From Eimeria praecox (lineage: Eukaryota): a DNA stretch of 64,000 nucleotides. A program made the position numbers and the translations under genes. Numbering within the stretch: position 1 is the stretch's first letter; each line of letters begins with the position of its first letter. The stretch lies in the NCBI GenBank assembly GCA_963920595.1, contig OY986947.1, positions 6,448,001 through 6,512,000 on the forward strand, written 5' to 3'. This document shows positions 1-64,000 of the stretch, piece after piece. The notes under the pieces are model-generated. The model was not told where the DNA came from. It did not search any database and saw only the letters and a list, made by a program, of their open reading frames with translations.

Positions 1-145
1 GATATCGATACCGTAGGGCCCGAGTGCTAGTTTCATTGTTGAGGGTTCCGGTTTGCACCTGTGTGGGTTTTGTGGCAGGTGGATTGTGTGGAGGGGTAGC
101 TGCTGCAGAGAGCATATATGGATGTTCCATGCTGCCGCGGAACAG

Positions 146-148
146 AAA
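146..148 (+). CDS. Putative microexon 1 of unit 1 (AAA, Lys)
   Basis: ggaacag|AAA|gtatgg; the donor is gtatgc in some later units. Confidence 0.55.
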
Positions 149-3100
149 GTATGGAGAGGGTTGTTGGCTTGCGATGGAACGGAGCGGTGTGTGTGACTGG
201 GTGGCAAGAATCAGTATTTTGTTTAGGCAGGGGGTGGTCAAATGAAGTGACTTAATTGTGGATGAGAGGGCGGGGGGGGTGAGGGGGAGGATTGGGACGT
301 TGGTGGCGCATTTGGCAGCATTGGCTTGTTTCTTTAGTGTGGGGTATGGAGGTGTGAGCAAGGCGTGGGAGAAGGGGAGCATGGTGGTTCAATGCACCAG
401 GAAGTATGTTTGGTTTTTCGTCTTCGTAGGAATTGGTAGGTGGGGTGGTCAGGTATTTGAGTAGCGGGGCTTGAAGGAGGCGTGTTGCGGAGCACAATGT
501 GTGTGTCTAATCAAGGGCTGCACCTGGTACCACCGAAAAAATGTTAGCTGGTGTTTTGTCGCTGAATTGTGTTATATGATTGAGGCCCAGGAGAGGGTTT
601 ATTTGTGTGGCTTATGGAGGGGAGAGCTCGTACACTGTAGTCGTGAATGCGTTTAACATACCAGGAGGTACGGTCGACCTGCATTTGGCAAAAGAAGGAG
701 TCGGGCGTTGACGCGGTGTAGACATTAGTGCATTTTACAGTTGGTTTGCAGGATTGCTGAAGTGTGGTTTGTGTGTGAGTGCAGTGAGCGTCAGGGATGA
801 TGCGTGTGAGATGGAGGGTACATGTCGTGCAATGTAGTCGTGAATGGGCTTCACTTATCAGGAAGTGCGTAGGAGGTGGCGTGGCGAATGGTTGGAGGGC
901 CTTGGTGGGCATTATAGGGTAGTGGTGTTTCCATTTAGGTTGCAAGGGCGGTGAAGGGTAGTTTGAATGGCAAAGGCGCCAGAGTGGCAATATTTTGAGG
1001 ATGCGTTTTGGGGTGGGATCTGCATAGCGTCGGGATTGGATACCAGGACATTTGATGAGTGCTTGTGCTGCATGGGGTAGCGTTGGTGGGTCTGCGGCGG
1101 CGCTTTAGCGTAGGTGACCTGAGTAGGAAGCGCCTGACAGTAGCCTCCAGCGTGTTTGCGTGTGTGTGTGTGGAGTATTCACTATTCACCAGGAGGTACG
1201 GTTTATATTGGGGTATAGCCCAAGCACGTGTTTATAAGGGATAGTGGGCAGTTTGGGTTTTTGGGTGCGCATGGAGTGGGCTGTGGCGCCACCCTAGGGC
1301 TGTCCGCTTCGCAAGATGAGATTCCATTGTGTTGGGGATAAGCGTGCAGTTGGAGTGCGATGCAGGTTGCATTGTTGCAGCCCGAGAGGGAGGCGTGAGT
1401 TGCAATTGAACAGGCTTGTGTGCATCAGAAAGTGCGTTTGTCCCTTAGATTGGGGAGGATGCGTGGTGTGCTTATCGGCATTTGGGATGCTGGGCGTTTC
1501 GCAGGGATTAGTTTGTCAGGGACTTTGTTGGGGTTGAGCGCTGTGAACAAGTAAAGCGACGGCGAGGGCTTGGTTGCTGGTTAGCTTCGTGGGCATTTGT
1601 GTGAGCCATTGGATTGGGGTGGTTTGTTGCCTATGGACCTGTTTCAGAGAGTAAGGATTCTTGGGTGGGTGGAGTGTGGCAGGTGGACGAGAATGTTCCT
1701 TGCGTTGTGTGCAAGGCGGGTCTGGATCTATGGTAGGGTAAGCATGGCCTGTTGAGGATGTTGACGGACGGCGTCTAGGAGGTGTTGGGCGCATGCGTTT
1801 CTATACAGCTGGCATGCAGCACACTTTTGGCTGGTTCCGGATGTAATGTTATGCATTAGGGGAGGGATGCGGAGCACTCGAGAAGCAGTGTTCGTTTGTT
1901 CACTCGAGCTCGTGTTGAATCATGATGGGCATGCAGGGTAGCTCGCCACCATGTCAATGCGTCAGAAAGTAGGCGTCGTGGCCAGCTTGCGCCCATATGC
2001 ACTGCTGTATAAGTCAGCAGATATGGTCGAAACTTGTTTCGTGTTTTCGGGAATGAGTATGAATGCGTTATAAGGTGGAAAAGGAGGTGAAGCGTCAGGA
2101 GCAAGATATCGATACCGTAGGGCCCGAGTGCTAGTTTCATTGTTGAGGGTTCCGGTTTGCACCTGTGTGGGTTTTGTGGCAGGTGGATTGTGTGGAGGGG
2201 TAGCTGCTGCAGAGAGCATATATGGATGTTCCATGCTGCCGCGGAACAGAAAGTATGGAGAGGGTTGTTGGCTTGCGATGGAACGGAGCGGTGTGTGTGA
2301 CTGGGTGGCAAGAATCAGTATTTTGTTTAGGCAGGGGGTGGTCAAATGAAGTGACTTAATTGTGGATGAGAGGGCGGGGGGGGTGAGGGGGAGGATTGGG
2401 ACGTTGGTGGCGCATTTGGCAGCATTGGCTTGTTTCTTTAGTGTGGGGTATGGAGGTGTGAGCAAGGCGTGGGAGAAGGGGAGCATGGTGGTTCAATGCA
2501 CCAGGAAGTATGTTTGGTTTTTCGTCTTCGTAGGAATTGGTAGGTGGGGTGGTCAGGTATTTGAGTAGCGGGGCTTGAAGGAGGCGTGTTGCGGAGCACA
2601 ATGTGTGTGTCTAATCAAGGGCTGCACCTGGTACCACCGAAAAAATGTTAGCTGGTGTTTTGTCGCTGAATTGTGTTATATGATTGAGGCCCAGGAGAGG
2701 GTTTATTTGTGTGGCTTATGGAGGGGAGAGCTCGTACACTGTAGTCGTGAATGCGTTTAACATACCAGGAGGTACGGTCGACCTGCATTTGGCAAAAGAA
2801 GGAGTCGGGCGTTGACGCGGTGTAGACATTAGTGCATTTTACAGTTGGTTTGCAGGATTGCTGAAGTGTGGTTTGTGTGTGAGTGCAGTGAGCGTCAGGG
2901 ATGATGCGTGTGAGATGGAGGGTACATGTCGTGCAATGTAGTCGTGAATGGGCTTCACTTATCAGGAAGTGCGTAGGAGGTGGCGTGGCGAATGGTTGGA
3001 GGGCCTTGGTGGGCATTATAGGGTAGTGGTGTTTCCATTTAGGTTGCAAGGGCGGTGAAGGGTAGTTTGAATGGCAAAGGCGCCAGAGTGGCAATATTTT

Positions 3101-6100
3101 GAGGATGCGTTTTGGGGTGGGATCTGCATAGCGTCGGGAGTGGATTCCAGGACATTTGATGAGTGCTTGTGCTGCATGGGGTAGCGTTGGTGGGTCTGCG
3201 GCGGCGCTTTAGCGTAGGTGACCTGAGTAGGAAGCGCCTGACAGTAGCCTCCAGCGTGTTTGCGTGTGTGTGTGTGGAGTATTCACTATTCACCAGGAGG
3301 TACGGTTTATATTGGGGTATAGCCCAAGCACGTGTTTATAAGGGATAGTGGGCAGTTTGGGTTTTTGGGTGCGCATGGAGTGGGCTGTGGCGCCACCCTA
3401 GGGCTGTCCGCTTCGCAAGATGAGATTCCATTGTGTTGGGGATAAGCGTGCAGTTGGAGTGCGATGCAGGTTGCATTGTTGCAGCCCGAGAGGGAGGCGT
3501 GAGTTGCAATTGAACAGGCTTGTGTGCATCAGAAAGTGCGTTTGTCCCTTGGATTGGGGAGGATGCGTGGTGTGCTTATCGGCATTTGGGATGTTGGCGT
3601 TTCGCAGGGATTAGTTTGTCAGGGACTGTGTTGGGGTTGAGCGCTGTGAACAAGTAAAGCGACGGCGAGGGCTTGGTTGCTGCTTAGCTTCGTGGGCATT
3701 TGTGTGAGCCATTGGATTGGGGTGGTTTGTTGCCTATGGACCTGTTTCAGAGAGTAAGGATTCTTGGGTGGGTGGAGTGTGGCAGGTGGACGAGAATGTT
3801 CCTTGCGTTGTGTGCAAGGCGGGTCTGGATCTATGGTAGGGTAAGCATGGCCTGTTGAGGATGTTGACGGACGGCGTCTAGGAGGTGTAGGGCGCATGCG
3901 TTTCTATACAGCTGGCATGCAGCACACGTTTGGCTGGTTCCGGATGTAATGTTATGCATTAGGGGAGGGATGCGGAGCACTCGAGAAGCAGTGTTCGTTT
4001 GTTCACTCGAGCTCGTGTTGAATCATGATGGGCATGCAGGGTAGCTCGCCACCATGTCAATGCGTCAGAAAGTAGGCGTCGTGGCCAGCTTGCGCCCATA
4101 TGCACTGCTGTATAAGTCAGCAGATATGGTCGAAACTTGTTTCGTGTTTTCGGGAATGAGTATGAATGCGTTATAAGGTGGAAAAGGAGGTGAAGCGTCA
4201 GGAGCAAGATATCGATACCGTAGGGCCCGAGTGCTAGTTTCATTGTTGAGGGTTCCGGTTTGCACCTGTGTGGGTTTTGTGGCAGGTGGATTGTGTGGAG
4301 GGGTAGCTGCTGCAGAGAGCATATATGGATGTTCCATGCCGCCGCGGAACAGAAAGTATGGAGAGGGTTGTGGGCATGCGATGGAACGGAGCGGTGTGTG
4401 TGACTGGGTGGCAAGAATCAGTATTTTGTTTATGCAGGGGGTGGTCAAATGAAGTGACTTAATTGTGGATGAGAGGGCGGGCGGGGTGGGGGGGAGGATT
4501 GGGACGTTGGTGGCGCATTTGGCAGCATTGGCTTGTTTCTTTAGTGTGGGGTATGGAGGTGTGAGCAAGGCGTGGGAGAAGGGGAGCATGGTGGTTCAAT
4601 GCACCAGGAAGTATGTTTGGTTTTTCGTCTTCGTAGGAATTGGTAGGTGGGGTGGTCAGGTATTTGAGTAGCGGGGCTTGAAGGAGGCGTGTTGCGGAGC
4701 ACAATGTGTGTGTCTAATCAAGGGCTGCACCTGGTACCACCGAAAAAATGTTAGCTAGTGTTTTGTCGCTGAATTGTGTTATATGATTGAGGCCCAGGAG
4801 AGGGTTTATTTGTGTGGCTTATGGAGGGGAGAGCTCGTACACTGTAGTCGTGAATGCGTTTAACATACCAGGAGGTACGGTCGACCTGCATTTGGCAAAA
4901 GAAGGAGTCGGGCGTTGACGCGGTGTAGACATTAGTGCATTTTACAGTTGGTTTGCAGGATTGCTGAAGTGTGGTTTGTGTGTGAGTGCAGTGAGCGTCA
5001 GGGATGATGCGTGTGAGATGGAGGGTACATGTCGTGCAATGTAGTCGTGAATGGGCTTCACTTATCAGGAAGTGCGTAGGAGGTGGCGTGGCGAATGGTT
5101 GGAGGGCCTTGGTGGGCATTATAGGGTAGTGGTGTTTCCATTTAGGTTGCAAGGGCGGTGAAGGGTAGTTTGAATGGCAAAGGCGCCAGAGTGGCAATAT
5201 TTTGAGGATGCGTTTTGGGGTGGGATCTGCATAGCGTCGGGAGTGGATTCCAGGACATTTGATGAGTGCTTGTGCTGCATGGGGTAGCGTTGGTGGGTCT
5301 GCGGCGGCGCTTTAGCGTAGGTGACCTGAGTAGGAAGCGCCTGACAGTAGCCTCCAGCGTGTTTGCGTGTGTGTGTGTGGAGTATTCACTATTCACCAGG
5401 AGGTACGGTTTATATTGGGGTGTAGCCCAAGCACGTGTTTATAAGGGATAGTGGGCAGTTTGGGTTTTTGGGTGCGCATGGAGTGGGCTGTGGCGCCACC
5501 CTAGGGCTGTCCGCTTCGCAAGATGAGATTCCATTGTGTTGGGGATAAGCGTGCAGTTGGAGTGCGATGCAGGTTGCATTGTTGCAGCCCGAGAGGGAGG
5601 CGTGAGTTGCAATTGAACAGGCTTGTGTGCATCAGAAAGTGCGTTTGTCCCTTGGATTGGGGAGGATGCGTGGTGTGCTTATCGGCATTTGGGATGTTGG
5701 CGTTTCGCAGGGATTAGTTTGTCAGGGACTGTGTTGGGGTTGAGCGCTGTGAACAAGTAAAGCGACGGCGAGGGCTTGGTTGCTGGTTAGCTTCGTGGGC
5801 ATTTGTGTGAGCCATTGGATTGGGGTGGTTTGTTGCCTATGGACCTGTTTCAGAAAGTAAGGATTCTTGGGTGGGTGGAGTGTGGCAGGTGGACGAGAAT
5901 GTTCCTTGCGTTGTGTGCAAGGCAGGTCTGGATCTATGGTAGGGTAAGCATGGCCTGTTGAGGATGTTGACGGACGGCGACTAGGAGGTGTTGGGCGCAT
6001 GCGTTTCTATACAGCTGGCATGCAGCACACTTTTGGCTGGTTCCGGATGTAATGTTATGCATTAGGGGAGGGATGCGGAGCACTCGAGAAGCAGTGTTCG

Positions 6101-9100
6101 TTTGTTCACTCGCGCTCGTGTTGAATCATGATGGGCATGCAGGGTAGCTCGCCACCATGTCAATGCGTCAGAAAGTAGGCGTCGTGGCCAGCTTGCGCCC
6201 ATATGCACTGCTGTGTAAGCCAGCAGATATGGTCGAAACTTGTTTGGTGTTTTCGGGAATGAGTATGAATGCGTTATAAGGTGGAAAAGGAGGTGAAGCG
6301 TCAGGAGCAAGATATCGATACCGTAGGGCCCGAGTGGTAGTTTCATTGTTGAGGGTTCCGGTTTGCACCTGTGTGGGTTTTGTGGCAGGTGGATTGTGTG
6401 GAGGGGTAGCTGCTGCAGAGAGCATATATGGATGTTCCATGCCGCCGCGGAACAGAAAGTATGGAGAGGGTTGTGGGCATGCGATGGAACGGAGCGGTGT
6501 GTGTGACTGGGTGGCGAGAATCAGTATTTTGTTTATGCAGGGGGTGGTCAAATGAAGTGACTTAATTGTGGATGAGAGGGCGGGCGGGGTGGGGGGGAGG
6601 ATTGGGACGTTGGTGGCGCATTTGGCAGCATTGGCTTGTTTCTTTAGTGTGGGGTATGGAGGTGTGAGGAAGGCGTGGGAGAAGGGGAGCATGGTGGTTC
6701 AATGCACCAGGAAGTATGTTTGGTTTTTCGTCTTCGTAGGAATTGGTAGGTGGGGTGGTCAGGTATTTGAGTAGCGGGGCTTGAAGGAGGCGTGTTGCGG
6801 AGCACAATGTGTGTGTCTAATCAAGGGCTGCACCTGGTACCACCGAAAAAATGTTAGCTAGTGTTTTGTCGCTGAATTGTGTTATATGATTGAGGCCCAG
6901 GAGAGGGTTTATTTGTGTGGCTTATGGAGGGGAGAGCTCGTACACTGTAGTCGTGAATGCGTTTAACATACCAGGAGGTACGGTCGACCTGCATTTGGCA
7001 AAAGAAGGAGTCGGGCGTTGACGCGGTGTAGACATTAGTGCATTTTACAGTTGGTTTGCAGGATTGCTGAAGTGTGGTTTGTGTGTGAGTGCAGTGAGCG
7101 TCAGGGATGATGCGTGTGAGATGGAGGGTACATGTCGTGCAATGTAGTCGTGAATGGGCTTCACTTATCAGGAAGTGCGTAGGAGGTGGCGTGGCGAATG
7201 GTTGGAGGGCCTTGGTGGGCATTATAGGGTAGTGGTGTTTCCATTTAGGTTGCAAGGGCGGTGAAGGGTAGTTTGAATGGCAAAGGCGCCAGAGTGGCAA
7301 TATTTTGAGGATGCGTTTTGGGGTGGGATCTGCATAGCGTCGGGATTGGATACCAGGACATTTGATGAGTGCTTGTGCTGCATGGGGTAGCGTTGGTGGG
7401 TCTGCGGCGGCGCTTTAGCGTAGGTGACCTGAGTAGGAAGCGCCTGACAGTAGCCTCCAGCGTGTTTGCGTGTGTGTGTGTGGAGTATTCACTATTCACC
7501 AGGAGGTACGGTTTATATTGGGGTATAGCCCAAGCACGTGTTTATAAGGGATAGTGGGCAGTTTGGGTTTTTGGGTGCGCATGGAGTGGGCTGTGGCGCC
7601 ACCCTAGGGCTGTCCGCTTCGCAAGATGAGATTCCATTGTGTTGGGGATAAGCGTGCAGTTGGAGTGCGATGCAGGTTGCATTGTTGCAGCCCGAGAGGG
7701 AGGCGTGAGTTGCAATTGAACAGGCTTGTGTGCATCAGAAAGTGCGTTTGTCCCTTAGATTGGGGAGGATGCGTGGTGTGCTTATCGGCATTTGGGATGC
7801 TGGGCGTTTCGCAGGGATTAGTTTGTCAGGGACTTTGTTGGGGTTGAGCGCTGTGAACAAGTAAAGCGACGGCGAGGGCTTGGTTGCTGGTTAGCTTCGT
7901 GGGCATTTGTGTGAGCCATTGGATTGGGGTGGTTTGTTGCCTATGGACCTGTTTCAGAGAGTAAGGATTCTTGGGTGGGTGGAGTGTGGCAGGTGGACGA
8001 GAATGTTCCTTGCGTTGTGTGCAAGGCGGGTCTGGATCTATGGTAGGGTAAGCATGGCCTGTTGAGGATGTTGACGGACGGCGTCTAGGAGGTGTTGGGC
8101 GCATGCGTTTCTATACAGCTGGCATGCAGCACACTTTTGGCTGGTTCCGGATGTAATGTTATGCATTAGGGGAGGGATGCGGAGCACTCGAGAAGCAGTG
8201 TTCGTTTGTTCACTCTAGCTCGTGTTGAATCATGATGGGCATGCAGGGTAGCTCGCCACCATGTCAATGCGTCAGAAAGTAGGCGTCGTGGCCAGCTTGC
8301 GCCCATATGCACTGCTGTGTAAGCCAGCAGATATGGTCCAAACTTGTTTCGTGTTTTCGGGAATGAGTATGAATGCGTTATAAGGTGGAAAAGGAGGTGA
8401 AGCGTCAGGAGCAAGATATCGATACCGTAGGGCCCGAGTGGTAGTTTCATTGTTGAGGGTTCCGGTTTGCACCTGTGTGGGTTTTGTGGCAGGTGGATTG
8501 TGTGGAGGGGTAGCTGCTGCAGAGAGCATATATGGATGTTCCATGCCGCCGCGGAACAGAAAGTATGGAGAGGGTTGTTGGCTTGCGATGGAACGGAGCG
8601 GTGTGTGTGACTGGGTGGCAAGAATCAGTATTTTGTTTAGGCAGGGGGTGGTCAAATGAAGTGACTTAATTGTGGATGAGAGGGCGGGGGGGGGTGGGGG
8701 GGAGGATTGGGACGTTGGTGGCGCATTTGGCAGCATTGGCTTGTTTCTTTAGTGTGGGGTATGGAGGTGTGAGGAAGGCGTGGGAGAAGGGGAGCATGGT
8801 GGTTCAATGCACCAGGAAGTATGTTTGGTTTTTCGTCTTCGTAGGAATTGGTAGGTGGGGTGGTCAGGTATTTGAGTAGCGGGGCTTGAAGGAGGCGTGT
8901 TGCGGAGCACAATGTGTGTGTCTAATCAAGGGCTGCACCTGGTACCACCGAAAAAATGTTAGCTAGTGTTTTGTCGCTGAATTGTGTTATATGATTGAGG
9001 CCCAGGAGAGGGTTTATTTGTGTGGCTTATGGAGGGGAGAGCTCGTACACTGTAGTCGTGAATGCGTTTAACATACCAGGAGGTACGGTCGACCTGCATT

Positions 9101-12100
9101 TGGCAAAAGAAGGAGTCGGGCGTTGACGCGGTGTAGACATTAGTGCATTTTACAGTTGGTTTGCAGGATTGCTGAAGTGTGGTTTGTGTGTGAGTGCAGT
9201 GAGCGTCAGGGATGATGCGTGTGAGATGGAGGGTACATGTCGTGCAATGTAGTCGTGAATGGGCTTCACTTATCAGGAAGTGCGTAGGAGGTGGCGTGGC
9301 GAATGGTTGGAGGGCCTTGGTGGGCATTATAGGGTAGTGGTGTTTCCATTTAGGTTGCAAGGGCGGTGAAGGGTAGTTTGAATGGCAAAGGCGCCAGAGT
9401 GGCAATATTTTGAGGATGCGTTTTGGGGTGGGATCTGCATAGCGTCGGGATTGGATACCAGGACATTTGATGAGTGCTTGTGCTGCATGGGGTAGCGTTG
9501 GTGGGTCTGCGGCGGCGCTTTAGCGTAGGTGACCTGAGTAGGAAGCGCCTGACAGTAGCCTCCAGCGTGTTTGCGTGTGTGTGTGTGGAGTATTCACTAT
9601 TCACCAGGAGGTACGGTTTATATTGGGGTATAGCCCAAGCACGTGTTTATAAGGGATAGTGGGCAGTTTGGGTTTTTGGGTGCGCATGGAGTGGGCTGTG
9701 GCGCCACCCTAGGGCTGTCCGCTTCGCAAGATGAGATTCCATTGTGTTGGGGATAAGCGTGCAGTTGGAGTGCGATGCAGGTTGCATTGTTGCAGCCCGA
9801 GAGGGAGGCGTGAGTTGCAATTGAACAGGCTTGTGTGCATCAGAAAGTGCGTTTGTCCCTTAGATTGGGGAGGATGCGTGGTGTGCTTATCGGCATTTGG
9901 GATGCTGGGCGTTTCGCAGGGATTAGTTTGTCAGGGACTTTGTTGGGGTTGAGCGCTGTGAACAAGTAAAGCGACGGCGAGGGCTTGGTTGCTGGTTAGC
10001 TTCGTGGGCATTTGTGTGAGCCATTGGATTGGGGTGGTTTGTTGCCTATGGACCTGTTTCAGAGAGTAAGGATTCTTGGGTGGGTGGAGTGTGGCAGGTG
10101 GACGAGAATGTTCCTTGCGTTGTGTGCAAGGCGGGTCTGGATCTATGGTAGGGTAAGCATGGCCTGTTGAGGATGTTGACGGACGGCGTCTAGGAGGTGT
10201 TGGGCGCATGCGTTTCTATACAGCTGGCATGCAGCACACTTTTGGCTGGTTCCGGATGTAATGTTATGCATTAGGGGAGGGATGCGGAGCACTCGAGAAG
10301 CAGTGTTCGTTTGTTCACTCGCGCTCGTGTTGAATCATGATGGGCATGCAGGGTAGCTCGCCACCATGTCAATGCGTCAGAAAGTAGGCGTCGTGGCCAG
10401 CTTGCGCCCATATGCACTGCTGTGTAAGCCAGCAGATATGGTCCAAACTTGTTTCGTGTTTTCGGGAATGAGTATGAATGCGTTATAAGGTGGAAAAGGA
10501 GGTGAAGCGTCAGGAGCAAGATATCGATACCGTAGGGCCCGAGTGGTAGTTTCATTGTTGAGGGTTCCGGTTTGCACCTGTGTGGGTTTTGTGGCAGGTG
10601 GATTGTGTGGAGGGGTAGCTGCTGCAGAGAGCATATATGGATGTTCCATGCCGCCGCGGAACAGAAAGTATGGAGAGGGTTGTTGGCTTGCGATGGAACG
10701 GAGCGGTGTGTGTGACTGGGTGGCAAGAATCAGTATTTTGTTTAGGCAGGGGGTGGTCAAATGAAGTGACTTAATTGTGGATGAGAGGGCGGGGGGGGGT
10801 GGGGGGGAGGATTGGGACGTTGGTGGCGCATTTGGCAGCATTGGCTTGTTTCTTTAGTGTGGGGTATGGAGGTGTGAGGAAGGCGTGGGAGAAGGGGAGC
10901 ATGGTGGTTCAATGCACCAGGAAGTATGTTTGGTTTTTCGTCTTCGTAGGAATTGGTAGGTGGGGTGGTCAGGTATTTGAGTAGCGGGGCTTGAAGGAGG
11001 CGTGTTGCGGAGCACAATGTGTGTGTCTAATCAAGGGCTGCACCTGGTACCACCGAAAAAGTGTTAGCTGGTGTTTTGTCGCTGAATTGTGTTATATGAT
11101 TGAGGCCCAGGAGAGGGTTTATTTGTGTGGCTTATGGAGGGGAGAGCTCGTACACTGTAGTCGTGAATGCGTTTAACATACCAGGAGGTACGGTCGACCT
11201 GCATTTGGCAAAAGAAGGAGTCGGGCGTTGACGCGGTGTAGACATTAGTGCATTTTACAGTTGGTTTGCAGGATTGCTGAAGTGTGGTTTGTGTGTGAGT
11301 GCAGTGAGCGTCAGGGATGATGCGTGTGAGATGGAGGGTACATGTCGTGCAATGTAGTCGTGAATGGGCTTCACTTATCAGGAAGTGCGTAGGAGGTGGC
11401 GTGGCGAATGGTTGGAGGGCCTTGGTGGGCATTATAGGGTAGTGGTGTTTCCATTTAGGTTGCAAGGGCGGTGAAGGGTAGTTTGAATGGCAAAGGCGCC
11501 AGAGTGGCAATATTTTGAGGATGCGTTTTGGGGTGGGATCTGCATAGCGTCGGGATTGGATTCCAGGACATTTGATGAGTGCTTGTGCTGCATGGGGTAG
11601 CGTTGGTGGGTCTGCGGCGGCGCTTTAGCGTAGGTGACTTGAGTAGGAAGCGCCTGACAGTAGCCTCCAGCGTGTTTGCGTGTGTGTGTGTGGAGTATTC
11701 ACTATTCACCAGGAGGTACGGTTTATATTGGGGTATAGCCCAAGCACGTGTTTATAAGGGATAGTGGGCAGTTTGGGTTTTTGGGTGCGCATGGAGTGGG
11801 CTGTGGCGCCACCCTAGGGCTGTCCGCTTCGCAAGATGAGATTCCATTGTGTTGGGGATAAGCGTGCAGTTGGAGTGCGATGCAGGTTGCATTGTTGCAG
11901 CCCGAGAGGGAGGCGTGAGTTGCAATTGAACAGGCTTGTGTGCATCAGAAAGTGCGTTTGTCCCTTGGATTGGGGAGGATGCGTGGTGTGCTTATCGGCA
12001 TTTGGGATGTTGGCGTTTCGCAGGGATTAGTTTGTCAGGGACTGTGTTGGGGTTGAGCGCTGTGAACAAGTAAAGCGACGGCGAGGGCTTGGCTGCTGGT

Positions 12101-15100
12101 TAGCTTCGTGGGCATTGTTTGAGCCATTGGATTGGGGTGGTTTGTGGCCTATGGACCTGTTTCAGAAAGTATGGATTCTTGGGTGGGTGGAGTGTGGCAG
12201 GTGGACGAGAATGTTCCTTGCGTTGTGTGCAAGGCGGGTCTGGATCTATGGTAGGGTAAGCATGGCCTGTTGAGGATGTTGACGGACGGCGTCTAGGAGG
12301 TGTAGGGCGCATGCGTTTCTATACAGCTGGCATGCAGCACACTTTTGGCTGGTTCCGGATGTAATGTTATGCATTAGGGGAGGGATGCGGAGCACTCGAG
12401 AAGCAGTGTTCGTTTGTTCACTCTAGCTCGTGTTGAATCATGATGGGCATGCAGGGTAGCTCGCCACCATGTCAATGCGTCAGAAAGTAGGCGTCGTGGC
12501 CAGCTTGCGCCCATATGCACTGCTGTGTAAGCCAGCAGATATGGTCCAAACTTGTTTCGTGTTTTCGGGAATGAGTATGAATGCGTTATAAGGTGGAAAA
12601 GGAGGTGAAGCGTCAGGAGCAAGATATCGATACCGTAGGGCCCGAGTGGTAGTTTCATTGTTGAGGGTTCCGGTTTGCACCTGTGTGGGTTTTGTGGCAG
12701 GTGGATTGTGTGGAGGGGTAGCTGCTGCAGAGAGCATATATGGATGTTCCATGCCGCCGCGGAACAGAAAGTATGGAGAGGGTTGTTGGCTTGCGATGGA
12801 ACGGAGCGGTGTGTGTGACTGGGTGGCAAGAATCAGTATTTTGTTTAGGCAGGGGGTGGTCAAATGAAGTGACTTAATTGTGGATGAGAGGGCGGGGGGG
12901 GGTGGGGGGGAGGATTGGGACGTTGGTGGCGCATTTGGCAGCATTGGCTTGTTTCTTTAGTGTGGGGTATGGAGGTGTGAGGAAGGCGTGGGAGAAGGGG
13001 AGCATGGTGGTTCAATGCACCAGGAAGTATGTTTGGTTTTTCGTCTTCGTAGGAATTGGTAGGTGGGGTGGTCAGGTATTTGAGTAGCGGGGCTTGAAGG
13101 AGGCGTGTTGCGGAGCACAATGTGTGTGTCTAATCAAGGGCTGCACCTGGTACCACCGAAAAAATGTTAGCTGGTGTTTTGTCGCTGAATTGTGTTATAT
13201 GATTGAGGCCCAGGAGAGGGTTTATTTGTGTGGCTTATGGAGGGGAGAGCTCGTACACTGTAGTCGTGAATGCGTTTAACATACCAGGAGGTACGGTCGA
13301 CCTGCATTTGGCAAAAGAAGGAGTCGGGCGTTGACGCGGTGTAGACATTAGTGCATTTTACAGTTGGTTTGCAGGATTGCTGAAGTGTGGTTTGTGTGTG
13401 AGTGCAGTGAGCGTCAGGGATGATGCGTGTGAGATGGAGGGTACATGTCGTGCAATGTAGTCGTGAATGGGCTTCACTTATCAGGAAGTGCGTAGGAGGT
13501 GGCGTGGCGAATGGTTGGAGGGCCTTGGTGGGCATTATAGGGTAGTGGTGTTTCCATTTAGGTTGCAAGGGCGGTGAAGGGTAGTTTGAATGGCAAAGGC
13601 GCCAGAGTGGCAATATTTTGAGGATGCGTTTTGGGGTGGGATCTGCATAGCGTCGGGATTGGATACCAGGACATTTGATGAGTGCTTGTGCTGCATGGGG
13701 TAGCGTTGGTGGGTCTGCGGCGGCGCTTTAGCGTAGGTGACCTGAGTAGGAAGCGCCTGACAGTAGCCTCCAGCGTGTTTGCGTGTGTGTGTGTGGAGTA
13801 TTCACTATTCACCAGGAGGTACGGTTTATATTGGGGTATAGCCCAAGCACGTGTTTATAAGGGATAGTGGGCAGTTTGGGTTTTTGGGTGCGCATGGAGT
13901 GGGCTGTGGCGCCACCCTAGGGCTGTCCGCTTCGCAAGATGAGATTCCATTGTGTTGGGGATAAGCGTGCAGTTGGAGTGCGATGCAGGTTGCATTGTTG
14001 CAGCCCGAGAGGGAGGCGTGAGTTGCAATTGAACAGGCTTGTGTGCATCAGAAAGTGCGTTTGTCCCTTAGATTGGGGAGGATGTGTGGTGTGCTTATCG
14101 GCATTTGGGATGCTGGGCGTTTCGCAGGGATTAGTTTGTCAGGGACTTTGTTGGGGTTGAGCGCTGTGAACAAGTAAAGCGACGGCGAGGGCTTGGTTGC
14201 TGGTTAGCTTCGTGGGCATTTGTGTGAGCCATTGGATTGGGGTGGTTTGTTGCCTATGGACCTGTTTCAGAGAGTAAGGATTCTTGGGTGGGTGGAGTGT
14301 GGCAGGTGGACGAGAATGTTCCTTGCGTTGTGTGCAAGGCGGGTCTGGATCTATGGTAGGGTAAGCATGGCCTGTTGAGGATGTTGACGGACGGCGTCTA
14401 GGAGGTGTAGGGCGCATGCGTTTCTATACAGCTGGCATGCAGCACACTTTTGGCTGGTTCCGGATGTAATGTTATGCATTAGGGGAGGGATGCGGAGCAC
14501 TCGAGAAGCAGTGTTCGTTTGTTCACTCTAGCTCGTGTTGAATCATGATGGGCATGCAGGGTAGCTCGCCACCATGTCAATGCGTCAGAAAGTAGGCGTC
14601 GTGGCCAGCTTGCGCCCATATGCACTGCTGTGTAAGCCAGCAGATATGGTCGAAACTTGTTTCGTGTTTTCGGGAATGAGTATGAATGCGTTATAAGGTG
14701 GAAAAGGAGGTGAAGCGTCAGGAGCAAGATATCGATACCGTAGGGCCCGAGTGGTAGTTTCATTGTTGAGGGTTCCGGTTTGCACCTGTGTGGGTTTTGT
14801 GGCAGGTGGATTGTGTGGAGGGGTAGCTGCTGCAGAGAGCATATATGGATGTTCCATGCCGCCGCGGAACAGAAAGTATGGAGAGGGTTGTTGGCTTGCG
14901 ATGGAACGGAGCGGTGTGTGTGACTGGGTGGCAAGAATCAGTATTTTGTTTAGGCAGGGGGTGGTCAAATGAAGTGACTTAATTGTGGATGAGAGGGCGG
15001 GGGGGGTGAGGGGGAGGATTGGGACGTTGGTGGCGCATTTGGCAGCATTGGCTTGTTTCTTTAGTGTGGGGTATGGAGGTGTGAGCAAGGCGTGGGAGAA

Positions 15101-18100
15101 GGGGAGCATGGTGGTTCAATGCACCAGGAAGTATGTTTGGTTTTTCGTCTGCGTGGTTATTGGTAGGTGGGGTGGTCAGGTATTTGAGTAGCGGGGCTTG
15201 AAGGAGGCGTGTTGCGGAGCACAATGTGTGTGTCTAATCAAGGGCTGCACCTGGTACCACCGAAAAAATGTTAGCTGGTGTTTTGTCGCTGAATTGTGTT
15301 ATATGATTGAGGCCCAGGAGAGGGTTTATTTGTGTGGCTTATGGAGGGGAGAGCTCGTACACTGTAGTCGTGAATGCGTTTAACATACCAGGAGGTACGG
15401 TCGACCTGCATTTGGCAAAAGAAGGAGTCGGGCGTTGACGCGGTGTAGACATTAGTGCATTTTACAGTTGGTTTGCAGGATTGCTGAAGTGTGGTTTGTG
15501 TGTGAGTGCAGTGAGCGTCAGGGATGATGCGTGTGAGATGGAGGGTACATGTCGTGCAATGTAGTCGTGAATGGGCTTCACTTATCAGGAAGTGCGTAGG
15601 AGGTGGCGTGGCGAATGGTTGGAGGGCCTTGGTGGGCATTATAGGGTAGTGGTGTTTCCATTTAGGTTGCAAGGGCGGTGAAGGGTAGTTTGAATGGCAA
15701 AGGCGCCAGAGTGGCAATATTTTGAGGATGCGTTTTGGGGTGGGATCTGCATAGCGTCGGGATTGGATACCAGGACATTTGATGAGTGCTTGTGCTGCAT
15801 GGGGTAGCGTTGGTGGGTCTGCGGCGGCGCTTTAGCGTAGGTGACCTGAGTAGGAAGCGCCTGACAGTAGCCTCCAGCGTGTTTGCGTGTGTGTGTGTGG
15901 AGTATTCACTATTCACCAGGAGGTACGGTTTATATTGGGGTGTAGCCCAAGCACGTGTTTATAAGGGATAGTGGGCAGTTTGGGTTTTTGGGTGCGCATG
16001 GAGTGGGCTGTGGCGCCACCCTAGGGCTGTCCGCTTCGCAAGATGAGATTCCATTGTGTTGGGGATAAGCGTGCAGTTGGAGTGCGATGCAGGTTGCATT
16101 GTTGCAGCCCGAGAGGGAGGCGTGAGTTGCAATTGAACAGGCTTGTGTGCATCAGAAAGTGCGTTTGTCCCTTGGATTGGGGAGGATGCGTGGTGTGCTT
16201 ATCGGCATTTGGGATGTTGGCGTTTCGCAGGGATTAGTTTGTCAGGGACTGTGTTGGGGTTGAGCGCTGTGAACAAGTAAAGCGACGGCGAGGGCTTGGT
16301 TGCTGGTTAGCTTCGTGGGCATTTGTGTGAGCCATTGGATTGGGGTGGTTTGTGGCCTATGGACCTGTTTCAGAAAGTATGGATTCTTGGGTGGGTGGAG
16401 TGTGGCAGGTGGACGAGAATGTTCCTTGCGTTGTGTGCAAGGCGGGTCTGGATCTATGGTAGGGTAAGCATGGCCTGTTGAGGATGTTGACGGACGGCGT
16501 CTAGGAGGTGTAGGGCGCATGCGTTTCTATACAGCTGGCATGCAGCACACGTTTGGCTGGTTCCGGATGTAATGTTATGCATTAGGGGAGGGATGCGGAG
16601 CACTCGAGAAGCAGTGTTCGTTTGTTCACTCTAGCTCGTGTTGAATCATGATGGGCATGCAGGGTAGCTCGCCACCATGTCAATGCGTCAGAAAGTAGGC
16701 GTCGTGGCCAGCTTGCGCCCATATGCACTGCTGTGTAAGCCAGCAGATATGGTCCAAACTTGTTTCGTGTTTTCGGGAATGAGTATGAATGCGTTATAAG
16801 GTGGAAAAGGAGGTGAAGCGTCAGGAGCAAGATATCGATACCGTAGGGCCCGAGTGGTAGTTTCATTGTTGAGGGTTCCGGTTTGCACCTGTGTGGGTTT
16901 TGTGGCAGGTGGATTGTGTGGAGGGGTAGCTGCTGCAGAGAGCATATATGGATGTTCCATGCCGCCGCGGAACAGAAAGTATGGAGAGGGTTGTTGGCTT
17001 GCGATGGAACGGAGCGGTGTGTGTGACTGGGTGGCAAGAATCAGTATTTTGTTTATGCAGGGGGTGGTCAAATGAAGTGACTTAATTGTGGATGAGAGGG
17101 CGGGGGGGGTGGGGGGGAGGATTGGGACGTTGGTGGCGCATTTGGCAGCATTGGCTTGTTTCTTTAGTGTGGGGTATGGAGGTGTGAGCAAGGCGTGGGA
17201 GAAGGGGAGCATGGTGGTTCAATGCACCAGGAAGTATGTTTGGTTTTTCGTCTTCGTAGGAATTGGTAGGTGGGGTGGTCAGGTATTTGAGTAGCGGGGC
17301 TTGAAGGAGGCGTGTTGCGGAGCACAATGTGTGTGTCTAATCAAGGGCTGCACCTGGTACCACCGAAAAAATGTTAGCTAGTGTTTTGTCGCTGAATTGT
17401 GTTATATGATTGAGGCCCAGGAGAGGGTTTATTTGTGTGGCTTATGGAGGGGAGAGCTCGTACACTGTAGTCGTGAATGCGTTTAACATACCAGGAGGTA
17501 CGGTCGACCTGCATTTGGCAAAAGAAGGAGTCGGGCGTTGACGCGGTGTAGACATTAGTGCATTTTACAGTTGGTTTGCAGGATTGCTGAAGTGTGGTTT
17601 GTGTGTGAGTGCAGTGAGCGTCAGGGATGATGCGTGTGAGATGGAGGGTACATGTCGTGCAATGTAGTCGTGAATGGGCTTCACTTATCAGGAAGTGCGT
17701 AGGAGGTGGCGTGGCGAATGGTTGGAGGGCCTTGGTGGGCATTATAGGGTAGTGGTGTTTCCATTTAGGTTGCAAGGGCGGTGAAGGGTAGTTTGAATGG
17801 CAAAGGCGCCAGAGTGGCAATATTTTGAGGATGCGTTTTGGGGTGGGATCTGCATAGCGTCGGGATTGGATACCAGGACATTTGATGAGTGCTTGTGCTG
17901 CATGGGGTAGCGTTGGTGGGTCTGCGGCGGCGCTTTAGCGTAGGTGACCTGAGTAGGAAGCGCCTGACAGTAGCCTCCAGCGTGTTTGCGTGTGTGTGTG
18001 TGGAGTATTCACTATTCACCAGGAGGTACGGCTTATACTGGGGTATAGCCCAAGCACGTGTTTATAAGGGATAGTGGGCAGTTTGGGTTTTTGGGTGCGC

Positions 18101-21100
18101 ATGGAGTGGGTTGTGGCGCCACCCTAGGGCTGTCCGCTTCGCAAGATGAGATTCCATTGTGTTGGGGATAAGCGTGCAGTTGGAGTGCGATGCAGGTTGC
18201 ATTGTTGCAGCCCGAGAGGGAGGCGTGAGTTGCAATTGAACAGGCTTGTGTGCATCAGAAAGTGCGTTTGTCCCTTGGATTGGGGAGGATGCGTGGTGTG
18301 CTTATCGGCATTTGGGATGTTGGCGTTTCGCAGGGATTAGTTTGTCAGGGACTGTGTTGGGGTTGAGCGCTGTGAACAAGTTAAGCGACGGCGAGGGCTT
18401 GGTTGCTGGTTAGCTTCGTGGGCATTTGTGTGAGCCATTGGATTGGGGTGGTTTGTTGCCTATGGACCTGTTTCAGAAAGTATGGATTCTTGGGTGGGTG
18501 GAGTGTGGCAGGTGGACGAGAATGTTCCTTGCGTTGTTTGCAAGGCAGGTCTGGATCTATGGTAGGGTAACCATGACCTGTTGAGGATGTTGACGGACGG
18601 CGACTAGGAGGTGTTGGGCGCATGCGTTTCTATACAGCTGGCATGCAGCACACGTTTGGCTGGTTCCGGATGTAATGTTATGCATTAGGGGAGGGATGCG
18701 GAGCACTCGAGAAGCAGTGTTCGTTTGTTCACTCTAGCTCGTGTTGAATCATGATGGGCATGCAGGGTAGCTCGCCACCATGTCAATGCGTCAGAAAGTA
18801 GGCGTCGTGGCCAGCTTGCGCCCATATGCACTGCTGTGTAAGCCAGCAGATATGGTCGAAACTTGTTTGGTGTTTTCGGGAATGAGTATGAATGCGTTAT
18901 AAGGTGGAAAAGGAGGTGAAGCGTCAGGAGCAAGATATCGATACCGTAGGGCCCGAGTGGTAGTTTCATTGTTGAGGGTTCCGGTTTGCACCTGTGTGGG
19001 TTTTGTGGCAGGTGGATTGTGTGGAGGGGTAGCTGCTGCAGAGAGCATATATGGATGTTCCATGCCGCCGCGGAACAGAAAGTATGGAGAGGGTTGTGGG
19101 CATGCGATGGAACGGAGCGGTGTGTGTGACTGGGTGGCAAGAATCAGTATTTTGTTTATGCAGGGGGTGGTCAAATGAAGTGACTTAATTGTGGATGAGA
19201 GGGCGGGGGGGGTGGGGGGGAGGATTGGGACGTTGGTGGCGCATTTGGCAGCATTGGCTTGTTTCTTTAGTGTGGGGTATGGAGGTGTGAGCAAGGCGTG
19301 GGAGAAGGGGAGCATGGTGGTTCAATGCACCAGGAAGTATGTTTGGTTTTTCGTCTGCGTGGTTATTGGTAGGTGGGGTGGTCAGGTATTTGAGTAGCGG
19401 GGCTTGAAGGAGGCGTGTTGCGGAGCACAATGTGTGTGTCTAATCAAGGGCTGCACCTGGTACCACCGAAAAAATGTTAGCTAGTGTTTTGTCGCTGAAT
19501 TGTGTTATATGATTGAGGCCCAGGAGAGGGTTTATTTGTGTGGCTTATGGAGGGGAGAGCTCGTACACTGTAGTCGTGAATGCGTTTAACATACCAGGAG
19601 GTACGGTCGACCTGCATTTGGCAAAAGAAGGAGTCGGGCGTTGACGCGGTGTAGACATTAGTGCATTTTACAGTTGGTTTGCAGGATTGCTGAAGTGTGG
19701 TTTGTGTGTGAGTGCAGTGAGCGTCAGGGATGATGCGTGTGAGATGGAGGGTACATGTCGTGCAATGCAGTCGTGAATGGGCTTCACTTATCAGGAAGTG
19801 CGTAGGAGGTGGCGTGGCGAATGGTTGGAGGGCCTTGGTGGGCATTATAGGGTAGTGGTGTTTCCATTTAGGTTGCAAGGGCGGTGAAGGGTAGTTTGAA
19901 TGGCAAAGGCGCCAGAGTGGCAATATTTTGAGGATGCGTTTTGGGGTGGGATCTGCATAGCGTCGGGATTGGATACCAGGACATTTGATGAGTGCTTGTG
20001 CTGCATGGGGTAGCGTTGGTGGGTCTGCGGCGGCGCTTTAGCGTAGGTGACCTGAGTAGGAAGCGCCTGACAGTAGCCTCCAGCGTGTTTGCGTGTGTGT
20101 GTGTGGAGTATTCACTATTCACCAGGAGGTACGGCTTATACTGGGGTATAGCCCAAGCACGTGTTTATAAGGGATAGTGGGCAGTTTGGGTTTTTGGGTG
20201 CGCATGGAGTGGGCTGTGGCGCCACCCTAGGGCTGTCCGCTTCGCAAGATGAGATTCCATTGTGTTGGGGATAAGCGTGCAGTTGGAGTGCGATGCAGGT
20301 TGCATTGTTGCAGCCCGAGAGGGAGGCGTGAGTTGCAATTGAACAGGCTTGTGTGCATCAGAAAGTGCGTTTGTCCCTTAGATTGGGGAGGATGCGTGGT
20401 GTGCTTATCGGCATTTGGGATGCTGGGCGTTTCGCAGGGATTAGTTTGTCAGGGACTTTGTTGGGGTTGAGCGCTGTGAACAAGTAAAGCGACGGCGAGG
20501 GCTTGGTTGCTGGTTAGCTTCGTGGGCATTTGTGTGAGCCATTGGATTGGGGTGGTTTGTTGCCTATGGACCTGTTTCAGAGAGTAAGGATTCTTGGGTG
20601 GGTGGAGTGTGGCAGGTGGACGAGAATGTTCCTTGCGTTGTGTGCAAGGCGGGTCTGGATCTATGGTAGGGTAAGCATGGCCTGTTGAGGCTGTTGACGG
20701 ACGGCGTCTAGGAGGTGTAGGGCGCATGCGTTTCTATACATCTGGCATGCAGCACACTTTTGGCTGGTTCCGGATGTAATGTTATGCATTAGGGGAGGGA
20801 TGCGGAGCACTCGAGAAGCAGTGTTCGTTTGTTCACTCGAGCTCGTGTTGAATCATGATGGGCATGCAGGGTAGCTCGCCACCATGTCAATGCGTCAGAA
20901 AGTAGGCGTCGTGGCCAGCTTGCGCCCATATGCACTGCTGTATAAGTCAGCAGATATGGTCGAAACTTGTTTCGTGTTTTCGGGAATGAGTATGAATGCG
21001 TTATAAGGTGGAAAAGGAGGTGAAGCGTCAGGAGCAAGATATCGATACCGTAGGGCCCGAGTGGTAGTTTCATTGTTGAGGGTTCCGGTTTGCACCTGTG

Positions 21101-24100
21101 TGGGTTTTGTGGCAGGTGGATTGTGTGGAGGGGTAGCTGCTGCAGAGAGCATATATGGATGTACCATGCCGCCGCGGAACAGAAAGTATGGAGAGGGTTG
21201 TGGGCATGCGATGGAACGGAGGGGTGTGTGTGATTGGGTGGCAAGAATCAGTATTTTGTTTATGCAGGGGGTGGTCAAATGAAGTGACTTAATTGTGGAT
21301 GAGAGGGCGGGGGGGTGGGGGGGAGGATTGGGACGTTGGTGGTGCATTTGGCAGCATTGGTTTGTTTCTTTAGTGTGGGGTATGGAGGTGTGACCAATGC
21401 GTGGGAGAAGGGGAGCATGGTGGTTCAATGCACCAGGAAGTATGTTTGGTTTTTCGTCTGCGTGGTTATTGGTAGGTGGGGTGGTCAGGTATTTGAGTAG
21501 CGGGGCTTGAAGGAGGCGTGTTGCGGAGCACAATGTGTGTGTCTAATCAAGGGCTGCACCTGGTACCACCGAAAAAATGTTAGCTGGTGTTTTGTCGCTG
21601 AATTGTGATATATGATTGAGGCCCAGGAGAGGGTTTATTTGTGTGGCTTATGGAGGGGAGAGCTCGTACACTGTAGTCGTGAATGCGTTTAACATACCAG
21701 GAGGTACGGCCGACCTGCATTTGGCAAAAGAAGGAGTCGGGCGTTGACCCGGTGTAGACATTAGTGCATTTTACAGTTGGTCTGCAGGATTGCTGAAGTG
21801 TGGTTTGTGTGTGAGTGCAGTGAGCGTCAGGGATGATGCGTGTGAGATGGAGGGTACATGTCGTGCAATGTAGTCGTGAATGGGCTTCACTTATCAGGAA
21901 GTGCGTAGCAGGTGGCGTGGTGAATGGTTGGAGGGCCTTGGTGGGCGTTATAGGGTAGTGGTGTTTCCAGTTAGGTTGCAAGGGCGGTGAAGGGTGGTTT
22001 GAATGGCAAAGGCGCCAGAGTGGCAATATTTTGAGGATGCGTTTTGGGGTGGGATCTGCATAGCGTCGGGATTGGATTCCAGGACATTTGATGAGTGGTT
22101 GTGCTGCATGGGGTAGCGTTGGTGGGTCTGCGGCGGCGCTTTAGCGTAGGTGACCTGAGTAGGAAGCGCCTGACAGTAGCCTCCAGCGTGTTTGCGTGTG
22201 TGTGTGTGGAGTATTCACTATTCACCAGGAGGTACGGTTTATATTGGGGTATAGCCCAAGCACGTGTTTATAAGGGATAGTGGGCAGTTTGGGTTTTTGG
22301 GTGCGCATGGAGTGGGCTGTGGCGCCACCCTAGGGCTGTCCGCTTCGCAAGATGAGATTCCATTGTGTTGGGGATAAGCGTGCAGTTGGAGTGCGATGCA
22401 GGTTGCATTGTTGCAGCCCGAGAGGGAGGCGTGAGTTGCAATTGAACAGGCTTGTGTGCATCAGAAAGTGCGTTTGTCCCTTGGATTGGGGAGGATGCGT
22501 GGTGTGCTTATCGGCATTTGGGATGCTGGGCGTTTCGCAGGGATTAGTTTGTCAGGGACTTTGTTGGGGTTGAGCGCTGTGAACAAGTAAAGCGACGGCG
22601 AGGGCTTGGTTGCTTGTTAGCTTCGTGGGCATTTGTGTGAGCCATTGGATTGGGGTGGTTTGCTGCCTATGGACCTGTTTCAGAGAGTAAGGATTCTTGG
22701 GTGGGTGGAGTGTGGCAGGTGGACGAGAATGTTCCTTGCGTTGTGTGCAAGGCGGGTCTGGATCTATGGTAGGGTAAGCATGGCCTGTTGAGGATGTTGA
22801 CGGACGGCGTCTAGGAGGTGTAGGGCGCATGCGTTTCTATACAGCTGGCATGCAGCACACTTTTGGCTGGTTCCGGATGTAATGTTATGCATTAGGGGAG
22901 GGATGCGGAGCACTCGAGAAGCAGTGTTCGTTTGTTCACTCGAGCTCGTGTTGAATCATGATGGGCATGCAGGGTAGCTCGCCACCATGTCAATGCGTCA
23001 GAAAGTAGGCGTCGTGGCCAGCTTGCGCCCATATGCACTGCTGTATAAGTCAGCAGATATGGTCGAAACTTGTTTCGTGTTTTCGGGAATGAGTATGAAT
23101 GCGTTATAAGGTGGAAAAGGAGGTGAAGCGTCAGGAGCAAGATATCGATACCGTAGGGCCCGAGTGGTAGTTTCATTGTTGAGGGCTCCGGTTTGCACCT
23201 GTGTGGGTTTTGTGCCAGGTGGATTGTGTGGAGGGGTAGCTGCTGCAGAGAGCATATATGGATGTTCCATGCCGCCGCGGAACAGAAAGTATGGAGAGGG
23301 TTGTGGGCATGCGATGGAACGGAGGGGTGTGTGTGATTGGGTGGCAAGAATCAGTATTTTGTTTATGCAGGGGGTGGTCAAATGAAGTGACTTAATTGTG
23401 GATGAGAGGGCGGGGGGGTGGGGGGGAGGATTGGGACGTTGGTGGTGCATTTGGCAGCATTGGTTTGTTTCTTTAGTGTGGGGTATGGAGGTGTGACCAA
23501 TGCGTGGGAGAAGGGGAGCATGGTGGTTCAATGCACCAGGAAGTATGTTTGGTTTTTCGTCTGCGTGGTTATTGGTAGGTGGGGTGGTCAGGTATTTGAG
23601 TAGCGGGGCTTGAAGGAGGCGTGTTGCGGAGCACAATGTGTGTGTCTAATCAAGGGCTGCACCTGGTACCACCGAAAAAATGTTAGCTGGTGTTTTGTCG
23701 CTGAATTGTGATATATGATTGAGGCCCAGGAGAGGGTTTATTTGTGTGGCTTATGGAGGGGAGAGCTCGTACACTGTAGTCGTGAATGCGTTTAACATAC
23801 CAGGAGGTACGGTCGACCTGCATTTGGCAAAAGAAGGAGTCGGGCGTTGACCCGGTGTAGACATTAGTGCATTTTACAGTTGGTCTGCAGGATTGCTGAA
23901 GTGTGGTTTGTGTGTGAGTGCAGTGAGCGTCAGGGATGATGCGTGTGAGATGGAGGGTACATGTCGTGCAATGTAGTCGTGAATGGGCTTCACTTATCAG
24001 GAAGTGCGTAGCAGGTGGCGTGGTGAATGGTTGGAGGGCCTTGGTGGGCGTTATAGGGTAGTGGTGTTTCCAGTTAGGTTGCAAGGGCGGTGAAGGGTGG

Positions 24101-27100
24101 TTTGAATGGCAAAGGCGCCAGAGTGGCAATATTTTGAGGATGCGTTTTGGGGTGGGATCTGCATAGCGTCGGGATTGGATTCCAGGACATTTGATGAGTG
24201 GTTGTGCTGCATGGGGTAGCGTTGGTGGGTCTGCGGCGGCGCTTTAGCGTAGGTGACCTGAGTAGGAAGCGCCTGACAGTAGCCTCCAGCGTGTTTGCGT
24301 GTGTGTGTGTGGAGTATTCACTATTCACCAGGAGGTACGGTTTATATTGGGGTATAGCCCAAGCACGTGTTTATAAGGGATAGTGGGCAGTTTGGGTTTT
24401 TGGGTGCGCATGGAGTGGGCTGTGGCGCCACCCTAGGGCTGTCCGCTTCGCAAGATGAGATTCCATTGTGTTGGGGATAAGCGTGCAGTTGGAGTGCGAT
24501 GCAGGTTGCATTGTTGCAGCCCGAGAGGGAGGCGTGAGTTGCAATTGAACAGGCTTGTGTGCATCAGAAAGTGCGTTTGTCCCTTGGATTGGGGAGGATG
24601 CGTGGTGTGCTTATCGGCATTTGGGATGCTGGGCGTTTCGCAGGGATTAGTTTGTCAGGGACTTTGTTGGGGTTGAGCGCTGTGAACAAGTAAAGCGACG
24701 GCGAGGGCTTGGTTGCTTGTTAGCTTCGTGGGCATTTGTGTGAGCCATTGGATTGGGGTGGTTTGCTGCCTATGGACCTGTTTCAGAGAGTAAGGATTCT
24801 TGGGTGGGTGGAGTGTGGCAGGTGGACGAGAATGTTCCTTGCGTTGTGTGCAAGGCGGGTCTGGATCTATGGTAGGGTAAGCATGGCCTGTTGAGGATGT
24901 TGACGGACGGCGTCTAGGAGGTGTAGGGCGCATGCGTTTCTATACAGCTGGCATGCAGCACACTTTTGGCTGGTTCCGGATGTAATGTTATGCATTAGGG
25001 GAGGGATGCGGAGCACTCGAGAAGCAGTGTTCGTTTGTTCACTCGAGCTCGTGTTGAATCATGATGGGCATGCAGGGTAGCTCGCCACCATGTCAATGCG
25101 TCAGAAAGTAGGCGTCGTGGCCAGCTTGCGCCCATATGCACTGCTGTATAAGTCAGCAGATATGGTCGAAACTTGTTTCGTGTTTTCGGGAATGAGTATG
25201 AATGCGTTATAAGGTGGAAAAGGAGGTGAAGCGTCAGGAGCAAGATATCGATACCGTAGGGCCCGAGTGGTAGTTTCATTGTTGAGGGCTCCGGTTTGCA
25301 CCTGTGTGGGTTTTGTGCCAGGTGGATTGTGTGGAGGGGTAGCTGCTGCAGAGAGCATATATGGATGTTCCATGCCGCCGCGGAACAGAAAGTATGGAGA
25401 GGGTTGTGGGCATGCGATGGAACGGAGGGGTGTGTGTGATTGGGTGGCAAGAATCAGTATTTTGTTTATGCAGGGGGTGGTCAAATGAAGTGACTTAATT
25501 GTGGATGAGAGGGCGGGGGGGTGGGGGGGAGGATTGGGACGTTGGTGGTGCATTTGGCAGCATTGGTTTGTTTCTTTAGTGTGGGGTATGGAGGTGTGAC
25601 CAATGCGTGGGAGAAGGGGAGCATGGTGGTTCAATGCACCAGGAAGTATGTTTGGTTTTTCGTCTGCGTGGTTATTGGTAGGTGGGGTGGTCAGGTATTT
25701 GAGTAGCGGGGCTTGAAGGAGGCGTGTTGCGGAGCACAATGTGTGTGTCTAATCAAGGGCTGCACCTGGTACCACCGAAAAAATGTTAGCTGGTGTTTTG
25801 TCGCTGAATTGTGATATATGATTGAGGCCCAGGAGAGGGTTTATTTGTGTGGCTTATGGAGGGGAGAGCTCGTACACTGTAGTCGTGAATGCGTTTAACA
25901 TACCAGGAGGTACGGTCGACTTGCATTTGGCAAAAGAAGGAGTCGGGCGTTGACGCGGTGTAGACATTAGTGCATTTTACAGTTGGTCTGCAGGATTGCT
26001 GAAGTGTGGTTTGTGTGTGAGTGCAGTGAGCGTCAGGGATGATGCGTGTGAGATGGAGGGTACATGTCGTGCAATGTAGTCGTGAATGGGCTTCACTTAT
26101 CAGGAAGTGCGTAGCAGGTGGCGTGGTGAATGGTTGGAGGGCCTTGGTGGGCGTTATAGGGTAGTGGTGTTTCCAGTTAGGTTGCAAGGGCGGTGAAGGG
26201 TGGTTTGAATGGCAAAGGCGCCAGAGTGGCAATATTTTGAGGATGCGTTTTGGGGTGGGATCTGCATAGCGTCGGGATTGGATTCCAGGACATTTGATGA
26301 GTGGTTGTGCTGCATGGGGTAGCGTTGGTGGGTCTGCGGCGGCGCTTTAGCGTAGGTGACCTGAGTAGGAAGCGCCTGACAGTAGCCTCCAGCGTGTTTG
26401 CGTGTGTGTGTGTGGAGTATTCACTATTCACCAGGAGGTACGGTTTATATTGGGGTATAGCCCAAGCACGTGTTTATAAGGGATAGTGGGCAGTTTGGGT
26501 TTTTGGGTGCGCATGGAGTGGGCTGTGGCGCCACCCTAGGGCTGTCCGCGTCGCAAGATGAGATTCCATTGTGTTGGGGATAAGCGTGCAGTTGGAGTGC
26601 GATGCAGGTTGCATTGTTGCAGCCCGAGAGGGAGGCGTGAGTTGCAATTGAACAGGCTTGTGTGCATCAGAAAGTCCGTTTGTCCCTTAGATTGGGGAGG
26701 ATGCGTGGTGTGCTTATCGGCATTTGGGATGCTGGGCGTTTCGCAGGGATTAGTTTGTCAGGGACTTTGTTGGGGTTGAGCGCTGTGAACAAGTAAAGCG
26801 ACGGCGAGGGCTTGGTTGCTGGTTAGCTTCGTGGGCATTTGTGTGAGCCATTGGATTGGGGTGGTTTGTTGCCTATGGACCTGTTTCAGAGAGTAAGGAT
26901 TCTTGGGTGGGTGGAGTGTGGCAGGTGGACGAGAATGTTCCTTGCGTTGTGTGCAAGGCAGGTCTGGATCTATGGTAGGGTAAGCATGGCCTGTTGAGGA
27001 TGTTGACGGACGGCGTCTAGGAGGTGTAGGGCGCATGCGTTTCTATACAGCTGGCATGCAGCACACTTTTGGCTGGTTCCGGATGTAATGTTATGCATTA

Positions 27101-30100
27101 GGGGAGGGATGCGGAGCACTCGAGAAGCAGTGTTCGTTTGTTCACTCGAGCTCGTGTTGAATCATGATGGGCATGCAGGGTAGCTCGCCACCATGTCAAT
27201 GCGTCAGAAAGTAGGCGTCGTGGCCAGCTTGCGCCCATATGCACTGCTGTATAAGTCAGCAGATATGGTCGAAACTTGTTTCGTGTTTTCGGGAATGAGT
27301 ATGAATGCGTTATAAGGTGGAAAAGGAGGTGAAGCGTCAGGAGCAAGATATCGATACCGTAGGGCCCGAGTGGTAGTTTCATTGTTGAGGGTTCCGGTTT
27401 GCACCTGTGTGGGTTTTGTGGCAGGTGGATTGTGTGGAGGGGTAGCTGCTGCAGAGAGCATATATGGATGTTCCATGCCGCCGCGGAACAGAAAGTATGG
27501 AGAGGGTTGTGGGCATGCGATGGAACGGAGGGGTGTGTGTGATTGGGTGGCAAGAATCAGTATTTTGTTTATGCAGGGGGTGGTCAAATGAAGTGACTTA
27601 ATTGTGGATGAGAGGGCGGGGGGGGTGGGGGGGAGGATTGGGACGTTGGTGGTGCATTTGGCAGCATTGGTTTGTTTCTTTAGTGTGGGGTATGGAGGTG
27701 TGACCAATGCGTGGGAGAAGGGGAGCATGGTGGTTCAATGCACCAGGAAGTATGTTTGGTTTTTCGTCTGCGTGGTTATTGGTAGGTGGGGTGGTCAGGT
27801 ATTTGAGTAGCGGGGCTTGAAGGAGGCGTGTTGCGGAGCACAATGTGTGTGTCTAATCAAGGGCTGCACCTGGTACCACCGAAAAAATGTTAGCTGGTGT
27901 TTTGTCGCTGAATTGTGATATATGATTGAGGCCCAGGAGAGGGTTTATTTGTGTGGCTTATGGAGGGGAGAGCTCGTACACTGTAGTCGTGAATGCGTTT
28001 AACATACCAGGAGGTACGGCCGACCTGCATTTGGCAAAAGAAGGAGTCGGGCGTTGACCCGGTGTAGACATTAGTGCATTTTACAGTTGGTCTGCAGGAT
28101 TGCTGAAGTGTGGTTTGTGTGTGAGTGCAGTGAGCGTCAGGGATGATGCGTGTGAGATGGAGGGTACATGTCGTGCAATGTAGTCGTGAATGGGCTTCAC
28201 TTATCAGGAAGTGCGTAGCAGGTGGCGTGGTGAATGGTTGGAGGGCCTTGGTGGGCGTTATAGGGTAGTGGTGTTTCCAGTTAGGTTGCAAGGGCGGTGA
28301 AGGGTGGTTTGAATGGCAAAGGCGCCAGAGTGGCAATATTTTGAGGATGCGTTTTGGGGTGGGATCTGCATAGCGTCGGGATTGGATTCCAGGACATTTG
28401 ATGAGTGGTTGTGCTGCATGGGGTAGCGTTGGTGGGTCTGCGGCGGCGCTTTAGCGTAGGTGACCTGAGTAGGAAGCGCCTGACAGTAGCCTCCAGCGTG
28501 TTTGCGTGTGTGTGTGCGGAGTATTCACTATTCACCAGGAGGTACGGTTTATATTGGGGTATAGCCCAAGCACGTGTTTATAAGGGATAGTGGGCAGTTT
28601 GGGTTTTTGGGTGCGCATGGAGTGGGCTGTGGCGCCACCCTAGGGCTGTCCGCTTCGCAAGATGAGATTCCATTGTGTTGGGGATAAGCGTGCAGTTGGA
28701 GTGCGATGCAGGTTGCATTGTTGCAGCCCGAGAGGGAGGCGTGAGTTGCAATTGAACAGGCTTGTGTGCATCAGAAAGTGCGTTTGTCCCTTAGATTGGG
28801 GAGGATGCGTGGTGTGCTTATCGGCATTTGGGATGCTGGGCGTTTCGCAGGGATTAGTTTGTCAGGGACTTTGTTGGGGTTGAGCGCTGTGAACAAGTTA
28901 AGCGACGGCGAGGGCTTGGTTGCTGGTTAGCTTCGTGGGCATTTGTGTGAGCCATTGGATTGGGGTGGTTTGTTGCCTATGGACCTGTTTCAGAGAGTAA
29001 GGATTCTTGGGTGGGTGGAGTGTGGCAGGTGGACGAGAATGTTCCTTGCGTTGTGTGCAAGGCGGGTCTGGATCTATGGTAGGGTAAGCATGGCCTGTTG
29101 AGGATGTTGACGGACGGCGTCTAGGAGGTGTAGGGCGCATGCGTTTCTATACATCTGGCATGCAGCACACTTTTGGCTGGTTCCGGATGTAATGTTATGC
29201 ATTAGGGGAGGGATGCGGAGCACTCGAGAAGCAGTGTTCGTTTGTTCACTCGCGCTCGTGTTGAATCATGATGGGCATGCAGGGTAGCTCGCCACCATGT
29301 CAATGCGTCAGAAAGTAGGCGTCGTGGCCAGCTTGCGCCCATATGCACTGCTGTATAAGTCAGCAGATATGGTCGAAACTTGTTTCGTGTTTTCGGGAAT
29401 GAGTATGAATGCGTTATAAGGTGGAAAAGGAGGTGAAGCGTCAGGAGCAAGATATCGATACCGTAGGGCCCGAGTGGTAGTTTCATTGTTGAGGGTTCCG
29501 GTTTGCACCTGTGTGGGTTTTGTGGCAGGTGGATTGTGTGGAGGGGTAGCTGCTGCAGAGAGCATATATGGATGTTCCATGCCGCCGCGGAACAGAAAGT
29601 ATGGAGAGGGTTGTGGGCATGCGATGGAACGGAGGGGTGTGTGTGATTGGGTGGCAAGAATCAGTATTTTGTTTATGCAGGGGGTGGTCAAATGAAGTGA
29701 CTTAATTGTGGATGAGAGGGCGGGGGGGGTGGGGGGGAGGATTGGGACGTTGGTGGTGCATTTGGCAGCATTGGTTTGTTTCTTTAGTGTGGGGTATGGA
29801 GGTGTGACCAATGCGTGGGAGAAGGGGAGCATGGTGGTTCAATGCACCAGGAAGTATGTTTGGTTTTTCGTCTGCGTGGTTATTGGTAGGTGGGGTGGTC
29901 AGGTATTTGAGTAGCGGGGCTTGAAGGAGGCGTGTTGCGGAGCACAATGTGTGTGTCTAATCAAGGGCTGCACCTGGTACCACCGAAAAAATGTTAGCTG
30001 GTGTTTTGTCGCTGAATTGTGATATATGATTGAGGCCCAGGAGAGGGTTTATTTGTGTGGCTTATGGAGGGGAGAGCTCGTACACTGTAGTCGTGAATGC

Positions 30101-33100
30101 GTTTAACATACCAGGAGGTACGGCCGACCTGCATTTGGCAAAAGAAGGAGTCGGGCGTTGACGCGGTGTAGACATTAGCGCATTTTACAGTTGGTCTGCA
30201 GGATTGCTGAAGTGTGGTTTGTGTGTGAGTGCAGTGAGCGTCAGGGATGATGCGTGTGAGATGGAGGGTACATGTCGTGCAATGTAGTCGTGAATGGGCT
30301 TCACTTATCAGGAAGTGCGTAGCAGGTGGCGTGGTGAATGGTTGGAGGGCCTTGGTGGGCGTTATAGGGTAGTGGTGTTTCCAGTTAGGTTGCAAGGGCG
30401 GTGAAGGGTGGTTTGAATGGCAAAGGCGCCAGAGTGGCAATATTTTGAGGATGCGTTTTGGGGTGGGATCTGCATAGCGTCGGGATTGGATTCCAGGACA
30501 TTTGATGAGTGGTTGTGCTGCATGGGGTAGCGTTGGTGGGTCTGCGGCGGCGCTTTAGCGTAGGTGACCTGAGTAGGAAGCGCCTGACAGTAGCCTCCAG
30601 CGTGTTTGCGTGTGTGTGTGTGGAGTATTCACTATTCACCAGGAGGTACGGTTTATATTGGGGTATAGCCCAAGCACGTGTTTATAAGGGATAGTGGGCA
30701 GTTTGGGTTTTTGGGTGCGCATGGAGTGGGTTGTGGCGTCACCCTAGGGCTGTCCGCTTCGCAAGATGAGATTCCATTGTGTTGGGGATAAGCGTGCAGT
30801 TGGAGTGCGATGCAGGTTGCATTGTTGCAGCCCGAGAGGGAGGCGTGAGTTGCAATTGAACAGGCTTGTGTGCATCAGAAAGTGCGTTTGTCCCTTAGAT
30901 TGGGGAGGATGCGTGGTGTGCTTATCGGCATTTGGGATGCTGGGCGTTTCGCAGGGATTAGTTTGTCAGGGACTTTGTTGGGGTTGAGCGCTGTGAACAA
31001 GTAAAGCGACGGCGAGGGCTTGGTTGCTGGTTAGCTTCGTGGGCATTTGTGTGAGCCATTGGATTGGGGTGGTTTGTTGCCTATGGACCTGTTTCAGAGA
31101 GTAAGGATTCTTGGGTGGGTGGAGTGTGGCAGGTGGACGAGAATGTTCCTTGCGTTGTGTGCAAGGCGGGTCTGGATCTATGGTAGGGTAAGCATGGCCT
31201 GTTGAGGATGTTGACGGACGGCGTCTAGGAGGTGTAGGGCGCATGCGTTTCTATACATCTGGCATGCAGCACACTTTTGGCTGGTTCCGGATGTAATGTT
31301 ATGCATTAGGGGAGGGATGCGGAGCACTCGAGAAGCAGTGTTCGTTTGTTCACTCGCGCTCGTGTTGAATCATGATGGGCATGCAGGGTAGCTCGCCACC
31401 ATGTCAATGCGTCAGAAAGTAGGCGTCGTGGCCAGCTTGCGCCCATATGCACTGCTGTATAAGTCAGCAGATATGGTCGAAACTTGTTTCGTGTTTTCGG
31501 GAATGAGTATGAATGCGTTATAAGGTGGAAAAGGAGGTGAAGCGTCAGGAGCAAGATATCGATACCGTAGGGCCCGAGTGCTAGTTTCATTGTTGAGGGT
31601 TCCGGTTTGCACCTGTGTGGGTTTTGTGGCAGGTGGATTGTGTGGAGGGGTAGCTGCTGCAGAGAGCATATATGGATGTTCCATGCCGCCGCGGAACAGA
31701 AAGTATGGAGAGGGTTGTGGGCATGCGATGGAACGGAGGGGTGTGTGTGATTGGGTGGCAAGAATCAGTATTTTGTTTATGCAGGGGGTGGTCAAATGAA
31801 GTGACTTAATTGTGGATGAGAGGGCGGGGGGGGTGGGGGGGAGGATTGGGACGTTGGTGGTGCATTTGGCAGCATTGGTTTGTTTCTTTAGTGTGGGGTA
31901 TGGAGGTGTGACCAATGCGTGGGAGAAGGGGAGCATGGTGGTTCAATGCACCAGGAAGTATGTTTGGTTTTTCGTCTGCGTGGTTATTGGTAGGTGGGGT
32001 GGTCAGGTATTTGAGTAGCGGGGCTTGAAGGAGGCGTGTTGCGGAGCACAATGTGTGTGTCTAATCAAGGGCTGCACCTGGTACCACCGAAAAAATGTTA
32101 GCTGGTGTTTTGTCGCTGAATTGTGATATATGATTGAGGCCCAGGAGAGGGTTTATTTGTGTGGCTTATGGAGGGGAGAGCTCGTACACTGTAGTCGTGA
32201 ATGCGTTTAACATACCAGGAGGTACGGCCGACCTGCATTTGGCAAAAGAAGGAGTCGGGCGTTGACGCGGTGTAGACATTAGTGCATTTTACAGTTGGTC
32301 TGCAGGATTGCTGAAGTGTGGTTTGTGTGTGAGTGCAGTGAGCGTCAGGGATGATGCGTGTGAGATGGAGGGTACATGTCGTGCAATGTAGTCGTGAATG
32401 GGCTTCACTTATCAGGAAGTGCGTAGGAGGTGGCGTGGCGAATGGTTGGAGGGCCTTGGTGGGCATTATAGGGTAGTGGTCTTTCCATTTAGGTTGCAAG
32501 GGCGGTGAAGGGTGGTTTGAATGGCAAAGGCGCCAGAGTGGCAATATTTTGAGGATGCGTTTTGGGGTGGGATCTGCATAGCGTCGGGATTGGATTCCAG
32601 GACATTTGATGAGTGGTTGTGCTGCATGGGGTAGCGTTGGTGGGTCTGCGGCGGCGCTTTAGCGTAGGTGACCTGAGTAGGAAGCGCCTGACAGTAGCCT
32701 CCAGCGTGTTTGCGTGTGTGTGTGTGGAGTATTCACTATTCACCAGGAGGTACGGTTTATATTGGGGTATAGCCCAAGCACGTGTTTATAAGGGATAGTG
32801 GGCAGTTTGGGTTTTTGGGTGCGCATGGAGTGGGCTGTGGCGCCACCCTAGGGCTGTCCGCTTCGCAAGATGAGATTCCATTGTGTTGGGGATAAGCGTG
32901 CAGTTGGAGTGCGATGCAGGTTGCATTGTTGCAGCCCGAGAGGGAGGCGTGAGTTGCAATTGAACAGGCTTGTGTGCATCAGAAAGTGCGTTTGTCCCTT
33001 GGATTGGGGAGGATGCGTGGTGTGCTTATCGGCATTTGGGATGCTGGGCGTTTCGCAGGGATTAGTTTGTCAGGGACTTTGTTGGGGTTGAGCGCTGTGA

Positions 33101-36100
33101 ACAAGTAAAGCGACGGCGAGGGCTTGGTTGCTGGTTAGCTTCGTGGGCATTTGTGTGAGCCATTGGATTGGGGTGGTTTGTTGCCTATGGACCTGTTTCA
33201 GAGAGTAAGGATTCTTGGGTGGGTGGAGTGTGGCAGGTGGACGAGAATGTTCCTTGCGTTGTGTGCAAGGCGGGTCTGGATCTATGGTAGGGTAAGCATG
33301 GCCTGTTGAGGCTGTTGACGGACGGCGTCTAGGAGGTGTAGGGCGCATGCGTTTCTATACATCTGGCATGCAGCACACTTTTGGCTGGTTCCGGATGTAA
33401 TGTTATGCATTAGGGGAGGGATGCGGAGCACTCGAGAAGCAGTGTTCGTTTGTTCACTCGCGCTCGTGTTGAATCATGATGGGCATGCAGGGTAGCTCGC
33501 CACCATGTCAATGCGTCAGAAAGTAGGCGTCGTGGCCAGCTTGCGCCCATATGCACTGCTGTATAAGTCAGCAGATATGGTCGAAACTTGTTTCGTGTTT
33601 TCGGGAATGAGTATGAATGCGTTATAAGGTGGAAAAGGAGGTGAAGCGTCAGGAGCAAGATATCGATACCGTAGGGCCCGAGTGGTAGTTTCATTGTTGA
33701 GGGTTCCGGTTTGCACCTGTGTGGGTTTTGTGGCAGGTGGATTGTGCGGAGGGGTAGCTGCTGCAGAGAGCATATATGGATGTTCCATGCCGCCGCGGAA
33801 CAGAAAGTATGGAGAGGGTTGTGGGCATGCGATGGAACGGAGGGGTGTGTGTGATTGGGTGGCAAGAATCAGTATTTTGTTTATGCAGGGGGTGGTCAAA
33901 TGAAGTGACTTAATTGTGGATGAGAGGGCGGGGGGGTGGGGGGGAGGATTGGGACGTTGGTGGTGCATTTGGCAGCATTGGTTTGTTTCTTTAGTGTGGG
34001 GTATGGAGGTGTGACCAATGCGTGGGAGAAGGGGAGCATGGTGGTTCAATGCACCAGGAAGTATGTTTGGTTTTTCGTCTGCGTGGTTATTGGTAGGTGG
34101 GGTGGTCAGGTATTTGAGTAGCGGGGCTTGAAGGAGGTGTGTTGCGGAGCACAATGTGTGTGTCTAATCAAGGGCTGCACCTGGTACCACCGAAAAAATG
34201 TTAGCTGGTGTTTTGTCGCTGAATTGTGATATATGATTGAGGCCCAGGAGAGGGTTTATTTGTGTGGCTTATGGAGGGGAGAGCTCGTACACTGTAGTCG
34301 TGAATGCGTTTAACATACCAGGAGGTACGGTCGACTTGCATTTGGCAAAAGAAGGAGTCGGGCGTTGACGCGGTGTAGACATTAGTGCATTTTACAGTTG
34401 GTCTGCAGGATTGCTGAAGTGTGGTTTGTGTGTGAGTGCAGTGAGCGTCAGGGATGATGCGTGTGAGATGGAGGGTACATGTCGTGCAATGTAGTCGTGA
34501 ATGGGCTTCACTTATCAGGAAGTGCGTAGGAGGTGGCGTGGCGAATGGTTGGAGGGCCTTGGTGGGCATTATAGGGTAGTGGTGTTTCCATTTAGGTTGC
34601 AAGGGCGGTGAAGGGTGGTTTGAATGGCAAAGGCGCCAGAGTGGCAATATTTTGAGGATGCGTTTTGGGGTGGGATCTGCATAGCGTCGGGATTGGATTC
34701 CAGGACATTTGATGAGTGGTTGTGCTGCATGGGGTAGCGTTGGTGGGTCTGCGGCGGCGCTTTAGCGTAGGTGACCTGAGTAGGAAGCGCCTGACAGTAG
34801 CCTCCAGCGTGTTTGCGTGTGTGTGTGTGGAGTATTCACTATTCACCAGGAGGTACGGTTTATATTGGGGTATAGCCCAAGCACGTGTTTATAAGGGATA
34901 GTGGGCAGTTTGGGTTTTTGGGTGCGCATGGAGTGGGTTGTGGCGTCACCCTAGGGCTGTCCGCGTCGCAAGATGAGATTCCATTGTGTTGGGGATAAGC
35001 GTGCAGTTGGAGTGCGATGCAGGTTGCATTGTTGCAGCCCGAGAGGGAGGCGTGAGTTGCAATTGAACAGGCTTGTGTGCATCAGAAAGTGCGTTTGTCC
35101 CTTGGATTGGGGAGGATGCGTGGTGTGCTTATCGGCATTTGGGATGTTGGCGTTTCGCAGGGATTAGTTTGTCAGGGACTTTGTTGGGGTTGAGCGCTGT
35201 GAACAAGTTAAGCGACGGCGAGGGCTTGGTTGCTGGTTAACTTCGTGGGCATTTGTGTGAGCCATTGGATTGGGGTGGTTTGTGGCCTATGGACCTGTTT
35301 CAGAAAGTATGGATTCTTGGGTGGGTGGAGTGTGGCAGGTGGACGAGAATGTTCCTTGCGTTGTTTGCAAGGCAGGTCTGGATCTATGGTAGGGTAACCA
35401 TGACCTGTTGAGGATGTTGACGGACGGCGTCTAGGAGGTGTAGGGCGCATGCGTTTCTATACATCTGGCATGCAGCACACTTTTGGCTGGTTCCGGATGT
35501 AATGTTATGCATTAGGGGAGGGATGCGGAGCACTCGAGAAGCAGTGTTCGTTTGTTCACTCTAGCTCGTGTTGAATCATGATGGGCATGCAGGGTAGCTC
35601 GCCACCATGTCAATGCGTCAGAAAGTAGGCGTCGTGGCCAGCTTGCGCCCATATGCACTGCTGTATAAGTCAGCAGATATGGTCCAAACTTGTTTGGTGT
35701 TTTCGGGAATGAGTATGAATGCGTTATAAGGTGGAAAAGGAGGTGAAGCGTCAGGAGCAAGATATCGATACCGTAGGGCTCGAGTGCTAGTTTCATTGTT
35801 GAGGGTTCCGGTTTGCACCTGTGTGGGTTTTGTGGCAGGTGGATTGTGTGGAGGGGTAGCTGCTGCAGAGAGCATATATGGATGTTCCATGCCGCCGCGG
35901 AACAGAAAGTATGCAGAGGGTCGTGGGCTTGCGATGGAACGGAGCGGTGTCTGTGACTGGGTGGCAAGAATCAGTATTTTGTTTATGCAGGGGGTGGTCA
36001 AATGAAGTGACTTAATTGTGGATGAGAGGGAGGGGGGGGTGGGGGGGAGGATTGGGACGTTGGTGGCGCATTTGGCAGCATTGGCTTGTTTCTTTAGTGT

Positions 36101-39100
36101 GGGGTATGGAGGTGTGAGCAAGGCGTGGGAGAAGGGGAGCATGGTGGTTCAATGCACCAGGAAGTATGTTTGGTTTTTCGTCTGCGTGGTTATTGGTAGG
36201 TGGGGTGGTCAGGTATTTGAGTAGCGGGGCTTGAAGGAGGTGTGTTGTGGAGCACAATGTGTGTGTCTAATCAAGGGCTGCACCTGGTACCACCGAAAAA
36301 ATGTTAGCTGGTGTTTTGTCGCTGAATTGTGATATATGATTGAGGCCCAGGAGAGGGTTTATTTGTGTGGCTTATGGAAGGGAGAGCTCGTACACTGTAG
36401 TCGTGAATGCGTTTAACATACCAGGAGGTACGGTCGACTTGCATTTGGCAAAAGAAGGAGTCGGGCGTTGACGCGGTGTAGACATTAGTGCATTTTACAG
36501 TTGGTTTGCAGGATTGCTGAAGTGTGGTTTGTGTGTGAGTGCAGTGAGCGTCAGGGATGATGCGTGTGAGATGGAGGGTACATGTCGTGCAATGTAGTCG
36601 TGAATGGGCTTCACTTATCAGGAAGTGCGTAGGAGGTGGCGTGGTGAATGGTGGGAGGGCCTTGGTGGGCGTTATAGGGTAGTGGTGTTTCCAGTTAGGT
36701 TGCAAGGGCGGTGAAGGGTGGTTTGAATGGCAAAGGCGCCAGAGTGGTAATATTTTGAGGATGCGTTTTGGGGTGGGATCTGCATAGCGTCGGGATTGGA
36801 TTCCAGGACATTTGATGAGTGGTTGTGCTGCATGGGGTAGCGTTGGTGGGTCTGCGGCGGCGCTTTAGCGTAGGTGACCTGAGTAGGAAGCGCCTGACAG
36901 TAGCCTCCAGCGTGTTTGCGTGTGTGTGTGTGGAGTATTCACTATTCACCAGGAGGTACGGTTTATATTGGGGTATAGCCCAAGCACGTGTTTATAAGGG
37001 ATAGTGGGCAGTTTGGGTTTTTGGGTGCGCATGGAGTGGGTTGTGGCGTCACCCTAGGGCTGTCCGCGTCGCAAGATGAGATTCCATTGTGTTGGGGATA
37101 AGCGTGCAGTTGGAGTGCGATGCAGGTTGCATTGTTGCAGCCCGAGAGGGAGGCGTGATTTGCAATTGAACAGGCTTGTGTGCATCAGAAAGTGCGTTTG
37201 TCCCTTGGATTGGGGAGGATGCGTGGTGTGCTTATCGGCATTTGGGATGTTGGGCGTTTCGCAGGGATTAGTTTGTCAGGGACTGTGTTGGGGTTGAGCG
37301 CTGTGAACAAGTTAAGCGACGGCGAGGGCTTGGTTGCTGGTTAGCTTCGTGGGCATTTGTGTGAGCCATTGGATTGGGGTGGTTTGTGGCCTATGGACCT
37401 GTTTCAGAAAGTATGGATTCTTGGGTGGGTGGAGTGTGGCAGGTGGACGAGAATGTTCCTTGCGTTGTTTGCAAGGCAGGTCTGGATCTATGGTAGGGTA
37501 ACCATGACCTGTTGAGGATGTTGACGGACGGCGACTAGGAGGTGTTGGGCGCATGCGTTTCTATACATCTGGCATGCAGCACACGTTTGGCTGGTTCCGG
37601 ATGTAATGTTATGCATTAGGGGAGGGATGCGGAGCACTCGAGAAGCAGTGTTCGTTTGTTCACTCTAGCTCGTGTTGAATCATGATGGGCATGCAGGGTA
37701 GCTCGCCACCATGTCAATGCGTCAGAAAGTAGGCGTCGTGGCCAGCTTGCGCCCATATGCACTGCTGTATAAGTCAGCAGATATGGTCCAAACTTGTTTC
37801 GTGTTTTCGGGAATGAGTATGAATGCGTTATAAGGTGGAAAAGGAGGTGAAGCGTCAGGAGCAAGATATCGATACCGTAGGGCCCGAGTGGTAGTTTCAT
37901 TGTTGAGGGTTCCGGTTTGCACCTGTGTGGGTTTTGTGGCAGGTGGATTGTGTGGAGGGGTAGCTGCTGCAGAGAGCATATATGGATGTTCCATGCCGCC
38001 GCGGAACAGAAAGTATGCAGAGGGTTGTGGGCATGCGATGGAACGGAGCGGTGTGTGTGATTGGGTGGCAAGAATCAGTATTTTGTTTATGCAGGGGGTG
38101 GTCAAATGAAGTGACTTAATTGTGGATGAGAGGGCGGGGGGGGTGGGGGGGAGGATTGGGACGTTGGTGGCGCATTTGGCAGCATTGGCTTGTTTCTTTA
38201 GTGTGGGGTATGGAGGTGTGAGCAAGGCGTGGGAGAAGGGGAGCATGGTGGTTCAATGCACCAGGAAGTATGTTTGGTTTTTCGTCTTCGTAGGAATTGG
38301 TAGGTGGGGTGGTCAGGTATTTGAGTAGCGGGGCTTGAAGGAGGCGTGTTGCGGAGCACAATGTGTGTGTCTAATCAAGGGCTGCACCTGGTACCACCGA
38401 AAAAATGTTAGCTGGTGTTTTGTCGCTGAATTGTGTTATATGATTGAGGCCCAGGATAGGGTTTATTTGTGTGGCTTATGGAGGGGAGAGCTCGTACACT
38501 GTAGTCGTGGATGCGTTTAACATACCAGGAGGTACGGTCGACCTGCATTTGGCAAAAGAAGGAGTCGGGCGTTGACGCGGTGTAGACATTAGTGCATTTT
38601 ACAGTTGGTTTGCAGGATTGCTAAAGTGTGGTTTGTGTGTGAGTGCAGTGAGCGTCAGGGATGATGCGTGTGAGATGGAGGGTACATGTCGTGCAATGTA
38701 GTCGTGAATGGGCTTCACTTATCAGGAAGTGCGTAGGAGGTGGCGTGGCGAATGGTTGGAGGGCCTTGGTGGGCGTTATAGGGTAATGGTGTTTCCAGTT
38801 AGGTTGCAAGGGCGGTGAAGGGTGGTTTGAATGGCAAAGGCGCCAGAGTGGTAATATTTTGAGGATGCGTTTTGGGGTGGGATCTGCATAGCGTCGGGAT
38901 TGGATTCCAGGACATTTGATGAGTGGTTGTGCTGCATGGGGTAGCGTTGGTGGGTCTGCGGCGGCGCTTTAGCGTAGGTGACCTGAGTAGGAAGCGCCTG
39001 ACAGTAGCCTCCAGCGTGTTTGCGTGTGTGTGTGTGGAGTATTCACTATTCACCAGGAGGTACGGTTTATATTGGGGTATAGCCCAAGCACGTGTTTATA

Positions 39101-42100
39101 AGGGATAGTGGGCAGTTTGGGTTTTTGGGTGCGCATGGAGTGGGTTGTGGCGTCACCCTAGGGCTGTCCGCTTCGCAAGATGAGATTCCATTGTGTTGGG
39201 GATAAGCGTGCAGTTGGAGTGCGATGCAGGTTGCATTGTTGCAGCCCGAGAGGGAGGCGTGAGTTGCAATTGAACAGGCTTGTGTGCATCAGAAAGTGCG
39301 TTTGTCCCTTGGATTGGGGAGGATGCGTGGTGTGCTTATCGGCATTTGGGATGTTGGCGTTTCGCAGGGATTAGTTTGTCAGGGACTGTGTTGGGGTTGA
39401 GCGCTGTGAACAAGTTAAGCGATGGCGAGGGCTTGGTTGCTGGTTAGCTTCGTGGGCATTTGTGTGAGCCATTGGATTGGGGTGGTTTGTGGCCTATGGA
39501 CCTGTTTCAGAAAGTATGGATTCTTGGGTGGGTGGAGTGTGGCAGGTGGACGAGAATGTTCCTTGCGTTGTTTGCAAGGCAGGTCTGGATCTATGGTAGG
39601 GTAACCATGACCTGTTGAGGATGTTGACGGACGGCGACTAGGAGGTGTTGGGCGCATGCGTTTCTATACATCTGGCATGCAGCACACGTTTGGCTGGTTC
39701 CGGATGTAATGTTATGCATTAGGGGAGGGATGCGGAGCACTCGAGAAGCAGTGTTCGTTTGTTCACTCTAGCTCGTGTTGAATCATGATGGGCATGCAGG
39801 GTAGCTCGCCACCATGTCAATGCGTCAGAAAGTAGGCGTCGTGGCCAGCTTGCGCCCATATGCACTGCTGTATAAGTCAGCAGATATGGTCCAAACTTGT
39901 TTCGTGTTTTCGGGAATGAGTATGAATGCGTTATAAGGTGGAAAAGGAGGTGAAGCGTCAGGAGCAAGATATCGATACCGTAGGGCCCGAGTGCTAGTTT
40001 CATTGTTGAGGGTTCCGGTTTGCACCTGTGTGGGTTTTGTGGCAGGTGGATTGTGTGGAGGGGTAGCTGCTGCAGAGAGCATATATGGATGTACCATGCC
40101 GCCGCGGAACAGAAAGTATGCAGAGGGTTGTGGGCATGCGATGGAACGGAGCGGTGTGTGTGATTGGGTGGCAAGAATCAGTATTTTGTTTATGCAGGGG
40201 GTGGTCAAATGAAGTGACTTAATTGTGGATGAGAGGGCGGGGGGGGTGGGGGGGAGGATTGGGACGTTGGTGGCGCATTTGGCAGCACTGGCTTGTTTCT
40301 TTAGTGTGGGGTATGGAGGTGTGAGCAAGGCGTGGGAGAAGGGGAGCATGGTGGTTCAATGCACCAGGAAGTATGTTTGGTTTTTCGTCTGCGTGGTTAT
40401 TGGTAGGTGGGGTGGTCAGGTATTTGAGTAGCGGGGCTTGAAGGAGGCGTGTTGCGGAGCACAATGTGTGTGTCTAATCAAGGGCTGCACCTGGTACCAC
40501 CGAAAAAATGTTAGCTGGTGTTTTGTCGCTGAATTGTGATATATGATTGAGGCCCAGGAGAGGGTTTATTTGTGTGGCTTATGGAGGGGAGAGCTCGTAC
40601 ACTGTAGTCGTGGATGCGTTTAACATACCAGGAGGTACGGTCGACCTGCATTTGGCAAAAGAAGGAGTCGGGCGTTGACGCGGTGCAGACATTAGTGCAT
40701 TTTACAGTTGGTTTGCAGGATTGCTGAAGTGTGGTTTGTGTGTGAGTGCAGTGAGCGTCAGGGATGATGCGTGTGAGATGGAGGGTACATGTCGTGCAAT
40801 GTAGTCGTGAATGGGCTTCACTTATCAGGAAGTGCGTAGGAGGTGGCGTGGCGAATGGTTGGAGGGCCTTGGTGGGCGTTATAGGGTAATGGTGTTTCCA
40901 GTTAGGTTGCAAGGGCGGTGAAGGGTGGTTTGAATGGCAAAGGCGCCAGAGTGGTAATATTTTGAGGATGCGTTTTGGGGTGGGATCTGCATAGCGTCGG
41001 GATTGGATTCCAGGACATTTGATGAGTGGTTGTGCTGCATGGGGTAGCGTTGGTGGGTCTGCGGCGGCGCTTTAGCGTAGGTGACCTGAGTAGGAAGCGC
41101 CTGACAGTAGCCTCCAGCGTGTTTGCGTGTGTGTGTGTGGAGTATTCACTATTCACCAGGAGGTACGGTTTATATTGGGGTATAGCCCAAGCACGTGTTT
41201 ATAAGGGATAGTGGGCAGTTTGGGTTTTTGGGTGCGCATGGAGTGGGTTGTGGCGTCACCCTAGGGCTGTCCGCGTCGCAAGATGAGATTCCATTGTGTT
41301 GGGGATAAGCGTGCAGTTGGAGTGCGATGCAGGTTGCATTGTTGCAGCCCGAGAGGGAGGCGTGAGTTGCAATTGAACAGGCTTGTGTGCATCAGAAAGT
41401 GCGTTTGTCCCTTGGATTGGGGAGGATGCGTGGTGTGCTTATCGGCATTTGGGATGTTGGCGTTTCGCAGGGATTAGTTTGTCAGGGACTGTGTTGGGGT
41501 TGAGCGCTGTGAACAAGTTAAGCGATGGCGAGGGCTTGGTTGCTGGTTAGCTTCGTGGGCATTTGTGTGAGCCATTGGATTGGGGTGGTTTGTGGCCTAT
41601 GGACCTGTTTCAGAAAGTATGGATTCTTGGGTGGGTGGAGTGTGGCAGGTGGACGAGAATGTTCCTTGCGTTGTTTGCAAGGCAGGTCTGGATCTATGGT
41701 AGGGTAACCATGACCTGTTGAGGATGTTGACGGACGGCGTCTAGGAGGTGTAGGGCGCATGCGTTTCTATACATCTGGCATGCAGCACACTTTTGGCTGG
41801 TTCCGGATGTAATGTTATGCATTAGGGGAGGGATGCGGAGCACTCGAGAAGCAGTGTTCGTTTGTTCACTCGAGCTCGTGTTGAATCATGATGGGCATGC
41901 AGGGTAGCTCGCCACCATGTCAATGCGTCAGAAAGTAGGCGTCGTGGCCAGCTTGCGCCCATATGCACTGCTGTATAAGTCAGCAGATATGGTCCAAACT
42001 TGTTTCGTGTTTTCGGGAATGAGTATGAATGCGTTATAAGGTGTAAAAGGAGGTGAAGCGTCAGGAGCAAGATATCGATACCGTAGGGCCCGAGTGGTAG

Positions 42101-45100
42101 TTTCATTGTTGAGGGTTCCGGTTTGCACCTGTGTGGGTTTTGTGGCAGGTGGATTGTGTGGAGGGGTAGCTGCTGCAGAGAGCATATATGGATGTACCAT
42201 GCCGCCGCGGAACAGAAAGTATGGAGAGGGTTGTGGGCATGCGATGGAACGGAGCGGTGTGTGTGATTGGGTGGCAAGAATCAGTATTTTGTTTATGCAG
42301 GGGGTGGTCAAATGAAGTGACTTAATTGTGGATGAGAGGGCGGGGGGGGTGGGGGGGAGGATTGGGACGTTGGTGGTGCATTTGGCAGCATTGGTTTGTT
42401 TCTTTAGTGTGGGGTATGGAGGTGTGACCAGTGCGTGGGAGAAGGGGAGCATGGTGGTTCAATGCACCAGGAAGTATGTTTGGTTTTTCGTCTGCGTGGT
42501 TATTGGTAGGTGGGGTGGTCAGGTATTTGAGTAGCGGGGCTTGAAGGAGGCGTGTTGCGGAGCACAATGTGTGTGTCTAATCAAGGGCTGCACCTGGTAC
42601 CACCGAAAAAATGTTAGCTGGTGTTTTGTCGCTGAATTGTGATATATGATTGAGGCCCAGGAGAGGGTTTATTTGTGTGGCTTATGGAGGGGAGAGCTCG
42701 TACACTGTAGTCGTGAATGCGTTTAACATACCAGGAGGTACGGTCGACTTGCATTTGGCAAAAGAAGGAGTCGGGCGTTGACGCGGTGTAGACATTAGTG
42801 CATTTTACAGTTGGTCTGCAGGATTGCTGAAGTGTGGTTTGTGTGTGAGTGCAGTGAGCGTCAGGGATGATGCGTGTGAGATGGAGGGTGCAGGTCGTGC
42901 AATGTAGTCGTGAATGGGCTTCACTTATCAGGAAGTGCGTAGCAGGTGGCGTGGCGAATGGTTGGAGGGCCTTGGTGGGGCGTTATAGGGTAGTGGTGTT
43001 TCCAGTTAGGTTGCAAGAGCGGTGAAGGGTGGTTTGAATGGCAAAGGCGCCAGAGTGGCAATATTTTGAGGATGCGTTTTGGGGTGGGATCTGCATAGCG
43101 TCGGGAGTGGACACCAGGACATTTGATGAGTGGTTGTGCTGCATGGGGTAGCGTTGGTGGGTCTGCGGCGGCGCTTTAGCGTAGGTGACCTGAGTAGGAA
43201 GCGCCTGACAGTAGCCTCCAGCGTGTTTGCGTGTGTGTGTGTGGAGTATTCACTATTCACCAGGAGGTACGGCTTATATTGGGGTATAGCCCAAGCACGT
43301 GTTTATAAGGGATAGTGGGCAGTTTGGGTTTTTGGGTGCGCATGGAGTGGGCTGTGGCGTCACCTTAGGGCTCTCTGTTTCGCAAGATGAGATTCCATTG
43401 TGTTGGGGATAAGCGTGCAATTGGAGTGCGATGCAGGTTGCATTGTTGCAGCCCGAGAGGGAGGCGTGATTTGCAATTGAACAGGCTTGTGTGCATCAGA
43501 AAGTGCGTTTGTCCCTTGGATTGGGGAGGATGCGTTGTGTGCTTATCGGCATTTGGGATGTTGGGCGTTTCGCAGGGATTAGTTTGTCAGGGACTGTGTT
43601 GGGGTTGAGCGCTGTGAACAAGTTAAGCGACGGCGAGGGCTTGGTTGCTGGTTAGCTTCGTGGGCATTTGTGTGAGCCATTGGATTGGGGTGGTTTGTTG
43701 CCTATGGACCTGTTTCAGAAAGTATGGATTCTTGGGTGGGTGGAGTGTGGCAGGCGGACGAGAATGTTCCTTGCGTTGTGTGCAAGGCAGGTCTGGATCT
43801 ATGGTAGGGTAAGCATGGCCTGTTGAAGATGTTGACGGACGGCGTCTAGGAGGTGTTGGGCGCATGCGTTTCTATACATCTGGCATGCAGCACACTTTTT
43901 GCTGGTTCCGGATGTAATGTTATGCATTAGGGGAGGGATGCGGAGCACTCGAGAAGCAGTGTTCGTTTGTTCACTCTAGCTCGTGTTGAATCATGATGGG
44001 CATGCAGGGTAGCTCGCCACCATGTCAATGCGTCAGAAAGTAGGCGTCGTGGCCAGCTTGCGCCCATATGCACTGCTGTATAAGTCAGCAGATATGGTCG
44101 AAACTTGTTTCGTGTTTTCGGGAATGAGTATGAATGCGTTATAAGGTGTAAAAGGAGGTGAAGCGTCAGGAGCAAGATATCGATACCGTAGGGCCCGAGT
44201 GGTAGTTTCATTGTTGAGGGTTCCGGTTTGCACCTGTGTGGGTTTTGTGGCAGGTGGATTGTGTGGAGGGGTAGCTGCTGCAGAGAGCATATATGGATGT
44301 ACCATGCCGCCGCGGAACAGAAAGTATGGAGAGGGTTGTGGGCATGCGATGGAACGGAGCGGTGTGTGTGACTGGGTGGCAAGAATCAGTATTTTGTTTA
44401 TGCAGGGGGTGGTCAAATGAAGTGACTTAATTGTGGATGAGAGGGCGGGGGGGGTGGGGGGGAGGATTGGGACGTTGGTGGTGCATTTGGCAGCATTGGT
44501 TTGTTTCTTTAGTGTGGGGTATGGAGGTGTGAGCAAGGCGTGGGAGAAGGGGAGCATGGTGGTTCAATGCACCAGGAAGTATGTTTGGTTTTTCGTCTGC
44601 GTGGTTATTGGTAGGTGGGGTGGTCAGGTATTTGAGTAGCGGGGCTTGAAGGAGGCGTGTTGCGGAGCACAATGTGTGTGTCTAATCAAGGGCTGCACCT
44701 GGTACCACCGAAAAAATGTTAGCTGGTGTTTTGTCGCTGAATTGTGATATATGATTGAGGCCCAGGAGAGGGTTTATTTGTGTGGCTTATGGAGGGGAGA
44801 GCTCGTACACTGTAGTCGTGAATGCGTTTAACATACCAGGAGGTACGGTCGACTTGCATTTGGCAAAAGAAGGAGTCGGGCGTTGACGCGGTGTAGACAT
44901 TAGTGCATTTTACAGTTGGTCTGCAGGATTGCTGAAGTGTGGTTTGTGTGTGAGTGCAGTGAGCGTCAGGGATGATGCGTGGGATATGGAGGGTACATGT
45001 CGTGCAATGTAGTCGTGAATGGGCTTCACTTATCAGGAAGTGCGTAGGAGGTGGCGTGGCGAATGGTTGGAGGGCCTTGGTGGGCGTTATAGGGTAGTGG

Positions 45101-48100
45101 TGTTTCCATTTAGGTTGCAAGGGCGGTGAAGGGTGGTTTGAATGGCAAAGGCGCCAGAGTGGTAATATTTTGAGGATGCGTTTTGGGGTGGGATCTGCAT
45201 AGCGTCGGGATTGGATTCCAGGACATTTGATGAGTGGTTGTGCTGCATGGGGTAGCGTTGGTGGGTCTGCGGCGGCGCTTTAGCGTAGGTGACCTGAGTA
45301 GGAAGCGCCTGACAGTAGCCTCCAGCGTGTTTGCGTGTGTGTGTGTGGAGTATTCACTATTCACCAGGAGGTACGGCTTATATTGGGGTATAGCCCAAGC
45401 ACGTGTTTATAAGGGATAGTGGGCAGTTTGGGTTTTTGGGTGCGCATGGAGTGGGTTGTGGCGTCACCTTAGGGCTCTCTGTTTCGCAAGATGAGATTCC
45501 ATTGTGTTGGGGATAAGCGTGCAATTGGAGTGCGATGCAGGTTGCATTGTTGCAGCCCGAGAGGGAGGCGTGATTTGCAATTGAACAGGCTTGTGTGCAT
45601 CAGAAAGTGCGTTTGTCCCTTGGATTGGGGAGGATGCGTGGTGTGCTTATCGGCATTTGGGATGTTGGGCGTTTCGCAGGGATTAGTTTGTCAGGGACTG
45701 TGTTGGGGTTGAGCGCTGTGAACAAGTTAAGCGACGGCGAGGGCTTGGTTGCTGGTTAGCTTCGTGGGCATTTGTGTGAGCCATTGGATTGGGGTGGTTT
45801 GTTGCCTATGGACCTGTTTCAGAAAGTATGGATTCTTGGGTGGGTGGAGTGTGGCAGGCGGACGAGAATGTTCCTTGCGTTGTGTGCAAGGCAGGTCTGG
45901 ATCTATGGTAGGGTAAGCATGGCCTGTTGAAGATGTTGACGGACGGCGTCTAGGAGGTGTTGGGCGCATGCGTTTCTATACATCTGGCATGCAGCACACT
46001 TTTTGCTGGTTCCGGATGTAATGTTATGCATTAGGGGAGGGATGCGGAGCACTCGAGAAGCAGTGTTCGTTTGTTCACTCTAGCTCGTGTTGAATCATGA
46101 TGGGCATGCAGGGTAGCTCGCCACCATGTCAATGCGTCAGAAAGTAGGCGTCGTGGCCAGCTTGCGCCCATATGCACTGCTGTATAAGTCAGCAGATATG
46201 GTCGAAACTTGTTTGGTGTTTTCGGGAATGAGTATGAATGCGTTATAAGGTGTAAAAGGAGGTGAAGCGTCAGGAGCAAGATATCGATACCGTAGGGCCC
46301 GAGTGGTAGTTTCATTGTTGAGGGTTCCGGTTTGCACCTGTGTGGGTTTTGTGGCAGGTGGATTGTGTGGAGGGGTAGCTGCTGCAGAGAGCATATATGG
46401 ATGTACCATGCCGCCGCGGAACAGAAAGTATGGAGAGGGTTGTGGGCATGCGATGGAACGGAGCGGTGTGTGTGACTGGGTGGCAAGAATCAGTATTTTG
46501 TTTATGCAGGGGGTGGTCAAATGAAGTGACTTAATTGTGGATGAGAGGGCGGGGGGGGTGGGGGGGAGGATTGGGACGTTGGTGGTGCATTTGGCAGCAT
46601 TGGTTTGTTTCTTTAGTGTGGGGTATGGAGGTGTGAGCAAGGCGTGGGAGAAGGGGAGCATGGTGGTTCAATGCACCAGGAAGTATGTTTGGTTTTTCGT
46701 CTGCGTGGTTATTGGTAGGTGGGGTGGTCAGGTATTTGAGTAGCGGGGCTTGAAGGAGGCGTGTTGCGGAGCACAATGTGTGTGTCTAATCAAGGGCTGC
46801 ACCTGGTACCACCGAAAAAATGTTAGCTGGTGTTTTGTCGCTGAATTGTGATATATGATTGAGGCCCAGGAGAGGGTTTATTTGTGTGGCTTATGGAGGG
46901 GAGAGCTCGTACACTGTAGTCGTGAATGCGTTTAACATACCAGGAGGTACGGTCGACTTGCATTTGGCAAAAGAAGGAGTCGGGCGTTGACGCGGTGTAG
47001 ACATTAGTGCATTTTACAGTTGGTCTGCAGGATTGCTGAAGTGTGGTTTGTGTGTGAGTGCAGTGAGCGTCAGGGATGATGCGTGGGATATGGAGGGTAC
47101 ATGTCGTGCAATGTAGTCGTGAATGGGCTTCACTTATCAGGAAGTGCGTAGGAGGTGGCGTGGCGAATGGTTGGAGGGCCTTGGTGGGCGTTATAGGGTA
47201 GTGGTGTTTCCAGTTAGGTTGCAAGGGCGGTGAAGGGTGGTTTGAATGGCAAAGGCGCCAGAGTGGTAATATTTTGAGGATGCGTTTTGGGGTGGGATCT
47301 GCATAGCGTCGGGATTGGATTCCAGGACATTTGATGAGTGGTTGTGCTGCATGGGGTAGCGTTGGTGGGTCTGCGGCGGCGCTTTAGCGTAGGTGACCTG
47401 AGTAGGAAGCGCCTGACAGTAGCCTCCAGCGTGTTTGCGTGTGTGTGTGTGGAGTATTCACTATTCACCAGGAGGTACGGCTTATATTGGGGTATAGCCC
47501 AAGCACGTGTTTATAAGGGATAGTGGGCAGTTTGGGTTTTTGGGTGCGCATGGAGTGGGTTGTGGCGTCACCTTAGGGCTCTCTGTTTCGCAAGATGAGA
47601 TTCCATTGTGTTGGGGATAAGCGTGCAATTGGAGTGCGATGCAGGTTGCATTGTTGCAGCCCGAGAGGGAGGCGTGATTTGCAATTGAACAGGCTTGTGT
47701 GCATCAGAAAGTGCGTTTGTCCCTTGGATTGGGGAGGATGCGTGGTGTGCTTATCGGCATTTGGGATGTTGGGCGTTTCGCAGGGATTAGTTTGTCAGGG
47801 ACTGTGTTGGGGTTGAGCGCTGTGAACAAGTTAAGCGACGGCGAGGGCTTGGTTGCTGGTTAGCTTCGTGGGCATTTGTGTGAGCCATTGGATTGGGGTG
47901 GTTTGTGGCCTATGGACCTGTTTCAGAAAGTATGGATTCTTGGGTGGGTGGAGTGTGGCAGGTGGACGAGAATGTTCCTTGCGTTGTTTGCAAGGCAGGT
48001 CTGGATCTATGGTAGGGTAACCATGACCTGTTGAGGATGTTGACGGACGGCGACTAGGAGGTGTTGGGCGCATGCGTTTCTATACAGCTGGCATGCAGCA

Positions 48101-51100
48101 CACGTTTGGCTGGTTCCGGATGTAATGTTATGCATTAGGGGAGGGATGCGGAGCACTCGAGAAGCAGTGTTCGTTTGTTCACTCTAGCTCGTGTTGAATC
48201 ATGATGGGCATGCAGGGTAGCTCGCCACCATGTCAATGCGTCAGAAAGTAGGCGTCGTGGCCAGCTTGCGCCCATATGCACTGCTGTATAAGTCAGCAGA
48301 TATGGTCGAAACTTGTTTCGTGTTTTCGGGAATGAGTATGAATGCGTTATAAGGTGGAAAAGGAGGTGAAGCGTCAGGAGCAAGATATCGATACCGTAGG
48401 GCCCGAGTGGTAGTTTCATTGTTGAGGGTTCCGGTTTGCACCTGTGTGGGTTTTGTGGCAGGTGGATTGTGTGGAGGGGTAGCTGCTGCAGAGAGCATAT
48501 ATGGATGTTCCATGCCGCCGCGGAACAGAAAGTATGCAGAGGGTTGTGGGCTTGCGATGGAACGGAGCGGTGTGTGTGATTGGGTGGCAAGAATCAGTAT
48601 TTTGTTTATGCAGGGGGTGGTCAAATGAAGTGACTTAATTGTGGATGAGAGGGCGGGGCGGTGGGGGGGAGGATTGGGACGTTGGTGGCGCATTTGGCAG
48701 CATTGGCTTGTTTCTTTAGTGTGGGGTATGGAGGTGTGAGCAAGGCGTGGGAGAAGGGGAGCATGGTGGTTCAATGCACCAGGAAGTATGTTTGGTTTTT
48801 CGTCTGCGTGGTTATTGGTAGGTGGGGTGGTCAGGTATTTGAGTAGCGGGGCTTGAAGGAGGCGTGTTGCGGAGCACAATGTGTGTGTCTAATCAAGGGC
48901 TGCACCTGGTACCACCGAAAAAATGTTAGCTGGTGTTTTGTCGCTGAATTGTGATATATGATTGAGGCCCAGGAGAGGGTTTATTTGTGTGGCTTATGGA
49001 GGGGAGAGCTCGTACACTGTAGTCGTGAATGCGTTTAACATACCAGGAGGTACGGTCGACCTGCATTTGGCAAAAGAAGGAGTCGGGCGTTGACGCGGTG
49101 CAGACATTAGTGCATTTTACAGTTGGTTTGCAGGATTGCTGAAGTGTGGTTTGTGTGTGAGTGCAGTGAGCGTCAGGGATGATGCGTGTGAGATGGAGGG
49201 TACATGTCGTGCAATGTAGTCGTGAATGGGCTTCACTTATCAGGAAGTGCGTAGGAGGTGGCGTGGCGAATGGTTGGAGGGCCTTGGTGGGCGTTATAGG
49301 GTAATGGTGTTTCCAGTTAGGTTGCAAGGGCGGTGAAGGGTGGTTTGAATGGCAAAGGCGCCAGAGTGGTAATATTTTGAGGATGCGTTTTGGGGTGGGA
49401 TCTGCATAGCGTCGGGATTGGATTCCAGGACATTTGATGAGTGGTTGTGCTGCATGGGGTAGCGTTGGTGGGTCTGCGGCGGCGCTTTAGCGTAGGTGAC
49501 CTGAGTAGGAAGCGCCTGACAGTAGCCTCCAGCGTGTTTGCGTGTGTGTGTGTGGAGTATTCACTATTCACCAGGAGGTACGGTTTATATTGGGGTATAG
49601 CCCAAGCACGTGTTTATAAGGGATAGTGGGCAGTTTGGGTTTTTGGGTGCGCATGGAGTGGGTTGTGGCGTCACCCTAGGGCTGTCCGCGTCGCAAGATG
49701 AGATTCCATTGTGTTGAGGATAAGCGTGCAGTTGGAGTGCGATGCAGGTTGCATTGTTGCAGCCCGAGAGGGAGGCGTGATTTGCAATTGAACAGGCTTG
49801 TGTGCATCAGAAAGTGCGTTTGTCCCTTGGATTGGGGAGGATGCGTGGTGTGCTTATCGGCATTTGGGATGTTGGGCGTTTCGCAGGGATTAGTTTGTCA
49901 GGGACTGTGTTGGGGTTGAGCGCTGTGAACAAGTTAAGCGACGGCGAGGGCTTGGTTGCTGGTTAGCTTCGTGGGCATTTGTGTGAGCCATTGGATTGGG
50001 GTGGTTTGTGGCCTATGGACCTGTTTCAGAAAGTATGGATTCTTGGGTGGGTGGAGTGTGGCAGGTGGACGAGAATGTTCCTTGCGTTGTGTGCAAGGCA
50101 GGTCTGGATCTATGGTAGGGTAACCATGACCTGTTGAGGATGTTGACGGACGGCGACTAGGAGGTGTTGGGCGCATGCGTTTCTATACAGCTGGCATGCA
50201 GCACACGTTTGGCTGGTTCCGGATGTAATGTTATGCATTAGGGGAGGGATGCGGAGCACTCGAGAAGCAGTGTTCGTTTGTTCACTCTAGCTCGTGTTGA
50301 ATCATGATGGGCATGCAGGGTAGCTCGCCACCATGTCAATGCGTCAGAAAGTAGGCGTCGTGGCCAGCTTGCGCCCATATGCACTGCTGTATAAGTCAGC
50401 AGATATGGTCCAAACTTGTTTCGTGTTTTCGGGAATGAGTATGAATGCGTTATAAGGTGGAAAAGGAGGTGAAGCGTCAGGAGCAAGATATCGATACCGT
50501 AGGGCCCGAGTGGTAGTTTCATTGTTGAGGGTTCCGGTTTGCACCTGTGTGGGTTTTGTGGCAGGTGGATTGTGTGGAGGGGTAGCTGCTGCAGAGAGCA
50601 TATATGGATGTTCCATGCCGCCGCGGAACAGAAAGTATGCAGAGGGTTGTGGGCTTGCGATGGAACGGAGCGGTGTGTGTGATTGGGTGGCAAGAATCAG
50701 TATTTTGTTTATGCAGGGGGTGGTCAAATGAAGTGACTTAATTGTGGATGAGAGGGCGGGGGGGGTGGGGGGGAGGATTGGGACGTTGGTGGCGCATTTG
50801 GCAGCATTGGCTTGTTTCTTTAGTGTGGGGTATGGAGGTGTGAGCAAGGCGTGGGAGAAGGGGAGCATGGTGGTTCAATGCACCAGGAAGTATGTTTGGT
50901 TTTTCGTCTGCGTGGTTATTGGTAGGTGGGGTGGTCAGGTATTTGAGTAGCGGGGCTTGAAGGAGGCGTGTTGCGGAGCACAATGTGTGTGTCTAATCAA
51001 GGGCTGCACCTGGTACCACCGAAAAAATGTTAGCTGGTGTTTTGTCGCTGAATTGTGATATATGATTGAGGCCCAGGAGAGGGTTTATTTGTGTGGCTTA

Positions 51101-54100
51101 TGGAGGGGAGAGCTCGTACACTGTAGTCGTGGATGCGTTTAACATACCAGGAGGTACGGTCGACCTGCATTTGGCAAAAGAAGGAGTCGGGCGTTGACGC
51201 GGTGCAGACATTAGTGCATTTTACAGTTGGTTTGCAGGATTGCTGAAGTGTGGTTTGTGTGTGAGTGCAGTGAGCGTCAGGGATGATGCGTGTGAGATGG
51301 AGGGTACATGTCGTGCAATGTAGTCGTGAATGGGCTTCACTTATCAGGAAGTGCGTAGGAGGTGGCGTGGCGAATGGTTGGAGGGCCTTGGTGGGCGTTA
51401 TAGGGTAATGGTGTTTCCAGTTAGGTTGCAAGGGCGGTGAAGGGTGGTTTGAATGGCAAAGGCGCCAGAGTGGTAATATTTTGAGGATGCGTTTTGGGGT
51501 GGGATCTGCATAGCGTCGGGAGTGGATTCCAGGACATTTGATGAGTGGTTGTGCTGCATGGGGTAGCGTTGGTGGGTCTGCGGCGGCGCTTTAGCGTAGG
51601 TGACCTGAGTAGGAAGCGCCTGACAGTAGCCTCCAGCGTGTTTGCGTGTGTGTGTGTGGAGTATTCACTATTCACCAGGAGGTACGGTTTATATTGGGGT
51701 ATAGCCCAAGCACGTGTTTATAAGGGATAGTGGGCAGTTTGGGTTTTTGGGTGCGCATGGAGTGGGTTGTGGCGTCACCCTAGGGCTGTCCGCGTCGCAA
51801 GATGAGATTCCATTGTGTTGAGGATAAGCGTGCAGTTGGAGTGCGATGCAGGTTGCATTGTTGCAGCCCGAGAGGGAGGCGTGATTTGCAATTGAACAGG
51901 CTTGTGTGCATCAGAAAGTGCGTTTGTCCCTTGGATTGGGGAGGATGCGTGGTGTGCTTATCGGCATTTGGGATGTTGGGCGTTTCGCAGGGATTAGTTT
52001 GTCAGGGACTGTGTTGGGGTTGAGCGCTGTGAACAAGTTAAGCGACGGCGAAGGCTTGGTTGCTGGTTAGCTTCGTGGGCATTTGTGTGAGCCATTGGAT
52101 TGGGGTGGTTTGTTGCCTATGGACCTGTTTCAGAAAGTATGGATTCTTGGGTGGGTGGAGTGTGGCAGGCGGACGAGAATGTTCCTTGCGTTGTGTGCAA
52201 GGCGGGTCTGGATCTATGGTAGGGTAAGCATGGCCTGTTGAAGATGTTGACGGACGGCGCCTAGGAGGTGTTGGGTGCATGCGTTTCTATACAGCTGGCA
52301 TGCAGCACACTTTTGGCTGGTTCCGGATGTAATGTTATGCATTAGGAGAGGGATGCGGCGCACTCGAGAAGCAGTGTTCGTTTGTTCACTCGAGCTCGTG
52401 TTGAATCATGATGGGCATGCAGGGTAGCTCGCCACCATGTCAATGCGTCAGAAAGTAGGCGTCGTGGCCAGCTTGCGCCCATATGCACTGCTGTATAAGT
52501 CAGCAGATATGGTCGAAACTTGTTTCGTGTTTTCGGGAATGAGTATGAATGCGTTATAAGGTGTAAAAGGAGGTGAAGCGTCAGGAGCAAGATATCGATA
52601 CCGTAGGGCCCGAGTGGTAGTTTCATTGTTGAGGGTTCCGGTTTGCACCTGTGTGGGTTTTGTGGCAGGTGGATTGTGTGGAGGGGTAGCTGCTGCAGAG
52701 AGCATATATGGATGTACCATGCCGCCGCGGAACAGAAAGTATGGAGAGGGTTGTGGGCATGCGATGGAACGGAGCGGTGTGTGTGACTGGGTGGCAAGAA
52801 TCAGTATTTTGTTTATGCAGGGGGTGGTCAAATGAAGTGACTTAATTGTGGATGAGAGGGCGGGGGCGGTGGGGGGGAGGATTGGGACGTTGGTGGTGCA
52901 ATTGGCAGCATTGGTTTGTTTCTTTAATGTGGGGTATGGAGGTGTGAGCAAGGCGTGGGGAGAAGGGGAGCATGGTGGTTCAATGCACCAGGAAGTATGT
53001 TTGGTTTTTCGTCTGCGTGGTTATTGGTAGGTGGGGTGGTCAGATATTTGAGTAGCGGGCCTTGAAGGAGGCGTGTTGTGGAGCACAATGTGTGTGTCTA
53101 ATCAAGGGCTGCACCTGGTACCACCGAAAAAATGTTAGCTGGTGTTTTGTCGCTGAATTGTGATATATGATTGAGGCCCAGGAGAGGGTTTATTTGTGTG
53201 GCTTATGGAGGGGAGAGCTCGTACACTGTAGTCTTGAATGCGTTTAACATACCAGGAGGTATGGCCGACTTGCATTTGGCAAAAGAAGGAGTCGGGCGTT
53301 GACGTGGTGTAGACATTAGTGCATTTTACAGTTGGTCTGCAGGATTGCTGAAGTGTGGTTTGTGTGTGAGTGCAGTGAGCGTCAGGGATGATGCGTGGGA
53401 TATGGAGGGTGCATGTCGTGCAATGTAGTCGTGAATGGGCTTCACTTATCAGGAAGTGCGTAGGAGGTGGCGTGGCGAATGGTTGGAGGGCCTTGGTGGG
53501 GCATTATAGGGTAGTGGTGTTTCCAGTTAGGTTGCAAGGGCATTGAAGGGTAGTTTGAATGGCAAAGGCGCCAGAGTGGCAATATTTTGAGGATGCGTTT
53601 TGGGGTGGGATCTGCATAGCGTCGGGATTGGATTCCAGGACATTTGATGAGTGGTTGTGCTGCATGGGGTAGCGTTGGTGGGTCTGCGGCGGCGCTTTAG
53701 CGTAGGTGACCTGAGTAGGAAGCGCCTGACAGTAGCCTCCAGCGTGTTTGCGTGTGTGTGTGTGGAGTATTCACTATTCACCAGGAGGTACGGCTTATAC
53801 TGGGGTATAGCCCAAGCACGTGTTTATAAGGGATAGTGGGCAGTTTGGGTTTTTGGGTGCGCATGGAGTGGGTTGTGGCGTCACCCTAGGGCTGTCCGCG
53901 TCGCAAGATGAGATTCCATTGTGTTGGGGATAAGCGTGCAATTGGAGTGCGATGCAGGTTGCATTGTTGCAGCCCGAGAAGGAGGCATGAGTTGCAATTG
54001 AACAGGCTTGTGTGCATCAGAAAGTGCGTTTGTCCCTTAGATTGGGGAGGATGCGTGGTGTTCGTGGTGTGCGTATCGGCATTTGGGATGTTGGGCGTTT

Positions 54101-57100
54101 CGCAGGGATTAGTTTGTCAGGGACTGTGTTGGGGTTGAGCGCTGTGAACAAGTTAAGCGACGGCGAGGGCTTGGTTGCTGGTTAGCTTCGTGGGCATTTG
54201 CGTGAGCCATTGGGTTGGGGTGGTTTGTTGCCTATGGACCTGTTTCAGAAAGTAAGGATTCTTGGGTGGGTGGAGTGTGGCAGGTGGACGAGAATGTTCC
54301 TTGCGTTGTGTGCAAGGCGGGTCTGGATCTATGGGAGGGTAAGCATGGCCTGTTGAGGATGTTGACGGACGGCGTCTAGGAGGTGTAGGGCGCATGCGTT
54401 TCTATACAGCTGGCATGCAGCACACTTTTGGCTGGTTCCGGATGTAATGTTATGCATTAGGGGAGGGATGCGGAGCACTCGAGAAGCAGTGTTCGTTTGT
54501 TCACTCGAGCTCGTGTTGAATCATGATGGGCATGCAGGGTAGCTCGCCACCATGTCAATGCGTCAGAAAGTAGGCGTCGTGGCCAGCTTGCGCCCATATG
54601 CACTGCTGTATAAGTCAGCAGATATGGTCCAAACTTGTTTCGTGTTTTCGGGAATGAGTATGAATGCGTTATAAGGTGTAAAAGGAGGTGAAGCGTCAGG
54701 AGCAAGATATCGATACCGTAGGGCCCGAGTGGTAGTTTCATTGTTGAGGGTTCCGGTTTGCACCTGTGTGGGTTTTGTGGCAGGTGGATTGTGTGGAGGG
54801 GTAGCTGCTGCAGAGAGCATATATGGATGTTCCATGCCGCCGCGGAACAGAAAGTATGCAGAGGGTTGTGGGCATGCGATGGAACGGAAGGGTGTGTGTG
54901 ATTGGGTGGCAAGAATCAGTATTTTGTTTATGCAGGGGGTGGTCAAATGAAGTGACTTAATTGTGGATGAGAGGGCGGGGGGGTGGGGGGGAGGATTGGG
55001 ACGTTGGTGGTGCAATTGGCAGCATTGGTTTGTTTCTTTAGTGTGGGGTATGGAGGTGTGACCAATGCGTGGGAGAAGGGGAGCATGGTGGTTCAATGCA
55101 CCAGGAAGTATGTTTGGTTTTTCGTCTGCGTGGTTATTGGTAGGTGGGGTGGTCAGGTATTTGAGTAGCGGGGCTTGAAGGAGGCGTGTTGCGGAGCACA
55201 ATGTGTGTGTCTAATCAAGGGCTGCACCTGGTACCACCGAAAAAATGTTAGCTGGTGTTTTGTCGCTGAATTGTGATATATGATTGAGGCCCAGGAGAGG
55301 GTTTATTTGTGTGGCTTATGGAGGGGAGAGCTCGTACACTGTAGTCGTGGATGCGTTTAACATACCAGGAGGTACGGTCGACTTGCATTTGGCAAAAGAA
55401 GGAGTCGGGCGTTGACGCGGTGTAGACATTAGTGCATTTTACAGTTGGTCTGCAGGATTGCTGAAGTGTGGTTTGTGTGTGAGTGCAGTGAGCGTCAGGG
55501 ATGATGCGTGTGAGATGGAGGGTACATGTCGTGCAATGTAGTCGTGAATGGGCTTCACTTATCAGGAAGTGCGTAGCAGGTGGCGTGGTGAATGGTTGGA
55601 GGGCCTTGGTGGGCATTATAGGGTAATGGTGTTTCCAGTTAGGTTGCAAGGGCGGTGAAGGGTGGTTTGAATGGCAAAGGCGCCAGAGTGGTAATATTTT
55701 GAGGATGCGTTTTGGGGTGGGATCTGCATAGCGTCGGGATTGGATTCCAGGACATTTGATGAGTGGTTGTGCTGCATGGGGTAGCGTTGGTGGGTCTGCG
55801 GCGGCGCTTTAGCGTAGGTGACCTGAGTAGGAAGCGCCTGACAGTAGCCTCCAGCGTGTTTGCGTGTGTGTGTGTGGAGTATTCACTATTCACCAGGAGG
55901 TACGGTTTATATTGGGGTATAGCCCAAGCACGTGTTTATAAGGGATAGTGGGCAGTTTGGGTTTTTGGGTGCGCATGGAGTGGGTTGTGGCGTCACCCTA
56001 GGGCTGTCCGCGTCGCAAGATGAGATTCCATTGTGTTGAGGATAAGCGTGCAGTTGGAGTGCGATGCAGGTTGCATTGTTGCAGCCCGAGAGGGAGGCGT
56101 GATTTGCAATTGAACAGGCTTGTGTGCATCAGAAAGTGCGTTTGTCCCTTGGATTGGGGAGGATGCGTGGTGTGCTTATCGGCATTTGGGATGTTGGGCG
56201 TTTCGCAGGGATTAGTTTGTCAGGGACTGTGTTGGGGTTGAGCGCTGTGAACAAGTTAAGCGACGGCGAGGGCTTGGTTGCTGGTTAGCTTCGTGGGCAT
56301 TTGTGTGAGCCATTGGATTGGGGTGGTTTGTGGCCTATGGACCTGTTTCAGAAAGTATGGATTCTTGGGTGGGTGGAGTGTGGCAGGTGGACGAGAATGT
56401 TCCTTGCGTTGTTTGCAAGGCAGGTCTGGATCTATGGTAGGGTAACCATGACCTGTTGAGGATGTTGACGGACGGCGACTAGGAGGTGTTGGGCGCATGC
56501 GTTTCTATACAGCTGGCATGCAGCACACGTTTGGCTGGTTCCGGATGTAATGTTATGCATTAGGGGAGGGATGCGGAGCACTCGAGAAGCAGTGTTCGTT
56601 TGTTCACTCTAGCTCGTGTTGAATCATGATGGGCATGCAGGGTAGCTCGCCACCATGTCAATGCGTCAGAAAGTAGGCGTCGTGGCCAGCTTGCGCCCAT
56701 ATGCACTGCTGTATAAGTCAGCAGATATGGTCGAAACTTGTTTCGTGTTTTCGGGAATGAGTATGAATGCGTTATAAGGTGGAAAAGGAGGTGAAGCGTC
56801 AGGAGCAAGATATCGATACCGTAGGGCCCGAGTGGTAGTTTCATTGTTGAGGGTTCCGGTTTGCACCTGTGTGGGTTTTGTGGCAGGTGGATTGTGTGGA
56901 GGGGTAGCTGCTGCAGAGAGCATATATGGATGTTCCATGCCGCCGCGGAACAGAAAGTATGGAGAGGGTTGTGGGCTTGCGATGGAACGGAGCGGTGTGT
57001 GTGATTGGGTGGCAAGAATCAGTATTTTGTTTATGCAGGGGGTGGTCAAATGAAGTGACTTAATTGTGGATGAGAGGGCGGGGCGGTGGGGGGGAGGATT

Positions 57101-60100
57101 GGGACGTTGGTGGCGCATTTGGCAGCATTGGCTTGTTTCTTTAGTGTGGGGTATGGAGGTGTGAGCAAGGCGTGGGAGAAGGGGAGCATGGTGGTTCAAT
57201 GCACCAGGAAGTATGTTTGGTTTTTCGTCTGCGTGGTTATTGGTAGGTGGGGTGGTCAGGTATTTGAGTAGCGGGGCTTGAAGGAGGCGTGTTGCGGAGC
57301 ACAATGTGTGTGTCTAATCAAGGGCTGCACCTGGTACCACCGAAAAAATGTTAGCTGGTGTTTTGTCGCTGAATTGTGATATATGATTGAGGCCCAGGAG
57401 AGGGTTTATTTGTGTGGCTTATGGAGGGGAGAGCTCGTACACTGTAGTCGTGAATGCGTTTAACATACCAGGAGGTACGGTCGACCTGCATTTGGCAAAA
57501 GAAGGAGTCGGGCGTTGACGCGGTGCAGACATTAGTGCATTTTACAGTTGGTTTGCAGGATTGCTGAAGTGTGGTTTGTGTGTGAGTGCAGTGAGCGTCA
57601 GGGATGATGCGTGTGAGATGGAGGGTACATGTCGTGCAATGTAGTCGTGAATGGGCTTCACTTATCAGGAAGTGCGTAGGAGGTGGCGTGGCGAATGGTT
57701 GGAGGGCCTTGGTGGGCGTTATAGGGTAATGGTGTTTCCAGTTAGGTTGCAAGGGCGGTGAAGGGTGGTTTGAATGGCAAAGGCGCCAGAGTGGTAATAT
57801 TTTGAGGATGCGTTTTGGGGTGGGATCTGCATAGCGTCGGGATTGGATTCCAGGACATTTGATGAGTGGTTGTGCTGCATGGGGTAGCGTTGGTGGGTCT
57901 GCGGCGGCGCTTTAGCGTAGGTGACCTGAGTAGGAAGCGCCTGACAGTAGCCTCCAGCGTGTTTGCGTGTGTGTGTGTGGAGTATTCACTATTCACCAGG
58001 AGGTACGGTTTATATTGGGGTATAGCCCAAGCACGTGTTTATAAGGGATAGTGGGCAGTTTGGGTTTTTGGGTGCGCATGGAGTGGGTTGTGGCGTCACC
58101 CTAGGGCTGTCCGCGTCGCAAGATGAGATTCCATTGTGTTGAGGATAAGCGTGCAGTTGGAGTGCGATGCAGGTTGCATTGTTGCAGCCCGAGAGGGAGG
58201 CGTGATTTGCAATTGAACAGGCTTGTGTGCATCAGAAAGTGCGTTTGTCCCTTGGATTGGGGAGGATGCGTGGTGTGCTTATCGGCATTTGGGATGTTGG
58301 GCGTTTCGCAGGGATTAGTTTGTCAGGGACTGTGTTGGGGTTGAGCGCTGTGAACAAGTTAAGCGACGGCGAGGGCTTGGTTGCTGGTTAGCTTCGTGGG
58401 CATTTGTGTGAGCCATTGGATTGGGGTGGTTTGTGGCCTATGGACCTGTTTCAGAAAGTATGGATTCTTGGGTGGGTGGAGTGTGGCAGGTGGACGAGAA
58501 TGTTCCTTGCGTTGTGTGCAAGGCGGGTCTGGATCTATGGTAGGGTAACCATGACCTGTTGAGGATGTTGACGGACGGCGACTAGGAGGTGTTGGGCGCA
58601 TGCGTTTCTATACAGCTGGCATGCAGCACACGTTTGGCTGGTTCCGGATGTAATGTTATGCATTAGGGGAGGGATGCGGAGCACTCGAGAAGCAGTGTTC
58701 GTTTGTTCACTCTAGCTCGTGTTGAATCATGATGGGCATGCAGGGTAGCTCGCCACCATGTCAATGCGTCAGAAAGTAGGCGTCGTGGCCAGCTTGCGCC
58801 CATATGCACTGCTGTATAAGTCAGCAGATATGGTCCAAACTTGTTTCGTGTTTTCGGGAATGAGTATGAATGCGTTATAAGGTGGAAAAGGAGGTGAAGC
58901 GTCAGGAGCAAGATATCGATACCGTAGGGCCCGAGTGGTAGTTTCATTGTTGAGGGTTCCGGTTTGCACCTGTGTGGGTTTTGTGGCAGGTGGATTGTGT
59001 GGAGGGGTAGCTGCTGCAGAGAGCATATATGGATGTTCCATGCCGCCGCGGAACAGAAAGTATGCAGAGGGTTGTGGGCTTGCGATGGAACGGAGCGGTG
59101 TGTGTGATTGGGTGGCAAGAATCAGTATTTTGTTTATGCAGGGGGTGGTCAAATGAAGTGACTTAATTGTGGATGAGAGGGCGGGGGGGGTGGGGGGGAG
59201 GATTGGGACGTTGGTGGCGCATTTGGCAGCATTGGCTTGTTTCTTTAGTGTGGGGTATGGAGGTGTGAGCAAGGCGTGGGAGAAGGGGAGCATGGTGGTT
59301 CAATGCACCAGGAAGTATGTTTGGTTTTTCGTCTGCGTGGTTATTGGTAGGTGGGGTGGTCAGGTATTTGAGTAGCGGGGCTTGAAGGAGGCGTGTTGCG
59401 GAGCACAATGTGTGTGTCTAATCAAGGGCTGCACCTGGTACCACCGAAAAAATGTTAGCTGGTGTTTTGTCGCTGAATTGTGATATATGATTGAGGCCCA
59501 GGAGAGGGTTTATTTGTGTGGCTTATGGAGGGGAGAGCTCGTACACTGTAGTCGTGGATGCGTTTAACATACCAGGAGGTACGGTCGACCTGCATTTGGC
59601 AAAAGAAGGAGTCGGGCGTTGACGCGGTGCAGACATTAGTGCATTTTACAGTTGGTCTGCAGGATTGCTGAAGTGTGGTTTGTGTGTGAGTGCAGTGAGC
59701 GTCAGGGATGATGCGTGGGATATGGAGGGTACATGTCGTGCAATGTAGTCGTGAATGGGCTTCACTTATCAGGAAGTGCGTAGGAGGTGGCGTGGTGAAT
59801 GGTTGGAGGGCCTTGGTGGGCGTTATAGGGTAGTGGTGTTTCCAGTTAGGTTGCAAGGGCGGTGAAGGGTGGTTTGAATGGCAAAGGCGCCAGAGTGGCA
59901 ATATTTTGAGGATGCGTTGTGGGGTGGGATCTGCATAGCGTCGGGAGTGGATACCAGGACATTTGATGAGTGGTTGTGCTGCATGGGGTAGCGTTGGTGG
60001 GTCTGCGGCGGCGCTTTAGCGTAGGTGACCTGAGTAGGAAGCGCCTGACAGTAGCCTCCAGCGTGTTTGCGTGTGTGTGTGTGTGGAGTATTCACTATTC

Positions 60101-63100
60101 ACCAGGAGGTACGGCTTATACTGGGGTATAGCCCAAGCACGTGTTTATAAGGGATAGTGGGCAGTTTGGGTTTTTGGGTGCGCATGGAGTGGGTTGTGGC
60201 GTCACCCTAGGGCTCTCCGTTTCGCAAGATGAGATTCCATTGTGTTGGGGATAAGCGTGCAGTTGGAGTGCGATGCAGGTTGCATTGTTGCAGCCCGAGA
60301 GGGAGGCGTGAGTTGCAATTGAACAGGCTTGTGTGCATCAGAAAGTGCGTTTGTCCCTTAGATTGGGGAGGATGCGTGGTGTGCTTATCGGCATTTGGGA
60401 TGCTGGGCGTTTCGCAGGGATTAGTTTGTCAGGGACTTTGTTGGGATTGAGCGCTGTGAACAAGTAAAGCGACGGCGAAGGCTTGGTTGCTGGTTAGCTT
60501 CGTGGGCATTTGTGTGAGCCATTGGATTGGGGTGGTTTGTTGCCTATGGACCTGTTTCAGAGAGTAAGGATTCTTGGGTGGGTGGAGTGTGGCAGGTGGA
60601 CGAGAATGTTCCTTGCGTTGTGTGCAAGGCGGGTCTGGATCTATGGTAGGGTAAGCATGGCCTGTTGAAGATGTTGACGGACGGCGTCTAGGAGGTGTTG
60701 GGCGCATGCGTTTCTATACAGCTGGCATGCAGCACACTTTTTGCTGGTTCCGGATGTAATGTTATGCATTAGGGGAGGGATGGAGAGCACTCGAGAACAG
60801 TGTTCGTTTGTTCACTCGAGCTCGTGTTGAATCATGATGGGCATGCAGGGTAGCTCGCCACCATGTCAATGCGTCAGAAAGTAGGCGTCGTGGCCAGCTT
60901 GCGCCCATATGCACTGCTGTATAAGTCAGCAGATATGGTCGAAACTTGTTTCGTGTTTTCGGGAATGAGTATGAATGCGTTATAAGGTGGAAAAGGAGGT
61001 GAAGCGTCAGGAGCAAGATATCGATACCGTAGGGCCCGAGTGGTAGTTTCATTGTTGAGGGTTCCGGTTTGCACCTGTGTGGGTTTTGTGGCAGGTGGAT
61101 TGTGTGGAGGGGTAGCTGCTGCAGAGAGCATATATGGATGTACCATGCCGCCGCGGAACAGAAAGTATGGAGAGGGTTGTGGGCATGCGATGGAACGGAG
61201 GGGTGTGTGTGATTGGGTGGCAAGAATCAGTATTTTGTTTATGCAGGGGGTGGTCAAATGAAGTGACTTAATTGTGGATGAGAGGGCGGGGGGGTGGGGG
61301 GGAGGATTGGGACGTTGGTGGTGCATTTGGCAGCATTGGTTTGTTTCTTTAGTGTGGGGTATGGAGGTGTGACCAGTGCGTGGGAGAAGGGGAGCATGGT
61401 GGTTCAATGCACCAGGAAGTATGTTTGGTTTTTCGTCTGCGTGGTTATTGGTAGGTGGGGTGGTCAGGTATTTGAGTATCGGGGCTTGAAGGAGGCGTGC
61501 TGCGGAGCACAATGTGTGTGTCTAATCAAGGGCTGCACCTGGTACCACCGAAAAAATGTTAGCTGGTGTTTTGTCGCTGAATTGTGATATATGATTGAGG
61601 CCCAGGAGAGGGTTTATTTGTGTGGCTTATGGAGGGGAGAGCTCGTACACTGTAGTCGTGAATGCGTTTAACATACCAGGAGGTACGGTCGACTTGCATT
61701 TGGCAAAAGAAGGAGTCGGGCGTTGACGCGGTGTAGACATTAGTGCATTTTACAGTTGGTCTGCAGGATTGCTGAAGTGTGGTTTGTGTGTGAGTGCAGT
61801 GAGCGTCAGGGATGATGCGTGTGAGATGGAGGGTGCAGGTCGTGCAATGTAGTCGTGAATGGGCTTCACTTATCAGGAAGTGCGTAGCAGGTGGCGTGGC
61901 GAATGGTTGGAGGGCCTTGGTGGGCGTTATAGGGTAGTGGTGTTTCCAGTTAGGTTGCAAGAGCGGTGAAGGGTGGTTTGAATGGCAAAGGCGCCAGAGT
62001 GGCAATACTTTGAGGATGCGTTTTGGGGTGGGATCTGCATAGCGTCGGGATTGGATTCCAGGACATTTGATGAGTGGTTGTGCTGCATGGGGTAGCGTTG
62101 GTGGGTCTGCGGCGGCGCTTTAGCGTAGGTGACCTGAGTAGGAAGCGCCTGACAGTAGCCTCCAGCGTGTTTGCGTGTGTGTGTGTGGAGTATTCACTAT
62201 TCACCAGGAGGTACGGCTTATATTGGGGTATAGCCCAAGCACGTGTTTATAAGGGATAGTGGGCAGTTTGGGTTTTTGGGTGCGCATGGAGTGGGCTGTG
62301 GCGTCACCTTAGGGCTCTCTGTTTCGCAAGATGAGATTCCATTGTGTTGGGGATAAGCGTGCAATTGGAGTGCGATGCAGGTTGCATTGTTGCAGCCCGA
62401 GAGGGAGGCGTGATTTGCAATTGAACAGGCTTGTGTGCATCAGAAAGTGCGTTTGTCCCTTAGATTGGGGAGGATGCGTGGTGTTCGTGGTGTGCGTATC
62501 GGCATTTAGGATGTTGGGCGTTTCGCAGGGATTAGTTTGTCAGGGACTGTGTTGGGGTTGAGCGCTGTGAACAAGTTAAGCGACGGCGAGGGCTTGGTTG
62601 CTGGTTAGCTTCGTGGGCATTTGCGTGAGCCATTGGATTGGGGTGGTTTGTTGCCTATGGACCTGTTTCAGAAAGTAAGGATTCTTGGGTGGGTGGAGTG
62701 TGGCAGGTGGACGAGAATGTTCCTTGCGTTGTTTGCAAGGCAGGTCTGGATCTATGGTAGGGTAACCATGACCTGTTGAGGATGTTGACGGACGGCGACT
62801 AGGAGGTGTTGGGCGCATGCGTTTCTATACAGCTGGCATGCAGCACACGTTTGGCTGGTTCCGGATGTAATGTTATGCATTAGGGGAGGGATGCGGAGCA
62901 CTCGAGAAGCAGTGTTCGTTTGTTCACTCTAGCTCGTGTTGAATCATGATGGGCATGCAGGGTAGCTCGCCACCATGTCAATGCGTCAGAAAGTAGGCGT
63001 CGTGGCCAGCTTGCGCCCATATGCACTGCTGTATAAGTCAGCAGATATGGTCGAAACTTGTTTCGTGTTTTCGGGAATGAGTATGAATGCGTTATAAGGT

Positions 63101-63992
63101 GGAAAAGGAGGTGAAGCGTCAGGAGCAAGATATCGATACCGTAGGGCCCGAGTGGTAGTTTCATTGTTGAGGGTTCCGGTTTGCACCTGTGTGGGTTTTG
63201 TGGCAGGTGGATTGTGTGGAGGGGTAGCTGCTGGAGAGAGCATATATGGATGTTCCATGCCGCCGCGGAACAGAAAGTATGGAGAGGGTTGTGGGCATGC
63301 GATGGAACGGAGCGGTGTGTGTGACTGGGTGGCAAGAATCAGTATTTTGTTTATGCAGGGGGTGGTCAAATGAAGTGACTTAATTGTGGATGAGAGGGCG
63401 GGGGGGGTGGGGGGGAGGATTGGGACGTTGGTGGCGCATTTGGCAGCATTGGCTTGTTTCTTTAGTGTGGGGTATGGAGGTGTGAGCAAGGCGTGGGAGA
63501 AGGGGAGCATGGTGGTTCAATGCACCAGGAAGTATGTTTGGTTTTTCGTCTGCGTGGTTATTGGTAGGTGGGGTGGTCAGGTATTTGAGTATCGGGGCTT
63601 GAAGGAGGCGTGTTGCGGAGCACAATGTGTGTGTCTAATCAAGGGCTGCACCTGGTACCACCGAAAAAATGTTAGCTGGTGTTTTGTCGCTGAATTGTGT
63701 TATATGATTGAGGCCCAGGATAGGGTTTATTTGTGTGGCTTATGGAGGGGAGAGCTCGTACACTGTAGTCGTGAATGCGTTTAACATACCAGGAGGTACG
63801 GTCGACCTGCATTTGGCAAAAGAAGGAGTCGGGCGTTGACGCGGTGTAGACATTAGTGCATTTTACAGTTGGTTTGCAGGATTGCTGAAGTGTGGTTTGT
63901 GTGTGAGTGCAGTGAGCGTCAGGGATGATGCGTGTGAGATGGAGGGTACATGTCGTGCAATGTAGTCGTGAATGGGCTTCACTTATCAGGAA
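146..63992 (+). CDS. Putative internal part of a spliced gene made of 244 3-nt microexons (8 per unit) encoding [EEEEK(K/R)KK]n, a charged single alpha-helix-like repeat; start and stop would lie outside the window
   Basis: Each unit has eight CAG|RRR|GTRNG sites with intron-sized GT...AG gaps of 252, 261, 194, 328, 233, 216, 315 and 281 nt, which with 24 exonic nt sum to 2104. Concatenated triplets give K-E-E-E-E-K-(K/R)-K. The only exonic variant I found is AAA<->AGA. No transcript evidence; phase 0 is assumed. Confidence 0.6.
268..296 (+). other. G-run cluster with G-quadruplex potential, once per unit, length-polymorphic
   Basis: gggcggggggggtgagggggaggattggg has four runs of >=3 G. The poly-G length varies by +/-1 between units and accounts for part of the 2103-2105 period variation. 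Confidence 0.6.
401..403 (+). CDS. Putative microexon 2 of unit 1 (GAA, Glu)
   Basis: tcaatgcaccag|GAA|gtatgt. Confidence 0.6.
665..667 (+). CDS. Putative microexon 3 of unit 1 (GAG, Glu)
   Basis: tttaacataccag|GAG|gtacgg. Confidence 0.6.
862..864 (+). CDS. Putative microexon 4 of unit 1 (GAA, Glu)
   Basis: ttcacttatcag|GAA|gtgcgt. Confidence 0.6.
1161..1172 (+). repeat. Short (TG)6 microsatellite in each unit, ~20 nt upstream of putative microexon 5
   Basis: gcgtgtgtgtgtgtgg; one extra TG in unit 29 (~60071-60085). Confidence 0.8.
1193..1195 (+). CDS. Putative microexon 5 of unit 1 (GAG, Glu)
   Basis: ttcactattcaccag|GAG|gtacgg. Confidence 0.6.
1429..1431 (+). CDS. Putative microexon 6 of unit 1 (AAA, Lys)
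   Basis: gtgtgcatcag|AAA|gtgcgt. Confidence 0.6.
1648..1650 (+). CDS. Putative microexon 7 of unit 1 (AGA, Arg; AAA, Lys in 17 of 30 units)
   Basis: cctgtttcag|AGA|gtaagg; other units have cag|AAA|gtaagg or cag|AAA|gtatgg. Confidence 0.6.
1966..1968 (+). CDS. Putative microexon 8 of unit 1 (AAA, Lys)
   Basis: tcaatgcgtcag|AAA|gtaggc. Confidence 0.6.
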
Positions 63993-64000
63993 GTGCGTAG

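Follow-up and report, generated by a model that had tools for sequence, protein, structure and literature searches.

The window (the whole 64,000-nt stretch of DNA analysed) is filled by a tandem array of 2.1-kb units, each bearing eight plus-strand sites at which a splice acceptor and a splice donor enclose a single purine triplet. It is probably the interior of one very large eukaryotic gene, in which at least 244 one-codon exons would be spliced into an E4(K/R)4 repeat that is predicted to form a long single α-helix. The array, the sites, their strand and spacing and the lower variation around them are observed directly in the window; splicing of the array is itself predicted from the signals that it carries and is about as probable as this reading. 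Feature positions are collected in Table 1.

Table 1. Features of the window and of its first repeat unit.
Feature	Position	Strand	Remark	Basis
Tandem array, 30.4 units of 2102-2115 bp	1..64000	+	both array ends outside window
Predicted 3-nt exon, unit 1 site 1	146..148	+	AAA, Lys in phase 0	motif scan
Predicted 3-nt exon, unit 1 site 2	401..403	+	GAA, Glu in phase 0	motif scan
Predicted 3-nt exon, unit 1 site 3	665..667	+	GAG, Glu in phase 0	motif scan
Predicted 3-nt exon, unit 1 site 4	862..864	+	GAA, Glu in phase 0	motif scan
Predicted 3-nt exon, unit 1 site 5	1193..1195	+	GAG, Glu in phase 0	motif scan
Predicted 3-nt exon, unit 1 site 6	1429..1431	+	AAA, Lys in phase 0	motif scan
Predicted 3-nt exon, unit 1 site 7	1648..1650	+	AGA	motif scan
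Predicted 3-nt exon, unit 1 site 8	1966..1968	+	AAA, Lys in phase 0	motif scan
Predicted introns 1-4, unit 1	149-400, 404-664, 668-861, 865-1192	+	GT-CAG	
Predicted introns 5-8, unit 1	1196-1428, 1432-1647, 1651-1965, 1969-2249	+	GT-CAG	
Non-consensus site, unit 13 site 6	26671..26679	+	C at donor +3, with AG, triplet, GT and +5 G unchanged	
Last site and donor, site 4 of partial unit 31	63990..63998	+		
Trace of older cassette duplication	541..858	+	3' halves of intron 2 (~541-661) and intron 3 (~732-858) align	z 12.6, 0/300 shuffles

The units (31 anchors, 30 complete units) differ pairwise by 1.7% on average (98.3% identity), and the difference grows with distance, from 1.0% between neighbours to about 2.2% between distant units. 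GC content across the window is 52% with a flat profile, and GC skew is +0.43; the longest invariant run in the unit is the 101 nt at 1908-2008, which contain site 8. These near-identical, head-to-tail units in a long array have the character of satellite DNA. Higher-order-repeat satellites are likewise built of head-to-tail units composed of diverged sub-units, with adjacent units closer to one another than distant ones; the window resembles them in both respects, but keeps a splice-site pair between sub-units and is depleted of variation there. Tandem Repeats Finder reported nothing in the window because its period limit was 500. No exact copy of a 22-base stretch of the unit was present in prokaryote genomes or viral contigs, and sequencing runs X5-X8 (small share) held 1-5 short, mostly near-identical pieces each, at depth 2-25, with no diverged relative; these pieces are traces of the window's own repeat. 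Although the window consists of repeat only, its origin by artefactual multiplication of one unit during assembly is wholly improbable, since the differences between units are graded and contigs from three runs cover 30/30 bins, contain numerous variants and span the joint between units. The longest stop-free stretch within the window is 215 codons, and no rival coding frame was found in it. A contiguous open reading frame and an array of RNA genes were rejected, as 0/7 ORFs of the window had a Pfam match and Rfam gave none within positions 1-6500.

The motif CAG|RRR|GTRNG has 243 exact matches on the plus strand, which with one variant make 244 sites, eight per unit, and no match on the minus strand of the whole window. 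This total, and the positions, triplets and donors of all eight unit 1 sites, agree with the preliminary description of this DNA. The enclosed triplets are AAA (108), GAA (62), GAG (61) and AGA (13), and these four run in the same eight-step series in each unit, at gaps of 194-330 nt. A CAG acceptor is present at 244/244 sites and a GT donor with +3 purine and +5 G at 243/244, as in spliceosomal GT-AG introns, while donor positions +4 and +6 vary freely, as they do in splice sites. Only the site 7 triplet varies, being AGA (Arg) in 13/30 units and AAA (Lys) in 17/30, and site 3, with its CAG-GAG, may serve as a tandem acceptor as well, at which the codon could be skipped. The eight predicted introns of each unit are G/T-rich and in unit 1 measure 194-328 nt. 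Earlier described as mostly unalignable, they indeed gave only one of 28 intron pairs scoring above all 300 shuffles, and two further pairs with a weak resemblance (z 4.7 and 3.5). Branch points of the form YTNAY accompany 3/8 acceptors versus 2/31 other CAG sites, and the sequence upstream of the acceptors is 57% pyrimidine versus 43% across the unit, a weak tract. Recursive-splicing points were considered and rejected, as AG and GT abut directly at only 2/8 sites and zero-spacing sites number one per unit. Joints in sequencing run X1 were likewise rejected as splicing; they coincide with GATC, GANTC and CTNAG motifs in the unit, presumably enzyme sites, and are therefore read as proximity-ligation chimeras. 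A search of sequencing runs listed no RNA run that contains the repeat, which weighs neither for nor against splicing.

Since the units are copies of each other, chance expectations were obtained for a single one. Dinucleotide shuffles gave a mean of 0.15 and a maximum of 3 RRR motifs (5000 shuffles), and a mean of 0.99 and a maximum of 6 for CAG-NNN-GTRNG, against 8 observed in either case. The estimate of well under one chance match per unit given in the preliminary description fails for the looser motifs, which are expected to match once or twice because each unit has 62 occurrences of GTRNG by itself. When any of 41 spacings was allowed, 0/3000 order-2 Markov units reached 8 with the CAG motif and 33/2000 shuffles did so with YAG. 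By count the sites come only third when 319,488 arbitrary gapped motifs are ranked, and p-values as low are also attained in shuffled units, so the bare count is unexceptional among arbitrary motifs. The sites stand out instead by their even spacing (p ~6e-5 versus 0.08-0.71 for five decoy motifs), by their purine-only triplets (24/24 positions, p 1e-6, post hoc) and by low upstream variation (1/120 columns versus 5-9 of 75-120 for decoy motifs). Such a count, the abundance of GTRNG on this G/T-rich strand and the weak branch points are what would be seen if the array were a non-coding satellite with eight protein-binding boxes per unit, or if the motif were a chance one chosen after the fact. 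We consider this very unlikely, as none of the five decoy motifs joins even spacing to purine-only triplets, upstream conservation and a charge pattern, and the supposed box is an acceptor plus a donor consensus, degenerate at +4 and +6. Prokaryote repeats that fit the pattern, moreover, mostly have a single dominant triplet or lie inside an ORF, and none passed our rule.

Comparison of the 30 units shows that 2/160 columns from -15 to donor +2 are variable versus 10.4 expected (permutation p 0.0017), the -15 boundary having been picked after inspection of the variation profile; in the wider window from -25 to -1 the constraint is weaker (p 0.04). At other CAG sites 22/465 columns vary. The CAG, triplet, GT and +5 G columns include 1/72 variable versus 5.1 expected, the one being the Arg/Lys difference, whereas donor positions +1 to +6 show no depletion (4/48 versus 3.7 expected). 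The AG and GT columns are invariant (0/32), which is not significant alone (permutation p about 0.18 for separate 24-column sets). Variation is depleted at the acceptor and exon, which is evidence of moderate strength (p 0.002-0.04 by window) against an unconstrained non-coding satellite. Units so alike (98.3% identity) would be expected to keep their sites intact even if they were dead and had been amplified recently. The array could be a relic: a real one-codon-exon gene would have supplied an eight-exon piece, and the satellite amplified from it would be spliced at its edges only or no longer at all. Its satellite-like homogeneity, its distance-dependent divergence and the expenditure of at least 64 kb on 732 coding bases would all suit such a relic, whose young copies would retain splice sites without selection. 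We nevertheless regard this as unlikely, though the most serious of the alternatives: acceptor variation has been lower since the units diverged, the sole exon change is Arg/Lys at middling frequency, and public runs list 10 more variant places, none of them within the core, though only ~0.8 would be expected there.

Read in silico in phase 0, the 244 sites encode 123 Glu, 108 Lys and 13 Arg and nothing else, with four Glu followed by four Lys/Arg per unit. Opposite charges are paired at 8/8 i+4 and 6/8 i+3 positions, a hydrophobic seam is absent, and eight random purine triplets yield such a block pattern with p 0.0003-0.002. Phase 0 is an assumption, and the helix pattern presupposes both it and splicing; if so spliced, the predicted product fits the sequence pattern of ER/K single α-helices (SAHs). 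E/K/R repeats of this sort fold as single helices, with Arg stabilising, and natural SAH sequences are highly variable, according to PMC9281390 and PMC5347031. The predicted product is like ER/K SAH domains and designed E4K4 peptides in its Glu blocks alternating with Lys/Arg, its i+3/i+4 pairs and its lack of a hydrophobic seam, and differs from natural SAH domains in being almost perfectly periodic, at least 244 residues long and encoded codon by codon. All three phases are open, and in phase 2 the site 7 AGA/AAA change is silent, so the array could be spliced in another phase to give a basic Lys/Arg-rich repeat, or skipping, as in the alternatively spliced arrays of Tuber discussed below, could be so variable that the product is a mixed population. 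Either seems improbable to us, as balanced charge in exact blocks of four arises only in phase 0, the fungal chain that was tested (below) also joins in phase 0, and heavy skipping would make a fixed charge register pointless.

A pattern scan found varied chains of one-codon exons in 24/113 metagenome loci and in 0/22 prokaryote and 0/4 viral loci. The metagenome chains contain 4 stops among 714 triplets versus 75 expected, and at locus L030 twelve consecutive single-codon exons, joined in phase 0, match the intron-free proteins P0180 (9/12) and P0175 (7/12; 0/5000 shuffles each). Many of them are within Agaricomycete (mushroom-fungus) G-domain genes, GTPases like MMR_HSR1 (PF01926), and have 11-79 sites, with one near-identical ~65-nt intron repeated per locus and varied codons. 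They resemble the window as YAG|NNN|GT chains rich in GAA, AGA and AAA, in phase 0 where tested, whereas in the window codons are fixed and the eight introns, of 194-330 nt, have diverged. Since the fungal introns are 50-76 nt, with clear branch points, and the chains have no sequence in common with the window, they are analogues of it and not relatives. We note that gene models of this large fungal GTPase family often end right where such chains start, so annotations may lack a hypervariable segment of the protein, and the chains matter independently of the window; our literature search found no paper on one-codon-exon chains in Agaricomycete G-domain genes.

The microexon reading first put forward in the preliminary description stands as the best explanation, supported by the acceptor constraint, the phase 0 ER/K pattern and the stop-free fungal chains that match intron-free proteins, rather than as proof. 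Its claim to novelty was overstated, as passages in PMC4986451 and PMC13449251 describe arrays of tens of codon-sized exons, alternatively spliced, in the nank (NACHT-ankyrin) genes of Tuber melanosporum, where they are a mechanism of diversification in an immune-type receptor. By that account, the window is like the nank arrays in its many consecutive one-codon exons with introns between (244 predicted sites), and differs in number (at least 244 predicted versus tens), in having four triplets in a fixed eight-step order within a homogenised 2.1-kb unit where nank codons are diversified, and in that splicing is reported there and predicted here. The varied codons of a nank-type diversifier are missing from the window, which has one Arg/Lys polymorphism. 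The micro-exon genes (MEGs) of Schistosoma, whose products are small and secreted and bear a signal peptide, have symmetrical micro-exons whose skipping keeps the frame, and neither a satellite-like unit nor hundreds of one-codon exons is described in the portion of PMC4015677 consulted; the predicted exons of the window, all of 3 nt, are symmetrical too. Our literature search, largely outside subscription journals, found no report of hundreds of consecutive one-codon exons, and what is new here is exons in hundreds, a satellite-like homogenised eight-exon unit and a periodic structural product, given the predicted splicing.

Such a gene could have arisen by duplication of an intron-plus-codon cassette and divergence of the introns into an eight-cassette block, in which only introns 2 and 3 still align, followed by amplification of the block by unequal crossing-over, each unit adding 8 residues with frame and charge register unbroken. 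Because exon definition needs an exon longer than 3 nt, recognition would have to proceed by intron definition, with the introns of 194-330 nt removed one after another; skipping an exon would cost one residue and not the frame. With an α-helical rise of 0.15 nm per residue, the resulting ER/K helix, with its 244 or more residues, would be ~37 nm long and would act as a rigid spacer or tether, the number of units setting its length.

If spliced, the array exceeds every run of one-codon exons found in our literature search, the published ones numbering tens. It would offer a natural way to see how the spliceosome copes with hundreds of such very short exons per transcript, and a gauge of how much skipping is tolerated where each skip preserves the frame. 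Satellite-masked DNA could then be 1% coding and under selection, yet be missed by ORF finders and by most spliced aligners. On balance we lean slightly towards a living gene that spells a rigid E4(K/R)4 rod with each codon as its own exon and at least 244 splicings in succession over more than 64 kb, the length of the rod being tuned by satellite-style gain and loss of the eight-exon unit; together with the mushroom-fungus GTPase chains, it would represent a gene design that is widespread but concealed by repeat masking.

A single tandem array fills the window, with 31 unit anchors and 30 complete units of 2102–2115 bp that differ on average by 1.7% (1.0% between neighbours, rising to about 2.2% at long range). 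The array is real, because contigs of public sequencing runs cover the unit (30/30 bins in three runs, 27 in a fourth) and bridge the unit-to-unit junction. Contig joints in one run, X1 (window 699–1919), were considered as splice junctions and rejected; they cluster at GATC, GANTC and CTNAG sites, which we read as the pattern of a proximity-ligation library. Two units (starts near 52591 and 61017) share a 9-base insertion that lengthens the gap at intron 6 from 216 to 225, and strand asymmetry is strong across window 1–64000 (GC skew +0.43, AT skew -0.18).

The site CAG-RRR-GTRNG (acceptor, predicted 3-nt exon, donor) occurs 243 times on the + strand and never on the − strand; one more, at 26671, departs from it only at donor +3. 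The eight sites of the first unit lie exactly where the preliminary description placed them. All 244 acceptors are CAG, though TAG is about equally common in the unit (35 versus 39 CAG); YTNAY branch points are weak, near 3/8 acceptors. Sequence between sites had been called mostly unalignable, and indeed introns 2 and 3 are the only pair with a clear alignment, so the sites have been kept while most flanks diverged past recognition. In two units (42432, 61377) substitution has created a new CAG-TGC-GTGGG site 36 nt upstream of exon 2, probably too close to that exon to be used.

Since the units are copies, chance was assessed on one unit. Its dinucleotide shuffles contain the purine motif 0.15 times on average (maximum 3 in 5000) and an any-triplet version 0.99 times (maximum 6), against eight seen for each. 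With any of 41 spacings allowed, eight CAG hits were reached in 0/3000 Markov units and eight YAG hits in 33/2000 shuffles. The count ranks third among 319,488 arbitrary gapped motifs, and shuffled units score as well, so its weight comes solely from the motif being that of splice sites. Beyond the count, it differs in three properties from five decoys from the top of that ranking: spacing (8/8 gaps of at least 197 nt, p 6e-5; decoys p 0.08–0.71), purines (24/24 triplet bases, p 1e-6, post hoc) and low upstream variation (1/120 columns variable over the 15 bases up to and including the acceptor; decoys 5–9 of 75–120). Taking together present splicing in phase 0, an unspliced relic, and splicing in another phase or with variable skipping, it is very likely that one-codon exons in a chain make up the array or gave rise to it.

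Counting upstream from the exon as minus, columns -15 to donor +2 include two variable between units among 160, where base-specific rates predict 10.4 (permutation p 0.0017, the -15 limit having been picked after the profile was seen); the figures are 0/80 for -10 to -1 (p 0.004), 4/160 for -20 to -1 (p 0.017) and 7/200 for -25 to -1 (p 0.04). The AG and GT columns never vary (0/32), and the only exon variation is AGA/AAA. Donor +1 to +6 showed no depletion of variation between units (4/48 columns variable), the changes sitting at +4 and +6, with a single one at +3. The main rival, that a relic chain was amplified into a satellite, seems to us rather improbable; our best reading, which we moderately favour, is present-day phase-0 splicing into a long ER/K helix.

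Joined in silico, the triplets are open in all three phases. Translated in phase 0, they yield 123 Glu, 108 Lys and 13 Arg, in a repeat of four acidic then four basic residues where every residue has the opposite charge at i+4. Eight random purine triplets give this pattern with p 0.0003–0.002, and with composition fixed it arises in 8/70 orders. At the alpha-helical rise of 0.15 nm per residue, the predicted helix of 244 residues would be about 37 nm long. This repeat matches the ER/K single-alpha-helix pattern (PMC9281390), and designed repeats are reported to be more stable with Arg replacing Lys (PMC5347031). As to other coding in the window, the longest stop-free stretch is 215 codons, 0/7 ORFs match Pfam, and an Rfam scan of 1–6500 gave no match.

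Three sites at the window's spacing recur in at least 114 stretches of metagenome contigs; 113 loci were analysed, none of those listed having more than three 18-mers in common with the window. To count as a chain, a locus needed 10 or more sites with a median gap of 45 or more, no triplet making up over 60% of its total, and no ORF covering more than 70% of its span. With these limits, fixed after a first look, 24/113 loci passed among the matches listed, and 0/22 prokaryote and 0/4 viral comparison loci. The 714 triplets of those 24 include four stops, all in locus L038, versus 75 expected; a hand-picked subset of 22 loci has none in 654, and L071, outside both sets, has three in 45. Some of the loci are not independent, since they come from the same gene (L017, L047 and L076 from one, L030 and L066 from another). 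L041 is a different small fungal-type gene of mostly one-codon exons (37 sites detected, 23 different triplets), with neither stop nor GTPase motif, charged at first and hydrophobic towards its end. L065 bears near-identical chains of 14–15 sites in opposite orientation at both ends of a 4253-base contig.

P-loop GTPase motifs lie upstream of the chain in 10/22 hand-picked loci, many of the others being short contigs.

Metagenome loci with one-codon-exon chains
Locus	Gene	Strand	Positions
L011	GTPase		
L017	GTPase		
L030	GTPase	+	5827-9603
L036	GTPase	+	4745-12320
L037	GTPase		
L051	GTPase		
L055	GTPase		
L058	GTPase		
L066	GTPase		
L069	GTPase		
L041	fungal-type	+	3646-7140

Related to the GTPase are G-domain proteins of Lactarius, Scleroderma, Pisolithus and Amanita and of Basidiomycota clusters; PF01926 scored above cut-off in one of five proteins scanned and below it in three. 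In these Agaricomycete (MMR_HSR1-like) genes 21–79 detected one-codon exons follow a helical region, and a conserved C-terminal block lies downstream where the contig extends that far. The repeated intron, about 65 nt, is of several different kinds across loci, which suggests that they were amplified separately. Where the chain would lie, intron-free protein records show a variable segment, possibly a hypervariable recognition segment. Many NCBI gene models (P0052–P0240) end, by eye, at or just before the chain-start motif, as would be expected if annotation breaks down at 3-nt exons. A literature search found no report of such chains in Agaricomycete G-domain genes.

Two protein records that continue across all intron positions, P0045 and P0072, align on both sides of the chain in L036 and in L069; P0072 aligns weakly after that of L037. 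Twelve consecutive single-codon exons of L030 match P0180 at 9/12 residues and P0175 at 7/12 (each 0/5000 shuffles); L030 exons match P0188 weakly (12/5000) and P0174 not at all. These four were picked out of 17 proteins, the exon-walking rule was composed after the L030 DNA had been viewed, and the proteins are relatives encoded by other genes, 80–82% identical across the query exon, whose mRNA origin is judged from length. These matches make a good indirect case for splicing of consecutive one-codon exons in fungi; they bear on the window by analogy, not as proof.

Schistosome MEGs encode small secreted proteins in symmetrical micro-exons (PMC4015677). A search with slight coverage of subscription journals found nothing on hundreds of consecutive one-codon exons. 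Codon-sized exon arrays are already known, with tens of exons reported from nank genes of Tuber melanosporum (PMC4986451, PMC13449251); the Eimeria praecox array is new in its size, roughly tenfold greater, in its eight-exon higher-order unit, and in being periodic, whereas the known arrays diversify.

Follow-up and report, generated by a model that had tools for sequence, protein, structure and literature searches.

What, if anything, is encoded by a stretch of DNA that consists of nothing but copies of one kilobase-scale repeat? The window, by which we mean the whole 64,000-nucleotide stretch analyzed, is made up of 30.4 copies of a 2.1-kb unit. We argue with moderate confidence that it belongs to the middle part of a single protein-coding gene whose exons are each one codon long, with phase-0 splicing predicted to produce an (EEEEK(K/R)KK)n salt-bridged single alpha-helix spacer.

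1..64000, plus strand: tandem array extending past both window ends, with 30 complete units of 2102-2115 bp and a further 872 bp

Candidate exons and introns in the array

Each unit carries eight sites of the form CAG-NNN-GTRNG, giving 244 in the window, the first at 146 and the last at 63990-63992. From 146 onward all 244 follow one another in strictly periodic order, which bears out the period of the preliminary description (GAA, GAG, GAA, GAG, AAA, AAA/AGA, AAA, AAA) as far as 63992. The first copy of each site is as follows.

146..148, plus strand: candidate 3-nt exon K4 (AAA), acceptor AACAG, donor GTATG; 31 copies, of which this is the first shown
401..403, plus strand: candidate 3-nt exon E1 (GAA), donor GTATG; 31 copies
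665..667, plus strand: candidate 3-nt exon E2 (GAG), donor GTACG (30) or GTATG (1); 31 copies
862..864, plus strand: candidate 3-nt exon E3 (GAA), donor GTGCG; 31 copies, the last at 63990-63992
1193..1195, plus strand: candidate 3-nt exon E4 (GAG), donor GTACG; 30 copies
1429..1431, plus strand: candidate 3-nt exon K1 (AAA), donor GTGCG (29) or GTCCG (1, at 26674); 30 copies
1648..1650, plus strand: candidate 3-nt exon K2 (AAA in 17 copies, AGA in 13), donor GTAAG (16) or GTATG (14)
1966..1968, plus strand: candidate 3-nt exon K3 (AAA), donor GTAGG; 30 copies
149..2249, plus strand: eight candidate GT-AG introns of unit 1, of 252, 261, 194, 328, 233, 216, 315 and 281 nt

Microexons are at most ~30 nt long and lie between AG and GT in a lineage-typical context, and the 3-nt sites conform to this. 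CAG and GT are present at 244/244 sites and a GTRNG donor at 243/244, and CAG and GT are unchanged at all eight sites in each of the 30 aligned units. Donors vary at +4, where GTACG and GTATG interchange, as do GTAAG and GTATG; the single GTCCG counts against the microexon reading. E2 and E4 form CAG-GAG-GT tandem acceptors. We discarded a possible ninth site, GGG at 231, since its donor (GTGGT) is weak and position 226 varies in 24 of 30 units, and three zero-length sites, where CAG abuts GT directly (76, 450 and 1680), have donors outside GTRNG.

The candidate introns are evenly sized, at 194-330 nt, with G+T-rich bodies and G-poor last 20 nt (G falling from 39% to 24%), and all indels among units lie within them, between the sites. 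They are mostly unrelated to one another, except for those before E1, E2 and E3, which are old paralogues. Folding of the eight, with 25 shuffles each, gave a z of -2.1 in one and +2.6 in one, and no common structure. Under the microexon reading the coding share of the unit would be 24/2104 bases, or ~1%.

The units themselves differ by 1.7% on average in pairwise comparison, with no identical pairs, and divergence rises with distance, from 1.0% between neighbors to 2.3% at 25 units apart. The four-gamete test fails for 1789 of 2850 informative pairs of sites, which marks the units as mosaics formed by recombination. In this homogenization the array behaves as a neutral satellite would, but its variation is not indifferent to splice-like motifs. 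Depth ratios suggest a full array of ~52 units (~415 codons, ~110 kb), so that the 64-kb window probably covers only part of it. The unit is found at high depth in two DNA runs of one sample and one study, with many variants matching the window; this sample is possibly the source and so not independent. One contig passes out of the repeat.

Unit position 1038..1074, plus strand: point in the intron between E3 and E4 where a run X2 contig of 7,106 nt passes into unlike sequence (37 aligned and 32 diverged letters only)

This junction is likely the 3' edge of the homogenized array, outside the window. Of the 20 joints shown for run X1, 15 lie at GANTC, GATC and CTNAG sites, resembling a proximity-ligation library, and none represents the removal of an intron. 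TRF was silent on the window because its period limit was 500; an Rfam search of 1-4300 gave no matches to E 1, and two exact 24-mers of the window had 0 matches each among metagenome contigs.

Excess over chance and protection of acceptors

The eight CAG-NNN-GTRNG sites per unit compare with a mean of 0.99 in dinucleotide shuffles, and 0 of 2000 shuffles reach eight; when any spacing of 0-30 is permitted with the GTRNG donor, 1 of 1000 does. A looser GTR donor gives a weaker excess, nine against 2.8, attained in 5/2000 shuffles, or in 54/1000 with any spacing. The minus strand of the unit has no CAG-NNN-GTRNG site. The true CAGs are preceded by AG-free stretches of 12-39 nt, while for the other 31 CAGs the median stretch is 6 nt (P 0.001).

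Variation among the units avoids the acceptors. In a window chosen after the variant list had been seen, acceptor positions -12 to -1, 0/96 positions vary against 5.96 expected after base and CpG adjustment (P 0.003), an invariance equalled by 1 of 2103 rotations. With CAG left out, 1/120 positions from -18 to -4 vary against 7.8 expected (P 0.004). Decoy CAGs likewise lack a variable site in 18 of 31 cases, from which a hand calculation gives 0.58^8, or ~0.013, for eight. Taken alone, exon positions (1/24 varying against 1.2 expected) and donor positions (1/32 against 2.4) have no measurable constraint, at low power. The splice signals are under purifying selection, then, at their acceptors.

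The shuffle excess, the restriction to the plus strand, the AG-free zones and the protected acceptors together indicate that the array is most likely one of maintained 3-nt exons between 194-330-nt introns and not a plain satellite. A genomic open reading frame running through the array was considered and rejected: stop-to-stop frames reach at most 186 aa, mostly on the C/A-rich minus strand, and none can run through because unit length shifts by 1-2 nt.

Reading frame, predicted product and competing explanations

None of the three joined phases contains a stop, as the preliminary description had said of the other phases. Phase 0 yields 123 E, 108 K and 13 R (net -2 over 244 residues) in EEEEK(K/R)KK repeats that are 100% E/K/R, with opposite charge at i+4 in 100% and at i+3 in 75% of cases. 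Phase 1 yields 169 K, 61 R and 13 E (net +217), and phase 2 yields 92 R, 90 K, 31 G and 30 E (net +152). Given full inclusion, only the phase 0 product would have the marks of a single alpha-helix, ~80% E/K/R with opposite charges at i/i+3 and i/i+4, and phase 0 appears the most plausible frame. All eight sites have A in the middle, the AGA allele aside; this is more in keeping with a second codon position, as in phase 0, than with the wobble position it would take in phase 2. AAA/AGA, the sole exonic polymorphism, leaves the residue unchanged in phase 2 and is a conservative change in phase 0, and therefore counts against phase 1 only.

The order of the triplets had been taken as support for microexons. 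That reading is well supported by the independent evidence above; on its own, the 4+4 order is weak evidence, as a perfect block occurs in 48/420 (AAA) or 192/1680 (AGA) distinct triplet orders, 11%. When the 24 bases are permuted instead, 1.1-1.5% of 40000 trials yield a perfect block, and such blocks can come from local duplication, since the introns before E1-E3 are old paralogues.

Splicing of such an array would be expected to proceed by intron definition, each 194-330-nt intron being recognized across its own ends, because a 3-nt exon is too small to accommodate exon-definition factors. As to history, we infer that a module of intron plus codon was duplicated locally to form the eight-module unit, whose introns would then have diverged almost past recognition, and that the whole unit was later amplified and homogenized to ~52 copies by unequal crossing-over or gene conversion. 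With a helix rise of 0.15 nm per residue, gain or loss of a unit would change the product by one 8-residue charge period, ~1.2 nm. Skipping of any exon would leave the frame intact, so the design would tolerate splicing errors, and unit-wise gain and loss would let spacer length evolve.

In its fullest form, which we advance tentatively, one gene of ~110 kb and ~415 introns would encode a ~60-nm perfect (E4K4)52 helix, one residue per exon, its length changing by 8 residues at a time as the 2.1-kb unit recombines. Among the cases compared, no other run of single-codon exons would be as long and no other natural single alpha-helix as regular, and every annotation pipeline would pass it over as satellite DNA. 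Full inclusion would need 400+ correct splices over ~110 kb, which counts against it. The rigid rod of ~36 nm proposed earlier is overstated, given that the full rod does not predominate for (E4K4)3 in the excerpted text of bioRxiv 2022.09.28.509894 and that the array probably outruns the window.

Translation presents a difficulty. Every Lys codon is AAA, and joining the codons creates 17 stretches of 12 A and 13 of A4-G-A7. A 12A-1 motif cut output by 40-60% via stalling and frameshifting, according to excerpts of PMC7295572, and 30-50 such tracts in one mRNA are hard to reconcile with efficient translation. Use of AAA could be explained by avoidance of CAG-AAG tandem acceptors, against which weighs a predicted leakage at such sites in Arabidopsis of only 2-3% (PMC2375911, in excerpt). 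Helices of this type are reportedly stabilized by one Arg per repeat (PMC5812594, in excerpt).

Skipping of Lys exons would relieve the A12 tracts, and the phase-0 exons may be real but partly and randomly included, as reported for Tuber nank, giving shorter E/K-rich linkers of variable length and not one regular helix. We think this unlikely, even though the frame survives any skip, E2 and E4 are tandem acceptors, one donor is weak and alternative splicing is the reported behavior in Tuber; a strict 4+4 charge period pays only if most exons are included in order, and the codons here do not diversify.

It is also rather unlikely that the 3-nt exons are read in phase 2, as (RGREKKKR)n, or phase 1, as (KRKRK(K/E)KK)n, to make a very basic nucleic-acid- or silica-binding tract. 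Both phases are stop-free and phase 2 renders AAA/AGA synonymous, but the 243-residue products would have a net charge of +152 or +217. Phase 2 further requires A at 8/8 wobble sites, including a four-fold Gly site, among modules with diverged introns, and phase 1 turns AAA/AGA into a K/E swap at 13/30 copies.

The satellite-like homogenization, the one decayed donor and the A tracts that disfavor translation would suit a microexon gene that formerly coded for protein, or else a transcript that is non-coding, with the unit now expanding as a satellite and no protein made today. This we judge improbable, as the acceptors are still protected among variants from recent amplification, a sign that splicing is under selection at present. 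It is very improbable that the array is an ordinary satellite or an assembly artifact, with chance motifs repeated only along with the unit: the 244 sites do amount to just eight independent ones and the looser donor pattern is not significant once spacing is corrected, but the GTRNG shuffles, the strand asymmetry, the AG-free zones, acceptor conservation, the differences among all units and the presence of the unit at high depth, with many of the same variants, in the two runs speak against it.

If the single-codon gene is real, it would place exon size and number at an extreme, with a coding density of ~1%, and offer a natural test of how a spliceosome handles hundreds of adjacent 3-nt exons in order and of whether this lineage's ribosomes tolerate dozens of poly(A) tracts. 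The product would act as a molecular ruler of natural origin. Some of the kilobase-scale "satellites" that are masked when eukaryote genomes are assembled would contain exons coding for protein, which mapping of short RNA reads is unable to place.

Comparison with known systems

A literature search, in a library without most subscription papers, returned nothing related that joins microexons with a single alpha-helix and nothing related on single-codon exons; 3-nt microexons were absent from the matches listed (20 of 410). The nearest likeness is Tuber nank, a NACHT-ankyrin NLR gene described in excerpts of PMC4986451 and PMC13449251 as having tens of spliced codon-sized mini-exons, alternatively spliced for receptor diversity. 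Runs of one-codon exons are common to both, with 244 consecutive candidates here whose splicing is predicted. As far as those excerpts go, Tuber differs in having tens of exons, against at least 244 (~415 estimated) here, where the codons are nearly invariant (four triplets only), the predicted product is structural and periodic, and an eight-module super-repeat is built of mostly unrelated introns.

Schistosoma micro-exon genes also draw their coding region from many very short, mostly 3n exons. In the excerpted account (PMC10526429), they have 10-20 exons, mostly of 15 bp (range 3 or 6 to 81), with introns of 0.1-5 kb, encode secreted variable proteins bearing a signal peptide and are not a homogenized tandem array. 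The candidate exons here depart from that pattern, all being 3 nt and numbering at least 244, with introns of 194-330 nt.

On the protein side, the preliminary description called E4K4 the canonical single alpha-helix pattern. This holds for the designed consensus; natural repeated octads are extremely rare, as excerpted from PMC5812594, with the (K4E4)n of yeast Mnn4 as one case (PMC10602382, in excerpt). Single alpha-helices of the ER/K type are monomeric and stable in solution and join other domains of a longer protein. The predicted phase-0 product shares with ER/K helices, designed (E4K4)n and Mnn4 the E4K4 octad and complete i/i+4 complementarity. The Mnn4 stretch quoted there has roughly 9 octads, and the quoted range of single alpha-helices is 25-200 residues, against 30-52 perfect octads predicted here; ER/K helices, in these sources, come from one contiguous exon, whereas the product predicted here would be assembled from exons of one codon each.

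Architecture of the array and its candidate splice sites

The window is a single tandem array of 30 full units (2102-2115 bp) and an 872-bp partial unit, with neither end of the array inside it. Each unit carries eight candidate 3-nt exons (K4, E1 to E4 and K1 to K3), each between an acceptor CAG and a donor GT. Located through their 12-nt upstream anchors, 244 such sites span 146-63992 in a strictly periodic order, AAA, GAA, GAG, GAA, GAG, AAA, AAA/AGA (17/13), AAA, confirming the ordered triplet series reported in the preliminary description. CAG upstream and GT downstream are present at all 244 sites, and the donor is GTRNG at 243; at the K1 site of unit 13 (26671-26679), GTCCG replaces GTGCG, either as a weak allele or through an error in the consensus. 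Sites are 194-330 nt apart, and every indel is located between them.

Statistically, the 244 sites count as only eight independent ones. CAG-NNN-GTRNG occurs eight times per unit versus a mean of 0.99 in dinucleotide shuffles, none of 2000 reaching eight, and the minus strand of the unit has zero such sites. With exon spacing freed to 0-30, 1 of 1000 shuffles attains eight; with the donor relaxed to GTR, nine sites compare with 2.8 in shuffles (5/2000), an excess that is not significant when corrected for spacing (54/1000).

Three features lie outside the criteria by which sites were picked: an AG-free zone, a drop in G, and acceptor invariance. The AG-free zone before true acceptors is 12-39 nt, versus a median of 6 at 31 other CAGs (P 0.001), and G makes up 39% of intron bodies but 24% of the final 20 intron nt. 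Across the 30 units, 148 of 2104 positions vary, yet none of 96 does so at acceptor positions -12 to -1 (5.96 expected, adjusted for base and CpG; P 0.003) and only 1 of 120 at -18 to -4, CAG itself excluded (7.8 expected; P 0.004); 1 of 2103 rotations equals this invariance. As these windows were picked once variants had been seen, and 18 of the 31 decoy CAGs also lack any variation, acceptor protection is moderate, not overwhelming, evidence of selection. Constraint was not measurable on donors alone (1/32 variable, 2.4 expected) or exons alone (1/24, 1.2 expected). The site excess, the three further features and the confinement of indels between sites together favor reading the array as 3-nt exons set between GT-AG introns, with acceptors apparently still under selection. 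The sites are real, and we consider it highly likely that they form a maintained array of 3-nt exons.

Introns, homogenization and array size

At their 3' ends, the introns preceding E2 and E3 share 78% identity over 51 nt. The intron preceding E1 is also weakly related, and the likeness points to an earlier duplication of single modules. In five of the eight acceptors, A at -9 is followed by a pyrimidine (TCAAT, TTAAC, TTCAC, ACTAT, TCAAT), a pattern missing in the other three; this A is a possible branch point, unusually near the AG.

Intron features (forward strand)
614-664: 3' end of the intron before E2
811-861: 3' end of the intron before E3
388-400, 652-664, 849-861, 1180-1192, 1953-1965: 13-nt segments ahead of sites, examples
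272-292 and copies: G-rich run of variable length in the K4-E1 intron, possibly a G-quadruplex or slippage spot

Units diverge by 1.7% on average, 1.0% when adjacent and 2.3% when 25 units apart. Every unit is distinct, and the four-gamete test fails for 1789 of 2850 informative site pairs, so recombination is homogenizing the array. Units 26 and 30, four units apart, have a common 9-nt insertion in the K1-K2 intron (54021-54249, 62444-62672), for which gene conversion or unequal exchange is a candidate source. Base composition is strongly strand-skewed across the whole window (G 37.6%, T 28.2%, A 19.5%, C 14.7%). Variation at CpG positions runs at about twice the average (25/190 versus 148/2104 over all positions), which hints at methylation. 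An Rfam search of the first two units returned zero matches to E 1, and no reading frame was found through the genomic repeat, because unit lengths shift by 1-2 nt.

Contigs from two sequencing runs of one sample, X1 and X2, contain the unit; neither run is recorded as RNA. In X2, one 7,106-nt contig (depth 505.5) exits the repeat at unit position 1074 into unlike 3' sequence, and repeat contig depths total about 26,000 at three places, a ratio to this contig of 51.5-52.2. Depth itself is not copy number, but if the 7,106-nt contig is single-copy, the array would comprise about 52 units, spanning some 110 kb and carrying some 415 codons. In one X1 contig, 52 unlike letters lead into the unit at position 1336, a junction that could be the 5' edge of the array or a ligation product; the X1 joints shown fall at restriction sites, the pattern of a proximity-ligation library.

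Reading phase and predicted product

Translations of the joined triplets are as first described, with stops absent in all three phases. Phase 0, each triplet read as a codon, gives 123 E, 108 K and 13 R, for a net charge of -2, and the charges are opposite in 100% of i+4 and 75% of i+3 pairs; net charge is +217 in phase 1 and +152 in phase 2. Apart from the AGA allele, A occupies the middle position of the triplet at all eight sites. In phase 2 this A would sit at the wobble position, a four-fold Gly site included, despite introns having largely lost similarity. Phases 0 and 1 turn the AAA/AGA difference into K/R and K/E, respectively; in phase 2 it is silent. The preliminary description had also taken triplet order as support; the order is exact, but as evidence it is weak, as a perfect charge block arises in 11% of triplet orders (1.1-1.5% of base permutations), and the paralogy of the introns before E1-E3 means that charge blocks could come from local duplication. 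Given real coding exons, phase 0 is nonetheless very probably the frame.

We propose that introns would be defined across their own ends and removed one by one, leaving a single codon per junction. One unit would then equal one helix charge period, so that unequal exchange would alter length by 8-residue steps, and skipping of any exon would preserve frame. The predicted product is a single alpha-helix (SAH) spacer of the ER/K type, with a minimum of 244 residues and possibly about 415, or 37-62 nm at the textbook helix rise if helical throughout. The rod of about 36 nm or more suggested earlier overstates rigidity: the spacer is likely semi-flexible, as the full rod does not dominate for (E4K4)3 (bioRxiv 2022.09.28.509894).

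The main difficulty is translation. All Lys codons are AAA. The joined triplets contain 17 runs of 12 A and 13 of A4-G-A7; these match the 12A-1 motif, for which PMC7295572 reports stalling and frameshifting. AAA use might be forced by avoidance of a CAG-AAG tandem acceptor, but the leak at CAG|AAG predicted in Arabidopsis amounts to only 2-3% (PMC2375911). Partial exon inclusion in place of the full helix, and low expression, are live alternatives. On balance, we lean toward a phase-0, mostly included and translated E4K4 helix.

Comparison with known systems

For microexon-encoded SAHs or single-codon exons, nothing relevant was found in the literature searched, whose coverage leaves out most subscription papers. 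Schistosoma micro-exon genes are built from 10-20 exons, most of them 15 bp long (PMC10526429), and Tuber nank genes are reported to have tens of codon-sized, alternatively spliced mini-exons (PMC4986451, PMC13449251). E4K4 is described as the consensus SAH (bioRxiv 2022.09.28.509894) and repeated octads as extremely rare in natural SAHs (PMC5812594), although yeast Mnn4 has a repeated-octad tract (PMC10602382). The window array would work similarly to the Tuber exon arrays, and its predicted product would act similarly to an ER/K helix. Set against known examples of its kind, the array is extreme in scale and would differ in purpose.
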